In this document: piece after piece, positions 1 to 64,000 of the stretch | Layout: the number at the start of each line of letters is the position of its first letter | Position numbering within the stretch: the stretch's first letter is position 1 | From: Perna viridis | Taxonomy: Eukaryota | NCBI GenBank assembly: GCA_037379345.1 | Contig: CM074522.1 | Coordinates: 14,074,001 to 14,138,000, forward strand | DNA length: 64,000 nt | Direction: 5' to 3' | Position numbers and translations under genes: made by a program | Notes under the pieces: generated by a model | What the model saw: only the letters and a program-made list of their open reading frames with translations | Databases searched by the model: none | What the model was told of the DNA's origin: nothing

Positions 1-2270
1 TACACAGTACTCTTGAAGATCAATTAATACAGAAAAAATTAATAGGTATTTTTATTTATAAAATTAATGAAGTCAACAACAATATACTCCAAAAGTACTA
101 AATGACCATTTCATTAAGGCTAATAGACTATAGGAGTATCATTGATGAGCACAAAATCTACTGTAGCAATAAAAATAAATTACAAGGTGCTAGGCAAACC
201 AGTAGATTAAGAAGACCAAGAAAATTCAATGCCAGTTTGCTAAGAATTGACAGAGCAAAGACCTCTCTTGGAAATCTTTTTTCAAAGTATAATAGGTAAA
301 TTAATCAATTGAACAGAGAGGAGTTTTTTTCCCAGAATCCTGAAATCCCAATTTGATAAGTGATTGCCATAAGATTCTTCATATTTGCATAAAAAATTGT
401 ATATAGTGCCTAACCTTCATATCAAATTTCATCAAAATACATGAATGGTCTTCATGGGATTATCTCCCTTTACAGATACAATACAATAAATGGTATCAGT
501 GTTGTATTACATATTCCTGAGCAGGTGTACGTCAAAACGTGGAGGCTAAAAAATATAGTGCACTTCCTTTCTGCCTTTTCCTGTTTTTGTTTCTTGGCAA
601 ATGACTATCATTTTTCATCAAAAGTACAGGGTAAATATTAAGCTATGACACAAAAACATACTTGTTTTTTAGGAAAAACAGTAACTTCATGACAAATAAT
701 GCTTCAGAAAAGGGGTCTATTTTATGAACTCAAAATAAAAATTAAATGTAGAAAAAGTCTATTTTTAGTTTGACCTGTCCTGGTGTACCAAAGTTTGTGC
801 CTTTTTTTTTCTAAAGTGGACCTTAAAATTATATTTGACATTACCTTAATTGAAAAACATGGTCAAAGTTAGATTGAAACTCCTTGTCTATTTTTCAAAA
901 CAGAAGCCTATGGGGCAAAGAATACAAGACTGAGACCAAATATCTTCCTTCATGCACTTCTATAAATATAACCTTCTCAAATTTTCACCAAATGTCAGAG
1001 CATTTTTGGCAATTTCAACCTAACCTTACAGCACTATCCCTAATATCAATTAAAGTATGGAACACAATGACAGCTAGTACTAATCTACATTCATACATCC
1101 ATTTATCACCAAGGCAAGATCCCTTTTGTAGTATGCATTTATACCTATTTAATTTTTTGCTGTTTAAGAAGATTTTATGGCTAGAGATAACCCCAACATT
1201 TCATAAATGAGAGATGACTTTGATGACTATTGAAGCTTGGTACATCCAGGGACAGTACTCTTCACTGATGTTTACCAAAATAAGCATAAAATCACAATAA
1301 ACAAGGTATAAAGACTTAAAAAAGGGCACATCACCGTGACAACAATACTTTGATCAGCAAACTTAAACCACAGATGTCTTTTGATATTGAGTTAATGCAT
1401 GGAATGGTCTTTTCATATTTTCCTTTTGGGATGTTATATACTTTGGTTGAATATAATAAAAAGCTCATCATTTGCCTAAGCCCTTTAAAAAAGTTTTTTT
1501 TCAACAATATTAATACAAGAATAGTTTTGATGGTTTTTTTTATCTTTCTAAAAGTACTTAACATGTACTGTGATGATAATTTATAGCTTTTTTCATCAAT
1601 CATGTTATTTGCATGTAATTTTTAATATTTTCATAAGAACATGTATTATTCAAACAAACTGTTTCTACAAACAGTTCACCTTTCCAACATCATTATTCAA
1701 ACATTATGTTTTTTTTTTTATTTTTAACTAGGAGGAATTCCTCTTGTAATGCACAGAATTCAATAAACATGCAACTCATTCAAGGGCAATAACTCATAAA
1801 ATTAGACTTTCATATTGAATACAGTTTTGAAGATATTTATAAACACCTGCATGTTCTAAATAAAACATCTTCATCTATTAAACTTTTTAGCATGTATAAT
1901 CAACAAAACCAGAATTAAATGCTTCCTGACACAAACTGAAAATGTACAAATATTTGCTATTTTCACAGTTGACAGATAAAAATAAAATATAGTCCTGGTA
2001 AAATTGATTTTTAACGCTGTGAAACGATAATCATTTTTTGAAACCACAAAAATTTATTCCAGCAACTATGTTCACTTGACAGAATCTGAAAAAAATTATG
2101 TTTTCAATAACTCAAAAAATGTAAAATCAGAAATCTATAAAATTAAAAAGGGAGATTAATTTTCCAAAGCCTTATCAAAATTGATGGAAGTGTTTTTGAA
2201 TTGCTGTGAGAAGTTTAAATAAAGGGCAGACAGACAGATGGACAATGGAATACCATGATATATCTATACA

Positions 2271-2917
2271 AAAACAACTAAAGGCTCTCGAAGAGCCTGA
2301 ATAGCTCACTTGGCAATCATGACGAATCATTTTGAAAATTATGGCATAGCTCCATCCTCATGGTGAACAATATTACCCTCTATCAGAATTTTGCTAAATT
2401 ACCATTTTTCTAGTTATTTGCAAAAAATATAATTTGACCCTTATGTTCAATTTTAAGTAACAGAAGCCATTTTTTTCATGGATCAAAAATCGAAACAGAA
2501 ATTTTGTGCAGGATACCCTAAGAAACAATCATACCAACTTTGAATTCTTTAAAGAGGTTTCTGAAAAGAAAATTTTTGAAGGTAATAACACAAAAAACAG
2601 CAAAAACTTTTCAAAAATGGCTGCTGAGCCCTATTATTCCATCAGAGTTTGGATAAACCTAAAGGTTTTGGAGATACATGCAAGAAACTGCTGCCTAACC
2701 CCTATCTTCTATTTTTAGTAATGGCAGCCACGTTTGTCTATGGATCAAAAACCCAAACAGTCTTTTTGTGCAAGATACCCTAATAAACAATCATGCTAAG
2801 TTTCATCCAAATCCATCTGATAGTTTCAGAGGAGAAGGTGTTTGCAAATATGTTAATGACGACAACAGACGCAAAGTTATGGCAACAGCTAATGTGGCCT
2901 ACAGCCAGGTGAGCTAA
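2271..2917 (+). mobile_element. Pearl/CvA-type (Helentron-like) non-autonomous element
   Basis: 5' AGGCTC...GAGCCT hairpin, duplicated internal core, GAC-type microsatellite and 3' palindrome ...TGGCCTACAGCCAGGTGAGCTAA; same layout at 6554-7175 and 21772-22245. Confidence 0.65.
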
Positions 2918-4619
2918 TAAAAATAGATCATTGCAACATACATTTTCATGTTGTACAACATAGCTGGAAAGAAAAAAGACAGCTAGGTCCAGATATTAAG
3001 TTGATGACAGTCTAAGTCATACCCCATTTAACAAATAAATCCCAATCCTACAAGATAACATGCCAGTGGACAGAAATTTCTCTTTCAATCAGTGACAAAA
3101 GCTACCCTACAATAATTCCCCCATAAATCACCTTCTCAGTCTAATTCACAGTCATCTGATTATAGACTTCTAATTGATCATATACAGGTGGGGTTCATAT
3201 CTGGCTGTTCATCTTGGGGCCATAAAAGGGATAAACACATCACATTATATACAGGCATTACCAGCGCAGGTCCCCATGTCAGGTTTAAATGAATTAGGAA
3301 AAGTAGATGGCAATACCACATGATGTAGAGTCTTCCATTTTTATACAAAGAGAAGCTGACATGGTTTCAAAATAAACCAGAAATACAATAAAACATAATT
3401 TTCAGTATTTCTGCCTTTATCTTACCCTTGAATGCAAATCTTGAATAATGAATAATGTTTAAAAACCTACTAAATTGTAATCTCACATTTAATTGTTCTC
3501 CTGAAATAATCAATAAAATGCCCTTAATATCAAGATATAGGGGTAAATATGAGCACACTATCTATGCAAATGTCAACCATAAAGATGGCAAATTATTGCC
3601 TCAAAATTCTGCCAAAATAAATTAATATGGCAGAGATAAAAAAAAATCAGATGAAAACTAGAATCACTAAATTGGTACTCCCATAATTTGATAACATGCA
3701 CCTTTGATCAAAATCTACAATAGGTAGTGGAAAATGGGAGTATGTAATAAAGATTCTGTGAAAGTTTCATTGATTTCCATTCAGTAGTGTAGGAGAGATG
3801 GATATACTCTGTGAAATGGAAGTACAAACTGAAGGAAGGATAGAACTATAAACCCCTCACTTTGCAAATGGGGGTATAATAACTACCAGTAATTGGGAGG
3901 GGGCATGCAAGAGTGGTACATGAAGTAGTATCATATCTGTGAGTCTTGATCAGAATCCTGAGTCTGCGATAAGACGTACTTGGAGTGTATGTATAGTATT
4001 TATGTAGTAACATTATTATTCGGAGAATGTCAGATGACAAATGTAGATTCTGTCAAAACATGAATGGCTCAAAACTGTTCTATTAGAAGTGAAGTTTTTT
4101 TTAAGTAACTAATGTCAGCTGTTTTAATGGCTTAACGGTTTTACCGTTACAGGTCTGGGCACAGCACGACAAGGATTAAAGTACAATACATAATGCTTGT
4201 AAGTTTTTTCCCCCTAAAAATTATTTTCTAGCAGTTCAGCCAAATTAAACAGATTAACAAAAAAAACAGAGACCTACAGGAAGATAATTTCTTATATACA
4301 CAGGACCTTTGAAACAAGGTTACGAGACCAATTCAGATTAAAGAGACATTTTTCTTCTCTTTTTTTTTTCTTTTTAATAAATTTCCCCTTATTTAACCCC
4401 AGGCTGTCAATTATACAATGTTGGGTCAAGAGGTATATGATGGTCACCCAGGTAATAATGACCAATGACTTGGGGACAATGGTCTAACATGCTCCATTTA
4501 GATTATTGACTAAGTTAATTAATTTGTTCAGATTTCTGTCATAACTCCAACCAAGTTGTTTATAGCTAATCATGACTGTGGTAAAGCATTTGATAGATTA
4601 AATTGTTTTGTTTATTGCT

Positions 4620-4815
4620 TACTGTAAATGTATTAATTTTTTTTTGCAGTTGCTAATTTTTGCAGATTCTGTCAATTGACTATTCTCCAGTATCAATTTT
4701 TGCATTTTTAAATAATGATTACTGCTATACAGTGTTAAAAACCAAATTAACTGGTACTATTTTTCACATTTTTCTGTCCACTGCGAAAATAGCATAAGTT
4801 AATACTTTTACAGTA
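4620..4815. mobile_element. TA-flanked MITE
   Basis: TIRs TACTGTAAATGTATTAA / TTAATACTTTTACAGTA (1 mismatch). Confidence 0.7.
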
Positions 4816-5019
4816 TGTAAATGCAAATGGCAACATAGCAATGAAAGACAAATCATATTTTTTATTTCAATGCATTCATATGCAATACTGATAGTTAAGA
4901 AATTCCTGTTTTATGGGTTTTTTTGGGGTTTTTTTTGGTAGATTTTCATTTTACATTGTGCTACATGAATGTAAATTAAACGCCTGTGAATCAACAATGG
5001 CACTCACCCCTAACCTGAA

Positions 5020-6056
5020 ACCCACGACTACTCCCTTGAATATCTGAATGTCTGAAGCACAGCAGTTATCTATAATATCCAATCCCTAAAGTGAAATCCT
5101 GGTCCAGTCCTTTCAAATGTCTGAATGTCTTAGACAAAGCAGTAACCAATTCCACCCACCCTAACCAGAAATCCTGGACCAGTTCCTTCAAATGTCTGAA
5201 TGTCTTAAACAAAGCAGCAACCAATTCATACCATTCCTAACCAGAAATCCTGGATCAGTGCCTTCAAATGTCCGAATGTCTTAGACAAAGCAGAAACCAA
5301 TTCCACCCACACTAACCAGAAATCCTGGATCAGTGCCTTCAAATGTCTGAATGTCTTAGACAAAGCAGAAACCAATTCAACCCACCCTAACCAGAAATCC
5401 AGGACCAGTTCCTTCAAATGTCAGAATGTCTTAGACAAAGCAGTAACCAATTCCACCCACACTAACCAGAAATCCTGGACCAGTTCCTTCAAATGACTGA
5501 ATGTCTTAGACAAAGCAGAAACCAATTCCACTCACCCTATCCAGAAATCCTGGATCAGTGCCTTCAAATGTCTGAATGTCTTAGACAAAGCAGAAACCGA
5601 TTCCACCCACCCTAACCAGAAATCCTGAATCAGTGCCTTCAAATGACATAGTAGTAACTAATTCAACCCACTCCTGACCAGAAATCCTGGACCCATGCCT
5701 TCAAATGACTGAATGTCTTAGACAAAGTAGTAACCAATTCCACCCACACTAACCAGAAATCCTGGACCAGTGCCTTCAAATGACTGAATGTCTTAGACAA
5801 AGTAGTAACCGATTCCACCCACACTAACCAGAAATCCTGGACCAGTGCCTTCAAATGACTGAATGTCTTAGACAAAGTAGTAACCAATTCCACCCACCCT
5901 AACCAGAAATCCTGGACCAGTGCCTTCAAATGACTGAATGTCTTAGACAAAGCAGTAACCAATTCCACCCACCCTAACCAGAAATCCTGGACCAGTGCCT
6001 TCAAATGACTGAATGTCTTAGACAAAGCAGTAACCAATTCCAACCACCCTAACCTG
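5020..6056. repeat. 75-bp minisatellite, about 13-14 copies
   Basis: Unit AAATCCTGGACCAGTGCCTTCAAATGACTGAATGTCTTAGACAAAGCAGTAACCAATTCCACCCACCCTAACCAG; one copy has an internal deletion near 5648; explains the 25-aa-periodic ORFs. Confidence 0.95.
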
Positions 6057-6553
6057 AGCAATTAACCTTGAGTCATTTCTGATATTGAAAAAACCTATCA
6101 TACTTTACCAACCTCATTACACAGGTATTGGGTACCTGTCAATTGACCTAGTTTCTAATGTCAGCCAATATCAATTAATCAGACATGAATATAACACTGT
6201 ACACCACAGTTGGTTGGAGATTGCACTGCAGTCAGTAAACAATATAGCACAATGCATCCATAATCTAATTGATTAGAGAATTGGTTATGTTTGATACAGA
6301 ATTGTTTTCTCATCTATCTGGCTGGTAGTGACAACAACCAATCTAATTAAATGAATTTCAAAGTCATTCAAATTATATAGATGAAAAATAATAACGTCAA
6401 GATGACTCAAAAACTGATATTTTAAGGGTTTGTAATGATATGATACATCCTATGATTAAAATCAATAATGAAAATCATCAAGGGCAACCATGTAAATAGA
6501 TGCATGTAATAATTGTAGAGATATCTACTGTTGCTAAGTACAAGAAAAACTGA

Positions 6554-7175
6554 GAACAAAGCTCACTTGGTGATACCCCCCACTCCCCTACCTAAACACC
6601 ATATAAAAACCTAACTACAGGCTCTTTACAGCATGAATTTTTCACCTGCCTTGATAAGGTACATTTTTTTGTGTGTAAAAACCACTATGTTTTTTCATGG
6701 ATAAAAAATCTAAACACTAATTTTTTGCAGGATATCCTAAAGAACAATAATATGAACTTTCATGAATTTTGTCACGTAGTTCCTGAGAAAATTTTTTTTT
6801 TTTAAAAATAGACCAAAAAATGTTAAAGAAGGCAATTACTCAAACAGGTTAATAAATTTTCAAGACAATTTGACCATAAATAGATCTAATCGTGTTGAAC
6901 ACTTTGACCATCCCAGAATTTGACTCCACCTAATGGTTTTGGAGATATATGCTATAACTGCTTTTTGATCCCTATGTTCTATTTTCAGTAACAGCAGCCA
7001 TGTTTTTTCACAGATATCAAGTGCAAATACTTTTTTTGTGTGCATTATACCCAAAGGAATAACCATGCAACATTTCATTGAATTCTGTCCAGTAGTTTAT
7101 GAGGAGAAGATTTTTAAAAAATTGTGAACGGACATCAGCAATAGCTCACATGGCCTTTGGCCGGGTAAGCTAAAA
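6554..7175 (+). mobile_element. Pearl/CvA-type (Helentron-like) non-autonomous element
   Basis: Same core (CCCTATGTTCTATTTTCAGTAACAGCAGCCATG) and 3' hairpin ATAGCTCACATGGCCTTTGGCCGGGTAAGCTAA. Confidence 0.6.
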
Positions 7176-8946
7176 AGTTACTCAGAAGGGAACAAATAGG
7201 AAATGCACAAACGAATCCTGTGATAAAGAATGTGTAAAAGTTTCATTATTTTTGAATTGTCTGTTTTAGAGGAGTTGTGGATTAGAATTGGGGATGGACA
7301 GACAAACAAACAAAGGGACTGACAGCATGATCACTAGATACCTCCTGCTTTTCAAGCCGGTAAATACTGTAGTGAAACATGACTAAGTTGATATCCAAAA
7401 ACAGCAAGAATCAAATGCAATGTATGCCTCATTTACACAAAGCCAAAAACCAAACTTAAAATCAATCAATCCATTGGAAACGGAGATAGTTATGACAAAA
7501 TTTCAGATGGACAGAAAGAAGGACAGATGAATGGAAAATATGATTCCAATGAGTGAATTATAAAAATATAATTGAAAAGACGGAATTTTCTGCCAACATC
7601 CTTTTATGAAATCACAAAAATCAAGCAGTTTTGAGTTTTGAAGTGTAGATGGTCAAACAAGTGTACACCATGATTCATCAGTCAACTTGACAATACAAAT
7701 TATCATTTCAAGATGCTGCAGTTTTTTCCACATCAAATACCACAGTTGCAAATTCAATGTAGTCAAATACTAGATCACAACAAAGCTTGCAAAACGCTCT
7801 TCACCAAGGTAGACTTAAACATGAAGGAAACTTGAGATCTAGGTAGGTTTACTGGAACGTGAGCTGTCAAGCCATATAATACCATGAGAGATAATACAGA
7901 AAAGAAGTTATGGTTATGAAATGACTGGTTACCAAGGTTTCAATCCAAACCATCCTATATCTTTATGATAAAGTATAATAAATAATTGACAAGGGCTAAA
8001 GAAGTCTGCAAAATATTGAACAGTAGGCAAACAGAATACCAGAAAATGTCAACTTTATCAGCCTCTCCATTTTCAACAATTCATTGTTTTTTTACGATCA
8101 GCTTCAAGGCAAATGATAAAAGAACAGGATCATTTACAAGTCAAAACAAACATTAGACTGGAGGGTTAGCGGAGGATGACGCAGATTGTGTTCTTCTTTA
8201 TCATCCAAACTAAATGTCATTGGTGTTGTCAAGTTGTCAAAGTCATTGAAACAAAGTAGCATAATTACCAATTAATATTCAAGCCCTGCAACAAATTGAT
8301 GGGGCATATTATATTGATTTTAGTCTGTATGTCTGTCTGCTGATTAATTCCTCCACCAGGCAAAAGTTTTAGAATTGTGGTAATTCATTATCACTTTCTC
8401 TTGTGATGCCATCAGACTTTTTGATGCAGAAATTAAAGGTTTCTATGTGTCAGAACACATTTTTTATTGGCAATACTTGTTACTAGCAAAACCTTGGTAT
8501 AACAATGTGCTGAAGCATTTTACTTGACAATTGACATAGTACAAGTTTATGAAACTGTACAGTATTATCAAATACACAATTTATTATATGCAGGCACTTT
8601 CCCTGCAGTTGCCTACATTATACTATTTGAGGACCATGGTCAAAAGTGTTGCTTAAAGTCAGTAAAATATAGAGGCAACAGAAAATTTTCATCGATCAAG
8701 TAGTCTTCCAAATGCTTTCAGATTCGAGTAGTAACATACATAAAGCTGTGCTTTGTTTTAATTAATCATATGAAAAAATCAAAGGTTCACTTTAATCTAA
8801 GTTAAATGAAATTCTCATCTAGGAGGAAGTTGATTTTACCCTTGGAAAGTTACAATGAATCACTAATAAAAAGAACATTGATATTATTTCAAGAAGGCAG
8901 AGCTTGAATCTATGACTGTCTGTATACAAAGACCTATTTATTTGAC

Positions 8947-9130
8947 ATATAAAATAGGAGATGTGGTATGATTGCCAATGAGATAGTCATCCACCAAATA
9001 CCCAGCAATGAACAATTTAACTTCTACAGGTCCCTTTAAGGTCCTCAATAATGGGCAAAACTCGTACCATAAAGCAAGCTGTAAAAGGCCCCAAAATATA
9101 TGATGTAAAACCATTCATAAAGAAAAAAAG
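8947..9130 (+). repeat. Fragment of an abundant mussel-type interspersed repeat
   Basis: GATGTGGTATGATTGCCAATGAGA motif, recalled as a common Mytilus repeat; no search performed. Confidence 0.45.
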
Positions 9131-9227
9131 TCATTTTTTGTAAGGGTAACCAACAGGACAGCAACAATCAATGACAGATTTATGGTCCAATGCATAGCTT
9201 ATTTTCTACACTACCAACCATGGCAGG

Positions 9228-9992
9228 TACTGTGGTTTCATTTTTATTCTTAGGGTATCTATTTTCATAGATCTTGTGGGTGGTGTGGAACAAAGAAATC
9301 AAGAATTAAATGAACATTTATCTCTGTCAAAGAATGTCAACTAAGATAGAAAGACTTAAAATCTCAGCAACCAACACGTACAAATGAGCAAGAAGCTATA
9401 TCTATCGGTTAACATACTGTCACCCCTTAATTATTAATTAATGACTAATCAATTGTGTATTTGCAATAATTAGTCTTCGTGAAACCTTAGATTGAAAAGT
9501 CAGTTTATTATTAAAGTGGTGGTCAGTATTGCCGGCTGTTTCCAGCTCTTCACTAACTGGCTTTCGGTAAATTTGGATTTTACTATCTTTGCTCAACTTT
9601 GACCTAGCTATGGCACATGAATTTTTTCATTCAAAAGAATTTTCACTTTCCAGAACTTTTACTCATTAACAAGGAAATAAAAACGGGAGTCATAATTTCC
9701 TTACAAAAGTGTCATATGCGTAACTCCAATTCGTTGATAAAACTAATTCAGTCTCCTTTGCCAGTGTTTCAAAACAAGTATTTGCAAAAAAAGTTAATAC
9801 TTACAAATGTTTGTATTTAATACCCTGCAGAAAAGGCCTTGATTAGAAAATAATTTTACCAGATATGCATAGAAATCAGAATTTATACATTTTAATTGAT
9901 CCACAAATCACAAAGTCAAGTACCCAAACGAAATATCTTTTTTCCTCTACTCACAAAAATAGATACCCATGAAATTAAATGAAACCACAGTA
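9228..9992. mobile_element. TA-flanked MITE with a probable nested insertion
   Basis: TIRs TACTGTGGTTTCATTT / AAATGAAACCACAGTA plus subterminal inverted matches; much longer than related copies. Confidence 0.7.
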
Positions 9993-10019
9993 TTTCTAGT
10001 AGAGAACTAGGATACATTG

Positions 10020-10531
10020 CATCATGTGCACTGTACTTGGTCCATGCAAGCATGCTTCTGGTATTTTAATGGTCTAAGCATATCCTAATGGTGCACCTAG
10101 TCTGACATGGACTAGGTGCACCATTAGAGTACGCTCAAAGGTGAATTTGAGCATACCTAATGATGCACCTAGTCCATGCATGCTGCCAGTGTTTTGGGGG
10201 AATCTGAGCTTAGCCTAATAGTGCACCTGGTCCATGCAATGCTGCCAGTGTTTTGGGGGAATCAGAGCATAGCCTTATGGTGCACCTAGTCCATGCAATC
10301 CTGCCAGTGATTTGGGGGAATCAGAGCATAGCCTTATGGTGCACCTAGTCCATGCATGCTGCCAGTGTTTTGGGGGAATCAGAGCATAGCCTAATGGTAC
10401 ACCTAGTCCATGCATGCTGCCAGTGTTTCGGGGGAATCAGAGCATAGCCTAATAGTGCACCTAGTCCATGCATGCTGCCAGTGTTTCAAGGGAATCTGAG
10501 CATAGCCTAATAGTGCACCTGGTCCATGCAT
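10020..10531. repeat. 58-59-bp minisatellite (about 6 good copies plus degenerate ones) with one inverted segment
   Basis: Unit GCATAGCCTAATAGTGCACCTAGTCCATGCATGCTGCCAGTGTTTCRRGGGAATCWGA; perfect 18-bp inverted repeat at 10085-10102 and 10110-10127. Confidence 0.92.
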
Positions 10532-11797
10532 ATGGTTCAGTCCTCATTAATGGTTTGATTCCTGTGTCTTTCCCTTCAGTACCTTTTTGTTGTCAGATTT
10601 AACTATTATCATTTTATGTGAACTGATTTTTGAAGATTTTTTTTTTTTTTGAAGAACTTTTTGGTAATGCCTGAACAGTATAACAACTCAAAAACGTAAT
10701 AGACTAGTTATGTAAGGCATTTTGTATGGTAAATGCTTTTCACCATAGAGAATCAAGTGGCTGTTACTGAATAACTTGACTGAGTTGTTATAAATAACTT
10801 TAAATCTAACCTTTCTACATTTATTTTTTCCTTCCCAGATACATGTGCATGTACACAAATTTAGTTGCTACAAATAAAACCAAAAAAAAAATATGCATCT
10901 GTATACAATAGATAGTCCCAAGAGGATATTAAAACCATTTCAATGTTTGCTCATAAGCAACTTTAGGTAAATAAAAGCCAGAAGACAAACCATGCCCTAT
11001 AAACAGAATGTATCACCACAACAAATAAATGTAAGTTTAGAAACAGAAATCTAATCTATGTAGCCTTATGATCTTATACTGCTACATCAAAAGGATGAAC
11101 TATAGTAACCAATCGTTTGCACAGACTTGTCGTCAAGGCTCCCTTCAAAACAAGACATTAGGCAACCACAATATGTATCTTGCAATAAAATTAATCAAGC
11201 TCAGCACAGAGAATCACATGATTAAAGGTGGAAGCCGTGATCAGTGAAGTGTATCCAATAAGGATTTAATTCCAACATGCTAATGAAGTGATAGCTAATG
11301 GCAGACAATAATGATCTAGTTAACACATAACCTTTTCATGAAAAACATTATTTCTACAGTAATATTGGACAGTTCTGACATTAGGGAATTAAGGACAGGC
11401 AGTATGGGAAGGGAAAAGTTCGGATGATACTTAACCTTTCTATTTTCTAGAATATAATTAATAGCCTTCCATAAGATCAAACCAATTTTGTACGAGACTC
11501 CCAAAGGAATTTGATCATAACTGACTATAAAAATGGCTATGAGTAAAACTATACCTAAGTAAAATTGTTCATTAATTGGAAACTTTAATCAGTAAAATGA
11601 TTGGCTAATGATTAGATTCAGAATGCCACCTGAAGCAGTCATTATAAACCAGATCAAAAGCTCCAACTTCTGATCTACCAGAACAGAAGAATGATATTAT
11701 TATCGTATTAATATTTATCATCATAGTACTAATATCCTGGTATAACTGTAGGAGAAAGTAATACTTCACTGAACTAACATGCAACATACATTATATC

Positions 11798-11971
11798 AGG
11801 GGTTCAAACTTACTTTCAAGACAGATAGGTCCTTGACATCGTAAATGAAAGGTCTAACAAAAGAAAATGAAGGTCAACACTAAAAGTTAATGTAAAGTAT
11901 GGTCGAGGACCTTGTAAAGTTTCAGAAATTGAGGGTTCTAGACCTTGGACCAGCACTAATTTGAAACCTTG
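11798..11971. mobile_element. Short hAT-like MITE
   Basis: Imperfect TIRs CAGGGGTTCAAACTTA / TAATTTGAAACCTTG; no clear TSD. Confidence 0.4.
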
Positions 11972-13368
11972 CATGTCAAACCTTCATTGTACCCTAACCT
12001 CTACAAATATTAAAGGCATGCTTCTTGAGACTTGAAGGTCAATTAAGACCAATTTTAATACTTTTGATCACGTTACAATAAACATTTCTAGTATTTCATG
12101 ATATCTGATTTTGCCATGTAAGCTAGAAACAAAATGAATTACTTATAGCCTTTTGTGAACAAAGATAACAAAGTGAGGGGATAAGTTTCAATCATCTTTC
12201 AAAAAATGATACTTTCACATTTGTCAAACTTATCAGTCTTAAAAAGTAATTACGTCTTTGTCAATTGATTAATTACGCTCTACTAATGAGATCAATAATC
12301 CTATAAATACATGTCTTCTTATCTTGGAGAACAAAAGATACTAAGGACCCATAAAGAGGATTTTAACCTAAGAACCTTCAATGTAACAATGAAACTTAGA
12401 ATAGGTTCATCAACATATCTGCAGTAGAAATATTGACTTCAGTACTTTCACTGAAGCTAGGAGGAACTTCATCATTTTTTTCCTTGATAGGACATTTCAC
12501 TTATTTAACAGTTTTTTTTTTTAAGAAATCACTTCCACTGAGGCTAGGAAGATGTTAACATGTTTTCTCTCGATAAGACATTATACCAAATTTATAATTA
12601 AAAAATTTCACTCCCACTTTGAAATTGATACCAGACAGTGTAAAGGAATCATGGTGTCCATTGATCCGCCATATTGTCTGTTCATACCTTTTTCATTCCT
12701 GTTTTTTTTCAGCAAATACTAATCATGGCCACCTGATATTTTTACAGGAGTTTTCCTTTTCATGGGATTTAATTTCAGACTCAAGCAACATCAACTTCCT
12801 GCTTAACAATATATTTTGACCATACAGTTTCTTGGATGGGCAGTTTGTATAATTCTTAAAGGAATCAGTTTACTAAGCTGTCTATTTTGCCCATCAGTAA
12901 AGACAATTTAGATATCATGTTAAAATTCTCTGAGTCAACTTTCTTTCCTAATGGATAAAGAAATCTCTATCATTAATTCATTAAGGAAAATATTTCTTCT
13001 TTAAATGGCTTTTGAACAATTCATAATCGTTGAGAGATACTTCGCCTAATATAAAGACAGATTTCTATAATGCATTTTGAAGAAGATAATCAAGCCAAGG
13101 TAAGCAAATTCAATTCTAGGTTTGCATACTTTTACAACAATTTTAACATACTCATAATGCCATTAATAAATGCTACGGTAAAAGGTTCATTAGAAAAAGT
13201 TAAATGAACCATAGATTGTCTTTCCTTTGATTTTATTTTAATTCCCTCATTTCACCAACATCAGAAAAGTTTGAATACCAATCAACTCAAAAAACATGCA
13301 AATTATCTCATTATCATTCTATAAATATTGTAGAAATGTACAAATATAGTACACAAACTAATTGTGCC

Positions 13369-13469
13369 AACCTAAACACCAGCACTATAAAGTATCATTC
13401 AATTCATGCTCACACTAACAACCTAAACACCAGCACTATAAAGTATCATTCAATTCATGCTCACACTAA
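13369..13469. repeat. Tandem duplication of about 52 bp
   Basis: AACCTAAACACCAGCACTATAAAGTATCATTCAATTCATGCTCACACTAA occurs twice. Confidence 0.9.
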
Positions 13470-14879
13470 ACGTAAACCTAAATAAATCAAAATAATATGT
13501 CTTAAGCCATCTTGTGGATCTTGTTTCAACCGATACCTGCTAAGGAGAGAATTAAATGGGGTCTGGGAGCCAAAATAATAGATCCTGAATTTTCAGAATT
13601 TTTCAGTTTGTGAGTAAGCATCAATTAGCCAGAAACTTGGATGGAGCATTTAAGTGACTCAAATCCTAAATTCACTTCTAGCAAATAAATGATATACAAC
13701 AAAACTCAATTCTCAAGTTCAAAATTTTATCACCAATATGGGAATATGACTAAATTAATATCCTAACAAAATTTGCCAGATTCTTAAATGGAGCATTTTA
13801 GCTACCTTTAATTCTGGTTTAACGGCCATCAAACTATTAAATATAGAATTAATTCCTAGCTAGTGATGTAGATTCATTAGTACTAATGTCTATCAAAGAA
13901 TGAACACACATCCTCGTCATAAAATGTCCTTATTCCGGAAACTGGAACAAAAGTTTCATGTCTAACACAAACAATGGTTTGTTTAAGATCCTGTCCACCA
14001 GACTGTTTATGTCCTGTGATATTAATCACCAGGACATAAGCTTACTAAATTATAATAGGAAGGTAGGAGGTTTCCAAGTTAGGAAAAAAAGTCTGTTAGC
14101 TGATAAAATCATGGTCAGGCTCATGGCTTGGTAAAAAATTTAGAGCCACTAGGATCAAAGCTTACTAGAATATAATATATAGGAGGCTTCCAAGTCTCTT
14201 TGGCCTGTAAAATTATGGCAAACTTGTGACTTGGTCAAATATTGGAGACACTTGCAATAAGTTATTTCCTACTTCAATTTCCAATAGGGATTAATATGGT
14301 TTTTGTCGTGTGGTTTTGTGAAATTTAAGAAGCATATCTATGTTGCTAACAGTGGAAAATAGTATTCTCTAGCCTCAACAAAGACTGCAATTATTTTAAA
14401 ACATGAGTCACTACTTTCAATTCTAGAACTGTTTTTTTTTCTGATCTAACAGACAAAAGTTCCTCCATTTTAGTCTTGTGGGAATCAAGGTCAAGTGACA
14501 GACCAGACTAATCATCATTTCACACAAAAGCCCTTATAATCCATGGTGAAAAAAATTACAAGAATAGTGCAAATTCTTTGTAAAATACTATGTAACAACA
14601 TCATAGCTTACAAGAAAAAACTTTAAAATTTTACATTTGCAATGAGCACACTGTGAACTTACCATCCTCTCTTTTCAATACAAAGGGAAAAAAGAATGGG
14701 AAAAAAGAACACTTTTTCAAATTAAGCATACAAATGTGACAGCTGCACACTTCACACACGTACGCTACCTACCTTCTTAAATTAACAGTTGGTTCCCACT
14801 ATCCATTCTATATGAAACATACCAATCTTTAGTACAGTCTCTATGTCATTTGTGGTAAATGCATATAAAATATACTAAC

Positions 14880-15069
14880 CTTTTACATATGCCTTTCAGC
14901 CAAGTGTCTATGGATTTGAAATGGTACTGTGTGTTGGTAAAACTTTTGGCATTAAACTGATAATTGTCCCAGATTTGAACTTTGCCATTGTTCCATCTGG
15001 CACCGATAGTTTTAGGTCCTTCTCCAAGCCAAATCTCAACATGGGTCATGAAATGCTTTTGGTTTGTAG
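14880..15069 (-). CDS. NlpC/P60-domain protein, coding exon 4 (contains catalytic His: MTHVEIWLGEGPKTIGARW...DTWLKGICK)
   Basis: Acceptor TTTCTTTTCAG|, donor AG|GTTAGT; phase 1 in, phase 2 out; HVEIWLGEG aligns with the canonical HVGIYLG.G; His codon at 15043-15041. Confidence 0.92.
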
Positions 15070-15513
15070 CTGAAAAGAAATCACAGTGAGGTGTAAAAGT
15101 CTTTTTTAAGTGACTCATTTGTAATTTTCTTTGCAATCTTTCCATATTGGAATTTCAATTCTCTAATTTTGCTTCAATTTTCATACCGCTTGACCGGTGT
15201 GGAAAAAAATATTCTCATCACTAGTGACTTTTTTTGTTCTCAGAGTTCGATTGGCTTAGAAATCGATTGTCTTGGACTCAATCTTGAATTGCCTCAAATG
15301 CCATTGTAGTTGATAATTTTGGTGTTTTCTTACCTTAAATAAGAATTATGAAGGGACTCAGGAAGATTTGAAGTGAAAAAATGTTTGAAAGCATCTGGTT
15401 TCTTTTGTTTGGAATGTTTGCATTTGTGTGACGTCAACATGTTTCCTACAAATCGAAATCATAACGTTTTGCATGCTTTTCATTTTTGGGCATTTTTGAG
15501 GCATTAGAGAAAC

Positions 15514-15672
15514 AGAATCTACACTCAAAGCTTTTTGACTATGAATTTCTCACATCTCATGAAATAAATTTTATAGTTTGAATAGCTCGGCAATCCTCGC
15601 GATAAAAACTATAAAATTTATTTCACTTGATGTGAGAAATTCCATAATAAACTCGTTATCGTTGTAGATTCT
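15514..15672. repeat. Foldback (long inverted repeat) element
   Basis: Arms GAATTTCTCACATC...TGAAATAAATTTTATAGTTT (15543-15579) and AAACTATAAAATTTATTTCA...GATGTGAGAAATTC (15606-15642); outer pair AGAATCTACA / TGTAGATTCT. Confidence 0.8.
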
Positions 15673-15701
15673 ATATTTAATGGCTTTAATCAACCAATAA
15701 G

Positions 15702-15784
15702 AACTCAGAACTGGTACCTATCAAATACACCTACCAAGAGTAAACTCAGAACTGGTACCTATCAAATACACCTACTAAGAGTAA
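15702..15784. repeat. Tandem duplication of about 42 bp
   Basis: AACTCAGAACTGGTACCTATCAAATACACCTACYAAGAGTAA occurs twice. Confidence 0.9.
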
Positions 15785-18700
15785 CAGAACAAGATGATAA
15801 AAAAATGTTTAAGAACGTTTGAATATATCTTTAAAGGAGAAAAAAAAGTCCTGACAGACAACATGCCAAAGGGATGAAATACTAGTATCAATATTTCACA
15901 GCCACATTAGTTTTGGTTTTCACTTCCATATAAAGTAAGTTTTATACAGGCAAAAAAGGAATAATTTTATAGAAGTACACTAAAAATGTTTATCTAGATA
16001 AGCTGGATTGTGGAGTCTCACAATTTGAGTGAGACTCATACATTTTGAAGCTGATTTGGTGGGATTTTGTTTTTCTTTGATATTTCATTTTTCGTCTTTG
16101 ATCTATCAAAATTTTACCAAAACATGCATGTCTCATGAAATCTTGTCAGTCCATGATCCATGATATCGTTGAATATTTTATTAAAAACTTGCCCAACCAA
16201 AACCATATCTAGTAAGAGAAGCAGCTGAATCTACCTTACAACAGCTGCAGGACAAATGCATTGTTCTATAGCCATTAAAACAGGTGTCACACACTTAACT
16301 ACAAATTACAAAATGTTATATTCCACAGATGAATGCATTCGACTAAAATTTCATGTATAATGTTGAATTTTTTGTAGTTTTGTACACATATAATTACAAT
16401 TGTATTTGATCAACTACAAAAACGTTGATTGTTCTGAACAATTTAAACTATGAGAACAGGTTAGTAGGATTATGTATCACTTAACAAATGAATATGCTGC
16501 AACAACAAATTTGGAATTAAATTGATTGATATAAGAAGTGCACAAGTAAAACAAAGAGATCCTTGATACTTTAATATCCTTAAATAAGTTATTTGGCAGC
16601 CATTTGGTCTCTTTTATCTAGCATCTTGACTTAAAACTTTTGGCTAAACTTCAGTTGTGCCCTACTCTAAATATGTTTCATAAACTCCAACTTGAGTGCC
16701 TTTCTGCACATATTTCATTCCATCTAGGGGATAAAAATTAATATGGATGTCTAATATCAATAAATCTGAATTAGTTCTATAAAAAATCTTTTATGATGAG
16801 AAATTACTACACCAAGTTTAACTACGATATAGAAATAATATGGTTAACCATATACAATGTATACACCATATAAAACTATCCATCGTAGAAAATAGAAATT
16901 AAAAATCGACCCATCAACCATTAATTCTGTTAAGTTTTTGGTTGTCACAAACATTTTCAATTCCTTGGCCTCAATTTTGGACATCAGAGGATATTCATTT
17001 TCACAAGCCTTATAACCTAATCTAAACCCATATGAAGTAATAACATGACTATTTCAGTCCTTGTTTTAACAAAAATCTTTCACATTTACATCCGGTCATA
17101 TCCCAAAATAAAACTTTTTCCACAATGGTAGGTTGTGAAGTGTGTTGTTTAACAAATGACTACGACCCTGAACCTAAATATAACATTACTATAAATTTCA
17201 GTCTCGAGGACTTAACAGTATTGTACCTAGTACAAAGGTGACTTATTTCAAACTGAGAAAATGGCTGTCCTTACACATGAAAGAAATAACATGAATGCTT
17301 GGTTAAGAATTTAACCTCTTTATACATGCTACCGTTTAATCACAGCTTATTAAAAAGGTATTTTGTTTATTGTTAAATAGTTTTGTTGCTAAACTGCAGT
17401 TGGTTTAAAGTGGCACTTTTACTTCTCAACCAACAGACTATAACTAGAATAATTACACTACAATACTGTAACCAAGTGGAAATACTATTGTCACTATTGA
17501 CTCTTTCAGCCTTCCTTTATAGCTTTTATGAGGCAGAATATTATATTTGTATGCAGTCCTTTCATGATTTCGACTTATCTAGGGTGTTTTATGACAGTCT
17601 GTATTTTTTGCCATATCTTATGAAAATAATATAATTTTGTACATAAAAACCTTAAATTTTGTGACTTTTAACATAGAAATATTGTGAATACCTTAATATA
17701 AGATATTTACAATCCTCAGAGCATTTTTTGTAGTCAAAGTATGTTGAAATTAAGGAGAATCTGTGGAGATAAAACACCTCTGTGATTTATCTCCCTTTTT
17801 CAATACAGTCTCATTCATTCTTGTTAATTTTTTTGAAAATCAGGAATATTACGGAATCCTTGGCAAAAGTAGGAATGATTTCATAACAGAATATAACTAA
17901 AATAATTCAGAGATGCAAATACTACTTCAACCTTCCATCAACATCTCCCCACTCCACCTTAAACAATATGAAATGAACACCATATAGAAGAGAATACTTT
18001 TAAAGAAAAATAAACCCATGAACTAAATCAGTTGGGCATCAATGTACCAGGCATCCAGTTCCATCTATTTTCTACCACACAATTTTATGAATCATTTGTT
18101 CAAAATAACAATACCACTAATTGGAAGAGTAATCAAGGGAACCAAGGTTATAGCGGAAATCAAAAGAATGTAATCCAGGGACAAAGACCAGACATGGAAA
18201 ACAGACAAACACAACAAAGAACATAAAGTAAAATAATACATACAAAGTAACAAAAGTAAACGAACAACTCCGACTCCACTAAAATATTAATTTTAGTTTA
18301 AATATGGATTATTTGGCCCTTTGATGAAGGTCTGAAACAGATATTTTATTCAAAACCTTGCTTCTTACTACAAATAGTAAATTAAAAACAATTTCAAATG
18401 CAAGCTAGTTCCTGATATACATGTATATTTAGTATTCAAATATCAAATGAAGTTGTTCGGTTTACCTGTATGTGAAATTTTTTTTGGACTTTTTATTTCA
18501 TTACAATTATTATTTTTCATCAAACAAGGGTCATTACACTTATTGATTCAAATCTCATTAAACTAGACCCAAGTTTAATGAACCAATGTACAATCCCTTC
18601 AGAATTCCATATAAAGCATTCCCTATTTGCATTTCACATTTTTTCCCAAATAATTCTTCATGACTTTGTCATGGAAACACATCAAAGAATTTTAATTCTG

Positions 18701-19925
18701 AAAAATATATCAATTTTTTCCCTCCCGACTTTATTTAAACTCCTTTCAAGTGGGAGTAACAAAGGATATTGAAACTGTACCCTGAGGTCAAGTGCTTACA
18801 CACTTTCCGTGATTTGGATTCAAAAACTTATATTTACATTTACAATGTACCGGAATATAAATCATTAACATCGATTCTTGCTGAATAATGCAAACACTTC
18901 ATACTGTAGAAGTATCATTACAATCAACATAAACACAGCTAAAACAGTTAGGTACTTTTTTCCCTACTGAACAATTACATCTGAATCATGATATTGTATT
19001 TTTTTTAATTGCAATCAAAAGTTTATTGGAAGAAACCAGACACATTCTAAGTCCTTTCCATGTAAAAGTGCATTAGATAACAATGTAGGAGAAGGGTTGA
19101 AAAACTAGATGGTCTGCCATAGACAAAGAAAGTCATAATGAAAGAGTAGAATGTTCTAGAATGTTCTATTTAGTGGAATTTGTCAGGAAATATGTCAATC
19201 TACCTTATTGTAAAGACCGTGCAGTTTAATTTGCAAATCTTTTTCCCATTTATTACTAATCATGCACTCTTCGATATATATCTTTATGAGGACAAGATGG
19301 GTTATTGGTTGACTGTATTTCAGAGAATTTGCATGAAACCTTCATTCATAAATCACCTTTAGTAACAACTGTGACTTTGACTAAAAATCATAAATCTTTT
19401 TTCCATCATATAAACTCTATTCATTTATGACCATTATAAAATGGGAAAAACTCTACATATCAAACAGAATGAGAAAAGGACAACGTATAATAAGATCCAT
19501 ATTAGCCTCCATGCATGACTGGAAATAAGTTTTTTCTGTTGTTTAGAATGTTTAATGAATGATTTAACATGTTCAACCACATTTATAAGCATATCATCTT
19601 TCAATGATTGAAAATTTCCCAAATTAAGTGTGTTGTTTTTGGCAGATTTTAGGCTTTCATAAAACTGAAAATTCATGAAATTGTGAAAATTTGTAACCTT
19701 ATTTAACAAATTCTATTTAAGTGTATATTTCATTTTTGTCACTTACTTCCAACTTTTTTTTATCTTGAAAAAATCGGGGGCTAAATATGGCCCTTATCAT
19801 ACCTCATCCTCAGTGACAAGAATTTATTCTACACCAACGTATTAGTATTAGACTTTTAGTCAAGATACCTACAACTTTCATGTCACAAGACTCTGTCTTA
19901 ATAACAGAACTTGAAATAAACTTAC

Positions 19926-20129
19926 ATTTAGGGTTTACATATGTGCCTGACATGAAAACAAGGTCTCCAGCTTTCATCTCTTCCTCTTTGATCGTGTGTG
20001 GCAGTGTATCGTACATGTATGCTTGATTCCATGGTCCTATAACAAACCCAAAGTCTTTAGCTAGATCTCGCACAACTTGCCTTACAAGGCCACAGCAGTC
20101 CAAAAATAACTTGGAATGGTACTCTTCAG
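19926..20129 (-). CDS. NlpC/P60-domain protein, coding exon 3 (contains catalytic Cys: LFLDCCGLVRQVV...EMKAGDLVFMSGTY)
   Basis: Long polypyrimidine tract plus TTTCAG| acceptor, T|GTAAGT donor; phase 1/1; DCxG and xGDLVF motifs; Cys codon at 20097-20095. Confidence 0.93.
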
Positions 20130-20732
20130 CTGAAAAAAAAAAGAAAAAAAAACATGACAAGATTGCAGGATGTATTTATCTGCAAAATTGGTTAAGTTTT
20201 CTTTCTTATAACTATCTAAGATTATAAGGTCTCCAGCTATTGTTTTGACAAAGACAAAAACAAATTGGCAATTGTCATAAGCAAAAAAACATTAGATGTT
20301 GACAATGATGTTGCCAGTTAAAAGAAAGCAGAATTTGGAGGTCTTGGCACCACATCTAACTCAAATTTGATGTTTGTAATGATAGTCCTGATCAAAACTG
20401 TACTAATGAGGCTTCCAAGAATGATTTCAATAATTCTAAACTAATTTAATTACTTTAATAAATCTTTCAACAACTTCCAGTAGGCAGAAGATAAATTTGA
20501 TACCCACTTGCATCTGTGTAATTGCATGTAATGCCAAATTGAGGATAACTTACTCATTTCAAATCTTTTCAAGATTGCCAAACAGATAGTTAGGGAATAT
20601 ATCTGGTAGAACTTAAAAGAAAAGGCTACATATAAGACATCATGAAGCTGCCTGATTATTACAGAGACTGGAACAATTATCAAGTTTACATGGCTTTATA
20701 CAAAAATATTCTAGATGTCATGGACGTAGCCA

Positions 20733-20942
20733 TACTGTGAAAGTACTTTAATTCTTGGATACCAATTTTTGTGGATTAGGGAAGAAAACACAAGTTCGTG
20801 GATTCTTGAATTGTGGTTTTGAGGTTTTCACTATACACGTCAATGAAAATTACCTTTTCATTGGGAACCAAATTTCGTGGTTTGGCCTACCCACGAAAAC
20901 CACAAAAATTGGTACCCACTGAACAGTAGTACTTTCACAGTA
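20733..20942. mobile_element. TA-flanked MITE
   Basis: Perfect TIRs TACTGTGAAAGTACT / AGTACTTTCACAGTA. Confidence 0.8.
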
Positions 20943-21771
20943 TTTAACATAAAATCTGTCCCCCTGCTTACATTGTTCTTGTTCCTATTCCAATAGAAAC
21001 CTAACTACTTAACAAATTAGCACTGTTTGTACTTTTATAAAATGTGGACTGAAAATATTTAGTCTTTCAATAATGACAGCATTATAGACAAACACTCCAA
21101 AGAAACAGAAAAAGCAAAAAGCATCAAAGAAATCACCATAAAGAAATTTGTCAACATCAAACAAATAGTGAATTTCTTCTCCAAACTACAAACCCATATT
21201 TAGATAAATACAGTTAATTTTCTATGGTCCTTTTAAAGCATTTTTCAAACTCTTATGATCTGCACTACTTTGTTAATTGCAAAATCATGTAAGATGCCAT
21301 CTACTCAATTTGTAGTGGAAACCCCGTAAGACGAAAAATAATTACGGTCCTTTGAAGTAGTTTTATATCTACAGGCTCACAACCAATCAATAAAGTAACA
21401 TATACAAGATTTCCTGTCCCTTTAATTGAAAATAAAATTAAAAACTTAGAACAGAACTGGATTTTAGAATATGGAATAGGTTTGGTTTTGTATACTCATT
21501 ACAACATTATCACGGACATTTAAGCAAAACACAGATGATAAGTTGATTTAGTTTGGGTGTCCACCTTCCCAACCATACAACCATACACACATACTGGCAA
21601 AAAGACAGTCAATTCAATAAAAATTTGCCTGTTTCAAATTTGTACCAAAGTCTGTCAAAAGATAAACTATTCTAGCCATAGATAACAGTTCTAAAGTATA
21701 GTCTAATATTAATGATGGCTTCCTTGTTTTTGTGGGTATTGTTAAAACAGACTATAAATTGAAGTCAAAAT

Positions 21772-22245
21772 AAACAAGAGGCTCCAAGGAGCCTGGTGAA
21801 AATTTCTTTCAATGTCTTTCAATGGCAATAAAATTAACAAGAAGTAGTCTAACAATTCCAACTCAAGAAGACTTTGGTAGGATTTATCATAAGGACCATC
21901 ACATGGCTTAACAAATTAAAATAAAAATTTGACCACCATCATGCTCAACACTTTAACCCTCTGTCAGAATTTGGCTAAACCTTATGGTTTTGGAGATATA
22001 TGCGAAAAACTATAGTCTGACCCCTATGTTCTATTTCCAGTAACAACAGTCATTTTTTTGATGGATCAAAAAAATAAACACAACTTTTGTGCAAGATACC
22101 CTAAAGAACATATGTGCAAAGTTTCATGTAATTCCGCTCAGAGGAGGAAATTTTTGAAAAATTGTTAACGAACGACGACGACGACGACGACGACGGACAG
22201 CACGTGATGGCAATAGCTCACCTGGCCTTAGGCAAGGTGAGCTAA
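21772..22245 (+). mobile_element. Pearl/CvA-type (Helentron-like) non-autonomous element
   Basis: AACAAGAGGCTCCAAGGAGCCTG start, core repeat, (GAC)n at about 22172-22195, and 3' hairpin AGCTCACCTGGCCTTAGGCAAGGTGAGCT. Confidence 0.7.
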
Positions 22246-22554
22246 GAAGGCAAAATCAATTATGGTAACCCAAAGTTGAAAATTCAAAACCCCTCCCAAG
22301 AAATACTCCACAAAATAATGAAAATGAACCTTTCTTTTGCACCAACTCGCCAAAACTCTTCTCAGTATATATTCAAACAAACTTTAAATTTTCCTTTACC
22401 CAAATTGTTTCAATAATACTTTTACCACTGTAACCTTGGTTCCCTTGATTACTCTTTCAATTTCTTTAATTTTCCTTTTAAAGCATAAGAGGGATACTTA
22501 TGAAGAACTAAACATTAAAATATCTACACCATATAGAGGAAGGTGCATACTTAC

Positions 22555-22705
22555 TGTCTTTTGTCCAATATTTCCTAGCGTATGGAATACCAAAGTACTT
22601 CTTGGCCTGGTTTATAAATTTTCTTCGTAGTTCCTGCTGAAACTTTGGATTTTTCTGTCGTTTTAATCTTGCCTTTCTGACCTTTTTCTGTTTTGCTATT
22701 TCTTT
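22555..22705 (-). CDS. NlpC/P60-domain protein, coding exon 2 (KEIAKQKKVRKARLKRQKNPKFQQELRRKFINQAKKYFGIPYARKYWTKD)
   Basis: Acceptor TTCATTGTAG|, donor A|GTAAGT; 151 nt open frame; AKKYFGIPY matches the N-terminal A..YLG.PY motif of NlpC/P60. Not in the ORF track. Confidence 0.9.
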
Positions 22706-23040
22706 CTACAATGAAATACACAAAACATGCACAGAAAAAGTAAAGTTTGAGTTCAGAATTCAGGTTACATTTATCAGTGAATTTTCAACCCTGTATACTA
22801 ATCCTGCAGAAACTGAAGGGCAAATTTCATAGAGAAAAGAAGATGGGGGACACAAGATTGCCTGTTCAAAGAATTTCTTGTATGCCAATAAGGCTTATTA
22901 AATGCCTTAAATAACACTTAAAACAGCACCAAATTCTTGAAATGCCTTCAGTGTTTCGATGTTAAAAAATACCTTTCGGGAACAAAATCAAATAAACTAA
23001 AAGACAGTTATATTTCAAGGTTAAATATCCAGAAATCTTC

Positions 23041-23258
23041 AATGAGGTAAACCTAGGGTAAGGGACATTACTCATGAAATCAGTGATATGTTTGCATCAT
23101 ATCCAATTTCACCAAAGCCTCTAAAGCTTTCATTTGAAGCAGAATAAAATGAATCCAAGATAATTAGATGCTTACATAAGATTGTTGTAAAATGGTGAAT
23201 ACAAACGTTCCAATGATTTTTAAGAGTTGTGTCCCTTACTCTAGGTCTACCTCCTTAA
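23041..23258. mobile_element. Non-autonomous DNA transposon with TTAA-type ends (Kolobok-like), copy 1
   Basis: TIRs GAGGTARACCTAGGGTAAGGGACA / TGTCCCTTACTCTAGGTCTACCTCCTTAA; a close copy lies at 63397-63618. Confidence 0.8.
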
Positions 23259-26200
23259 GTGCTGATCTATGAAAGAATCAGGTAGATCTTATCTTAACAG
23301 TGGTTCATCAAAGAATCGGGTAGATCTTACCTTAACAGTGGTTCATCAAAGTAATTGTATTGCTAGAAGACGTGCACCTCAAGAATTAATCACTATACTC
23401 TTTAGTGTAAACCATGATAGTGAAATAAACAAGAGCATAAATCCCCAACCTGGCTTGACAAGCTACATTCTATAATTTTTTAAAGGGGCCATGTTTTTTT
23501 CATGGATAAAAAAAGCACAAAGATAATAACTTAGGAATAATGATATCAAGTTTCATTTATTTTTGTCCAGTTATTTCACAGGAGAAGATTTTTTAAAATA
23601 CATGTAATAAAATAAAAAATAACCCTAAAAAAGTCCAAAAAAGGCACTAACTCCAACGTGGCATGACATACTTTCACAAAAAAAATGACCGCAGATAGAT
23701 CTAACCCTGCTGAACAATTTTACCCTGTCTGAATCTGGCTAAACCAAACAGTTTTGGACTTAGATTTACACTAATGATGTTGTAAAAGATGGATAAAAAT
23801 CCAACAGCTAATTTGAAGTGGCCTTGGTCCTTCAGTACAAGCACAGGTTGATATTACAAGATCAATCCTCCAGACATGACAACAGTCATAAAATTGTTGA
23901 TTAAACATTTCTTGTATTAACCTTATTTCTGACCCCAGGATCCCAAAGGTGAAACATGTGCTTTGACACAGGGAAACCAACTACAAAACCATGGTAATGG
24001 CACATTCTAATAAACATAAATTATTTTTGAAGTTAATCTTTTAAAACAACATTAGTTAAAAGGTCTACTTGACCTCCCAAATGAATGGAATTCCAAATTA
24101 CAAAATATACACATGTCTCTAAGGCTTGAACTATTTAAAGGATTTAAGCCAAATATTTTTTCAGTGTTCTGTGCCCAAACGTGTTTACTGTTTAGAAGGT
24201 TTTCAAACTCATAGCTGGAGAACCATTTTAGAAGAAAAACAAGGCAATAGAAAAAGCAGTATGTAGTCTGTTCTATATTGACAGGTCAAGGAAACTTTAT
24301 AAGGAAACAGACTAAGATATATAACCTGCTGAGCCAGGTATACCCTGACTCCACTAAACAGGAAGTTTATATAAACAGCAACCAAAACTGCTTACAACAT
24401 ACAATGGGATTCTAAAATACTATCCACTCACTGAGATTAGGGATAATATGCAGTACTAAACCATTACTTATTTCATTATTTGTGGCTTTTGTCACTACCA
24501 CAAGCTAGTTAATTAGTGACTTTTGCCTCAGACATTTACAGTCATGTTTGCTTATAAAAAAAAATACCAATGTGGTGGAAAATGCTAAATCAGTGGTTGA
24601 ATGAGTACATTATGTAATAATTAAGTAAGTCAAATTCTAAGGACAGACCTACTCAAAAATATGCAATAACAAGGGTAATTAAAAAAAATCTTAAAAAAGA
24701 AATTAACAGAAAATGTTAAGGGGCCTAAACAAAGAAAAGATGTACCAACTTCGGGAACTCATTTCTTATCAAATGACAAACCAGGTTTAAATGATTGTAG
24801 TTATAATGATATAACATGAATTGGGAGTCAACTGTGTAGCAGAGGTAATAATATAGCAGGTAAGAAGTCCCTGGAAGTCCCCTTTTGTTTCACAGAGATA
24901 TTCTCAAGTAACTGATAGATTGCTTTTAATATATACAACAGTCTGTTTCCTTTTCCTTATTTATAGTATTAATATTTGTTTGTACTATGTTTGACCATGT
25001 CAATGATCCTTTCAACAAGTTTCCGAAAGATAAGATTAAACTGAGATCGCTTTCTCACAGTGCAATTTAAATTTCTTATCACCCCTCAAAAACAAGCAGC
25101 ATCTTGTCTGAAAGTCTTTAATCACAAATTAAAATCTTCATGTTATTCATTAAAATCAAAGCCAACAACATATTAATATTGGTACCTCTTGAACCTTAAC
25201 TGGCCAAACAAATACCCCTGTACAGAAATTGGACTACTAACATATGTGGTGATTTCAATATTGACAAAAGAAACTCAACATATTTATTTGGAATAAGCCA
25301 AAAATAATGATCAAGGTATTGAATGGCCCTGTTTACTTATCCTATCAGAGTTGTCAACAACCAGGTACTTGAGAATTCTGTATTGGAACTTCAGATTGGT
25401 CAATATGGCTGACTTACTGACAGAGGCTTGATTGAGGGCTTTATTCAAATATCAGGAACAAAGAGATAATTGACCTTTCACAATCAGTTTTGGAATGAAT
25501 AGAAATAAGGAACAGGGTTTATCTATCTTACAATCAGGTGTAAAATGAACTTCTTGACAACCAAGAAAATAGTCAGTATCTTCTACATACAAAACCTGTC
25601 TGTGACTTGCTTTATTCTTATCATCAATTCAGTCTGTCTGTCTACAACTAAGTATGTTTTCTGGTCACTATAAAAACTATGGCCCTTGAAAAGTTTTTAT
25701 CTTATACAGAAAACACAAATTGACATATACTTTGAAATTATCTCTACACAGGTATTTACAATCAATAGTTTTCAAGGGCAAACTGGATTAGAAAACTAGA
25801 AGATGAATTCTATACCTTAACATCCCCATTTTATCTTACTCAGAATGTTTTGCACTGTATTAAAAATTAAATCCATTTCAATCCTTTAAAAAAGAAAGGT
25901 ACAAGGGAGTAATGATCTTTTTAAAAGGATTGAAAATTTAGAAAACCACTAACAAGAAAATACATGTTGTTCAAATTCATACACAGAGAATCATCAATCT
26001 GTTACACACCCCTACAGAGCCCCACAAATCTGATAAAGCTTTGGTCAATATTTAGGTACTTGAGATTGGTAGAATTGGAAAACAATGATTTATACATTAC
26101 TTTATCGGTGGTCACTTTTCCCATTCCTTTCCAATAATCAAGTTATGTCAGTAGATTCGTAAAGTCTTGAATATTAGATGTCAAAATCAAGTACTTTCAT

Positions 26201-26569
26201 GGCCCCTCAGACATTAGTAATGAAATGGTGAGTAAATATGGTCCCTGTCTAGCAAATGACGACAAAGGCACATGTAATACATTAATGAAGGTGTAGCATT
26301 ATAAAAAAAATTAATACCACCAATTTAACTTTTTGATTGAGCATTGAAGAAGTGGGAGAACCCTTGAATATTTGTTAAGACAAAGCTTCACACATGCATA
26401 ACCAAAGTCCAGTGGCAACTGAAAGATGAACCGAAAGCGGAATTCTATAGTTCCCATGCTCCTAAAAAGTAGGCAAAAAAACACAGTCAACTGTCAAATA
26501 CTCCTTTTTAATGTTTTTCTATGGAGATGACTGATTTACTTCTAACAATAGTTGTTTTTCATATTTATG

Positions 26570-26890
26570 GAATACAAGCCACTTCAGCAAGTTTTTCAAA
26601 GGGCTGTAACCCACTAACACCTGAAAACCTGGTTGGCGGCCTCATTGAGGAAAGGATTTTTCTTTGGAACTGAAAACTATTAACACTTCAGTTAATAGCT
26701 AAATGTTTTGAAATTAATTATTCAAAAGTAACCAAGTACTTATGGCAGCTACAATAAGTCAAACATTTGAATTTGAAGTCTACTATTGCTCCAATCGGAC
26801 AGTAAACTAGTCTGTCAGGTTGGAAGGTTACTTTCCTTTGCTCAAAATTTTTAAAGAAGTCAAAGTCAGAAAAATGAAAAAGGTCTATTG
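26570..26890 (+). repeat. Dispersed repeat, inverted copy at 62948-63285
   Basis: Shared blocks AGCAAGTTTTTCAAAGGG, ACCTGGTTGGC, TTTGAAGTCTACT, TGAAAAAGGTCTATTGG. Confidence 0.75.
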
Positions 26891-29232
26891 GCATCACTTC
26901 TGAATTGGTATAGGTTGATGTACAAAACAAGATAAAGTAACCTATTTGACTAACTCAACTTAAAAAAAAAACAATCTCCAAATTATTTTCTTTTTATAAA
27001 GTACAGGGTAAATACACCTACTTAAACTAGGCTAGGGTGAAGTCTGGCAACTGGTCCAAGCAAATCATATTGAGATCACGTAACAAGAAAGATACCATAA
27101 ATATTTCTTAACCACCAGTTCAAAAGTAAGCAAGGAAAAAGGAGTTGAAGCGAACAGCATACCTGTACATATTTACACATAACTACATAAAAGAAAATTA
27201 AAATTCAGCAAGAAACACTTTCATCATCATATTCTAATTTTTTTTTCAAATATGTGTGATTCCTGTGGTTATAATCATAAAGGGAATGACAATCTGTCAT
27301 CCTATGTCAGTTTATGGACAAAAATCACACGAATGCATAGATCATATTTCGCATAATGATATTTACTAGAGAAAGAGGAGGTATGCTTGACTTGAGAACA
27401 TACGGTTTTTAATCTAGTACCCAGGGTAGTATTTTATCCTTAAAATGTTTTATTTTCTGCTCTATTGAACTGCACAAAAATCAATCTTGATAAATAAGAT
27501 TAATAGCTGGTTTCCATGGAAACTTCAGATGTAGGGAATAGGCCTAGATGATTTTTAACCTAGAATAATCCCATTAAACTAGGATCAAAAGTTCAGTTAA
27601 GGTGAATAAAGTTGATCTTTCATTGAAAAGTAAGGTTACTATTCATAGTATGCACAAATAAGGAATTTTTAATTTGTGTCATTTGATCAAACTGAGTGTA
27701 TTTCATTTTTCACAAAGAAGGAAACTGTGCACTTCCTAATAGTTAAGTGCAAAGACCATGCAATTGTACATATAAAACCACGCAGATGGAACGAGAAACA
27801 TTAAAGAAAAACACCCTGATACTTCATCTTATATCAGATTTTATGTTGAAAGCTACTCAAAATTTCTAACATATTACATAATGTATGATGAAAGATTATG
27901 TTTTATTAACTTTCATTGCAACAAACTCTCCCAACCATCCAAAACCAATTTAACCCCAAAGCAATTCCACTCTTAAATTATCCAAACAGGATATAAAGAC
28001 TTTTGCTCAGTGAAGGTTAGCATGAATGACTTATTCTGCTAATAATCATTCCCAATTATAGTTTGCCACTGAAAATAATTTGCATTTACATGTTTATATA
28101 TATCGGTACATGTATATCATTTACATGTTTATATAAAATTTCAACAAAATATATTGAACAGTTTAAAAGAACCTTTGCTTACAAACTACATGGGCCAACA
28201 GACAAAATTTTGTTTGGTAGGGGGATGTAAAACCCTCATTAATCAAAGACCAAAATTTTCTTGTCAGAAGTTACCTAATCACAAAATAATACCATGCATG
28301 AATGTTCTTTGTTGTCCTGCAAATGACAGTGACAGAATACATCAATAAAATGGTAAGTTCCCAGAAAAAATCTTACTTTAAGGGCTTTCTATTTTAATGG
28401 CTAAATATAAATATCCTTTCGGTGACATTTTGATGGAGTTTTTCTTGGATTTGATCAAGTGGAATGTCCTTAAATTTAATGATTACATAAGTACTTTGAT
28501 GGATTATAATGAGAAAAGGGTTTTTGGTTGCTTTTTTTTTTCATATTCGTTCGTTTCATATGTTTATCTTTTATTACACAACATATTTATAACATACAAA
28601 TGATTTTTACACATGACTGCCTACAAATTTAACATAATGTAGTTAGAATTTGTTTTCAAATAAGACCTGAATTAAAAGATGCAACTAATTACTAGCAGAA
28701 CAGGTTTCTGTAGCTTTCAATATTTTTCAGTGTCATTTTGGAAGATTCAAATCTGAATTCTTTGAAAAAAAAAAAAAAAAAAAAGAATTATGCAAAATGC
28801 CAAACTGAAATTTAACCTCAAAATGTGTACAATGTATCTATCTGCATTGCCCAAATTGTTCTCAAAGTCCTTCCAAACAAAACCAAAAAGGACTCCTTAG
28901 AAAAGAAAAATGTGAAATTGATCTACAAGGATTGTGTTGAAACAAATGTTATATCATCAGAGTAAGAAAATCTGAAAATTTGAAATCAAGGTTGTCCCTA
29001 AGTAATAATGAATTATGAATAAGATTTTGGTTGTCATTTTGGCAAGTACTTGTCTGAATGGTAGTGTCACTTGTCCCAGGCAATAGGACAACCTGAATCA
29101 TACCCCCAATTATATGTTTATTTGCAAACACCTGTTCTTCAGATGTTTTTGTTTTCAGCATTTCTCAACTGTAACATGCAGTCAACAGCTTGTTCAAGTA
29201 TTGTAACATTAGGTAATATCTGGATGTGTATT

Positions 29233-29448
29233 TGTACCTCAAAAAGGCAGATCCAGGATTTCAGGTAAAAGGCTTTGTACCTCAAAAAGGCAGATCCAGG
29301 ATTTCAGGTTAAAGGTTGTGTACCTCAAAAAGGCAGATCCAGGATTTCAGGTAAAAGGTTGTGTACCTCAAAAAGGCAAATCCAGGATTTCAGGTTAAAG
29401 GTTGTGTACCTCAAAAAGGCAGATCCAGGATTTCAGGTAAAAGGCTGT
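29233..29448. repeat. 43-bp tandem repeat, 5 copies
   Basis: Unit TGTACCTCAAAAAGGCAGATCCAGGATTTCAGGTAAAAGGTTG. Confidence 0.95.
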
Positions 29449-32034
29449 GTTAATTTAAGAGAAGAAAAGTATATTTGTGAGGAGAAAATCTGAAAATCAA
29501 ATGAAAAGATAATGAGTTCTGATCCAGAAATAAGAAAGGGAGTACTGTAAATTGTTCTAATTAGCATACTAGGATAGGTTCAGGAAGGTCCTAATTTGGC
29601 CCTAAATCTCAACTGTTACATAGTCACTAAAATCTGTTGCTAGGCTAGTCATAATTAAGACTTCATATTTTAAGAAACAAATTATAAAAGGCAATAGTAC
29701 ACAATGTGGAAGTGATTGACCAAAACATGGACTGGCTTTCTGGAAATCTTAATTCATGACAATTTTCGGAAGTTTTCAAGTACAAATCCTTTTCAACAAC
29801 ATTGGCCGTGTCTGTCGACCAAATAAATTTTGTGATAGCTACATGTATTTGACTTGGACCCACTAGATTAGAAAATTGTTATAATGGTCAAGGCATACAG
29901 CCATTGTCATTTTTAGCAAAGACCAACCTAAAAATGGTCAAAAATTTGCACAAAACTTACATTTGTTCATTTTGCTACGTCACTAAGGTCACAATACCCT
30001 TAATTTTAATGCATTCCCATGAAATCCAATTATCATTGTTAAAAACTGGATGCTTAAGGACATATATTGATCATATTAAATTAAGTCTAATTTCAATACT
30101 ATGAAATTTCATGCATATATCATGGTTGATATTGGGCTTTAGTGAACTTACTCCTTTGGCAGAAATATAACAAAACTGGGCAAAAATGAAGAAGGTTTCC
30201 AATCCCCAAAATCATCCTCTTGGATTCACAACTAATATTGATACTCACAAGTAACTAAAGAGAATGCTAAATTTTAACAGCGAAGTAATTTCATGTTACA
30301 TTCACTCCATTTCAGTTTATAACTGAAGTTCATTAAAGCTGGAAATGTCTAAAACACTGTCATTGTGTAATGAATGATGGTGAAAAGCCAAGGACACTAA
30401 TTGTAGATTTCTTTACCATTAAAAAGCAACTTTGATGGCTTGATTGCTCCAATATTTTTTTTTTTAATTCTTCAGAAGTAAATATTAGAAAATACAAGCT
30501 GGTATCCAAGACCATATTTTTGTTTGATATTTTCTATATATGTTCAACTAAATTTCATCCAAAAGTTTGACAGCCAAGCTCAAATTATAGTAACCATGGG
30601 CTACTGGTCAACTGCTAATTTTTATCCCTGTTCTTCATTCAACTCATCTTGGAATAATTCCCACCAGATCTTTCTCACTGGGTAACAACAATTGGAAAGG
30701 CCAAAACACTAAAAATTCTTGTCATAGAATAAAAACCATGCCATGATGGAGTATTACATTGTGAAGGAGAAAACCATAAAGTGATGCCCTAAATGAAACT
30801 TTCCCTTAGTCTTCTGATTAACTAAAAAGAAGTGTACCAATAATAAAACCAAGTTCTTGCATGTCATGGCCATATGTACAACAACAAAGATATTACCTTC
30901 AAACACATGATTCAACATTACATGAATATTTTATACAATGAAGTTCTCGTTTTGTAATATCAACTGAAGTTCAATAGTCTGCCTATAACAAAGCTCCCAG
31001 AAATACCAAGTGCCAAATATAGGACTTATAAAACATTCATACAAACCATCCAAAGACAGTGTACAGTTTCCTTCAGCAGCTATTGATTTTTCAAGTGTCA
31101 ATTTAATTTTAATGACTAACATCAGGGATTTTCTAACATTTTTTAAAATATAATTTGGGTTTTTTGGCCAAATGGTTCGGATTCAATAATGATAAATATT
31201 AAATTCTTTGGAAAGATCCTATTATTTGTTGAACTGTTTTTCATTAACATTCATTTTTTGATAGGATTTAATGTTATGGTGGTAACATTTTTTTAATTGA
31301 CCGAACACCTCCATTTGGTTTGTACTATGAAGATTTGAAATTACTCACCAAAAAGTCATGGGTTTCCAAAATGTGATTTTTGTGGAAACAAGCAAAGGGA
31401 AACATGTAAATGCATTTGGACTTAGAATGCAATTTAAGCACTGACAGTCAAAACGCATCAACCATTAATTTTCAGGTGATACACTGTCATTGATCAAAGC
31501 TTTTTGTTATGACATCACAAATCTGACATTGTTTAAAAGCTGCCAGTGATGTCCCTTGCTTTCAAACAAACTTGTTTTTTTCTGACTTTAAGCATTTTTT
31601 CCAGTCTAAAGACATAAACAGTGCAATGACTTAGCAAAAACTGTGTATGTACAGCAATGCTTGGGTACAGACTAATATTTTCCTGAATTTTAATATGGTT
31701 TTATGTCAATACTATGCATTGCTATTGTTTCGGTGCCTTGGTTCTTTAATCTTACTCAATATTCACTTGACAATGAACCTCATTGTGGTGGAGAGTAAGT
31801 TTTCCTTGGCAGTAGAAATTCAACAATGTCCCTTTCTAGGCTTGTTGCCGTGGTCCTTTATTACAGAACTTTCATAGTCATTGTATTTACTGACATTTTT
31901 CTTTGTCTACATCATTACAACAGAAAACGTAAGGTACTAACTTTGAGGAATACATAACATCATAGTTAACAACTGGCAAAATGACTATATAGACATTGCA
32001 TTGTTACTTTGTGCCTTATACATCAGAAGAGATT

Positions 32035-32425
32035 TTGGATGAAAGATGTTCACTTTTTTGCTGCTCTATTAAAAAATAACAAGGATTTCAAAGGATTGAG
32101 AATCTTTTAAGATCTTTCATGCCAGAACAATATAAAAAGAAAAAAAATGGGTCAGTGTGCTCATTTTTGAGATATAAGCATTTAAAATTTTAGCAGGAAA
32201 AGAATTTCTGAAGATTTTCAATAGACTGTCTTAAAAGGTTTTATCTGTTAAGAACACTGAACACTGGTAACAAGGATTTCATAAAAACTTCTGAAATTAC
32301 ATTTTATGGTATGTTTAATGAAGTGGTAGTCACTTGGCAAAAAAATATTAATGCCATGAAAAGGATAAAACCAAAGTCCAAAAATCTGACAAAAATGTCT
32401 GAACATGACCAGCAAACATCCTGAA
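32035..32425 (+). mobile_element. Degenerate dispersed repeat (MITE-like), inverted relative to 35045-35385
   Basis: Shared blocks, e.g. TTGAGATATAAGCATTTAAAATTTTAGCAGGAAAAG versus the reverse complement of CTTTTCCCGCCAAAATTCAAATGCCTTTATCTCAA. Confidence 0.55.
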
Positions 32426-33889
32426 TATAGTGTATTTGATTGATTTTTTTTATTTTTTGTTTTTCTACTTATAGTTCAAGCCAGGGCTAAATTCCTTATC
32501 TCAATAAGCTTTCTGTGTAATATAGGGATGACTTTACAAAGTCTACAAATGAAGTGGAAATTGGCAAAATCAGAAGTAAATATACTTTAAAAAAAAAGCT
32601 AAAAAGTGGAAAAAAATAATCCCTGGTAACATAATACAAAATGTAGTTTTTCAGACGCAGTCGATATAGCTTCGCTTTTTACCCTTTTACCTTAAGGATG
32701 CTCTTCTATGGAAAGTAAATCACCTGACCGCAGTTCTTTTTCCTGATTGGCAAAATACTGATAACTTCGTAGTGTTCGAAAAATTTGTATTGGAATTGCA
32801 TTTGAAAAAAAACTTTATTGGAACCTTAAAAATTGCATGTCATGTGTTATTTTCTTGAAAGAAATGTAGAAATGTAGTAAAAAAGAACAAAATTTTACTG
32901 CGTTGGCTATCTATTTTTTTGTTAAAAGATAGTACTTGTTTCTTAATATTCTGACATTTAGTCACAATGTTGCTAAAAATATAAATACCATACTATACAA
33001 CAGGTAGGCTGGAAGTTATTGCCTGTGTGTGTAATGTTGTCATTTGTTTTTGAAAGATGAATAATTCATCCTGAAATGTATTCCATATGCTGGTCAAAGA
33101 CCAGAGTTTTTCAATCAATCACCTTAGTTAACACTTAACTTCAGTCAACCTCATACATCATGTAATAGAAACAATGCCAATCTACCAAATAAATGTCACA
33201 TGGAAATCAGGGTTAAATAAAAAAAAAACTATCTCAGTTTGTCTAAGGTTGAAAATGGCATCTGGAACTTGTAAAAATATTATTTATACTAAAAAATTCA
33301 TGATAAAAATTGATGTTTTAATAAATTGTCCCCATCACAGACTTAATGTTTTTTTTTTTATATCATTATAACATCACACTAACATACTAAATCATTGTTA
33401 ATTTGGTACACAGATATTTTAAGTTAGCTGTAAGTTTTTTTTTTTTCTTTTTTACATAACTGGACAAATATCTTCATATCTTTTTTTTCAGTTAATATTT
33501 CATATGAAATACATGCACATAAAACAAACTATTTTATTTACTTCAGCAAACACAATATGGAATGGCTACAAATGTTCAAATTTTTAAGTTAGGTGAATAT
33601 CTACTCTACAACGTGCACAGTATGAAAAGAATCTACTGAACTAATTAATATGCATGATTAATATATGAAGAATCAGGTAAGGTAGGATTAAGTCTGCAAG
33701 GAATAGGGTGCAGATATACATTGTATATAAGCAAATGTGGTGAATCTCTCTTTTAAGGTGTACATAAACAATGTTTACTGGTCAATTGTAACAGTAGACA
33801 AAAGTCTCAGCACACCCTCGGTGAGTCTAAGGTTCCACAAAGTGCATTTTAGATTTATACTTTTATATGCAAGGGAGTGAAGTGCTTAC

Positions 33890-33928
33890 CTTTTTTAAGT
33901 CTCTTGTAGGCATTAGGCAGTTACTGAC
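33890..33928 (-). CDS. Candidate 39-nt in-frame cassette exon (VSNCLMPTRDLKK) in intron 1 of the NlpC/P60 gene
   Basis: TTACTTATTGCTCAG| acceptor and AAG|GTAAGC donor; 13 codons, no stop, phase 0/0 like the host intron. No homology support. Confidence 0.25.
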
Positions 33929-35044
33929 CTGAGCAATAAGTAATAATATACTCCCTGTTCATATCTGATATCCTCCAGTAGTTGACCAGACTTGCTGTCA
34001 GTGATTACATGTACATGTAACTAACACTCAACTCATAAATTACCCTTGCATCTAACAATCACCCTTGCCCACTTACAGTATACATGCACTACAGGTGTTT
34101 TACTCAACCAATTTAGTTCTTGTCTTTTCTCTCCAATTTTGTCAAATTTTATCACCCAACTCTCTTGATTATAAAATCTCTGTATTCTACATTTGATCAA
34201 TTTTTGTGTTGTTTCTTTCAAAAAGAAAATAGTTTACCTCAGAACTTCTGTACCTAAGAACTAGAAGATGGCTGAACCAATCCAATTCATGTACAGTGGA
34301 TCATTCAATAAATTTGGTGAAACTTCTTCACATAATTGATAAAAAAAATACAGTTTTATAATCATTTCTCAACAGACTCCTAATATATCTGCACAAGGAT
34401 ATTCAAGCACAAAGGTAACTGAAGTTGTAGAATACCTGAACAAGATCACTTCAAATAAAAAGCAAAGGATGGACAACTGTATAGCATGAGCAGGTGAGAA
34501 ACGATAAAAATTTGTAGATCATTTCTTTAGCAGTAAGGAGAAATACCATGACCATACTATAACAAGTCATCAACTAACCCATATAATGACAAACCTGCAT
34601 GTAAATAGCGTAACAGCTGTCACCACCTCTTTTAAAACCTTAACACTACCTCATCTACAATCTGTATAATGCCTGCAGCCTATAAATGTTCATGTGACAC
34701 ACCAAAGACCTAAAGGCTCCAGTTGGATGTCCTGCTGCACGACAGCAATACAGAGATAAATACATTTTATGGAGAGAAACCAGAGGAAAACAAGACAAAG
34801 AGACTGATACCATCAGTATAAGTCATCAGTCTAGTCAGAAAAAGATCAATATTGAACCAATACAAAGGAACTTAAAAAAAAAACATCTAAAATTTAGATA
34901 AAAGACTGGAAACACAATGATCATGACTTGCATTTGCCAATAATGACTCAAACATTCTAAGTGACAAATGATAAAGATATAACACTGAAGAAGTAACTGC
35001 TAAAATGTTGCTGTTCTTTCAAAATGATTCATAAAAAAAATATT

Positions 35045-35385
35045 GATGATCACTGGTTTGGTCAGATTTTGGGAATCTTCTGGTTTTATCAATTTCATGA
35101 CATAAATATTTTTACCCAAAGACCCCCACTTTTCTACTCATAATTTCATAAACACACCTTAAAATGTTACTTGAGAAGTTTTTATGACATCTTTGTTATC
35201 TCCTCAGAGTTATTAATAGATAAAACCTACTAAGACAAAACCTATAGAAAATCCAGAAAAATCCTTTTCCCGCCAAAATTCAAATGCCTTTATCTCAATA
35301 ACAAGTTACTATGCTTTTTCTTCTTTTCATATTGTTCTAGCATAAAAGATCTTAATAAAATCCTTGTTATTTTTAAACATCCTTA
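35045..35385 (-). mobile_element. Degenerate dispersed repeat (MITE-like), inverted copy of 32035-32425
   Basis: Reverse-complement similarity to 32035-32425; ends in AACATCCTTAA. Confidence 0.55.
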
Positions 35386-35430
35386 AATCTGCATATCGGA
35401 ACCTAGAGCCCCATTCTACGACTAGTACAA

Positions 35431-35432
<2 letters not shown>

Positions 35433-35465
<33 letters not shown>
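35433..35465. repeat. (CA)n microsatellite
   Basis: Uninterrupted CA run. Confidence 0.95.
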
Positions 35466-38400
35466 TTTTTTAAACAAAACCCTTCAGCCCTAAGTTTCTG
35501 TTTTAGCCAATAGCATTTTACATTACCTTTTTCATCATTTTCTGTGTCCCATTATCATAATCCTATAATTAACAAAAAGATAAATTGCATTTTCTTTGTA
35601 CCTCTGGTCACCAGTACATAGTAACTCAGAAGTTAGGTTTAAACCAGTTTAATTCACATTCTAAATTGAAGTTTTTTTCCCTACAGAAGTAAATGCCTTC
35701 TCCTGTTCCAAAGTTCAAAGAGGTATAACTCCCACAAAATTCAGTGGATCATAAATTCCTGGAAATATGCACAACTACATACCATGTCTTCATTACAAAC
35801 AAAGTTTCATGAAATCTATGCAACAGTTTCTGAGAAGATGTACTTACAAAAAAGGGATGGGCAGACAGATGGTCAGGACAAAAACAATACATGTATGTCT
35901 CCCCACTAAAGTGAAGGGAGGCAAAATTGCATTCCCCCCATAAATCACATTTATTATTGCCTTTTAGGTGGCATGAGATTAGTACAATACTACTCAGTTA
36001 CAGTTTAGTTTCGAAACATTTCATTACATGTATTTTTTACTTCCACAAGGTTACAGTATTGCTGGAAGAGTGACATACATTACAGAGCTGTGGTAAATAA
36101 TATAATCTTTCATACCTAACTTGCAAATGAGTACACTGAAACAGGAAAAATAAACAGCTACACTTTAAAAGAAGTCTCACAACTCTGTGAAGAAAAAAAT
36201 CAGAAAAAAATTAAAGAGACTTTGAGTTATCATATAAAGTATGAAAAGAGGTAAACAATTACAGGTACACCCAATACATGTAATATGCGTGTCTGCAGAT
36301 GAGTGTATATAAATTATGCAAAATTTTCTTTCAAAAATGTTGCCAAAACCTCAACTAAAATTATTTTACCCATTTCATAATCAAGCTACACCCACTAATA
36401 TTACAAAATACTGTCAGGTAAAGATGAATACTTGGAATAGCAACATACTGATGATAAACCACAAAGCTGACCTACCATAGCCTACTCATCTAGCCAGAAC
36501 AAGTATCAGCTTGCATAGAAAACCACCTCAGATCAGAACTGACTCTCAACACAGTTCAATTTCCTATAAAGATCATTAGAAAGCATTTAATTGAAAAACC
36601 TACAAAAGTTTGTCACATTTATTCTTGAACTTTCAAAGATTTTGAAAGTGCAAATAGGCCAGGATGGAAAAAAATAACTTTAAAGGAAAGATTAACACCT
36701 CTTTAAGATATATATCAAGCCCCAAATCAATGCATTACAAGTGACATCAAAGACACACCTTGAGGCTGACAAAAGTAAGAGACTGTTTATGATAAGGTCT
36801 TCCAGAAGTAAGTGTTATTCATTTATCACCACTAAATTTTAGGTGATATAAGGTACATGTACGTCCAATATAGCAAAATAAAACAGAGTTAACAAAAAAG
36901 AAAACTGTCAGACACACCTAAAAGGCTAATTTGATGAAAAAATCTAAATTCAGTAATCATTATTTACTCAGAATAAAAAATGAGGTTTAGACAAGGATTT
37001 TCAATGTGATACATGTACATTCTATGCCCTATTATTTTTTTATGTATTAAGGGTTTGTCTATCCCCCCTTTTTTCATGTTTTAAATAATTATTTCTGCTA
37101 CACCAAGCCAAGCAAATAATATAACACTAAATTTGTCAAAAACAATATTTTTTTTAAACCTACAACTTAGCATAGAAACAAGAAACCAAAAATTATAGTT
37201 TATGTGAATTTTTTAACAATGGTTGAATCTTTCATATCCATGACATTTGTCAGGATTTTTGTCACCAATCCTTCATGAAATCACTCTATTCAATCAAGTA
37301 AGAATGTGAGGACATGTACCCCAGATCATGTCTAACTGAGGTAATTATCTCCCCTTTTAATCCAGTATTAAAAGGAAACCAGTCAGAGATATTATCATGT
37401 CATAATAATTAACCCTCAAACTTCAAGGACAACAATTGTAAAAATTCTTTTAACAGCATAAGGTTAAACAGTACTAAGGCCAGAGTTTAGTAGATTTTAC
37501 ACATGGTTAGGGAAATATAAAGACCCCCTGTCAGAAACTGATCATCAAATTAATTTGGACCCCACTCAATATGACATGATTTTAAATAAATAAGTGGGTA
37601 CTTAGTGACAAAAGACTTTTATAAGCATGAACATTTTATCAAGACTTTGTCCTGATCACCTAGCAGGAAAAGAATGTATTTGTAAATCATTTTAAAGAAT
37701 AGAGATTTTTTGTTGTAAAATAGAATTTTGAAAAAGAAGATGCTATTAATGTGTTGAAAGAAGACTTTAAATTTTCCTGAGCCAAACTTTAAAAAAAAAA
37801 AGAAATTTTTATCCACCATTTAGAAGTTGGGGCCGAACTAATTGTTTTTAGTAACAATTGTTATTGGACCCCTGCCAAGCTTATTCTTTCAGGAAGGTGT
37901 AAGCTACAGGACAGATTAGGTAAAAAACAAAATGAGAAAAGTTTTTTTCTGCTCAAGACCGTTCATTAAACTGCTGCTATGGAATATATAATGATTGATA
38001 CCAACAATACCGAACCAAATGTAAAACTAGGACAAAAGGAAAAACATTGAGCAGCATCTTTAAAACTAGACATACAAGATGGATTTTACATAAAACAATA
38101 CATCAACAGAACTAAAAAAACAGTAGGAATTATTATATGAAGGACTCTGGTACAAATGAAACATACAAAGATAACACATCCACAGTGCAAACTTAGAAAT
38201 TTTCTCGGCCAAAATTAAGATTCTACAATTAGTGCAAGAAATAACAGATCAGATTCATTTCATCAACAATTAACCATTTCACAACATAATAATGCCTGTT
38301 AACCAAGCCATCTCTTCTACCATAGTTACAGGTACATAACTCTCAGACCTTTGAGTAATTCAATTGTGCTAGTGCTGAATCAACTTATTGGCTCCCTCAC

Positions 38401-41400
38401 TCTCCAAATAATTCAATTCTCTCTGGTGACAATGCAGACAGTTCTGGAGATAGGATACATGTACCTGGTACTCAATAACACAGGAATGTACAATGTATCA
38501 CCTCTTTACAGAACAGCACATGGTATAAAATGATGGCAGTTATTTTCAATCCCAATCCACCACACACAAAGAATTTCAACAATAGTTTGACTGTTATTTG
38601 TAAAAGAATAAATTTGGAGTCTAAAGCATACAGGTATCTCATTCATCAACTAATATTCTCATTACTGAAAACTGAAAACAAAACTAAGAATAAATGAGTT
38701 TTTTTTTGTTTTTTTTTTTGTTACTAGAGAAAAAGGAGGACAAAGGTTCTTAGAAACAGTCAAACAGAACAAGATTTTTTTCTTTGAAAAAGGGACTACA
38801 ATTCAGTATAGAAGTATTCAGATTCTCTTAACTCTTGAACAAGCAACATGACTTTCTTTTTTTTTTTCAGATACATGATCAATGGTTAACACCCAGCCTA
38901 ACGATCTCACCACCTTCACACTTGCTTGCAATGTTTCTTTCCATCTCTTCTACTCTCATTAACTTACCTTTACAAACAAAACATGTTGTTGATTTCCAAT
39001 CCACAAAAATTATGAAAATAATACATCTAAATCTGGTGCAATAAGTAAATAAAAATCTACAGAACAAGCGTCTCTGGTTTCTGAATAATTTTTTATTTTG
39101 ACATTGATGACCGTATGGTCCTGTCGACATCTTTACCTGACAGTATTAAAACTTATTATAATCTAATGCTGTTAGGTAAGATGTAGCCAGAAACCACATT
39201 AATACATGTCAAATTCCACATCCAAAATGGCTCCAGAGAGTTCGTAGATGTGCAGTGGTGCAGGGTGAATCATGTCCAGTAAAAGCAATAAGCAGAGTAG
39301 ATGAATTAGTTCCATGCAGGTTCATATCAAAACTTAGTAGCCATTGTAACAACATAAATGTTTGAAACAGTTACTATGAAACTTGTCACATTATTAACAC
39401 TTCGTCATCACTGGCCCGTGTAAAGTGTTTCAATATTTGATGCGTAACATATTATAATTTCACACATATTTCTTGATCCCTTTTAAAATATTAAATTGAT
39501 CTTTCAATAATTATAATATTCTCAAATACTAACCAGGAACTAAGTCAATTTAATGTCTGACCTTATCCAAGCGAGTCAAATCCTAAAATGAAACTTCAAA
39601 TAGAATTAAAAAAAAAAACAGGTGTGGCAGTTAATCACATCACATCAAAGTTTCATAAATTACACATGATACATGTAATCATCAGTATAAAATAACCAGT
39701 TTTCTCTTCCTTAATAATCAGCAAGAATACAACAAAAACCGATCACATTTACAACATCCTGCAGTTTACATCACATAAATGCAGAATTTGCAGACCATGT
39801 TCCCACGTTACAAAATGGAAGTTCCAATATATCAGTCGATAAAGACAACACTATCGGACAAAGACATATAATGGATCATCATTTTCCTATCCAATCACTA
39901 CATTTCAATAAAAGTTGTCATAATTTGGTTTAAATTATTCTGGTATCATACAGCAGTGCACAAAGCATATGCATTCCAACTAACACTTTTCAATAGACAG
40001 TTTTATATACCTACAAACTGTAGACATTTCTTCACTGATTATGCCCAATAGGTGAAAAATGTTGATGCGCTGACAAACGTATCTTTATCAGATTTAGCTA
40101 TAAGGCAAGCAACATTAATATCAAACACTCATTTTTACTAGGAGGCATGCCACGTTGTTCGTAAAAGCTATTCGTCTGTGACACAGCTCATTCCATATGT
40201 TTAATCACCCCACATCACGGAACAAAGAACAACGTTTCAAGTCTTTGTGATAATTCAACCACGCCTTCAAATACCCGATATTTTCCTAAGGTAAAAACTT
40301 TCAAATGATCACATCTTATCTCAATTAAAGGTGACCCCAGGTACATAAGACCATGCTATAAATTCTGTACCTGTTCACAAACTGTTTTACTCAGTTCTGC
40401 TCAAAGGCTTTACCAGGTTATGTATTAAACAACAAGGTAAACTATGGAATATAACTGGTTGATCCATTGGAAGCCATAAGAACTTGTGTCAATACAAACA
40501 ATTTTGAGTTGCTATGATAGGCCGTTATTAGAACTGGGCTGGATGAATGGCACATGAAGGACAAAAATATCACTTTTATCATGCAACCCCCGGGCAGATA
40601 TAACACATTGTACTGATAGTTATTAAATGAGGTCTAAAATGTTCATTCTCAAAACTGTTGAAAGTACAGAGTGTTGAGAATCATTAATACACATATGTGT
40701 ATGTTCAAAACATCCATTAACAAAGACCTTAACTAGGAGGATTTTTTTATACTTATAACAGTGATTTTAATAACCTTTAAATTTTTCTGTTGCAATTTTC
40801 TATATTTTTTTTTACAATAAAACTCCAGTCAAACTGTCTATGTTTAAATTTAGATTATATCATAAACATGTTAAAATTTTCTGTTTACATGCACAGGAAA
40901 AAAGGTACTCTTATATCTTAAACTTTAAAGAGAGAAAAAATTTAAATGCCACCTTTAAAAAGTAAAAAAATATTTAAATAACAACCAAAAATGAAAATAA
41001 ATACATATTTGTTTTAACCAAGAAATTATACTACAAATATTCTTGCTTTATATTTTTTTCTAAGTTAACATTTTCACAGTAACCCTACCCATTCTTTTTT
41101 AAAGATAAAAAAACATTTCATCCTTTTATACTTATTCAAGTAAATAAAATTGAATAAGTCATGTCTAACATGTTTCATATTTTTTTTTATTAAACCCATT
41201 CTTTGATCTTTAAAACAACCAACATTGTTATATAGGTTCATTTGTACATTCTACCAGAAACAATATTCTAACAAAAAAAAACGTCTGACTTACACCCCCA
41301 TGTCTCCATAACTTTGATTGCAACCAAATGTCCACATAATTAGCATTATTCATAACTACTTCCTCAAACCAAGTAATAATCTAATGATAGCCATGTATGC

Positions 41401-43298
41401 CTTCAATCTCTTTTACTACAAAATGTATGTCCAGACAAAATCTCTCATAATATAACCACAAATGAAAATCTTACGATGTGAGTGTTTTGTCAACTAATTG
41501 TCCAGTCAGAAAAAAGACTGACCTTTAACCCTCCAGAAAATTACCTTTTTCAAGCCCAAATGGCAAATAGTAGTTCATTAACTGACACAAAGTCAGTAAA
41601 TGAACTACTATGAAAACTTCTTTGAAGAAATTGGAAATGGTTCAAATGACCACCAGCCAATATAATGAAGTTCATTTTAAACAACTCAACTTTGATTAAA
41701 TCATAATGGAACACTTGTGAATTTTTAAACTGAATTTCTCTATTTCATTCTAATCTTGATTACCTGTTGACATTTCAACCATGTCAAGTAATATCCACAT
41801 TATGGCATACAAAGGGGGATAACTCAGTTTAATAAATCAAAATTCTGTGAAATTAAAATGATATACTATACATGTAGAAAAACAACATATTTAAATTTGG
41901 TACTGCATAATTTTAATTGTAATACATGTAATTAACCTTAATTCATCATATTATGAATCAGATGTATAGTGTTTATCTTTTAGACATACATGTAGCATTA
42001 GTAATTTACTCATTAAGTACATGTACAATTAGTTTACAATAAGCAAGGTTTAAAATCATTAAAAGCAATTATGCATACTCATTCACTTTTTTAGAAAACA
42101 TGAAATATCCTACTGTTCCTGCACATGTACATGTAGAAACTTGAAACTGAGTTAAGATTAATTGACCTAAACCTTGAGGAAATTTACTTAAAATAAATGT
42201 TCATTTTTTTTTTTTCAAATTACTTAAAACGATGACTTTAAAATCTTACTGCAAGTACAAGTACATAAATAGATATTCACTGGCATTCCTTTATACAGGT
42301 AAATTCCTCTGTTCTACATAACATGTAATTGACTGAACTGATCAATATAGTTACCAATTTGTTACTAGGATAATATACATTCCCTGGTTGTTAATTTGTA
42401 CTCTAAGAATAATTTTATCCCTTTTCAAAACAGTGTTGTAAACAGACCCCAGTCTGTGTGGACATATGGGATTACAGTAATTCACTATGATGTAACATTT
42501 GGTCAACATCTTATCTGTTCAATGGACAAATTAAAAACTTTTTATTGATCAGTGATAACAAAGGTTATGTCATAAAGAGTACCAGGTCATAAACAGGTGT
42601 CTATTCACACCTTGAAACAAGTATAATGTAGAGTTAATTTAACATGTTCCTTAAATGGCAATAAACACTTGAAGTCCTGTAAAGTACTTCACAAGTTAGT
42701 CACCTACATGTACATTGTAGCTTCATGTAGAATGTAAACAAAAATCTTATCCATAATTACTATGTGGGAATTCTACTGAACATGTATAAATGTCCAATCC
42801 TGTTACACAACAGTTTATAGATCTATGTGCATGTAATTACAAAATATACATAACGACACAGTTTTTGTCAAATAATTAATAACATATACATACATGTATG
42901 TAGATACTTTAATTACAACTAGTCTTAAGTTTCAGCAGGATACAATGAATTTGTATTATTTATAACATTTGGTCAGACATTAAAATCCATCTAAATGTAA
43001 GCAACATAACAGGCTGCATCTAATGCATTCAATCACAACTTAGACTATACTAGAAGTTATGTTTAAGTTAGAAGTTGAAGGAGTTCCATGTATATTGCTA
43101 TTGAACATGTACATTGCATGTCATCATCAGGGGCTGCAATTAATAAAAGAGAATAAATGGAATTTAAACAACCATTTTAAACGTATGCAATGCATATAAT
43201 GATATTTATCATAATTTGATGCAAGTCAAGTCATGAAGGATTACTATAAAAAAAAAACGGTTATTCGTAAAGGAAAGGAATGAATGTATATTTCCTAC

Positions 43299-43439
43299 CT
43301 GTCTTGCCTTTTTAAATTTTATGAAAGACTCTTGAAGATTTGACTTGCATCCGTCTCCAAAGTCAATGGTAAATGCTTCTTTCTTTTTCTTTGTCACATG
43401 TGCGTTCTGTTTGTTAGTATCAATGACATTGTCTGCCAT
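43299..43439 (-). CDS. NlpC/P60-domain protein, coding exon 1 (MADNVIDTNKQNAHVTKKKKEAFTIDFGDGCKSNLQESFIKFKKARQ)
   Basis: ATG at 43439 next to a CpG-rich promoter; 141 nt (47 codons); donor CAG|GTAGGA, phase 0, matching the phase-0 acceptor of exon 2 across a 20.6 kb intron. Confidence 0.75.
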
Positions 43440-43700
43440 TTTATGTCAGGAATGTCTTTGTTGATGTATTTTCGAAACGCTTACACGGGTCTCGGGTGTG
43501 ACGGTGTTTTACCTTCAAAGTTTACGTCACTGTTTTTATTAATGAAACCTCGTGTTTCATCATTGTTTCATACCAGCGCCTTGACGATTTCAAAACACAC
43601 ACCTGTTATGGCGGAAGTTACCGGTGCGACGGTTGGTTACAGTCAACTGACTAGGCCAATCAAAATGTTTGTTGCAAAAATTATTTGCGCGACATTCAAT
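43440..43700 (-). promoter_or_regulatory. CpG-rich promoter/5' UTR of the NlpC/P60 gene with YY1-like, ETS and X-box-like motifs
   Basis: Abrupt rise in CpG upstream of the ATG; ATGGCG (43608-43613) overlaps CGGAAGT (43612-43618); GTTACCGGTGCGAC (43617-43630) is an imperfect RFX X-box. Confidence 0.5.
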
Positions 43701-43844
43701 TGAGGGGTTCCTTATGGGATATTTTTACGATTTTTATTAAATGAAATCGATGGTTTTCTATCACTTGCAAAATACATGTCTTTCTTGTTGAGGTGGCTCC
43801 ATCATTTAAGAAACCAGGGGTATTTCGCCCTAACATTACTCCCT

Positions 43845-43970
43845 TTAGAGTTGGCCGAGTGGTGTGGGGCGCTGGACTTAGTGCAGGCGGTGTTGCCATA
43901 GATGCCACAGCGGTACGAGTTCGAGTCCCGCGGAGGGAACGACAAACATTTGCTTCGCAAATTTGACAGT
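43845..43970 (+). mobile_element. tRNA-derived SINE head (Pol III A and B boxes)
   Basis: A box TGGCCGAGTGG (43852-43862) and B box GTTCGAGTCC (43919-43928); acceptor and T stems do not pair, so not a functional tRNA. Confidence 0.65.
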
Positions 43971-46900
43971 TATATGCAAGCTTTCTCAAACGCCTTCGTT
44001 GTTATTTGGTAAGCACACTTTTAAAGGTTAATGGGTAAAGTAAATATATCCTACAACTTGCATTTGTAAAATTAAATTGGGGCCCATTTTTTGCCTAAAA
44101 TGCCCTAAAAATGAACACATAAATTAATATTAATAAAAATCACCGATTTTTATTTTTTCTTAAAAACTAATATGTTTTATAGACACTAAATTGAAACATT
44201 TGGAAGAGAAAAAAATATGAGGTCACTGGGCTATTAAAAGATACATAGAACATTATCAGACTCCAATTTTTTTTCCAAATCTTAATATTTGGTCTTTAAA
44301 AAAAGATCAATGGATTGGGATTAAATAAGGTTATTTTATTTGCATTTTAATACTAAGTGGCAATCAAAAATATAGTTTGGCAAACAAAAAACAAAAACAA
44401 AACAAAAAAAAAATATAGCCATATTTGTGATAGTTGACAATTTTCTTGTAATGGAGTTATCTCCGCTCTTTATGCTTTTTATTGAACTTTAGAATTAATA
44501 TCTATATTGAAAAAAAAGTTGTTTACAATGCGTCACTTCACATGAAGTAGTTTTCAGAATATTGATGTTCCACTAAATAAGGGATCCGCCTTAAAATATC
44601 AACTCTCTATAATTTGATTTATCCTTCCGTTTATATCATAAAGTGGGTGGTCCACCCATCCCCGATTCTTCTACTTTTAATACACCTAGATTCTTCTTGC
44701 AGTTATACAAGCTCATGAATTTATTTGAGGCTTATAAATGCTAAATTCTAAAATCATTTAACACCTCTATGTAAGTTTTAGTAAGTATTAAAAGTAGAAA
44801 TTCTTGATGTTGAATAAGCATCAGTGCATGAGCAAGCATCGTTTTCTTCTGAAAATATTATTAACGTAGATGATCCGCGTTCAAAACAGGGACTTTATAT
44901 AAAATACAAGTATAATTATATTTCCGTCGACAAACTCACATAAAAGTACAGGGACCCGGAACAATTTTTTTTCTCACTATTACTTGGCAAATTTTTTTTA
45001 AATTTAAGTCAATCCTTAGTTCAAAACGGAGACCGTCTGATGCGAACGAAATTTACATAAGAGGTAGCAATACATATAGATCTGGCCACTAATACCTCTA
45101 CATATGGAAAAGGAAACCACGCGTTTTTCCCAATTTGTATTATTTCATCCAAGGATGTAGATTATATGGAATATGGTATTGAATCTTTATGAGTCACTTT
45201 TACTAAAACATCAATCATTTTTACAAATTACCTTCGTTTTTGAACAGAACAGCAAAAAGTCACACATAGCTATAGACATCTATGTAATCAATATGCTCAT
45301 CGACAAATTTAGATACTGTTTTTTATACTTTGATAATTCGAGCTCACCATTTATTTAGAAACTACTAGCAACAACAAATTCTTGACAGTAGTCAAGGCGA
45401 TACTTTTGAAAATATTGGTATCTTATCACTGGTACTTGAGATAGAATTAAAACCAGTCGACTCCTATACACCAGAAAACTTCATATGAATAGCATAAGGG
45501 CAATATTTGCTTTTACAACATATGATTTCGTTTTTTTTTATATTTTTTTACAAAAATATATAAAAAATCCCGACCCAAAGTACCTGTGTATTCTAATCAC
45601 CGTCCTTCTTCCACTGCCTATCAAAATGCAGTTTTCGAGAAAACATAAAGGTAGACACTCAAAATGAGTTAACAACGGGTTTTAATTAGTATATTCATTT
45701 GCATTATGTTGTTTTCAATCCAATCTAAGGATTTTTTTTTAAAAATTATATTCGTTTTGATATATTTAGTCTTAGCAAACCACGAAAACCGTCGACTTAA
45801 TTTAAGATATTTATAAGTGTTCGTGTAGTTATTTTTGACATCCCGCCATTTTTTCTCCAAGTTAACCATGATAATAAATGAGTTGAAAATTATATCAAAT
45901 GAAACTATACTGATCTAGGGCTATACAAAAATGCAGCCTACTCGACTGTCTTACCGAGAGCGTGGGCATATTTACAAAGAAACTACACCCAAACCTGTTC
46001 TTGATTGATATACTTTTTAAAGCAACTAAATTTTTCAGTTTCTATAATCTCAGTCATCTGTAAATGAACTGAAAATATCATAAAAATCTTTTCGCTTCCA
46101 GCTGTGATTTTGTCGTCAGTGACGATGCATACAACTGCATACGTACTGCATATATTAAACACTATAGTGGAATTACTTCCGTTTTGCTTTTCCATATTTT
46201 ATTTTTCAAGGTTTTAAAGGAAGCTTGCCAGACAACCTCTAGCATTGCTGGAGTAGGTTTAAGGTTAAAATAATAAACAAAAACATTAAAGATAGTAGCC
46301 ATCCGGCAAAGCGCATTATTTAAGATACTAAAATCAAAACCTGACATCAAATAACACATCAATCTAACTGTTCTATAGCATTTCCAATTTCTTAAACAGT
46401 AAGAGAAAAAAGAATTTGTATCATTTCAGAAAACCTACAAAATGACAAAAGTTTTATGAGAAAACTGACCTATTTCATTCCTACTGGAAAACACGAATAC
46501 CAAAGGTCTACAGTGTTTAATAAAATGTTTTGAAAAACAAGAAAGTTACACCGATACATTCATCTTCAGACATGTACATGAATCATAATAATTTATTTCT
46601 ATCTCCATCACGTGTACATGCACTTGGAATCGTTACACAATTTTAGTTACCGATACACAAATAAGGAACCGGGACGTGCGCGTATGCATGGCAAATCAAC
46701 CCATGATCATGAGCTTGTATATATTCAAAATATAAAAAATCGCCAAGAAGTTATGGTGAAATAAAATGACAAGAAAAAGAGATCCAGTAAATGTCGTTTT
46801 CAAGATTCATTTTCTCCATACAAATATCGATGTACATGATGCATACTATTTGGAAATAAGCATGCATAATTTGCCTTAGTTCAAATTCCTTCAAGAATTA

Positions 46901-48889
46901 AAATATTTGCAATTTGTAATAATTAAAGTATCCAATAAAAAGAAAACATTAAAATATAAGTCTGCGTAATGAAAAAAAAAATCACCAAATATTTGAAAAA
47001 AGTAAGGTTCGTCATATACTGTCACGCAGTTTACATACTATCATACAGTTTAAAGAAAACATTTCATAGCAATTAGTTCGCACATATAACAGAAATAAGA
47101 AAACCATGCATGCATGGCTGGAATATATAAAGGGCAAAAACCCAACTTCCTTTATCAAGCGCCCCCATCCCCCCAAGAAAAAATGCAATCTATTTTTTTG
47201 TGGTCAAAAACGTTTATAAATCATGCAATGGGAAAAAAACTTTCCAGCATAATATCTCATTCGGCATATTATAATAATCATAACTTGTCAACACATTACG
47301 ATGTATTTATAGTGAATACAATGAAATGTACGCAAGGTATTAAGACAATACTAGAATACAAGTCAACCATAAAATATTCCACTGAACTGAAAGCAACTTT
47401 AATGTAGCAGTTTCAGTAGGAGAAAACACATCAAATTCACTTTTATTATTAATTCAGGAAGTTACAGACCGCATTACAAGTCTTATTTTTTTCATTCGGC
47501 TGTTGCGCTTATGAGATAAAAATAATAGTAAATTGTACATGAAATTATTTAAACTTCTGCGATTTACGGTGTATGAATTTCATAAGAATATTTTGTTACT
47601 GAGAATGTTGACTCCATTCCTTGTAGAAGGAGTAAGTATGTACGGAGATGTAACACCAGAGACTATCAGTGAAAGAAGAACAAAAACCCTTCGAATTTTA
47701 CATCGGACTCATGTTTTCAAAAATGCTTCTCTCAATCATTCTCATCTATTTCGTATATTGCTTTAAAATTGAAGAAAGTTGTAATATAGCACAATGGCAT
47801 ATTAAGGACAAACCAGGTAAGGTTACAGTAGATGGTATGAACACACACGTGTATTACCATTACATAAAATTTGCGAACCTTTTTAAATGGTTATATAGTT
47901 GAGCAGCACGTGTTCTAGATTTCTGCTGGCAGTACAATGTTCCTGAAATTTGTTACACGTATTACCTATAGTACTAGGGAAATGAAATGCAAAATCATAA
48001 AGCGTTCAAGAGGATGAATAGGACATTAGAAATTTTCCAAAATAAATGGTGCAGCAATCAATTTTTAGCATATAATCGACGAAGCATTACGTATAAAAAT
48101 TGTCTGAATAATGTCATGTAACAGCATGATATGTAAACTAGACCAGATAATCAATACCACTGGCTGGCGAAACTCAGCGGAACGAATGATGAGCATCATT
48201 GAGTTTCAATAATTAGCATGAAAATTTGGGAAATAGGCTGTAGGCTTAGACATAGAAGGATAATAGCAACACATAAAGTATACTGACACTATTATTCTAG
48301 CGCTAAATGTTTAAATCCAAAATTTATCGTTTTTTTTTTTTTAAACAACTTAAGTTTGCCAATCCTGTCAGTTGGCTATGTAAATGAATGGTTTTGGTAT
48401 TCTGAAAAGCGAACGTCGAGAAACAAATGAACAAAAAGTGCATGTTTTAACTACTCCCTTTTGCACTAATTCTACAAGGAAAAAGTTGTTTCGAGACTCA
48501 CAATTTAGTGAGAATTCGGAATTTGACCTGGGTACATGTCTATAACAAAACAGGTATAATAAACGAAGCTAATGTAGCATCTTTGTAGAAAACCAACTTA
48601 AGGGCGAGTAAAAACACAGCTTATTCATAAACGGAGAGAAAAAACAAATGGAGAAAAACGTAATATATAAACCTAGAGATAATCCATGTGAATAGGCTTC
48701 ACGAGGGGAGATAGAAATTGAGGCAACAATATTTAGAAGCATGCAAGTATTCGTTCAGCCAAGTGTTACCAGTTATGGAAATGTGAATTGTCAAGCCTTC
48801 ATACCATCCTGAAACATTTTCCACTACCCCGACAACTTAGTAGAATTACGTAATACTTCGTATCTGCAAGTTGTGCTATATGGACTTAC

Positions 48890-49194
48890 CATGTCTTTCA
48901 CGGGCTAAATCTTCTTGGAACACACCCTGACAAGGCAGTTTTTCTGTTCTTCTATCCATGATTTGCCAGCAGTAAGTCATCTAGGATACAAGTTCTTTCG
49001 TTTAATCCTTCATCTTCATTTGGGACTTCAATGTGTCATCTTTTTAGGTTGTCTGCATGTTTTGGCACCTCCCTTTAGATCAATTGATGAGCTCAAACGT
49101 TCTCGTCTTCACACTCCATTTTCTCTGGTCGGCCTTGACTCAGTCTGTTTCGATTTCATCGATCGTTCAGGCTGACAACCTCTGTGTACCTTTT
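48890..49194 (-). other. 305-nt internal exon with stop codons in all three frames (lncRNA or UTR exon)
   Basis: Acceptor CTTCCTCCTTACTTTCCAG| and donor ATG|GTAAGT; purine-rich and GC-richer than its flanks. Confidence 0.55.
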
Positions 49195-49419
49195 CTGGAA
49201 AGTAAGGAGGAAGATTTTAGATTAATGTCATACAAACACAAGAACTTAATTGGTGCATGACATTGAATCTTAAAAGAAAATGAAATTAGATGCTTTGTTT
49301 CACGGTTAATTAAAGTAACTGACTGAAAAAACATGCTTCATGTAGGTCAACATTTCAAGTGACAATATAAAAGTAGGTCTTGTCAGTCGACTTACACTAC
49401 TTTAAAATATTTTTTTTTT

Positions 49420-49900
49420 AAATATTACCTTTTTTCGACACTAAACCGGAAATAAGGTCACTACATGACAATCAGTAATTTCAGCAACACCACTAGTTTG
49501 CAAAAAACGTCTGCACAGTTTTTGACCATTCTTCAATCAACAACAAAGACTTCTCCATTCTTGTAGTTGTAAGTCTTAGTTTACGAACAAACAGTCCCAG
49601 GAAAAAAACCCGAACCGTTCAGGTGTCTAACATGTGCTTAAATGATTTAGAATTCCTGCTCATGCTCGTCCCTTCACGCGTTTCTGCACACCCGATGTAC
49701 TCGATCCGCGGAACAACTGTTACACTTTTTTGTACCAAACAGGTTCGGCAAGAAAAGTAGGAAATTTACAAAGAAAACTAGCAATCAATACGTTTTCTCT
49801 TTCTGAAGAGTAATTGGCATCAATTATTGATAGAGAAAATTCACGCGAGATTTCTCGCGCGTAACGGTCCGTGACGTCTGCTGATACCTTCATTTTTTTT
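49420..49900. promoter_or_regulatory. CpG-dense promoter-like segment
   Basis: Palindrome CGCGAGATTTCTCGCG (about 49844-49859), CRE-like TGACGTC (about 49872), ETS-like CCGGAA (about 49446), and a minus-strand donor AAG|GTAATA at 49429. Confidence 0.4.
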
Positions 49901-51303
49901 CTATCAGAAAACTTTAATCGAAATATGTAAAGAGGAACATTAAATATTCTGTTTGTATTGAGTGTTCATGGTAGGTCATGTGAAACCAGTTACGATTCAT
50001 CCATTTTTATTGCTTTTCCCCATTACTACCCGGTATAGACTTAAAATTGTATAGAAATCTCTTAAGTGTGAAACCACAGTTTCGTGACGAATTTATTTGA
50101 TCAAAGTCTGTTGCATTAAACCCAAAAAGCTTTACGAAATTAACAAAGTGCATATTTAAAAGTTGCATGGGAACTTAATGTGAAGGCGGAATTGCTTTAC
50201 ACGTCACGGACTGCTTCATTGGTTGCTATGCAGATAATTTTGTATTGAGTTTAATTGCATGGAGACCAAAAGTCATCAAAGACAAAATACGATGGAGTTA
50301 ATCTTTCATACATCTGATAATCTTTATGTAAAAAAAGTCTACACTCAGGCTAGTTTTATGGAAGGAAACCGAATAGATAAAATTTCTAATTTGAGAAATC
50401 CCCCCAAGTGATAAGTTCGTCTATATGACCGATATTGACCTTTGGGGGATCAATGTCCGGTTGACGGCCTGGTAATTGAAAAATAAGCATAACAGCCGCT
50501 GAAGTGTTGTCATGGTAAGCAGACAATTTCCAAGGATGTAGGTAAGCGTTCCGCAAAGCAAAATGTTAAACTAAACGCAACACTAGGTATAGAGCGGAGG
50601 CGAAAACCACATTACCAGTCGTCACCTAACCGTGCTATAACAACCTTATTTTTTTCGTTTCATTTTCAATTTTATTAAGTATTTTTAACATAGAGTTAGA
50701 ACAGCAAATCATCACCAAGCGTTTTCATTTCGGAATTAGTTTTCTTCAAAATTGGTCAAATCGATGTTAGGAATTAGAGATGAAGCTTTAAATGGAAGAA
50801 TTAAAGTAATGAGATTTCAAAGTAAGGAAATCCTAAAGTCACTGTGTCATGCATAAACATTACAGTTTTATCCCACTTAAGTAAAAATATCAAGGACTGA
50901 AGTCTTCGAAGTCACTAATCGTCAAATATTCTCTGTCATTTATTTTGGCTTATTTTCGACATCCGAGATACGATTGCGTACTCTTTCGTAACCGTGATGA
51001 CACGAATGTTTTCAATTACCCGGAACAAGATAAAACAACTGACGATGTCTATATTTAGATATCGGGTCCTGATAATATTTATGACCTATGTAGGCAATTG
51101 CAACGAGCCCGTGCATTTTAATCGGAAACTGGGTAATATTACACAAATCAATGCTAACCCATCATTTCATCTTTTAATGTAAACCTCCCGTTTTCATACA
51201 AGTCTAAAACCCATGCATGGACATGTGTATGATATTTTTTAAAAGAGGTACATTGTAGCGATCTTTGTGTTGCTTATGATATTAACCAGGGAACCGGATA
51301 AGA

Positions 51304-51820
51304 TTTGTTTGTTTGTTTATTGGAGTTTAACGCCCGAGCAGGGATATTTCAGCTATATTCAGGCAATGAACATGAAATGGATGATAAAATGAACATGAAA
51401 TTATGATGAAATGAAAAATGGGATGGGACACAAGGATAATGGGGTCGACAAATTTTGATTGCCACTGGAAATAGGGAGAGGTGGGTAGGGTCGGTCAATT
51501 TAGCATCCTTTGGCGGAGCCCTATGGTTCCTACTCCAGCGGGAGAATACCACAGTAGGGTTTTTTTAACGTGCGAGGAACGTGGCATCTTTCTCAACACG
51601 GTGCAACACTATGGTTTGCGGTCAGGCTTTCCGTATTATAGCCATGCAACCCCAGCATGTAACACACCAGGGATACACCATTCCACCACCTGGGGCACAC
51701 AACCCAGTTGCTCTGTGGGCAGAGTGCCCTAGCCCCCGGCTAGGGTTCTGAGCACTATTAGTCGCCTTTTACGACAAGCTTAGCGCTGCTGCAGGCCTAT
51801 TCTCTAGATACCGGACCTGA
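51304..51820 (-). mobile_element. GC-rich SINE-like non-autonomous retroposon with a (CAAA)n tail
   Basis: Minus strand starts TAGAGAATAGGCC...GCTTGTCGTAAAAGGCGACTAA (recalled as an RTE-type 5' motif) and ends AATATAGCTGAAATATC...GGCGTTAAACTCCAATAAACAAACAAAC; far more GC-rich than its flanks. Confidence 0.7.
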
Positions 51821-52529
51821 CCAGATAATCAGATAAGAAACCAGATTAAACAACTGGCAATGAATATTCATAGATATCGGGGCCGTGCTAATGTAAATGA
51901 CCTACATGGTCGTGTAACGAACCCCTGTGCCTGATTCGGAAACAGGGTAATGTTCAATGCTAACCGATCATTTCATGTAAACTTCCCGTTAATTCTCATA
52001 CAAGCACACGTATAACACACTTGTATTATATTTAAGAGGTACATTTTTATCTCGTATGAAGCTAGAACTATGACGCTATGGCGGTAAACACGGTACAGAT
52101 CTGCAGCATTACGTGGAGTATTAATATTAATTATGCAAATCATATGCGATTATAAAGTACTGAAATTACGAATACAAGAAGTCGCTAACAATACTAGCGA
52201 CTTAAAAAGACGGGAATTCCAAGATATTTCTCTTTTTGGTTGGGTCTTTGTTTGTGTAAAAAAAATTATTTGGTCAAGGAAGGTTAAGAGTTGATAATTT
52301 GATGTTTTTGAATTATTGTTATTTCTTAAATATCTAATTTAGTCCTATATATTAGAACATCTAAATCCCTGTAGTTGTGACTCTTCAAACGCACTATGTA
52401 ATCTACCGAATTAAATGTTATTCACTGAACAAATCAGGAAAAATAAGTGATTTACAACAATCTAACACAACCTTAGAAACCGGATGAACTACTACCTGAC
52501 ATCCATTATACCTAGTCAGGGCACCACTA

Positions 52530-55500
52530 CATGTATATAGCTGTCAGAGACCTTTGTTCTTCTACCACCTGTCACTAATATGAAGCCGAGACCCTGCCAC
52601 TACTATAAATCCTGTCAGAGACCCAGTCTGTACTATTCCCAGTCACTACTATATAGCTTATGTCAGTAGCATGGCTATACCACTGTCTAACACTTCTATA
52701 TATCATGTCAGGGACCCTGGCTACACCACTGCCTAACACTTCTATAAATCATGTCAGAAACCCTGGCTACACCACTGCCTAATACTTCTATATATCATGT
52801 CAGGGACCCTGGCTATACCACTGTCTAACACTTCTATATATCATGTCAGGGACCCTGGCTACACCACTGCCTAACACTTCTATAAATCATGTCAGAAACC
52901 CTGGCTACACCAATGCCTAACACTTCTATAAATCATGTCAGAAACCCTGGCTACACCACTGCCTAATACTTCTATATATCATGTCAGGGACTCTGGCTAT
53001 ACCACTGTCGAACACGTCTATATATCATGTCAGAGATCCTGGCTATACCACTGTCTAACACTTCTATATATCATGTCAGGGACCCTGGCTATACCACTGT
53101 CGAACACGTCTATACATCATGTCAGAGATCCTGGCTATACCACTGTCTAATACTTCTATATATCATGTCAGGGACCCTGGCTACACCACTGCCTAACACT
53201 TCTATAAATCATGTCAGAAACCCTGGCTACACCACTGCCTAACACTTCTATAAATCATGCCAGAAACCCTGGCTACACCACAGCCTAATACTTCTATATA
53301 TCATGTCAGGGACCCTGGCTATACCACTGTCGAACACGTCTATATACATGTATCATGTCAGAAACCTGGTTATACCACTGTCTTACACTTCTATATATCA
53401 TGTCAGAAACCCTGGTTATACTACTATCTTGCACTTCTTTATATCATTTCAGAGACCGTGGCTGTACCACTGTCTTACTGTTATATATATATATCATATT
53501 AGAGACCATGTCTTTACCACTGTCTTACCGTTATATATATCATGTTAGAGACCATGTCTTTACCACTGTCTAACACTTATATGTAGATGTATCATGTCAG
53601 AGATCCAGGCTATACCACATACCGCTGTCTAACACTTCTATATATCATGTCAGAGACCCAGGCATTCCACTGTCTTACACTTCCATATATCATGTCAGAG
53701 ACCCAGGCTATACCACTTACCTTTGTTTAAACTTCTATATATCATGTCAGAGACCCAGGCTATACCACTGTCTTAAACTTCATATATCATGTCAGAAACA
53801 CTGGTTATACCACTGTCTTACACTTCTATATATTATGTCTGAGGCTCTGACTCTAGCACAATATAACCTGAGAGACCCTAGCTATACAACTGTCTGACGC
53901 TGCTATATAGTCTGTCAGAGATTAAGATTCTATATAGTCATATCAGACACCCTGACTGTACTACCGTCTTTCACTTCTATACTCGACGTACTATATAGCA
54001 TGTCAGAGACCCAAGCTATACTACCGTTTCTAACTAAAATACTCAATTTACTTTATAGCCTGTCGGAAAACCTGGCAATACCACCTTCTGACAATACTAT
54101 ATAGCCTATTGGAGACCCTGTCTTTAACATCGTCTGACGCTACCATGTAACTTGTCAGACACCCTCACTGTATTATCGTCTTTCACTACTATACAATGGA
54201 CTATACAGCCTATCAGGGACACAGGCTGTTCTACCGTCTGGCACTATTATATAGTATGTCAGAGACCCAGCCTGTAGTACCGTCTGACACTGGTAACCAG
54301 TCTGTCAGAGAACACTCAGACTGGCTATTCCACTGTCTGTCACTTCTATATAACCTTTCGAAGACAAAGATCGTACTACCATCTGATAGTACTTTATATA
54401 CATGTCAGACACCATGGTTGTACTACCGTCTGACGCTACTACATATATTTCTAAAAGCAAAGATTGTATTATCATCTGACTACTATATGGCCTATCAGAG
54501 ACTTTGGCTGTTCTACCATATGAAGCCAATACTCAATGTAATAAATAATATTTCAGGGACACAGGCTGTGCTACTATCTGAAACTACTATATAATATCAT
54601 AGCCCCTGGCTGTACAAAAAAGGTATAGCCTATCAGAAACACTGACTATACTACCATCTACCAGAGACCCTGGCTATTCAACTCTCTGTCACTACTATAT
54701 AACCTATCAGAGACCCTGGCTGTACATGTAACCGTCTGACACCATTTACACAGCATGTCAGAACAATGACTGTTCTACCGTCTGATTGTACATCCTTGTC
54801 AGACTTCAGCCTGTCAGAGACCCTGACTATTCTACCGTCTGACCCCACTTTACTACTACATAGCCTGTAGGGAATTTAGGCTGTACTTTCCTCTGATACT
54901 ACTATATAACCTACCAGAGACCCTGGATCTTCCTCTGACAATACACTATAATAAAGCATGACAAAGTCTCTCAATGCATCACTATCTGACAATCTTAAGT
55001 TACTGTATAACTAGCCAGAGACTCTGACTGCACTGCCATCTGACACTACTGTATAGCCTGGCAAAGTTACTGGCTGTACAACCGTCTGAAACATCTATAT
55101 ATCGTGTCAAAAATTTTGGCTGTACAACCTTCTGACACTATTATGATGCGCATGTCAGACCCCATCTGCACTGCCATCTGCCAATAAATAGCCCGGCAGA
55201 GTCCCTGGCTGTACAACCGTCTGATACTACAATGAGACATGTCAGAGACCCAGACTGTACTGCCATCTGACATATAGCATGGCAGAGCCCCTGGCTATAC
55301 AACCGTCTGACACTACTATATACCCTATCAAAGATTAAGGCTGTACAGCCGTCTGAGACTACTATATACCATGTCAAAGATATAGGCTATACAATCACCT
55401 GACACTTCTGTTAAACATGTGAGAGACTATTCTAGCGGAAATCAAAAGAACATAATCCTGATAGGGACAAAGACCAGACAGAGAAAATAGACACACATAA

Positions 55501-55950
55501 CAAAATACATAAAATATATAGCATGTCAGAGACCGTAGCTATGCTGTTTTCTTACACTCCATTACTTTAAAGCCTGCCAGACACTTAATTGAGCTGTACT
55601 GTCGTCTGACACTGCTATACTATATATTACCTGCCCGTGACCCAGCTATACTCCCATTCTGACACATCTACATAACTTGTCAGGCGCGGATCCAAGGACT
55701 GGCGTACCGGGCATACATCCCCCTTAAAAAAAATTCATTACTAGTTTCACCCCATAATATTTTTTGCCTTGCTTTGCACGGCATTTAATTCAATTAACGC
55801 CCCCCCCCCCAAATTCAAACCCTGGATCCGCCCCTGCTTGTGAGAAATCTTGGCGGTACTACTACCATTTGTCACTACTAAACTGACTGTACTATATATG
55901 TACTGTCCAGGACTCTGGCACTGTTATATAGCTTGTTTGAAACTCTGGAT
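52530..55950. repeat. 46-bp satellite array of about 3.4 kb; homogeneous at about 52670-53420 and degenerate towards the edges
   Basis: Unit TCATGTCAGRGACCCTGGCTAYACCACTGYCTAACACTTCTATAWA; accounts for all ORFs at 52935-55377. Confidence 0.93.
55681..55836. mobile_element. MITE with CAGG.GCGGATCCA terminal inverted repeats (TIRs) and a 5-bp target-site duplication (TSD); hAT5-like
   Basis: CAGGCGCGGATCCA...TGGATCCGCCCCTG flanked by CTTGT at 55676-55680 and 55837-55841. Confidence 0.75.
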
Positions 55951-56790
55951 GTATAATCATCATAAGTAATAAGCTTGTTGACATGTTGGATATGAACTAC
56001 CATCAAAAGCTGTTAAGTAGCACTCCAGCTAAGGATCATGCAAAATATGATTCATGGGTAAAAAGCCTACATATTTTTATTTTTGATATTTTGTTTTAAA
56101 TGTCATAGTAAACAGAAATTAACATGTGGTTTTTCATATAACCCGTGCTCTTAGGAGATAAAAATTATATAGAATGCACTGTAGATTTCAAAATTAAGGG
56201 AGATTACTCTGTAAATGACGCTCAAATACAATAGAACCTACTGAATTTTCAATGTTGATTATCTCTTAAGAGCAGGCAGATTTGAATGAATAATTACACA
56301 TTTCATAGTATAGACCCATAAAACAACCTTATTACAAAAATAAAAATATATAGCCTTTTTTGGTGGTGTATCACATTTTTCAGACTTTGCATGATTCTTA
56401 CAAAGACAGCTACTTAAATAGTATGTTAACGACACTTTTGTTTTGTTCATTACATCAATTTTGGCCTTTTCCGAATCTACAGTGTTGCTCGTATGTTTTT
56501 TCTTCCCGTTCGTTATTCTTGTTACTAGTATTTGGACGGTGCAACTATTTTCTTGTTTGCTTGTTTGTTTGTTGATTCTAAAGAGAATTACAAAATATCC
56601 GGGCACATTAAATTCTTCCCTAGTTACTTTTAATTATCCAATTGTTCAGTGGGAAATAGGGGGTTTGTGATGTATATTTAAGGGTGTACAAAAGAGGATT
56701 CGTCTAAGAGCGGTACAAATGTTGGTTCGAAATGGGAAATGGATGATAGGTAATATTAATCTATGACTTTGATCCTCACCACTTACATTA

Positions 56791-57267
56791 TCATTCAACC
56801 GTAAATTTCGAAATACCTCTATTTGTCCTTGTAATTGATCGTGGACGCCTTGCCATTGGTCCTACACCATAAATTTTGGCCGAAGACCTCAGTCGTGCAG
56901 TCGGGGAGGCATGCGCATTATATTGAGCCGGAGAACGTCGTCGTCGTCGTATATTAGCATCTTCAGCTCGAATTTTACTAATCATTGTTGGCATTCTTAG
57001 TCTTGCAAAGCCGACGTATCCTTTCATAAACCTCTTGATTTCTCTCCAGTTTGAGTTGGAGACAAGATTTGAATAGTCTTCTAAAAGGCTCGTTAGGTAA
57101 ATGGTATTGTCACTGTTTAAACTTAAACCGTCGTCATTCAACGATTCAACGCACGAGTTGTTATCATCTTCAATGTCGTCGCTGCTATCGAACGACAAGT
57201 CATTTTTAGCTTCAATAACTTTTATAACTTTGACTCCTTTGCTTTTCGAAGATGAACCATTTCCCAT
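56791..57267 (-). CDS. Uncharacterised 158-aa protein with an N-myristoylation-like start (MGNGSS), an acidic segment and an Arg-rich C-terminal part
   Basis: Longest ORF in the window, true ATG, not repeat-derived; bounded by a possible acceptor ATTTGCAG| (exon start 57282) and a donor T|GTAAGT (exon end 56787) just after TGA TAA. Confidence 0.6.
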   Translation of the reverse strand: MGNGSSSKSKGVKVIKVIEAKNDLSFDSSDDIEDDNNSCVESLNDDGLSLNSDNTIYLTSLLEDYSNLVSNSNWREIKRFMKGYVGFARLRMPTMISKIRAEDANIRRRRRSPAQYNAHASPTARLRSSAKIYGVGPMARRPRSITRTNRGISKFTVE

Positions 57268-58039
57268 ATCTCAGTAGAGCATCTGCAAATCAGTTGTACC
57301 ACATTTATATGGGCAGAACAATAGAAAACATGTTTTAAAATATATAACTGCGTTGGGTCCTGAAGGAAAACACACCCGAAGTTCACCAGTTAAGCTTTCT
57401 GAAGGGGTCTATACCTCATATTTTGTCAAAGAAGAGTGTACAGTGATTGCTATATATCTTTATAATTAAGTGAGTGTGAAATGATTTGAACATGCCACGT
57501 TTCCAAAATCTGCATTAAAAATGTCCATACCGAACTTTTGTAGACCAACTAAATCCTTAACGAATTAGAAATGCCGGTATCTAAAAGAATCCCTTGACAT
57601 GCTAAAAATCTGTATACAGCAGTCGTTGAATGAAGCACTTTTTAAGAACTGTGCGTTCTAACCTCTAGGGAAAGCCAACGAAGTACCCAGTTAAAAAGAG
57701 GGCTCGGGGCTTGATGTTTTTTCTCAGGGTACAGAAGTTTGTCGCGTAATAGTTCTCAGGTAATATAAATTGTGTTTTTGTGATATATTTGGTTTTTGTT
57801 ATATCGTGATTTATATATATAAAAAAAACTACTACATATGTCATAAAACTACAGAGACTAGTCATGTGCGACGTACATAAAATTTACTTTTCTTGATATT
57901 ACTTTTGAATACGCAATCAAGCAATTTCGGGAAAAAGCAAACAAACGTGAAAACAAATAACCATAGGAACAAATAATGTAGAAATTGAAGTTTATAGTCA
58001 CGGTTGCCAATGCAAACATAATATTCAAAACTGACTTAC

Positions 58040-58130
58040 CTGTCGAAAGTGATGCAAGGTGAAGTGGGGAGATTTAATGCTTGTGTTTACATACTAGTAG
58101 AGATATTGGACGATTCTAGCTTTAGTCTTC
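58040..58130 (-). other. Probable non-coding 5' UTR exon of the 158-aa gene (5' boundary uncertain)
   Basis: Consensus donor CAG|GTAAGT at 58040/58039, upstream of the acceptor at 57282. Confidence 0.35.
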
Positions 58131-59599
58131 CTGTTTTAAAACACGTTACTAATTTTTGAATCACCTTAGTACTTCAAAGTGTAATTTGTTGATATAGGAA
58201 ATTAATACAGGTATAAATGCAAACACACATTAAATCTTTACCATAATTTAGGATTAACTCTGCTTTATTTCAGCTTATGAATAGATTATTGTTCACTTGT
58301 ATGCCCCTTCTTTATGCATTAAAAATTCTGTTTGTACGAAAAAAAAACTGATGTTATTGATTTTGGTTCGTTTAAATCGATATTCAAATCTAATAAAGAA
58401 AAATGTATGTATGTGTTTCAATACACTTCAACTGTCAAGTCGGTTTAATTCTGATCCATATTCTTAGGGATGATTTTAATAGGCTACTGTGACTCCATTG
58501 AAATGAATCGGATGTTTAGCGGGTAGACTTTGTATCAATATTATTTATTTCTGCAGACGACACATGAATTTCCGAGGTCTGATGCATATCACTGATCTTG
58601 TTTGTTCCCATGGAAAAATACCATCAACCCAACCTAATGACTAGCTAGTTTGTTTGTGTTGATGTAGATACACTGTACCTAGAAATAGATTTATAATCAT
58701 ATTCCCGCAAGTCATTCCATATGAACGAAAGAGAGGCATGGGGCGGGTAATACAACACAAGAAGCACTTAGGCAGCAAGAATTTGACTTTCGGGTAGGGG
58801 GCTATAGATTTTTTTTCTGAGACTTACTTTTTTTTTACCTTGAACGAAAATAACTAGTATTTTTTTCAGTGCTAATAAAAAACAAATATTTTTTCCCCAT
58901 TTATTGAAAACAATCTTTTTTGCCATCTCACTACTGCATAGCATCTTTCACTCGACTGCATGATTAATTTTTTTTAAACAAACATTTTTTTATTTTACTC
59001 CACATTTCCAGAAATCAACTTACCTTCCAAAAAAATCCAGATGGTGGCACATATGGACACAAAACTCGGGCTTGATACAGCTCTGAATTGATTGGGAATA
59101 AATATTTGACACAAAATATACAACAATAAGAAGGAAGCTTACATTATTAAAAAAACCCAACCCATCCACTCCCACCCCAAAAAAAACCTAGACAAAGTGA
59201 TGCCCCCACACTCTATTTTAACACAGCTACTGCAAAATGTTTGGTTGTCTAAATTTAATTATGAGAAGATTGCTGTGTCTGAGAGACACATTTGATGCCC
59301 CCACATGTACTTTCTAACATATATAAAAGTAAATTTATTCTTACAAGCTTTAATTCTTTAGAATGGCGACAATTTTATGATCAGAGAAAGAAGCTGAACA
59401 AGTCCTGATTTGATAGCATTGGTCTACAGGAACAAACACTAAATCTAATGTTGATCTTCTCTTGTGTGTAGAAGGAGATATCTGTAATAGACAAGTACCC
59501 TATTCCTTCCAAATGGTGACAAAATTACTAAGTACAAATATCCAGGAAAATGTCAAATATTGATAGAAATGAAAACCTTGATAATATGCACATCTTCAA

Positions 59600-60090
59600 T
59601 CCATATGTAATTATTCTTAAAAGTACCAATTTCTAAATACTGTAGGAGGAGTTAAGCAGAATAACTATATACCCTGAATTTTGACTCAAGAAAACTTTGG
59701 TAGGACTTATCATTAGGATCATTTCAGCAATTGAAAGTTTCTCTCTATCATAGTTTTCATGATATTGGCTGAAAAAAAAAAAAAAAAAAATTCCACCATT
59801 CAAAGGCAATAACGCTTACAAGGAGTCGTCTGACAACTTTGATCCCAGAAGACTTTTGTAGGCCTTATAATAAGGATCATTTCTGTCATGTTCTATCGTT
59901 TAGTAACAGCAGCCATGATTTTTGATGGATCAAAGTCAGTTCTATGCAGGATACTCAAAGAAACATTCATGCCAAGTTTGATTCCAATTGGTCAAATATT
60001 GTCAGAGGAGAAGATTTTTTAAGGAAATAACATTAAAAATAGTAAAAAAAAACAACAAAAACGGCAATAACTCCAACATTGCATAACAAA
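59600..60090 (+). mobile_element. Partial copy of the same pearl/CvA-type family
   Basis: Shares the core TTAGTAACAGCAGCCATG...GATGGATCAAA...TGCAGGATAC...CAGAGGAGAAGATTTTT. Confidence 0.5.
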
Positions 60091-62947
60091 TTAAGACAGA
60101 TATATGCTAAAAACTACCACCTGAGCCAAAAATGATACCCAAAATGCATGTGACAAAAAAATCAGTTGTAATTGACTCAGTTGTTGAAGAAACACAGATA
60201 TCAAAAGATACTTTACAACTATTATGACAGATAGTGACAATAATCATTATGATAACAAAAACAACTAAACTTTTGATATGTTATATTTAATGCCTTTTCC
60301 ACTAAAACATGTGTATAACAAAAGCTAAAAGAGAACTAAAGAAGCACAGATCTGATAACATAAGCTTTGAAAATACATGTATAACTAAACTATAGGTGAT
60401 ATTCTTCTCTATTACAAATAAAAGATAACATGCTGCTAATACAATAGGTAACAAAACTGAAAAGGGAGGTAATTACCATGATATTTATCTAATCTGATTC
60501 CCTGTCTAAAGACAGAGTCACTGTTCAAACTGATATGGTTGATCAGTGGCACACAGGGGAGGGGGGTAGGTGGGGACAGTTTTATTAAAATTGGGTACAG
60601 GGGTGCAGCTGGAGCTGGAAAAACACCCCCCAATCATATATGTGTCCAACAAGAAAATCTGTCTCATTCAAATATTTTTCAGTGCAAAATACATACCCAT
60701 TCATATATTCTTCCACATCAATCTGAATTATGAGAAGATAAGAGAAGACACTAATTGAAGATTAATTGTTGATAATAGGAAGTTTGTCTTAGCAATAAAT
60801 TATACATTTAAATTGTAGAAATATGACCCATTGATATAGTACAGCCAAGAAATGACAACTCATTCCAGCGGCATGTCTGTATATACTGGTATAAAGGAAA
60901 CGATCCCCCATGTAGTGGCATAGCTAGTAATTATATTAAGAAAATTTGTGTTTCAACATTCGACCATCATATACCAATAAAATTTCATATACATCCCCCT
61001 TTTTCTAATTATTGACTTTCAATTATCTGGTATTATTCAGTCTACATCACTGTTGAACACTGGAAATTTAATTAATCAAAACAAATGTTGTCTTGTTAAA
61101 TTATTGTTATTTATGGCCTTTTTGATTATTTCCAAAAAAAATCCTTTTTGACTACAATAGATGAAAAGGCAAAGACAAAAAAATTAATAAAGTCATCAAA
61201 GTTTTTTCAATATCAACCAAAATATTTCAGGCAATCATTTGATAAGCAGTAAGACAAAATATTTCCCCACTGAAACTTGAAACAACCAATATGAACACTT
61301 CCCTTTACGTTCATCTCTTTTTTTTTACATATTGGTAAAACACTGTTTTTCTTTCTTGGCCTCAATACAATATATGGAAATCTTACCTCATTTAGAAAAA
61401 AAAACATGTCAAGCCAATTATAACACAACTCTAACTTCTGAAAGCAATATTCATAGTTCAACTGATGCTTCTAATTGAAAAAAATCTTGTCACTACAGTA
61501 AACATTAATGAGAATAGAATTAGGAACTTTGTTGCTGTAGTAAACAAGTCATTATCATGATTATGGTTAATATCAATCTGAGTTAATTTAAAAAAAAAAT
61601 AACTTACTCACAGGAATGTTTTAGAAATTAATTGGATAGCATTTTCACAGGCTTAACGGTTTATCTATTAAGATGATAGATTATTACATTTAATTTTCCA
61701 TACAGATACCCCATATTTCTCACTTTCAAGATAGGATCCTCAATTCATCCATGAGAAGAAAACTAATACTATCTTTAAAAGAAGATAGCCGATGCAGTAA
61801 AATTTGTTCTTCTTACTTATAATTTTCATCAGGAAATAACGCATGGCATGCAATTTCAATTTCCTTTTTCGAACCCAACTAAGTTATCAGTGTTTGGCCA
61901 ATTTGGAAACAGAATTTTGATCAGGTGACTTGCGTTTCCATGGAAGAGCATCTTTAAGGTCAAAGGGTAAAAAGCTAAACTATACCGACCGCCTTGGAAA
62001 AAAACTGGGAAATTAAAGTTGCCAAATTGATTAAAAGTTAAAAAAAAGAATAAAACATTACCAGAATATTTGACACTAGGAAATCTAATACACTCTCTGG
62101 TAAGATTTTAATGTATTTAGACTCTGCAAAGGCTCAATACCTATATGTCTCTGAGATTTCCATTCATGTACTCTCAGCAGTGTAAGATCATTAGACCGAG
62201 AGCTGTTCTTGAAAGCTGATATCTTATCTTCAAATATCAATTTAATGAAACTTTCTGAAAACAGAAAACCAAGGCAGAAACCCCCAAATCAGCAAATCAT
62301 TCAAAAGCATTTTGGATACTAGAGTATAACTTCTTTCAAATGAACCATTTTTTGATATTTTCAAATATATCCCCATTGCCAAGCCTGTTCCTCACAAATA
62401 ACTGTACTTGATATATCCAAGTATTACATTGATGAGTATCACAATTTTAATGGCTTCACAGATGGCTGACAAAGAGGGTTTTATTGAACAGCTCCATCAT
62501 ACCCACCATAATGTAGAATAATTTTTAACTGAAATATACATATTTTTCTCATTTCAAAGCACTTTGAACACAAGGTAAGCAGTTCATTTTAATAAAAATA
62601 CCAACAGCATATGATAGAAATGAAACCAATAATCTATGATCAATATAATTCCTACCAAAACTGTGTCAAAGTTAAAAGCATTTTAATAATGCATTAAAGC
62701 TACATGTATGTGATGCAAGATCAGAAAACAAATCTTGTAGAAACATCACGAGAACAAAATAGCTTATATTGTATGTTCCATTTACATTATGTAATTTGGT
62801 CACAGATGTAGATCAAAGATTTTTGAAAAAGGGTGGTTCCAGGCTATTAATTGCTAATTTTGCCTTAATTTTGCACAAAATTAAGAAAATTTTCAAATAG
62901 AGAGAGGGGGGGGGGCAAACCACCAGATCTCTCACCCAAAGAATCCC

Positions 62948-63285
62948 CAATAGACCTTTTTCATGTTCTTGACTTTGAATTCATATTTTAAGTTTTGAGC
63001 AAAGTGAAGAAACTTTCCAACTTGACAGACTGGTTTACTGTTCAATTGGAGCAATGGACAGCAGTAGACTTCAAATTTCAATATTTGATTTATCATAGTT
63101 GCTGTAAGTACTTGGATACTTCAAATACTTTATTTCATACCAATTAGCTACTTACTTAAGTGTAAATAATTTAAGTTGCAAAGAAATTTTTTTCCTGTTC
63201 TTCCTTTCTTCAATGAGACTGCCAACCAGGTTGTCAGAAGTCTGTTGATACGTCCCTTTGAAAAACTTGCTAAAATGGCTTGCAT
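62948..63285 (-). repeat. Dispersed repeat, inverted copy of 26570-26890
   Basis: Reverse-complement match to 26570-26890. Confidence 0.75.
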
Positions 63286-63396
63286 TTCATAAATATGAAA
63301 AAACAACTATTGGGTAATATTCTCTCTATATATAGACCTAAATTTCTTTAGTCAGAAACAAATCAATATACCCAGAGAAGTAACTCTTAAATATAG

Positions 63397-63618
63397 TAAG
63401 AGGGTAGACCTAGGGTAAGGGACATAACTCATGAAATCAGTGATATGTTTGTATCATATTCAATTTCACCAAAGCCTCTCAAGCTTTCGTTTGAAGCAGA
63501 ATAAAATGATAATAAAAAGTTAATTAGATGCTTACATAAGATTGATGTAAAATGCTAAATACAAACGTTTCAATGATTTTAAAGAGTTGTGTCCCTCACC
63601 CTAGGTCTACCTCCTTAA
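63397..63618. mobile_element. Non-autonomous DNA transposon with TTAA-type ends (Kolobok-like), copy 2
   Basis: Colinear and highly similar to 23041-23258, with the same TIRs. Confidence 0.8.
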
Positions 63619-64000
63619 TACATTCCATTTTTGTAAACATATTTCAGTCATACCAATAAAATTAAGTTTTTGAAAATTCATTTCATGGAGTACATGTGTA
63701 CCAAGAGTCATCATGTTAAGGTGATTCCATCTTATATGCAAACAAAGAAATGAGAAGTGCAGACAGAAAAACTACAAGTCTGCATTTGTTAGCAAGACAA
63801 TAAAATATATATAATTCTGTTAATGATATACATAACTTTCATTTATTTTCTCAAAATTAAATAAAAAGAAAAATTAATGTATCAACATTAAAGCTATATC
63901 AGTTGCTAGTTCTGCTATAAGATTGTGCCAAAGTGTCTTGGAGAACTTTAAAGACATATCTATTTTTCTGTAAATTGTTTGAGAACTCTCTCATTTCATA

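Follow-up and report, generated by a model that had tools for sequence, protein, structure and literature searches.

An N-terminal NlpC/P60-fold domain encoded by the TTLL10 gene of Perna viridis as a candidate tubulin deglycylase

The glycine chains of tubulin are lengthened by TTLL10, of which the Xenopus enzyme has been characterised (PMC12340829) as a fragment from a lineage without an NlpC/P60 domain, and glycylation is a tubulin modification whose eraser remains unidentified in papers up to 2026 (PMC12340829, PMC11244163, PMC13308552). Chlamydomonas has neither TTLL10 nor polyglycylation (PMC11244163). The domain described here would share the proposed removal of a TTL-family modification with the CCP and TMCP deglutamylases, the vasohibin detyrosinase and the Giardia M20 deglycylases of 14-3-3. 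Unlike it, the CCPs are metallopeptidases, as are the Giardia enzymes, and CCP2 and CCP3 are without deglycylase activity (excerpt of PMC4230590). Vasohibin is likewise a papain-fold cysteine peptidase (excerpt of PMC10318531), but its structural match to the domain reached only Z 3.9. A precedent is trypanothione synthetase-amidase, in which an N-terminal papain-like amidase hydrolyses the product made by the ATP-grasp ligase at the C-terminus (excerpt of PMC2427367). The Gsp/trypanothione synthetase-amidases resemble the present gene in placing a papain-like amidohydrolase before an ATP-grasp C:N ligase, but differ in having a CHAP-type amidase of weak similarity (Z 5.2-5.7), small-molecule substrates and another ligase family, so that the parallel is one of analogy, not of membership.

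The P. viridis gene starts at position 43439 on the minus strand of the window (the whole stretch of 64 kb that was analysed) and leaves it at the left edge. The splice model comprises 15 exons over 85 kb, with an NlpC/P60-fold domain at the N-terminus and a TTL ligase at the C-terminus. All 14 introns are GT-AG, the exons are collinear, and they join into a single open frame of 1348 aa. The features are as follows, in window positions unless a contig is named.

43299..43439, minus strand: exon 1, with the start codon (residues 1-47); tblastn identity of 70-72% to Mytilus homologs, GT donor
35527..35562, minus strand: exon 2, 36 nt (residues 48-59); best AG..GT-bounded match, with a BLOSUM score of 54 and the next candidate at 6
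22555..22705, minus strand: exon 3 (residues 60-110), with a basic helix, the first NlpC/P60 helix, the G-x-P-Y motif and the start of an insertion
22582-22580, minus strand, in exon 3: codon of Tyr101, the predicted oxyanion residue
19926..20129, minus strand: exon 4 (residues 110-178), with DCCG, Arg126, the WNQ motif and the GD motif; identified by Pfam PF00877 and conservation
20097-20095, minus strand, in exon 4: codon of Cys121, the predicted nucleophile in DCCG
14880..15069, minus strand: exon 5 (residues 178-241), with His183 (predicted zinc ligand), His187, Glu189, Gly200, Arg202, Trp234 and Cys239
G000:C12:14073239-14072515, left of the window: exon 6, with the end of the domain and an acidic linker
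C12:14046866-14032309, left of the window: exons 7-15, with the TTLL10 ligase and tail

No TTL exons were found within the 64-kb window; those of the ligase lie 27-42 kb past its left edge. The original prediction had located the motif-bearing exons correctly, but had overlooked the start at 43439 and the ten exons outside the window, among them a complete TTL domain. Its residue numbers (C109, H171 and E177) pointed to the right residues but omitted the 36-nt exon 2 and have to be raised by 12, to Cys121, His183 and Glu189. This exon varies among Mytilus entries, being present in P0003 and P0005 and missing from P0002. Compared with the M. trossulus fusion P0005, the gene model had identical residues at 162/183 positions of the NlpC domain and 343/385 of the TTL domain. 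No second genomic copy of the NlpC/P60 domain was found, the gene being single-copy and intron-rich.

The motifs from which a remodelled active site had been proposed were all present on the minus strand, divided among three canonically spliced exons, at 22705-22555 (..PYARKYWTKD), 20129-19926 (DCCG) and 15069-14880 (HVE and IGA). DCCG indeed replaces DCSG in exon 4, HVE replaces HVG at 15043-15035, and IGA occupies the usual third-triad site around 15004. The inserted segment ARKYWTKDTEEYHSKLFL arises across the 22555/20129 exon junction, and its proposed length of about eight residues after PY is correct, since Tyr101 and Asp120 are 19 residues apart compared to 11 for Tyr226 and Asp237 of YkfC (excerpt of PMC2954226). 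HMMER alignment with 3npf and 3pvq placed an 8-column gap at the same insertion. The N-terminus is very basic, as had been claimed (23 K/R versus 4 D/E over residues 40-95), and a crude hydropathy scan agreed with the proposed lack of a secretion signal, the highest 11-residue value in the first 45 residues being 0.22.

The ligase half belongs to the PF03133 TTL family. TTLL10 queries scored 390-428 bits against the gene model and 107-128 bits against C6, the sole paralog assembled as an outgroup out of about 12 other TTL loci; for three mammalian TTLL10 proteins these values were 390-392 and 107-111 bits. Identity to mammal, frog and herring TTLL10 amounted to 45-47% over about 390-470 aa, and walrus TTLL10 matched five exons of the P. 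viridis locus at 40-57% identity. The TTL part of the Mytilus protein scored only 33-82 bits against solved structures of TTL, TTLL6, TTLL7, TTLL11 and yeast relatives. The animal TTL tree, which used one outgroup and left the protist fusions unplaced, broadly followed the species tree. By these comparisons the ligase is the P. viridis ortholog of the polyglycylase TTLL10. The motifs that we take to be catalytic for TTL enzymes were all found in it, and together with the orthology they point to a glycine-elongating activity. In contrast to TTLL10 of mammals, frogs and teleosts, the P. viridis gene adds the NlpC/P60-fold domain, an acidic linker and a peptidase-only isoform.

Exon 4 alone passed the Pfam NLPC_P60 model (PF00877; 23.7 bits versus a cut-off of 23, E 5e-5), and most full-length homologs scored slightly under that cut-off. 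An AlphaFold model of the homolog P0038 (pLDDT 90.8), standing in for the P. viridis protein itself, matched NlpC/P60 chains at Z 12.6-12.9 with an rmsd of 2.4-4.0 over 110-127 residues, and Foldseek with the first model gave a best E of 3.6e-5. As modelled, the domain thus has the NlpC/P60 papain-like fold. Its nearest structural matches were cell-wall endopeptidases, including Trichomonas NlpC1, which would fit a peptidoglycan hydrolase of bacterial origin aimed at bacteria, as in Trichomonas or mites. We consider such a role highly improbable, given that the domain lacks a signal peptide, that its single-copy, intron-rich gene is fused to a cytoplasmic ligase, and that a pattern scan found no close prokaryotic member. 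Moreover, Pfam scans of two homolog sets, with 10 and 30 members, revealed neither an SH3b or LysM domain nor any other cell-wall-binding domain in these 40 proteins.

The gamma-D-Glu signature of the cell-wall enzymes is also broken. In YkfC, the residues that bind gamma-D-Glu include Trp228 and Ser239 (excerpt of PMC2954226), and their P. viridis equivalents are Arg103 and Cys122. Of the S1/S2 signature (YkfC Tyr226, Trp228, Asp237 and Ser239) the Tyr and Asp are thus retained and the Trp and Ser replaced, with K, R, E, Q or A at the Trp position across the family and Cys at the Ser position in 171 of 173 homologs. The counterpart of YkfC Ser257 may be Asn144 or a residue next to it, the 3npf and 4fdy registers being different. 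As aligned, the gamma-D-Glu pocket is remodelled in this family. Compared with the C40 gamma-D-Glu endopeptidases (YkfC, SagA, LytE and Trichomonas NlpC1), the domain shares the fold, the Cys-His dyad, the S1 Tyr and Asp and the GD motif, but differs in the Ser239-to-Cys change, the mostly charged residue at Trp228, the 8-residue insertion, a Gly for the third triad His, an invariant Glu two residues past the catalytic His, an extra predicted zinc site, and the lack of a secretion signal and of a wall-binding domain. A non-peptidoglycan role, as had been proposed, is supported.

Among 173 homologs (dereplicated at 80%), Y101, C121, R126, Q145, H187, E189, R202 and W234 were each invariant, and C121, H187 and Y101, which align to DCSG, HVG and PY of 3npf, were each found in 279 of 279 near-full domains. 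Position 200, which usually provides the third triad residue, was Gly, Ala or Ser (164, 8 and 1 of 173, respectively) and not consistently polar; it was mapped by spacing (His291-His303 in YkfC) and predicted strand ends rather than by residue-level structural alignment. Glu189, already named by the original prediction as a possible substitute, likely completes the triad in place of the residue lost at Gly200, judging from its invariance, the spacing and the predicted strand ends. The loss at this position, and the existence of non-catalytic NlpC/P60 proteins such as RipD, would agree with a domain that merely reads glycylated or acidic tails and thereby regulates or targets TTLL10. We regard this as quite improbable, for enzyme-derived readers rarely retain both the Cys and the His that are universal here, and RNA supports a peptidase-only isoform.

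His183 had been put forward as the other triad substitute. It is a variable residue, however, kept in 152 of 173 homologs, and all 18 representatives without His183, among 167 usable ones, also lacked C243, while none of 143 had C243 without His183; these counts dropped 6 incomplete rows and correspond to some 8 changes on a quickly built tree, the relatives not being independent. Because His183 is lost jointly with the C-terminal Cys/His motif, it is more likely a zinc ligand than a triad member.

The RNA of P. viridis continues past the donor of exon 6 and meets a stop codon, with contigs X10 and X6 unbroken across the donor, and contigs and reads continue to a likely polyadenylation site (X21 and X22 are recorded as RNA-Seq, and X6 and X10 are presumed to be RNA). 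This read-through specifies a 485-aa peptidase-only isoform, which the RNA supports as being made in P. viridis. Only this short form was seen in P. viridis RNA; the annotation of a fused transcript comes from Mytilus. The peptidase and TTLL10 might be two adjacent genes without a fused protein in this mussel, in line with RNA that runs on past exon 6 as far as a likely polyadenylation site, with the 25.6-kb length of the intron joining exon 6 to exon 7, and with some bivalve annotations (P0003; P0088/P0089) that break the locus in two. However, the donor and acceptor of this intron are canonical and in phase, RefSeq models join both parts in three Mytilus species, Mercenaria, Dreissena, Haliotis and Lineus, and fusions are also predicted in Logan, JGI and ENA contigs that are short, at about 2-5 kb. 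Two separate genes thus appear unlikely, a judgement made independently of those on function.

The coupling to TTL is ancient: a TTL domain was found on the same protein for 134 of the 279 near-full NlpC/P60 domains, a set that includes isoforms and to which one search seeded with TTL contributed; the records of the other 145 show no TTL partner, some of these being fragments or split models. TTL was the only partner to recur, in 12 of 30 long proteins picked by hand. Among the matches listed (the best 120 of 898 and the best 150 of 991), fusions occurred in sponges, cnidarians, molluscs, nemerteans, a brachiopod, echinoderms and a hemichordate, in coelacanth, sturgeon, turtles, a crocodile and lizards, and in chrysophytes, and peptidase-only entries in M. 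californianus, oysters, scallops, rotifers and amphioxus. The members with names come from flagellated or ciliated lineages (Monosiga, Andalucia, Spironema, Chrysochromulina and MAST-4). Sea urchin, Nematostella, Macrostomum and axolotl are ciliated models in which the domain is retained. The anticipated NlpC/P60-TTL fusions thus exist in many homologs and in the P. viridis gene itself, with TTLL10 as the partner; no ciliate fusion was present among the named matches. The domain was absent from TTLL10 in 30 mammal and 26 frog entries, and from 21 teleost entries save for one 18.6-bit remnant, so it appears, from these entries, to have been lost in mammals, frogs and teleost fish. Short-pattern scans, which miss distant relatives, covered 185,579 prokaryote genomes as well as viral contigs and confirmed no members there. 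Separately, a mostly Nucleocytoviricota cluster was noted in the Atlas at 0.93-0.94.

The shared gene with TTLL10 supports the predicted link to tubulin modification, and a glutamyl (deglutamylase) role received no specific support. Our leading explanation, to which we give slightly less than an even chance, is that the domain is a cytoplasmic cysteine peptidase that strips glycines off glycylated tubulin, or off other substrates of TTLL10, and would undo what the attached ligase writes. Trimming of Gly-Gly bonds, possible if doubtful in itself, is favoured over cutting of the gamma-Glu-Gly isopeptide branch, which seems decidedly unlikely, because the partner ligase makes Gly-Gly bonds, being the elongase and not one of the initiases TTLL3/8. 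In the proposed mechanism, Cys121 would attack the amide bond, His187 would serve as the base and be oriented by Glu189 in place of the usual third residue (here Gly200), Tyr101 would stabilise the oxyanion, and the terminal glycine would be held at its free carboxylate by Arg202 or Arg126. His183, Cys239, Cys243 and His246 may hold a structural zinc, and the basic N-terminal helix may help bind acidic tails. The long isoform would then combine writer and eraser in a single chain, and the short isoform would supply the eraser in free form.

The fusion may instead merely place next to TTLL10 an active peptidase or amidase for another ciliary or cytoskeletal bond, for example one that removes glutamate, processes acidic tails to free glycylation sites, or acts on a small molecule. 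NlpC/P60 enzymes are mostly gamma-glutamyl-specific and Asp120 and Tyr101 are retained, many members stand alone, and glutamylation stimulates TTLL10 (PMC12340829). Yet we deem this somewhat unlikely, given that the gamma-Glu pocket is altered at the Trp228 and Ser239 positions, that deglutamylases (CCP, TMCP) are already known, and that the sole recurrent partner is a glycine ligase. An acyl-enzyme on the Cys might also pass on glycyl or other acyl groups without hydrolysis, as a transacylase or transpeptidase. Some papain-fold relatives do transfer, in a superfamily holding LRAT, transglutaminases and phytochelatin synthase, the last of which deglycinates glutathione (excerpt of PMC10318531), and transfer is equally compatible with a ligase fusion. 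Nevertheless, the closest folds are hydrolases and no sequence feature indicates an acceptor site, making such transfer improbable.

For deglycylation, the N-terminal NlpC/P60 domain of the TTLL10 gene provides a concrete candidate. The search found no description of an NlpC/P60-TTLL10 fusion; subscription papers and supplements lay outside it and might mention one. An eraser is not required as such, because mammals, whose TTLL10 entries lack the domain here, build long polyglycine chains (bull sperm, PMC11244163), and because TTLL10 limits itself without one (PMC12340829). In its widest form, which we hold tentatively and at less than an even chance, the proposal is that this family is the missing tubulin deglycylase, and that ancestral TTLL10 was a one-chain writer-eraser with a free-eraser isoform, followed by at least three vertebrate losses (teleosts, frogs and mammals). 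As the domain appears to be gone from TTLL10 of the common model vertebrates, these losses would account for the failure of studies in mouse, human, Xenopus and zebrafish to find a deglycylase. The candidate is small (about 190 aa) and has a predicted nucleophile for mutation, making the question directly testable, and a confirmed enzyme would be a reagent for stripping glycylation off microtubules. Even with another substrate, the domain would represent a eukaryotic NlpC/P60 subfamily that has apparently gone undescribed and whose triad is rearranged, coupled to a ciliary enzyme and ranging from protists to reptiles.

The window (G000:C12:14074001-14138000) is AT-rich animal DNA from a 723-Mb genome. 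The remodelled NlpC/P60 motifs from which the original prediction had read a candidate tubulin isopeptidase were indeed present, on three minus-strand exons with canonical splice sites, and the exon carrying DCCG exceeded the Pfam NLPC_P60 cut-off. The claimed insertion of 8 residues after PY was borne out as well, with 19 residues from Tyr to Asp versus 11 in YkfC (PMC2954226, in the part of that paper available) and an 8-column gap in the alignment with 3npf. The closest named homologs of the DCCG exon were Mytilus proteins (85-87% identity over the exon), so the mussel is closely related to Mytilus. The domain is single-copy in the mussel's own genome. tblastn with Mytilus homologs located the gene start, and searching the own genome with P0005 (the M. 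trossulus fusion protein) placed the remaining exons collinearly on the same strand, past the left edge of the window. The resulting model, a prediction from DNA and homology, joins 15 exons into a single open frame of 1348 aa, with GT-AG boundaries in 14/14 introns.

Features of the gene model (window positions unless C12 is stated)
43439, minus strand: gene start (tblastn with Mytilus homologs)
35562-35527, minus strand: 36-nt exon
22705-22555, minus strand: motif-bearing exon
20129-19926, minus strand: motif-bearing exon with DCCG
15069-14880, minus strand: motif-bearing exon
C12:14032309, minus strand: end of the 15-exon open frame

From its basic N-terminus the predicted protein runs through the NlpC/P60 domain (aa ~80-262; 162/183 residues identical to P0005), a linker rich in acidic residues (42 D/E within aa 250-345), a TTL domain (343/385 identical to P0005) and a low-complexity tail. 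Elsewhere in the window, a 159-aa open frame at 56794-57270 (minus strand), possibly an exon belonging to a gene further upstream, has an acidic then a basic stretch and no Pfam match; it begins with MGNG, a possible N-myristoylation start. GC-richer tandem repeats with long repetitive open frames occupy 52900-54600. A further tandem array, inside intron 5 (5200-6060), has repetitive open frames on both strands, with spurious-looking Pfam matches under the cut-off. Just 5′ of exon 6, intron 5 also contains a dispersed repeat of very high copy number (L006:3296-3565), which has inverted joints and is abundant in RNA runs.

Judged by sequence comparison, the ligase half of the gene is a TTLL10 ortholog. 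Scores for TTLL10 of three mammals, one frog and one herring were 390-428 bits with the model and 107-128 with an intronless paralog on C6. Walrus TTLL10 aligned to five exons of the locus (40-57% identity); the best match of walrus TTLL10 to a single ORF (31%) falls on the C6 gene because the latter is intronless. A FastTree of 43 TTL domains, with one outgroup and with protist positions unresolved, placed the model among molluscs, within an animal group including vertebrate TTLL10. Against solved TTL-family chains, a Mytilus TTL part reached only 33-82 bits. The C6 gene (G000:C6:46072083-46073051; 866-aa open frame), ~27% identical to TTLL10, is the top PF03133 match among about 13 TTL loci in the genome.

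In RNA-Seq runs X21 and X22, exon 6 reads came from one strand only, in the orientation of minus-strand RNA, and coverage dropped to zero at the exon-6 acceptor, as for spliced RNA. Past the exon-6 donor, sequence continued for 330-430 nt in X22 reads and in individual contigs from X10 and X6 (contig sets presumed to be RNA). The frame extended in this way reaches a stop codon after 485 aa; the X10 contig ended 12 nt beyond an ATTAAA hexamer. Because Mytilus P0003 and P0004 and Logan entry P0079 have the same three final residues, a peptidase-only isoform is conserved. In this mussel, no RNA was seen to cross from exon 6 to exon 7. RefSeq models join peptidase and ligase in M. trossulus, M. 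galloprovincialis, M. edulis, Mercenaria, Dreissena, Haliotis and Lineus; other annotations split them. RefSeq isoforms P0072, P0077 and P0090 (Mytilus, Dreissena) begin downstream of the catalytic Cys; as annotated, each would be a ligase whose peptidase half is dead, and they may be annotation artefacts.

A confident model of homolog P0038 (78 sequences; pLDDT 90.8) had NlpC/P60 hydrolases as top structural matches (Z 12.6-12.9), and this predicted fold, together with the dyad, assigns the domain to the NlpC/P60 superfamily. Among 173 representatives at 80% identity, Y101, C121, R126, Q145, H187, E189, R202 and W234 were invariant (173/173), N144 was found in 172, D120 and C122 in 171 each, and position 200 was small in all. 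According to the accessible text on YkfC, its triad is Cys238-His291-His303 and gamma-D-Glu is recognized by Tyr226, Trp228, Asp237, Ser239 and Ser257 (PMC2954226). The mussel domain keeps the Tyr and Asp but has other residues in place of Trp and Ser239, and Gly instead of the third triad His. Its pocket signature thus sets it, at the sequence level, outside the peptidoglycan C40 enzymes, and peptidoglycan as the substrate is highly improbable. Predicted P0038 strands 131-137 and 144-146 would set E189 opposite G200 and H187 opposite R202, which fits Glu189 taking over the third triad position in a swap with Gly200; comparable migrations of triad residues are described for papain-like families in the portion of PMC10318531 available. 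His183, the other proposed triad substitute, behaves as a residue outside the triad: it is missing in 18 representatives, all of which also lack C243, and no C243-bearing sequence lacks it (~8 changes on a quick tree). This joint loss argues that H183, C239, C243 and H246 act as one unit, most simply a predicted zinc site.

Alignment searches for the domain gave 898 matches (best 120 used), and 991 in a representative library (best 150 used). A TTL domain was present in 134/279 near-full domain records, a redundant set enriched by a TTL-seeded search. Among the matches listed, named fusions came from sponges, cnidarians, lophotrochozoans, echinoderms, a hemichordate and chrysophytes, and named stand-alone or non-TTL records from rotifers, oysters, amphioxus and a tunicate, and from the protists Monosiga, Andalucia, Spironema, Chrysochromulina and MAST-4. 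The two closest ESM Atlas clusters held eukaryotes only, and a pattern scan of prokaryote genomes and viral contigs found no family member. The Atlas also holds an unnamed, mostly Nucleocytoviricota cluster (190 aa) that scores 0.93-0.94 by features.

Vertebrates were surveyed in the best 120 of 601 matches to coelacanth TTLL10, with taxa assigned from entry names and 4 unnamed Logan rows left out. The domain exceeded 50 bits in 25/39 entries from coelacanth, lungfish, sturgeons, paddlefish, bichir, gar, salamanders, caecilians, turtles, crocodile and squamates, its tail being visible in 3 of the other 14, and was found in none of the mammal (0/30), frog (0/26) or teleost (0/21) entries of this survey. 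The sole teleost trace, a weak and degenerate remnant at residues 3-32 of TTLL10 P0376 from the early-branching Aldrovandia, suggests decay in place. Because mammals, frogs and teleosts lie apart in the TTL tree, with fused sister groups for frogs and for mammals, the annotated proteins point to at least three losses.

The arrangement of a conserved cysteine hydrolase N-terminal to an ATP-grasp ligase is shared with trypanothione synthetase-amidase, an enzyme that hydrolyses the very product it synthesizes (PMC2427367, in the part available). By this analogy, removal of glycine by the domain is favoured, at a little under an even chance; trimming of Gly-Gly is possible, and debranching would be distinctly less likely. 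Action on another bond is a real if rather unlikely alternative, and acyl transfer by the domain, or a role as a reader, is improbable. Against glycine removal, half of the domain records stand alone, mammals polyglycylate without the domain (PMC11244163 for their long polyglycine chains), and TTLL10 limits itself (PMC12340829). Homologs are labelled in databases as NlpC/P60-domain or TTLL10-like proteins and nothing further, and no publication on an NlpC/P60-TTLL10 fusion was found in the literature searched. The tubulin deglycylase is called "unidentified" in the available parts of papers from 2014, 2024, 2025 and 2026 (PMC4230590, PMC11244163, PMC12340829, PMC13308552). The fused architecture is real and well-supported, and the proposed deglycylase function is plausible.

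What the first reader, a model, noticed from the sequence alone, without database searches (positions are those of the whole stretch)
14880..43439. Intron-containing NlpC/P60 cysteine peptidase gene in an animal genome, hidden from the ORF track
Seen: four GT-AG exons over 28.5 kb join in phase (0, 1, 1) into at least 228 aa carrying AKKYFGIPY, LDCCGLV, KAGDLVF and THVEIWLGEG in the canonical, non-permuted order (Tyr89, Cys109, His175). Established: this order defines bacterial and phage NlpC/P60 gamma-D-glutamyl peptidoglycan endopeptidases, whereas the well-known animal members (LRAT/HRASLS) are circularly permuted, with His before Cys. Inference: this is a poorly characterised, catalytically competent eukaryotic family. 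It has no signal peptide, so it is probably intracellular and not a secreted antibacterial enzyme.
Basis: partly seen in the sequence, partly recalled or inferred. Interest (0 to 1): 0.85.

Follow-up and report, generated by a model that had tools for sequence, protein, structure and literature searches.

The report
NlpC/P60 peptidase module of TTLL10
A real, expressed bivalve gene encodes a bacterial-style cysteine peptidase domain that in most other eukaryotes forms the front half of the tubulin polyglycylase TTLL10, which makes it a testable candidate for the still unidentified enzyme that removes glycine chains from tubulin.

Summary
Four minus-strand GT-AG exons (43439-43299, 22705-22555, 20129-19926, 15069-14880) join in phases 0, 1, 1. 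They carry the NlpC/P60 motifs in the order Cys before His. RNA reads and transcript contigs join exons 3 and 4 exactly as predicted. The model is incomplete: a fifth, stop-bearing exon lies about 0.8 kb outside the window, and a 36-nt in-frame micro-exon (35562-35527) is a candidate.

The gene belongs to a eukaryote-wide, vertically inherited family found in animals, choanoflagellates, an ichthyosporean, ciliates, a jakobid and hemimastigotes. Cys, His and the Glu of HVE are invariant in 233 of 233 domains. No true prokaryotic member was found.

In about 100 proteins from sponges to crocodiles and ciliates this domain is the N-terminus of TTLL10, the tubulin polyglycylase. In this genome the TTLL10 ligase exons lie 26 kb downstream on the same strand. 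A mir-8/200 gene sits in intron 1, and mouse miR-200b/a/429 is hosted by Ttll10.

No paper in the searchable library links NlpC/P60 to TTLL10. Papers from 2024 and 2025 state that no tubulin deglycylase is known.

My best reading, inferred and not shown, is a cytosolic glycine side-chain amidase paired with TTLL10, like the amidase-ligase pair in trypanothione synthetase.

The scan holds one other first-reader note on this same stretch and none on other DNA.

The parts
43299..43439 (-). Exon 1: start codon and 47 codons, hydrophilic, with no signal-peptide-like stretch. It ends in phase 0.
   Evidence: Read. It aligns to residues 1-49 of the Mytilus edulis protein P0002 and was found again in the whole genome.
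39123..39188 (-). mir-8/mir-200 precursor inside intron 1, on the same strand as the gene. It is an associated feature, not coding.
   Evidence: Rfam RF00241 at 60.7 bits against a cut-off of 47. The sequence was read. Mouse miR-200b/a/429 has Ttll10 as its host gene (PMC5356520).
35527..35562 (-). Candidate 36-nt cassette micro-exon (12 codons, phase 0 to 0). Not confirmed by RNA.
   Evidence: It matches 10 of 12 residues of P0002 residues 103-114, which lie directly before the E2 part. The AG acceptor and GT donor were read. It was not seen in other molluscs.
22555..22705 (-). Exon 2: a basic stretch (19 K/R in 50 residues) and the G-I-P-Y motif (Tyr89). It ends in phase 1.
19926..20129 (-). 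Exon 3: the catalytic Cys109 in LDCCGLV, the family-specific WNQAY..DTLP motif, and GDLVF. It ends in phase 1.
   Evidence: Pfam PF00877 at 23.7 bits. Homologues at up to 88% identity. RNA joint to E4.
14880..15069 (-). Exon 4: His175 in HVEIWLG, then TIGAR, where the canonical third His is Gly. It ends in phase 2 at a GTTAGT donor.
   Evidence: (the contigs leave the exon exactly at 14880).
1..14879 (-). The part of intron 4 that lies inside the window. Exon 5 (244 codons, a Cys/His-rich motif, then an acidic tail and the stop) lies 762-1497 bases beyond the window's first base, at G000:C12:14072504-14073239. The TTLL10 ligase exons follow at G000:C12:14033546-14046843, on the same strand.
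   Evidence: for exon 5. Searches show the contig running 1158 nt past E4 and ending 14 nt after an ATTAAA. Searches place the TTL exons.

Best explanation
Shown: this is a single-copy, spliced, expressed gene for a cytosolic NlpC/P60-fold protein with the residue order Cys before His. It is the stand-alone form of a module that in most eukaryotic lineages is the N-terminal domain of the tubulin polyglycylase TTLL10. Here the two halves sit in tandem on one strand, and the peptidase half has its own stop codon and its own polyadenylated mRNA.

Inferred: the module is a thiol amidase that works on the product of its ligase partner. It would trim or remove glycine side chains that TTLL3/8 and TTLL10 build on gamma-carboxyls of glutamates in tubulin tails, and possibly on other TTLL10 substrates. 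Cys109 would attack the Gly-Gly or gamma-Glu-Gly amide, and His175 would act as the general base. The invariant Glu of HVE may stand in for the lost third His. The basic N-terminal stretch would hold the acidic tubulin tail. The acidic tail of exon 5 may mask the enzyme. The ancestral TTLL10 would then have been a writer-eraser pair, built like trypanothione or glutathionylspermidine synthetase-amidase, which joins a papain-like amidase to an ATP-grasp ligase.

My odds are about 0.95 for gene and family identity, about 0.9 for the TTLL10 link, about 0.65 for a catalytic role in the TTLL10 pathway, and about 0.4 for deglycylation itself.
For: Gene: exons and phases, RNA joint and contigs, single copy, and a polyA-signal-like ATTAAA at the contig end.

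Fold: an AF2 model of the orthologue P0047 has pLDDT 94-98 over residues 51-220. VIA-align gives Z 12-13 and rmsd 2.4-3.1 A over 113-125 residues to SagA, LytE, DPP VI and RipA/B. Foldseek gives probability 1.0. hhalign to E. coli MepS gives probability 90% with Cys and His in register.

Selection: Cys, His and the Glu of HVE are present in 233 of 233 domains.

TTLL10 link:
- 15 of 17 long hits carry Pfam TTL C-terminal to the domain.
- 97 of 102 proteins found with the axolotl N-domain carry TTL. They include RefSeq models from many phyla and independent transcript assemblies of protists.
- NCBI names them TTLL10.
- The axolotl TTL domain is 62-65% identical to mammalian, bird and fish TTLL10.
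- In this genome the orthologous TTL exons lie 26 kb downstream on the same strand, colinear with fused proteins of other bivalves, a snail and Lingula.
- mir-8/200 in intron 1 matches the mouse Ttll10 host relation.

Chemistry (established knowledge): NlpC/P60 enzymes cut gamma-glutamyl and cross-bridge amides.

Precedent: the Leishmania trypanothione synthetase-amidase structure (PMC2427367).

Open niche: deglycylases are called 'unidentified' (PMC11244163), and the enzyme that removes glycine chains 'has yet to be identified' (PMC12340829).
Against: There is no biochemical evidence; the function rests on fusion, synteny and chemistry by analogy. The canonical third catalytic His is Gly, so the mechanism, or even hydrolysis as such, may differ. 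TTLL10 of mammals, birds, frogs and most teleosts lacks the domain, and recombinant Xenopus TTLL10 works without it (PMC12340829), so the domain is not needed for ligation and cannot be a universal eraser. In Salpingoeca, Monosiga, Adineta and Ciona the stand-alone gene has no TTL neighbour within 10 kb. I could not measure the Cys-His distance, because the tools return no coordinates, and the model is of an orthologue, not of the window's own protein. The acidic tail is strong here but only moderate family-wide.
Confidence: 0.5

Rival explanations
1. It is a peptidase for a different acidic-tail modification or substrate. It could be a deglutamylase that clears gamma-linked glutamate branches so that glycylases can use the same sites, or an amidase acting on another TTLL10 substrate such as NAP1.
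For: The evidence is the same fusion and synteny. The classical NlpC/P60 bond is gamma-glutamyl (established knowledge). TTLL10 activity depends on the glutamylation state of tubulin (PMC12340829). Stand-alone genes not linked to TTL exist.
Against: Deglutamylation is already covered by the CCP and TMCP families (PMC11244163). Every fused partner named by its source is a TTLL10-type ligase and not a glutamylase clade, although I built no full TTLL tree.
Confidence: 0.2
2. It is not a hydrolase in vivo. The Cys-His module would act as an acyl or peptidyl transferase, with LRAT-like chemistry, or as a regulatory or substrate-docking module for TTLL10.
For: The third triad residue is lost. NlpC/P60 relatives include acyltransferases (LRAT/PLAAT; PMC10318531). 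RipD is a non-catalytic NlpC/P60 fold and scores as high as the enzymes.
Against: Cys, His and Glu are invariant in 233 of 233 members, in fused and stand-alone proteins alike, which argues for catalysis. A docking role would not explain genes that live apart from TTLL10.
Confidence: 0.12
3. It is a recently transferred bacterial peptidoglycan hydrolase used as an antibacterial effector, as with tick Dae2 or the Trichomonas NlpC enzymes.
For: The fold and residue order are those of bacterial cell-wall endopeptidases.
Against: The gene has five or six exons with introns of 2-21 kb and no signal peptide. The domain tree follows eukaryote taxonomy. The best solved bacterial relative reaches only 24 bits. 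A scan of 185,579 prokaryotic species genomes for the family's signature peptides gave a single locus, and that locus uses the ciliate code at 21-31% GC; it is a mislabelled MAG contig.
Confidence: 0.03
4. It is a pseudogene, or a chance assembly of ORF fragments.
For: None beyond the marginal Pfam score of a single exon.
Against: There are spliced reads in two RNA runs and contigs in two more. Identity to a mytilid orthologue is 65-88% per exon. All invariant family residues are present.
Confidence: 0.01

Closest known systems
Bacterial NlpC/P60 (MEROPS C40, Pfam PF00877) D,L-endopeptidases: E. coli MepS/Spr, Bacteroides DPP VI (YkfC-like), E. faecium SagA, B. subtilis LytE
   Same: It has the same papain-like fold, the same order (Cys on the N-terminal helix, His on a later strand), the D-C-x-G and H-V-x-I motifs, and a G-x-P-Y motif before the Cys.
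   Different: It is cytosolic and intron-bearing, and the family is found only in eukaryotes. The third catalytic His is replaced by Gly, and an invariant Glu follows the His. It has extra invariant motifs (WNQAY..DTLP, GAR, and a C-x-S-x-C-x-x-H-x-W tail). Sequence similarity to solved bacterial enzymes is only about 24 bits. No peptidoglycan substrate exists in its compartment.
Trypanothione synthetase-amidase and E. coli glutathionylspermidine synthetase/amidase
   Same: An N-terminal papain-like Cys-His amidase is joined to a C-terminal ATP-grasp C:N ligase, so one protein makes and breaks the same amide. A C-terminal segment regulates the amidase site (PMC2427367). TTL enzymes are ATP-grasp ligases; Pfam ATP-grasp models co-hit them.
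   Different: The amidase there is of the CHAP family and the ligase is not a TTL. The substrates are small molecules. In this genome the two halves are separate genes. This is an analogy of design, not shown homology of the fusion.
TTLL10 (tubulin/protein polyglycylase, elongase)
   Same: The family is the N-terminal domain of TTLL10 in about 100 proteins from sponges to reptiles and ciliates. Here it is the upstream tandem neighbour of the TTLL10 ligase exons and shares the mir-8/200 host relation.
   Different: The TTLL10 proteins studied so far (mouse, human, Xenopus) lack this domain. The window's gene ends with its own stop and 3' UTR.
Animal LRAT / PLAAT (HRASLS) proteins
   Same: They belong to the NlpC/P60 superfamily, use a Cys-His active site and are intracellular (PMC10318531).
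   Different: They are circularly permuted, with His before Cys, and they are lipid acyltransferases or phospholipases. The window's protein is not permuted.
Known erasers of tubulin side chains: CCP and TMCP deglutamylases; Giardia metallopeptidase deglycylases of 14-3-3 (the latter from my own knowledge and from titles listed, not read)
   Same: The proposed role is the same kind: removal of amino-acid side chains from acidic tails.
   Different: Those are zinc metallopeptidases. This would be a thiol amidase, and no activity has been shown for it.

Membership tests
NlpC/P60 superfamily, canonical (non-permuted) branch, Pfam PF00877 | Profile match at or above the curated cut-off | tested here: met
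   E3 alone scores 23.7 bits against a cut-off of 23, E 4.9e-5. This is marginal: full-length relatives score 19.7-23.6 bits. The joined protein was not scanned, by rule.
NlpC/P60 superfamily, canonical (non-permuted) branch, Pfam PF00877 | Papain-like alpha+beta fold with the Cys on a helix N-terminus and the His on a beta-strand | tested here: met
   This was tested on the orthologue P0047, not on the window's own protein. AF2 pLDDT is 94-98 over the domain. Z is 12-13 with rmsd 2.4-3.1 A, covering whole catalytic domains of SagA, LytE and DPP VI.
NlpC/P60 superfamily, canonical (non-permuted) branch, Pfam PF00877 | Order Cys before His (not circularly permuted) | tested here: met
   The Cys is in E3 and the His in E4, further downstream on the coding strand. 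Both are in register with MepS.
NlpC/P60 superfamily, canonical (non-permuted) branch, Pfam PF00877 | Third catalytic residue (His in the CHH triad of MepS and DPP VI; PMC10318531) | tested here: not met
   hhalign puts the third His of MepS opposite the Gly of the T-I-G-A-R motif. That Gly is nearly invariant in the family. The protein is therefore filed as a divergent branch, not a typical member.
NlpC/P60 superfamily, canonical (non-permuted) branch, Pfam PF00877 | Cys and His side chains within catalytic distance | not testable with these tools
   Structure prediction returns no coordinates. Adjacency is inferred only from superposition on solved enzymes.
Eukaryotic TTLL10-associated NlpC/P60 clade (defined here) | Signature motifs LDCCGLVR, WNQAY..DTLP, HVEIWLG, TIGARW, SIDTWL and C..H.W | tested here: met
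   HMM alignment of the four exon translations, each on its own, against 233 family domains shows all invariant residues present.
Eukaryotic TTLL10-associated NlpC/P60 clade (defined here) | Fusion to, or tandem linkage with, a TTLL10-type TTL ligase | tested here: met
   The TTL exons lie 26 kb downstream on the same strand, colinear with fused orthologues. Whether a fused mRNA also exists in this species was not tested.
LRAT / PLAAT family | Circular permutation with His before Cys | tested here: not met
   The order is Cys109 then His175.
Horizontally acquired antibacterial amidases (Dae2/Tae2-like, Trichomonas NlpC) | Secretion signal and close bacterial sister sequences | tested here: not met
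   E1 is hydrophilic. No true prokaryotic relative was found in the scan of species genomes. The tree follows eukaryote taxonomy.
Bifunctional amidase / ATP-grasp ligase enzymes (GspS, TryS) | CHAP-type amidase and glutathionylspermidine-type synthetase on one chain | tested here: not met
   The amidase here is NlpC/P60-type and the ligase is TTL-type. The resemblance is one of architecture only.

The most novel reading that the evidence does not exclude
This family is the long-sought tubulin (protein) deglycylase. The ancestral eukaryotic TTLL10 would then have been a bifunctional writer-eraser of polyglycine side chains. Its eraser half was split off in some lineages, such as this bivalve, and lost in mammals, birds and frogs. 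That would explain why searches in the usual model systems never found it.
Probability: 0.35. Interest if true: 0.95.

Novelty: new variant of a known kind. Interest (0 to 1): 0.8.

Why it matters
Glycylation is the one major tubulin-tail modification for which no removing enzyme is known. Papers from 2024 and 2025 say so outright. A conserved Cys-His amidase domain welded to the polyglycylase in lineages from ciliates to reptiles is the kind of lead that makes the question testable on the bench with existing antibodies and mass spectrometry. It also shows that the textbook TTLL10 of mouse, human and Xenopus is a truncated form of an older two-enzyme protein. It explains the odd, deeply conserved position of the miR-8/miR-200 gene at the TTLL10 locus. 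And it gives a clean example of a non-permuted NlpC/P60 enzyme working inside eukaryotic cells with no peptidoglycan in sight. Even if the substrate proves to be another one, the fusion and its repeated fission and loss are new comparative facts, at least for the searchable literature: no paper there holds both terms.

Tried and rejected
- Pfam and NCBIfam on E1, E2 and E4 alone gave nothing meaningful.
- A motif search for the fifth exon inside the window found nothing. The exon lies outside the window.
- Searching PF00877 over the whole genome found nothing, because the domain is split by introns. This says nothing about other copies. The protein search shows a single copy.
- The one 'bacterial' relative, a Desulfobacterium MAG contig, was rejected as a ciliate sequence. 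Stops stand where Gln is conserved, GC is 21-31%, and there are no long ORFs.
- The PDB holds no TTLL10 structure, so the ligase type could not be settled by structure. It was settled by 62-65% identity to named TTLL10 of mammals, birds and fish.
- I looked for TTL neighbours of stand-alone genes in four compact genomes and found none within 10 kb.
- The exon-5 acidic tract as a family hallmark is only partly supported: the median is 9 D/E in the best 30 residues, and 17% of members reach 12 or more.
- The micro-exon was not seen in other molluscs.
It was redone from references.
- By rule, the exons were never joined for any search or fold. The structure is that of the orthologue P0047, and the joined-protein HMM scan and fold are left out.
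- I did not use the second fold job on a fused protein, because without coordinates the domain packing could not be read.

Full report
**1. The observation**

The gene lies on the minus strand. Reading the sequence gives these exons:
- E1 43439..43299: ATG, 47 codons, donor GT.
- E2 22705..22555: acceptor AG, donor GTAAGT.
- E3 20129..19926: acceptor after a long T run, donor GTAAGT.
- E4 15069..14880: donor GTTAGT.

The phases are 0, 1, 1. Counting codons gives Tyr89, Cys109, His175 and 228 residues, as stated. The window has no N runs.

E3 alone passes the Pfam NLPC_P60 cut-off, 23.7 against 23 bits. In a scan of 1.84 billion representatives it finds 422 proteins, 278 of them at E<=1e-10. 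The best named match is a Mytilus edulis protein. It aligns to all four exons in order, at 65-84% identity, so the genome is that of a mytilid-like bivalve. It has 723 Mb in 46 contigs, and the window is G000:C12:14074001-14138000.

**2. RNA evidence**

On window:14600-20400 the joint 15069->19926 skips 4856 bases. Its ends are CT..AC on the plus strand, which is GT..AG on the coding strand.
- Two raw RNA-seq runs from different studies show it in 10 reads (8 starts) and 5 reads (5 starts). All have the first mate on plus, as expected for a minus-strand mRNA in a stranded library.
- Two older runs each hold one transcript contig with the same joint, of 1606 and 2014 nt.
- Both contigs leave E4 exactly at 14880, so the GTTAGT donor is used and the short read-through ORF is not the end of the protein.

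Depth is low, about 4-8 in a fifth of each run. Only this one stretch could be laid, because the cap is one call of at most 6,000 letters. The E1-E2 and E2-E3 joints therefore rest on splice signals and homology.

**3. Corrections to the model**

The Mytilus protein continues after E4 with a Cys/His-rich motif that is absent from the window. A search of the whole genome places it at G000:C12:14072624-14073244, just outside the window.

The exon starts after a TTCTTCAG acceptor at L003:2116 and runs 244 codons to a stop at L003:1381-1383. The 2014-nt contig extends 1158 nt beyond E4. That is the length of this exon plus about 420 nt of 3' UTR, and it ends 14 nt after an ATTAAA. The gene therefore makes a stand-alone, apparently polyadenylated mRNA of about 2 kb and a protein of about 473 residues.

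Exon 5 is very acidic, with 34 D/E in its best 50 residues. E2 is very basic, with 19 K/R in 50.

A 36-nt stretch at 35562..35527 has AG and GT borders and phase 0-0. It matches the 12 residues that precede the E2 part in the Mytilus model. It is a candidate cassette exon, not confirmed by reads and not seen in other molluscs. The gene is single-copy.

**4. The family**

A full-length relative (P0047) finds 348 proteins at E<=1e-5. Named sources include:
- Animals: amphioxus, oysters, limpet and snails, rotifers, a flatworm, tunicates, turtles, geckos, snakes, coelacanth, sturgeon and a sponge.
- Protists: choanoflagellates, the ciliates Blepharisma and Ichthyophthirius, the jakobid Andalucia and a hemimastigote.

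An HMM alignment of 233 domains shows the catalytic Cys, the His and the Glu two residues after it in 233 of 233. The window's exons, aligned one by one, carry every invariant residue.

A tree of 64 named domains follows taxonomy, with vertebrates at 100, pteriomorph bivalves at 96 and heterodont bivalves at 99.

A scan of one genome for each of 185,579 prokaryotic species for the family's signature peptides returned one locus. It has stops where Gln is conserved, 21-31% GC and no long ORFs. It is a ciliate contig mislabelled as a Desulfobacterium MAG.

The family is therefore old, eukaryotic and vertically inherited. It is not a recent transfer.

**5. Fold and active site**

Instead I folded the orthologue P0047 with an alignment of 67 stand-alone members.
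- pLDDT is 94-98 over residues 51-220.
- Foldseek's significant hits are all canonical NlpC/P60 cell-wall peptidases.
- VIA-align gives Z 12-13 with rmsd 2.4-3.1 A over 113-125 residues, covering the whole catalytic domains of SagA, LytE, DPP VI and RipA/B.
- By sequence the nearest solved protein is Bacteroides DPP VI, at only 24 bits.
- A profile comparison with E. coli MepS (probability 90%) aligns the Cys and the His. It puts the third triad His of MepS opposite the Gly of the family's T-I-G-A-R motif.

NlpC/P60 enzymes normally use a Cys-His-His triad (PMC10318531), so this branch has a remodelled site. The invariant Glu of HVE is the obvious candidate to replace the third residue, but that is an inference.

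**6. The link to TTLL10**

- Every long hit that I scanned, except two, has the NlpC/P60 domain at the N-terminus and a Pfam TTL ligase domain at the C-terminus: 15 of 17.
- Their sources name them TTLL10, in Biomphalaria, Ambystoma and Pogona with many isoforms. Relatives occur in Tubulanus, Lampetra, Owenia, Heptranchias and Acanthaster.
- Searching with the N-domain of axolotl TTLL10 finds 102 long proteins, 97 of them with TTL. They come from crocodile, turtles, lizards, snakes, caecilians, salamanders, coelacanth, sturgeon, bichir, tarpon, sharks, hemichordate, echinoderms, cnidarians, sponges, Lingula, heterodont bivalves, abalone, nemerteans and a chiton.
- The same search also finds transcript assemblies of a choanoflagellate, an ichthyosporean, Protocruzia and others, and Tetrahymena. 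Two isoforms of one choanoflagellate transcript share 405 residues that reach into the ligase.
- The axolotl ligase domain is 62-65% identical to TTLL10 of mammals, birds, frogs and teleosts. Those proteins are 574-810 residues long and did not appear in the N-domain search. The partner is therefore true TTLL10, and those lineages have lost the module.
- In this genome the orthologous ligase exons lie at G000:C12:14033546-14046843 on the same strand, about 26 kb after the stop of exon 5. Fused proteins of Mercenaria, Dreissena, Candidula and Lingula map colinearly over E2, E3, E4, the start of exon 5 and then the ligase exons.
- All five named pteriomorph bivalves have stand-alone models. A gene fission in that lineage, with the neighbours kept in tandem, is the simplest reading.
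- I could not test whether a read-through isoform also exists here.
- Elsewhere the stand-alone gene has moved away from any TTL gene, in Salpingoeca, Monosiga, Adineta and Ciona. The module can therefore work in trans.

**7. An independent trace of the old locus**

Rfam finds a mir-8/mir-200 precursor at 39123-39188 on the coding strand, inside intron 1. In the mouse the miR-200b/a/429 cluster has Ttll10 as its host gene (PMC5356520). The microRNA thus marks the 5' part of the TTLL10 locus in both a bivalve and a mammal, although the mammal has lost the peptidase exons.

**8. Mechanism**

What is shown is a conserved, expressed Cys-His domain of the NlpC/P60 fold, in the cytosol and tied to the polyglycylase by fusion and synteny. 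What follows is inference.
- NlpC/P60 and CHAP enzymes hydrolyse gamma-glutamyl and glycine-bridge amides (established knowledge).
- TTLL10 lengthens glycine chains that start on gamma-carboxyls of tail glutamates.
- One well-studied enzyme class, trypanothione and glutathionylspermidine synthetase-amidase, joins a papain-like amidase to an ATP-grasp ligase so that one protein makes and breaks the same amide. Its C-terminus gates the amidase site (PMC2427367).
- By that logic the module should trim or remove glycine side chains.

[quoted passage not shown] No paper in the library holds NlpC together with TTLL10, with tubulin tyrosine ligase or with glycylation. The two papers that hold TTLL10 and P60 are unrelated by title.

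Against the idea:
- There is no assay.
- The third His is lost.
- The module is absent from mammals, birds and frogs.
- Ligase activity is seen without the module in the Xenopus construct, residues 105-570.

I put deglycylation at about 0.4. A deglutamylase or another tail-directed peptidase gets about 0.2, a non-hydrolytic role about 0.12, and the antibacterial or artefact readings get a few per cent together.

**9. Verdict**

I rate it a new variant of a known kind, with interest 0.8.

Another first-reader note on this same stretch (s1-765261) proposed a remodelled active site and a tubulin side-chain isopeptidase. My tests agree with both points, but they do not prove the second.

Noticed in passing
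window 39123-39188 (-): A mir-8/mir-200 precursor (Rfam 60.7 bits) lies in intron 1 of the peptidase gene, on the coding strand. Mouse miR-200b/a/429 is hosted by Ttll10, so the microRNA-TTLL10 linkage looks as old as bilaterians.
   Followed up: partly
window 18122-18231 (intron 3): A short A-rich element shows very high RNA depth on both strands: hundreds in raw reads and above 100,000 summed over contigs. It has many 'goes back' joints and loose ends. It is a highly expressed dispersed or tandem repeat family, not part of the gene. Rfam gives no match.
   Followed up: no
L014 (CAXXVR010000009.1, 1629987-1636682): A 1.7-Mb contig filed as an uncultured Desulfobacterium MAG carries a member of this eukaryotic family. 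It has in-frame stops at conserved Gln positions, short introns and 21-31% GC, so it looks like a ciliate sequence misfiled in a bacterial bin.
   Followed up: partly
window 5093-6054: A tandem array of a 75-nt unit (about 13 copies, 88-96% alike) gives a spurious 132-aa repeat ORF on the minus strand. Further arrays lie at 10149-10531 (58 nt), 29233-29450 (43 nt) and 52672-53843 (46 nt, 25 copies).
   Followed up: no
window 56791-57267 (-): The longest ORF of the window has 158 aa and starts Met-Gly in a Ser/Lys-rich stretch. It has no Pfam match and may be an exon or a small gene upstream of the peptidase gene.
   Followed up: partly
window 15182-15763 (intron 3): Low RNA cover on both strands with several fixed differences from the window. 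These are probably reads from other copies of a repeat.
   Followed up: no
P0043 / P0151 and other reptile 'uncharacterized protein' models: Short stand-alone models in turtles, geckos and snakes coexist with fused TTLL10 models of about 1,000-1,100 aa in related species. Some stand-alone entries may therefore be partial gene models and not true fissions.
   Followed up: no
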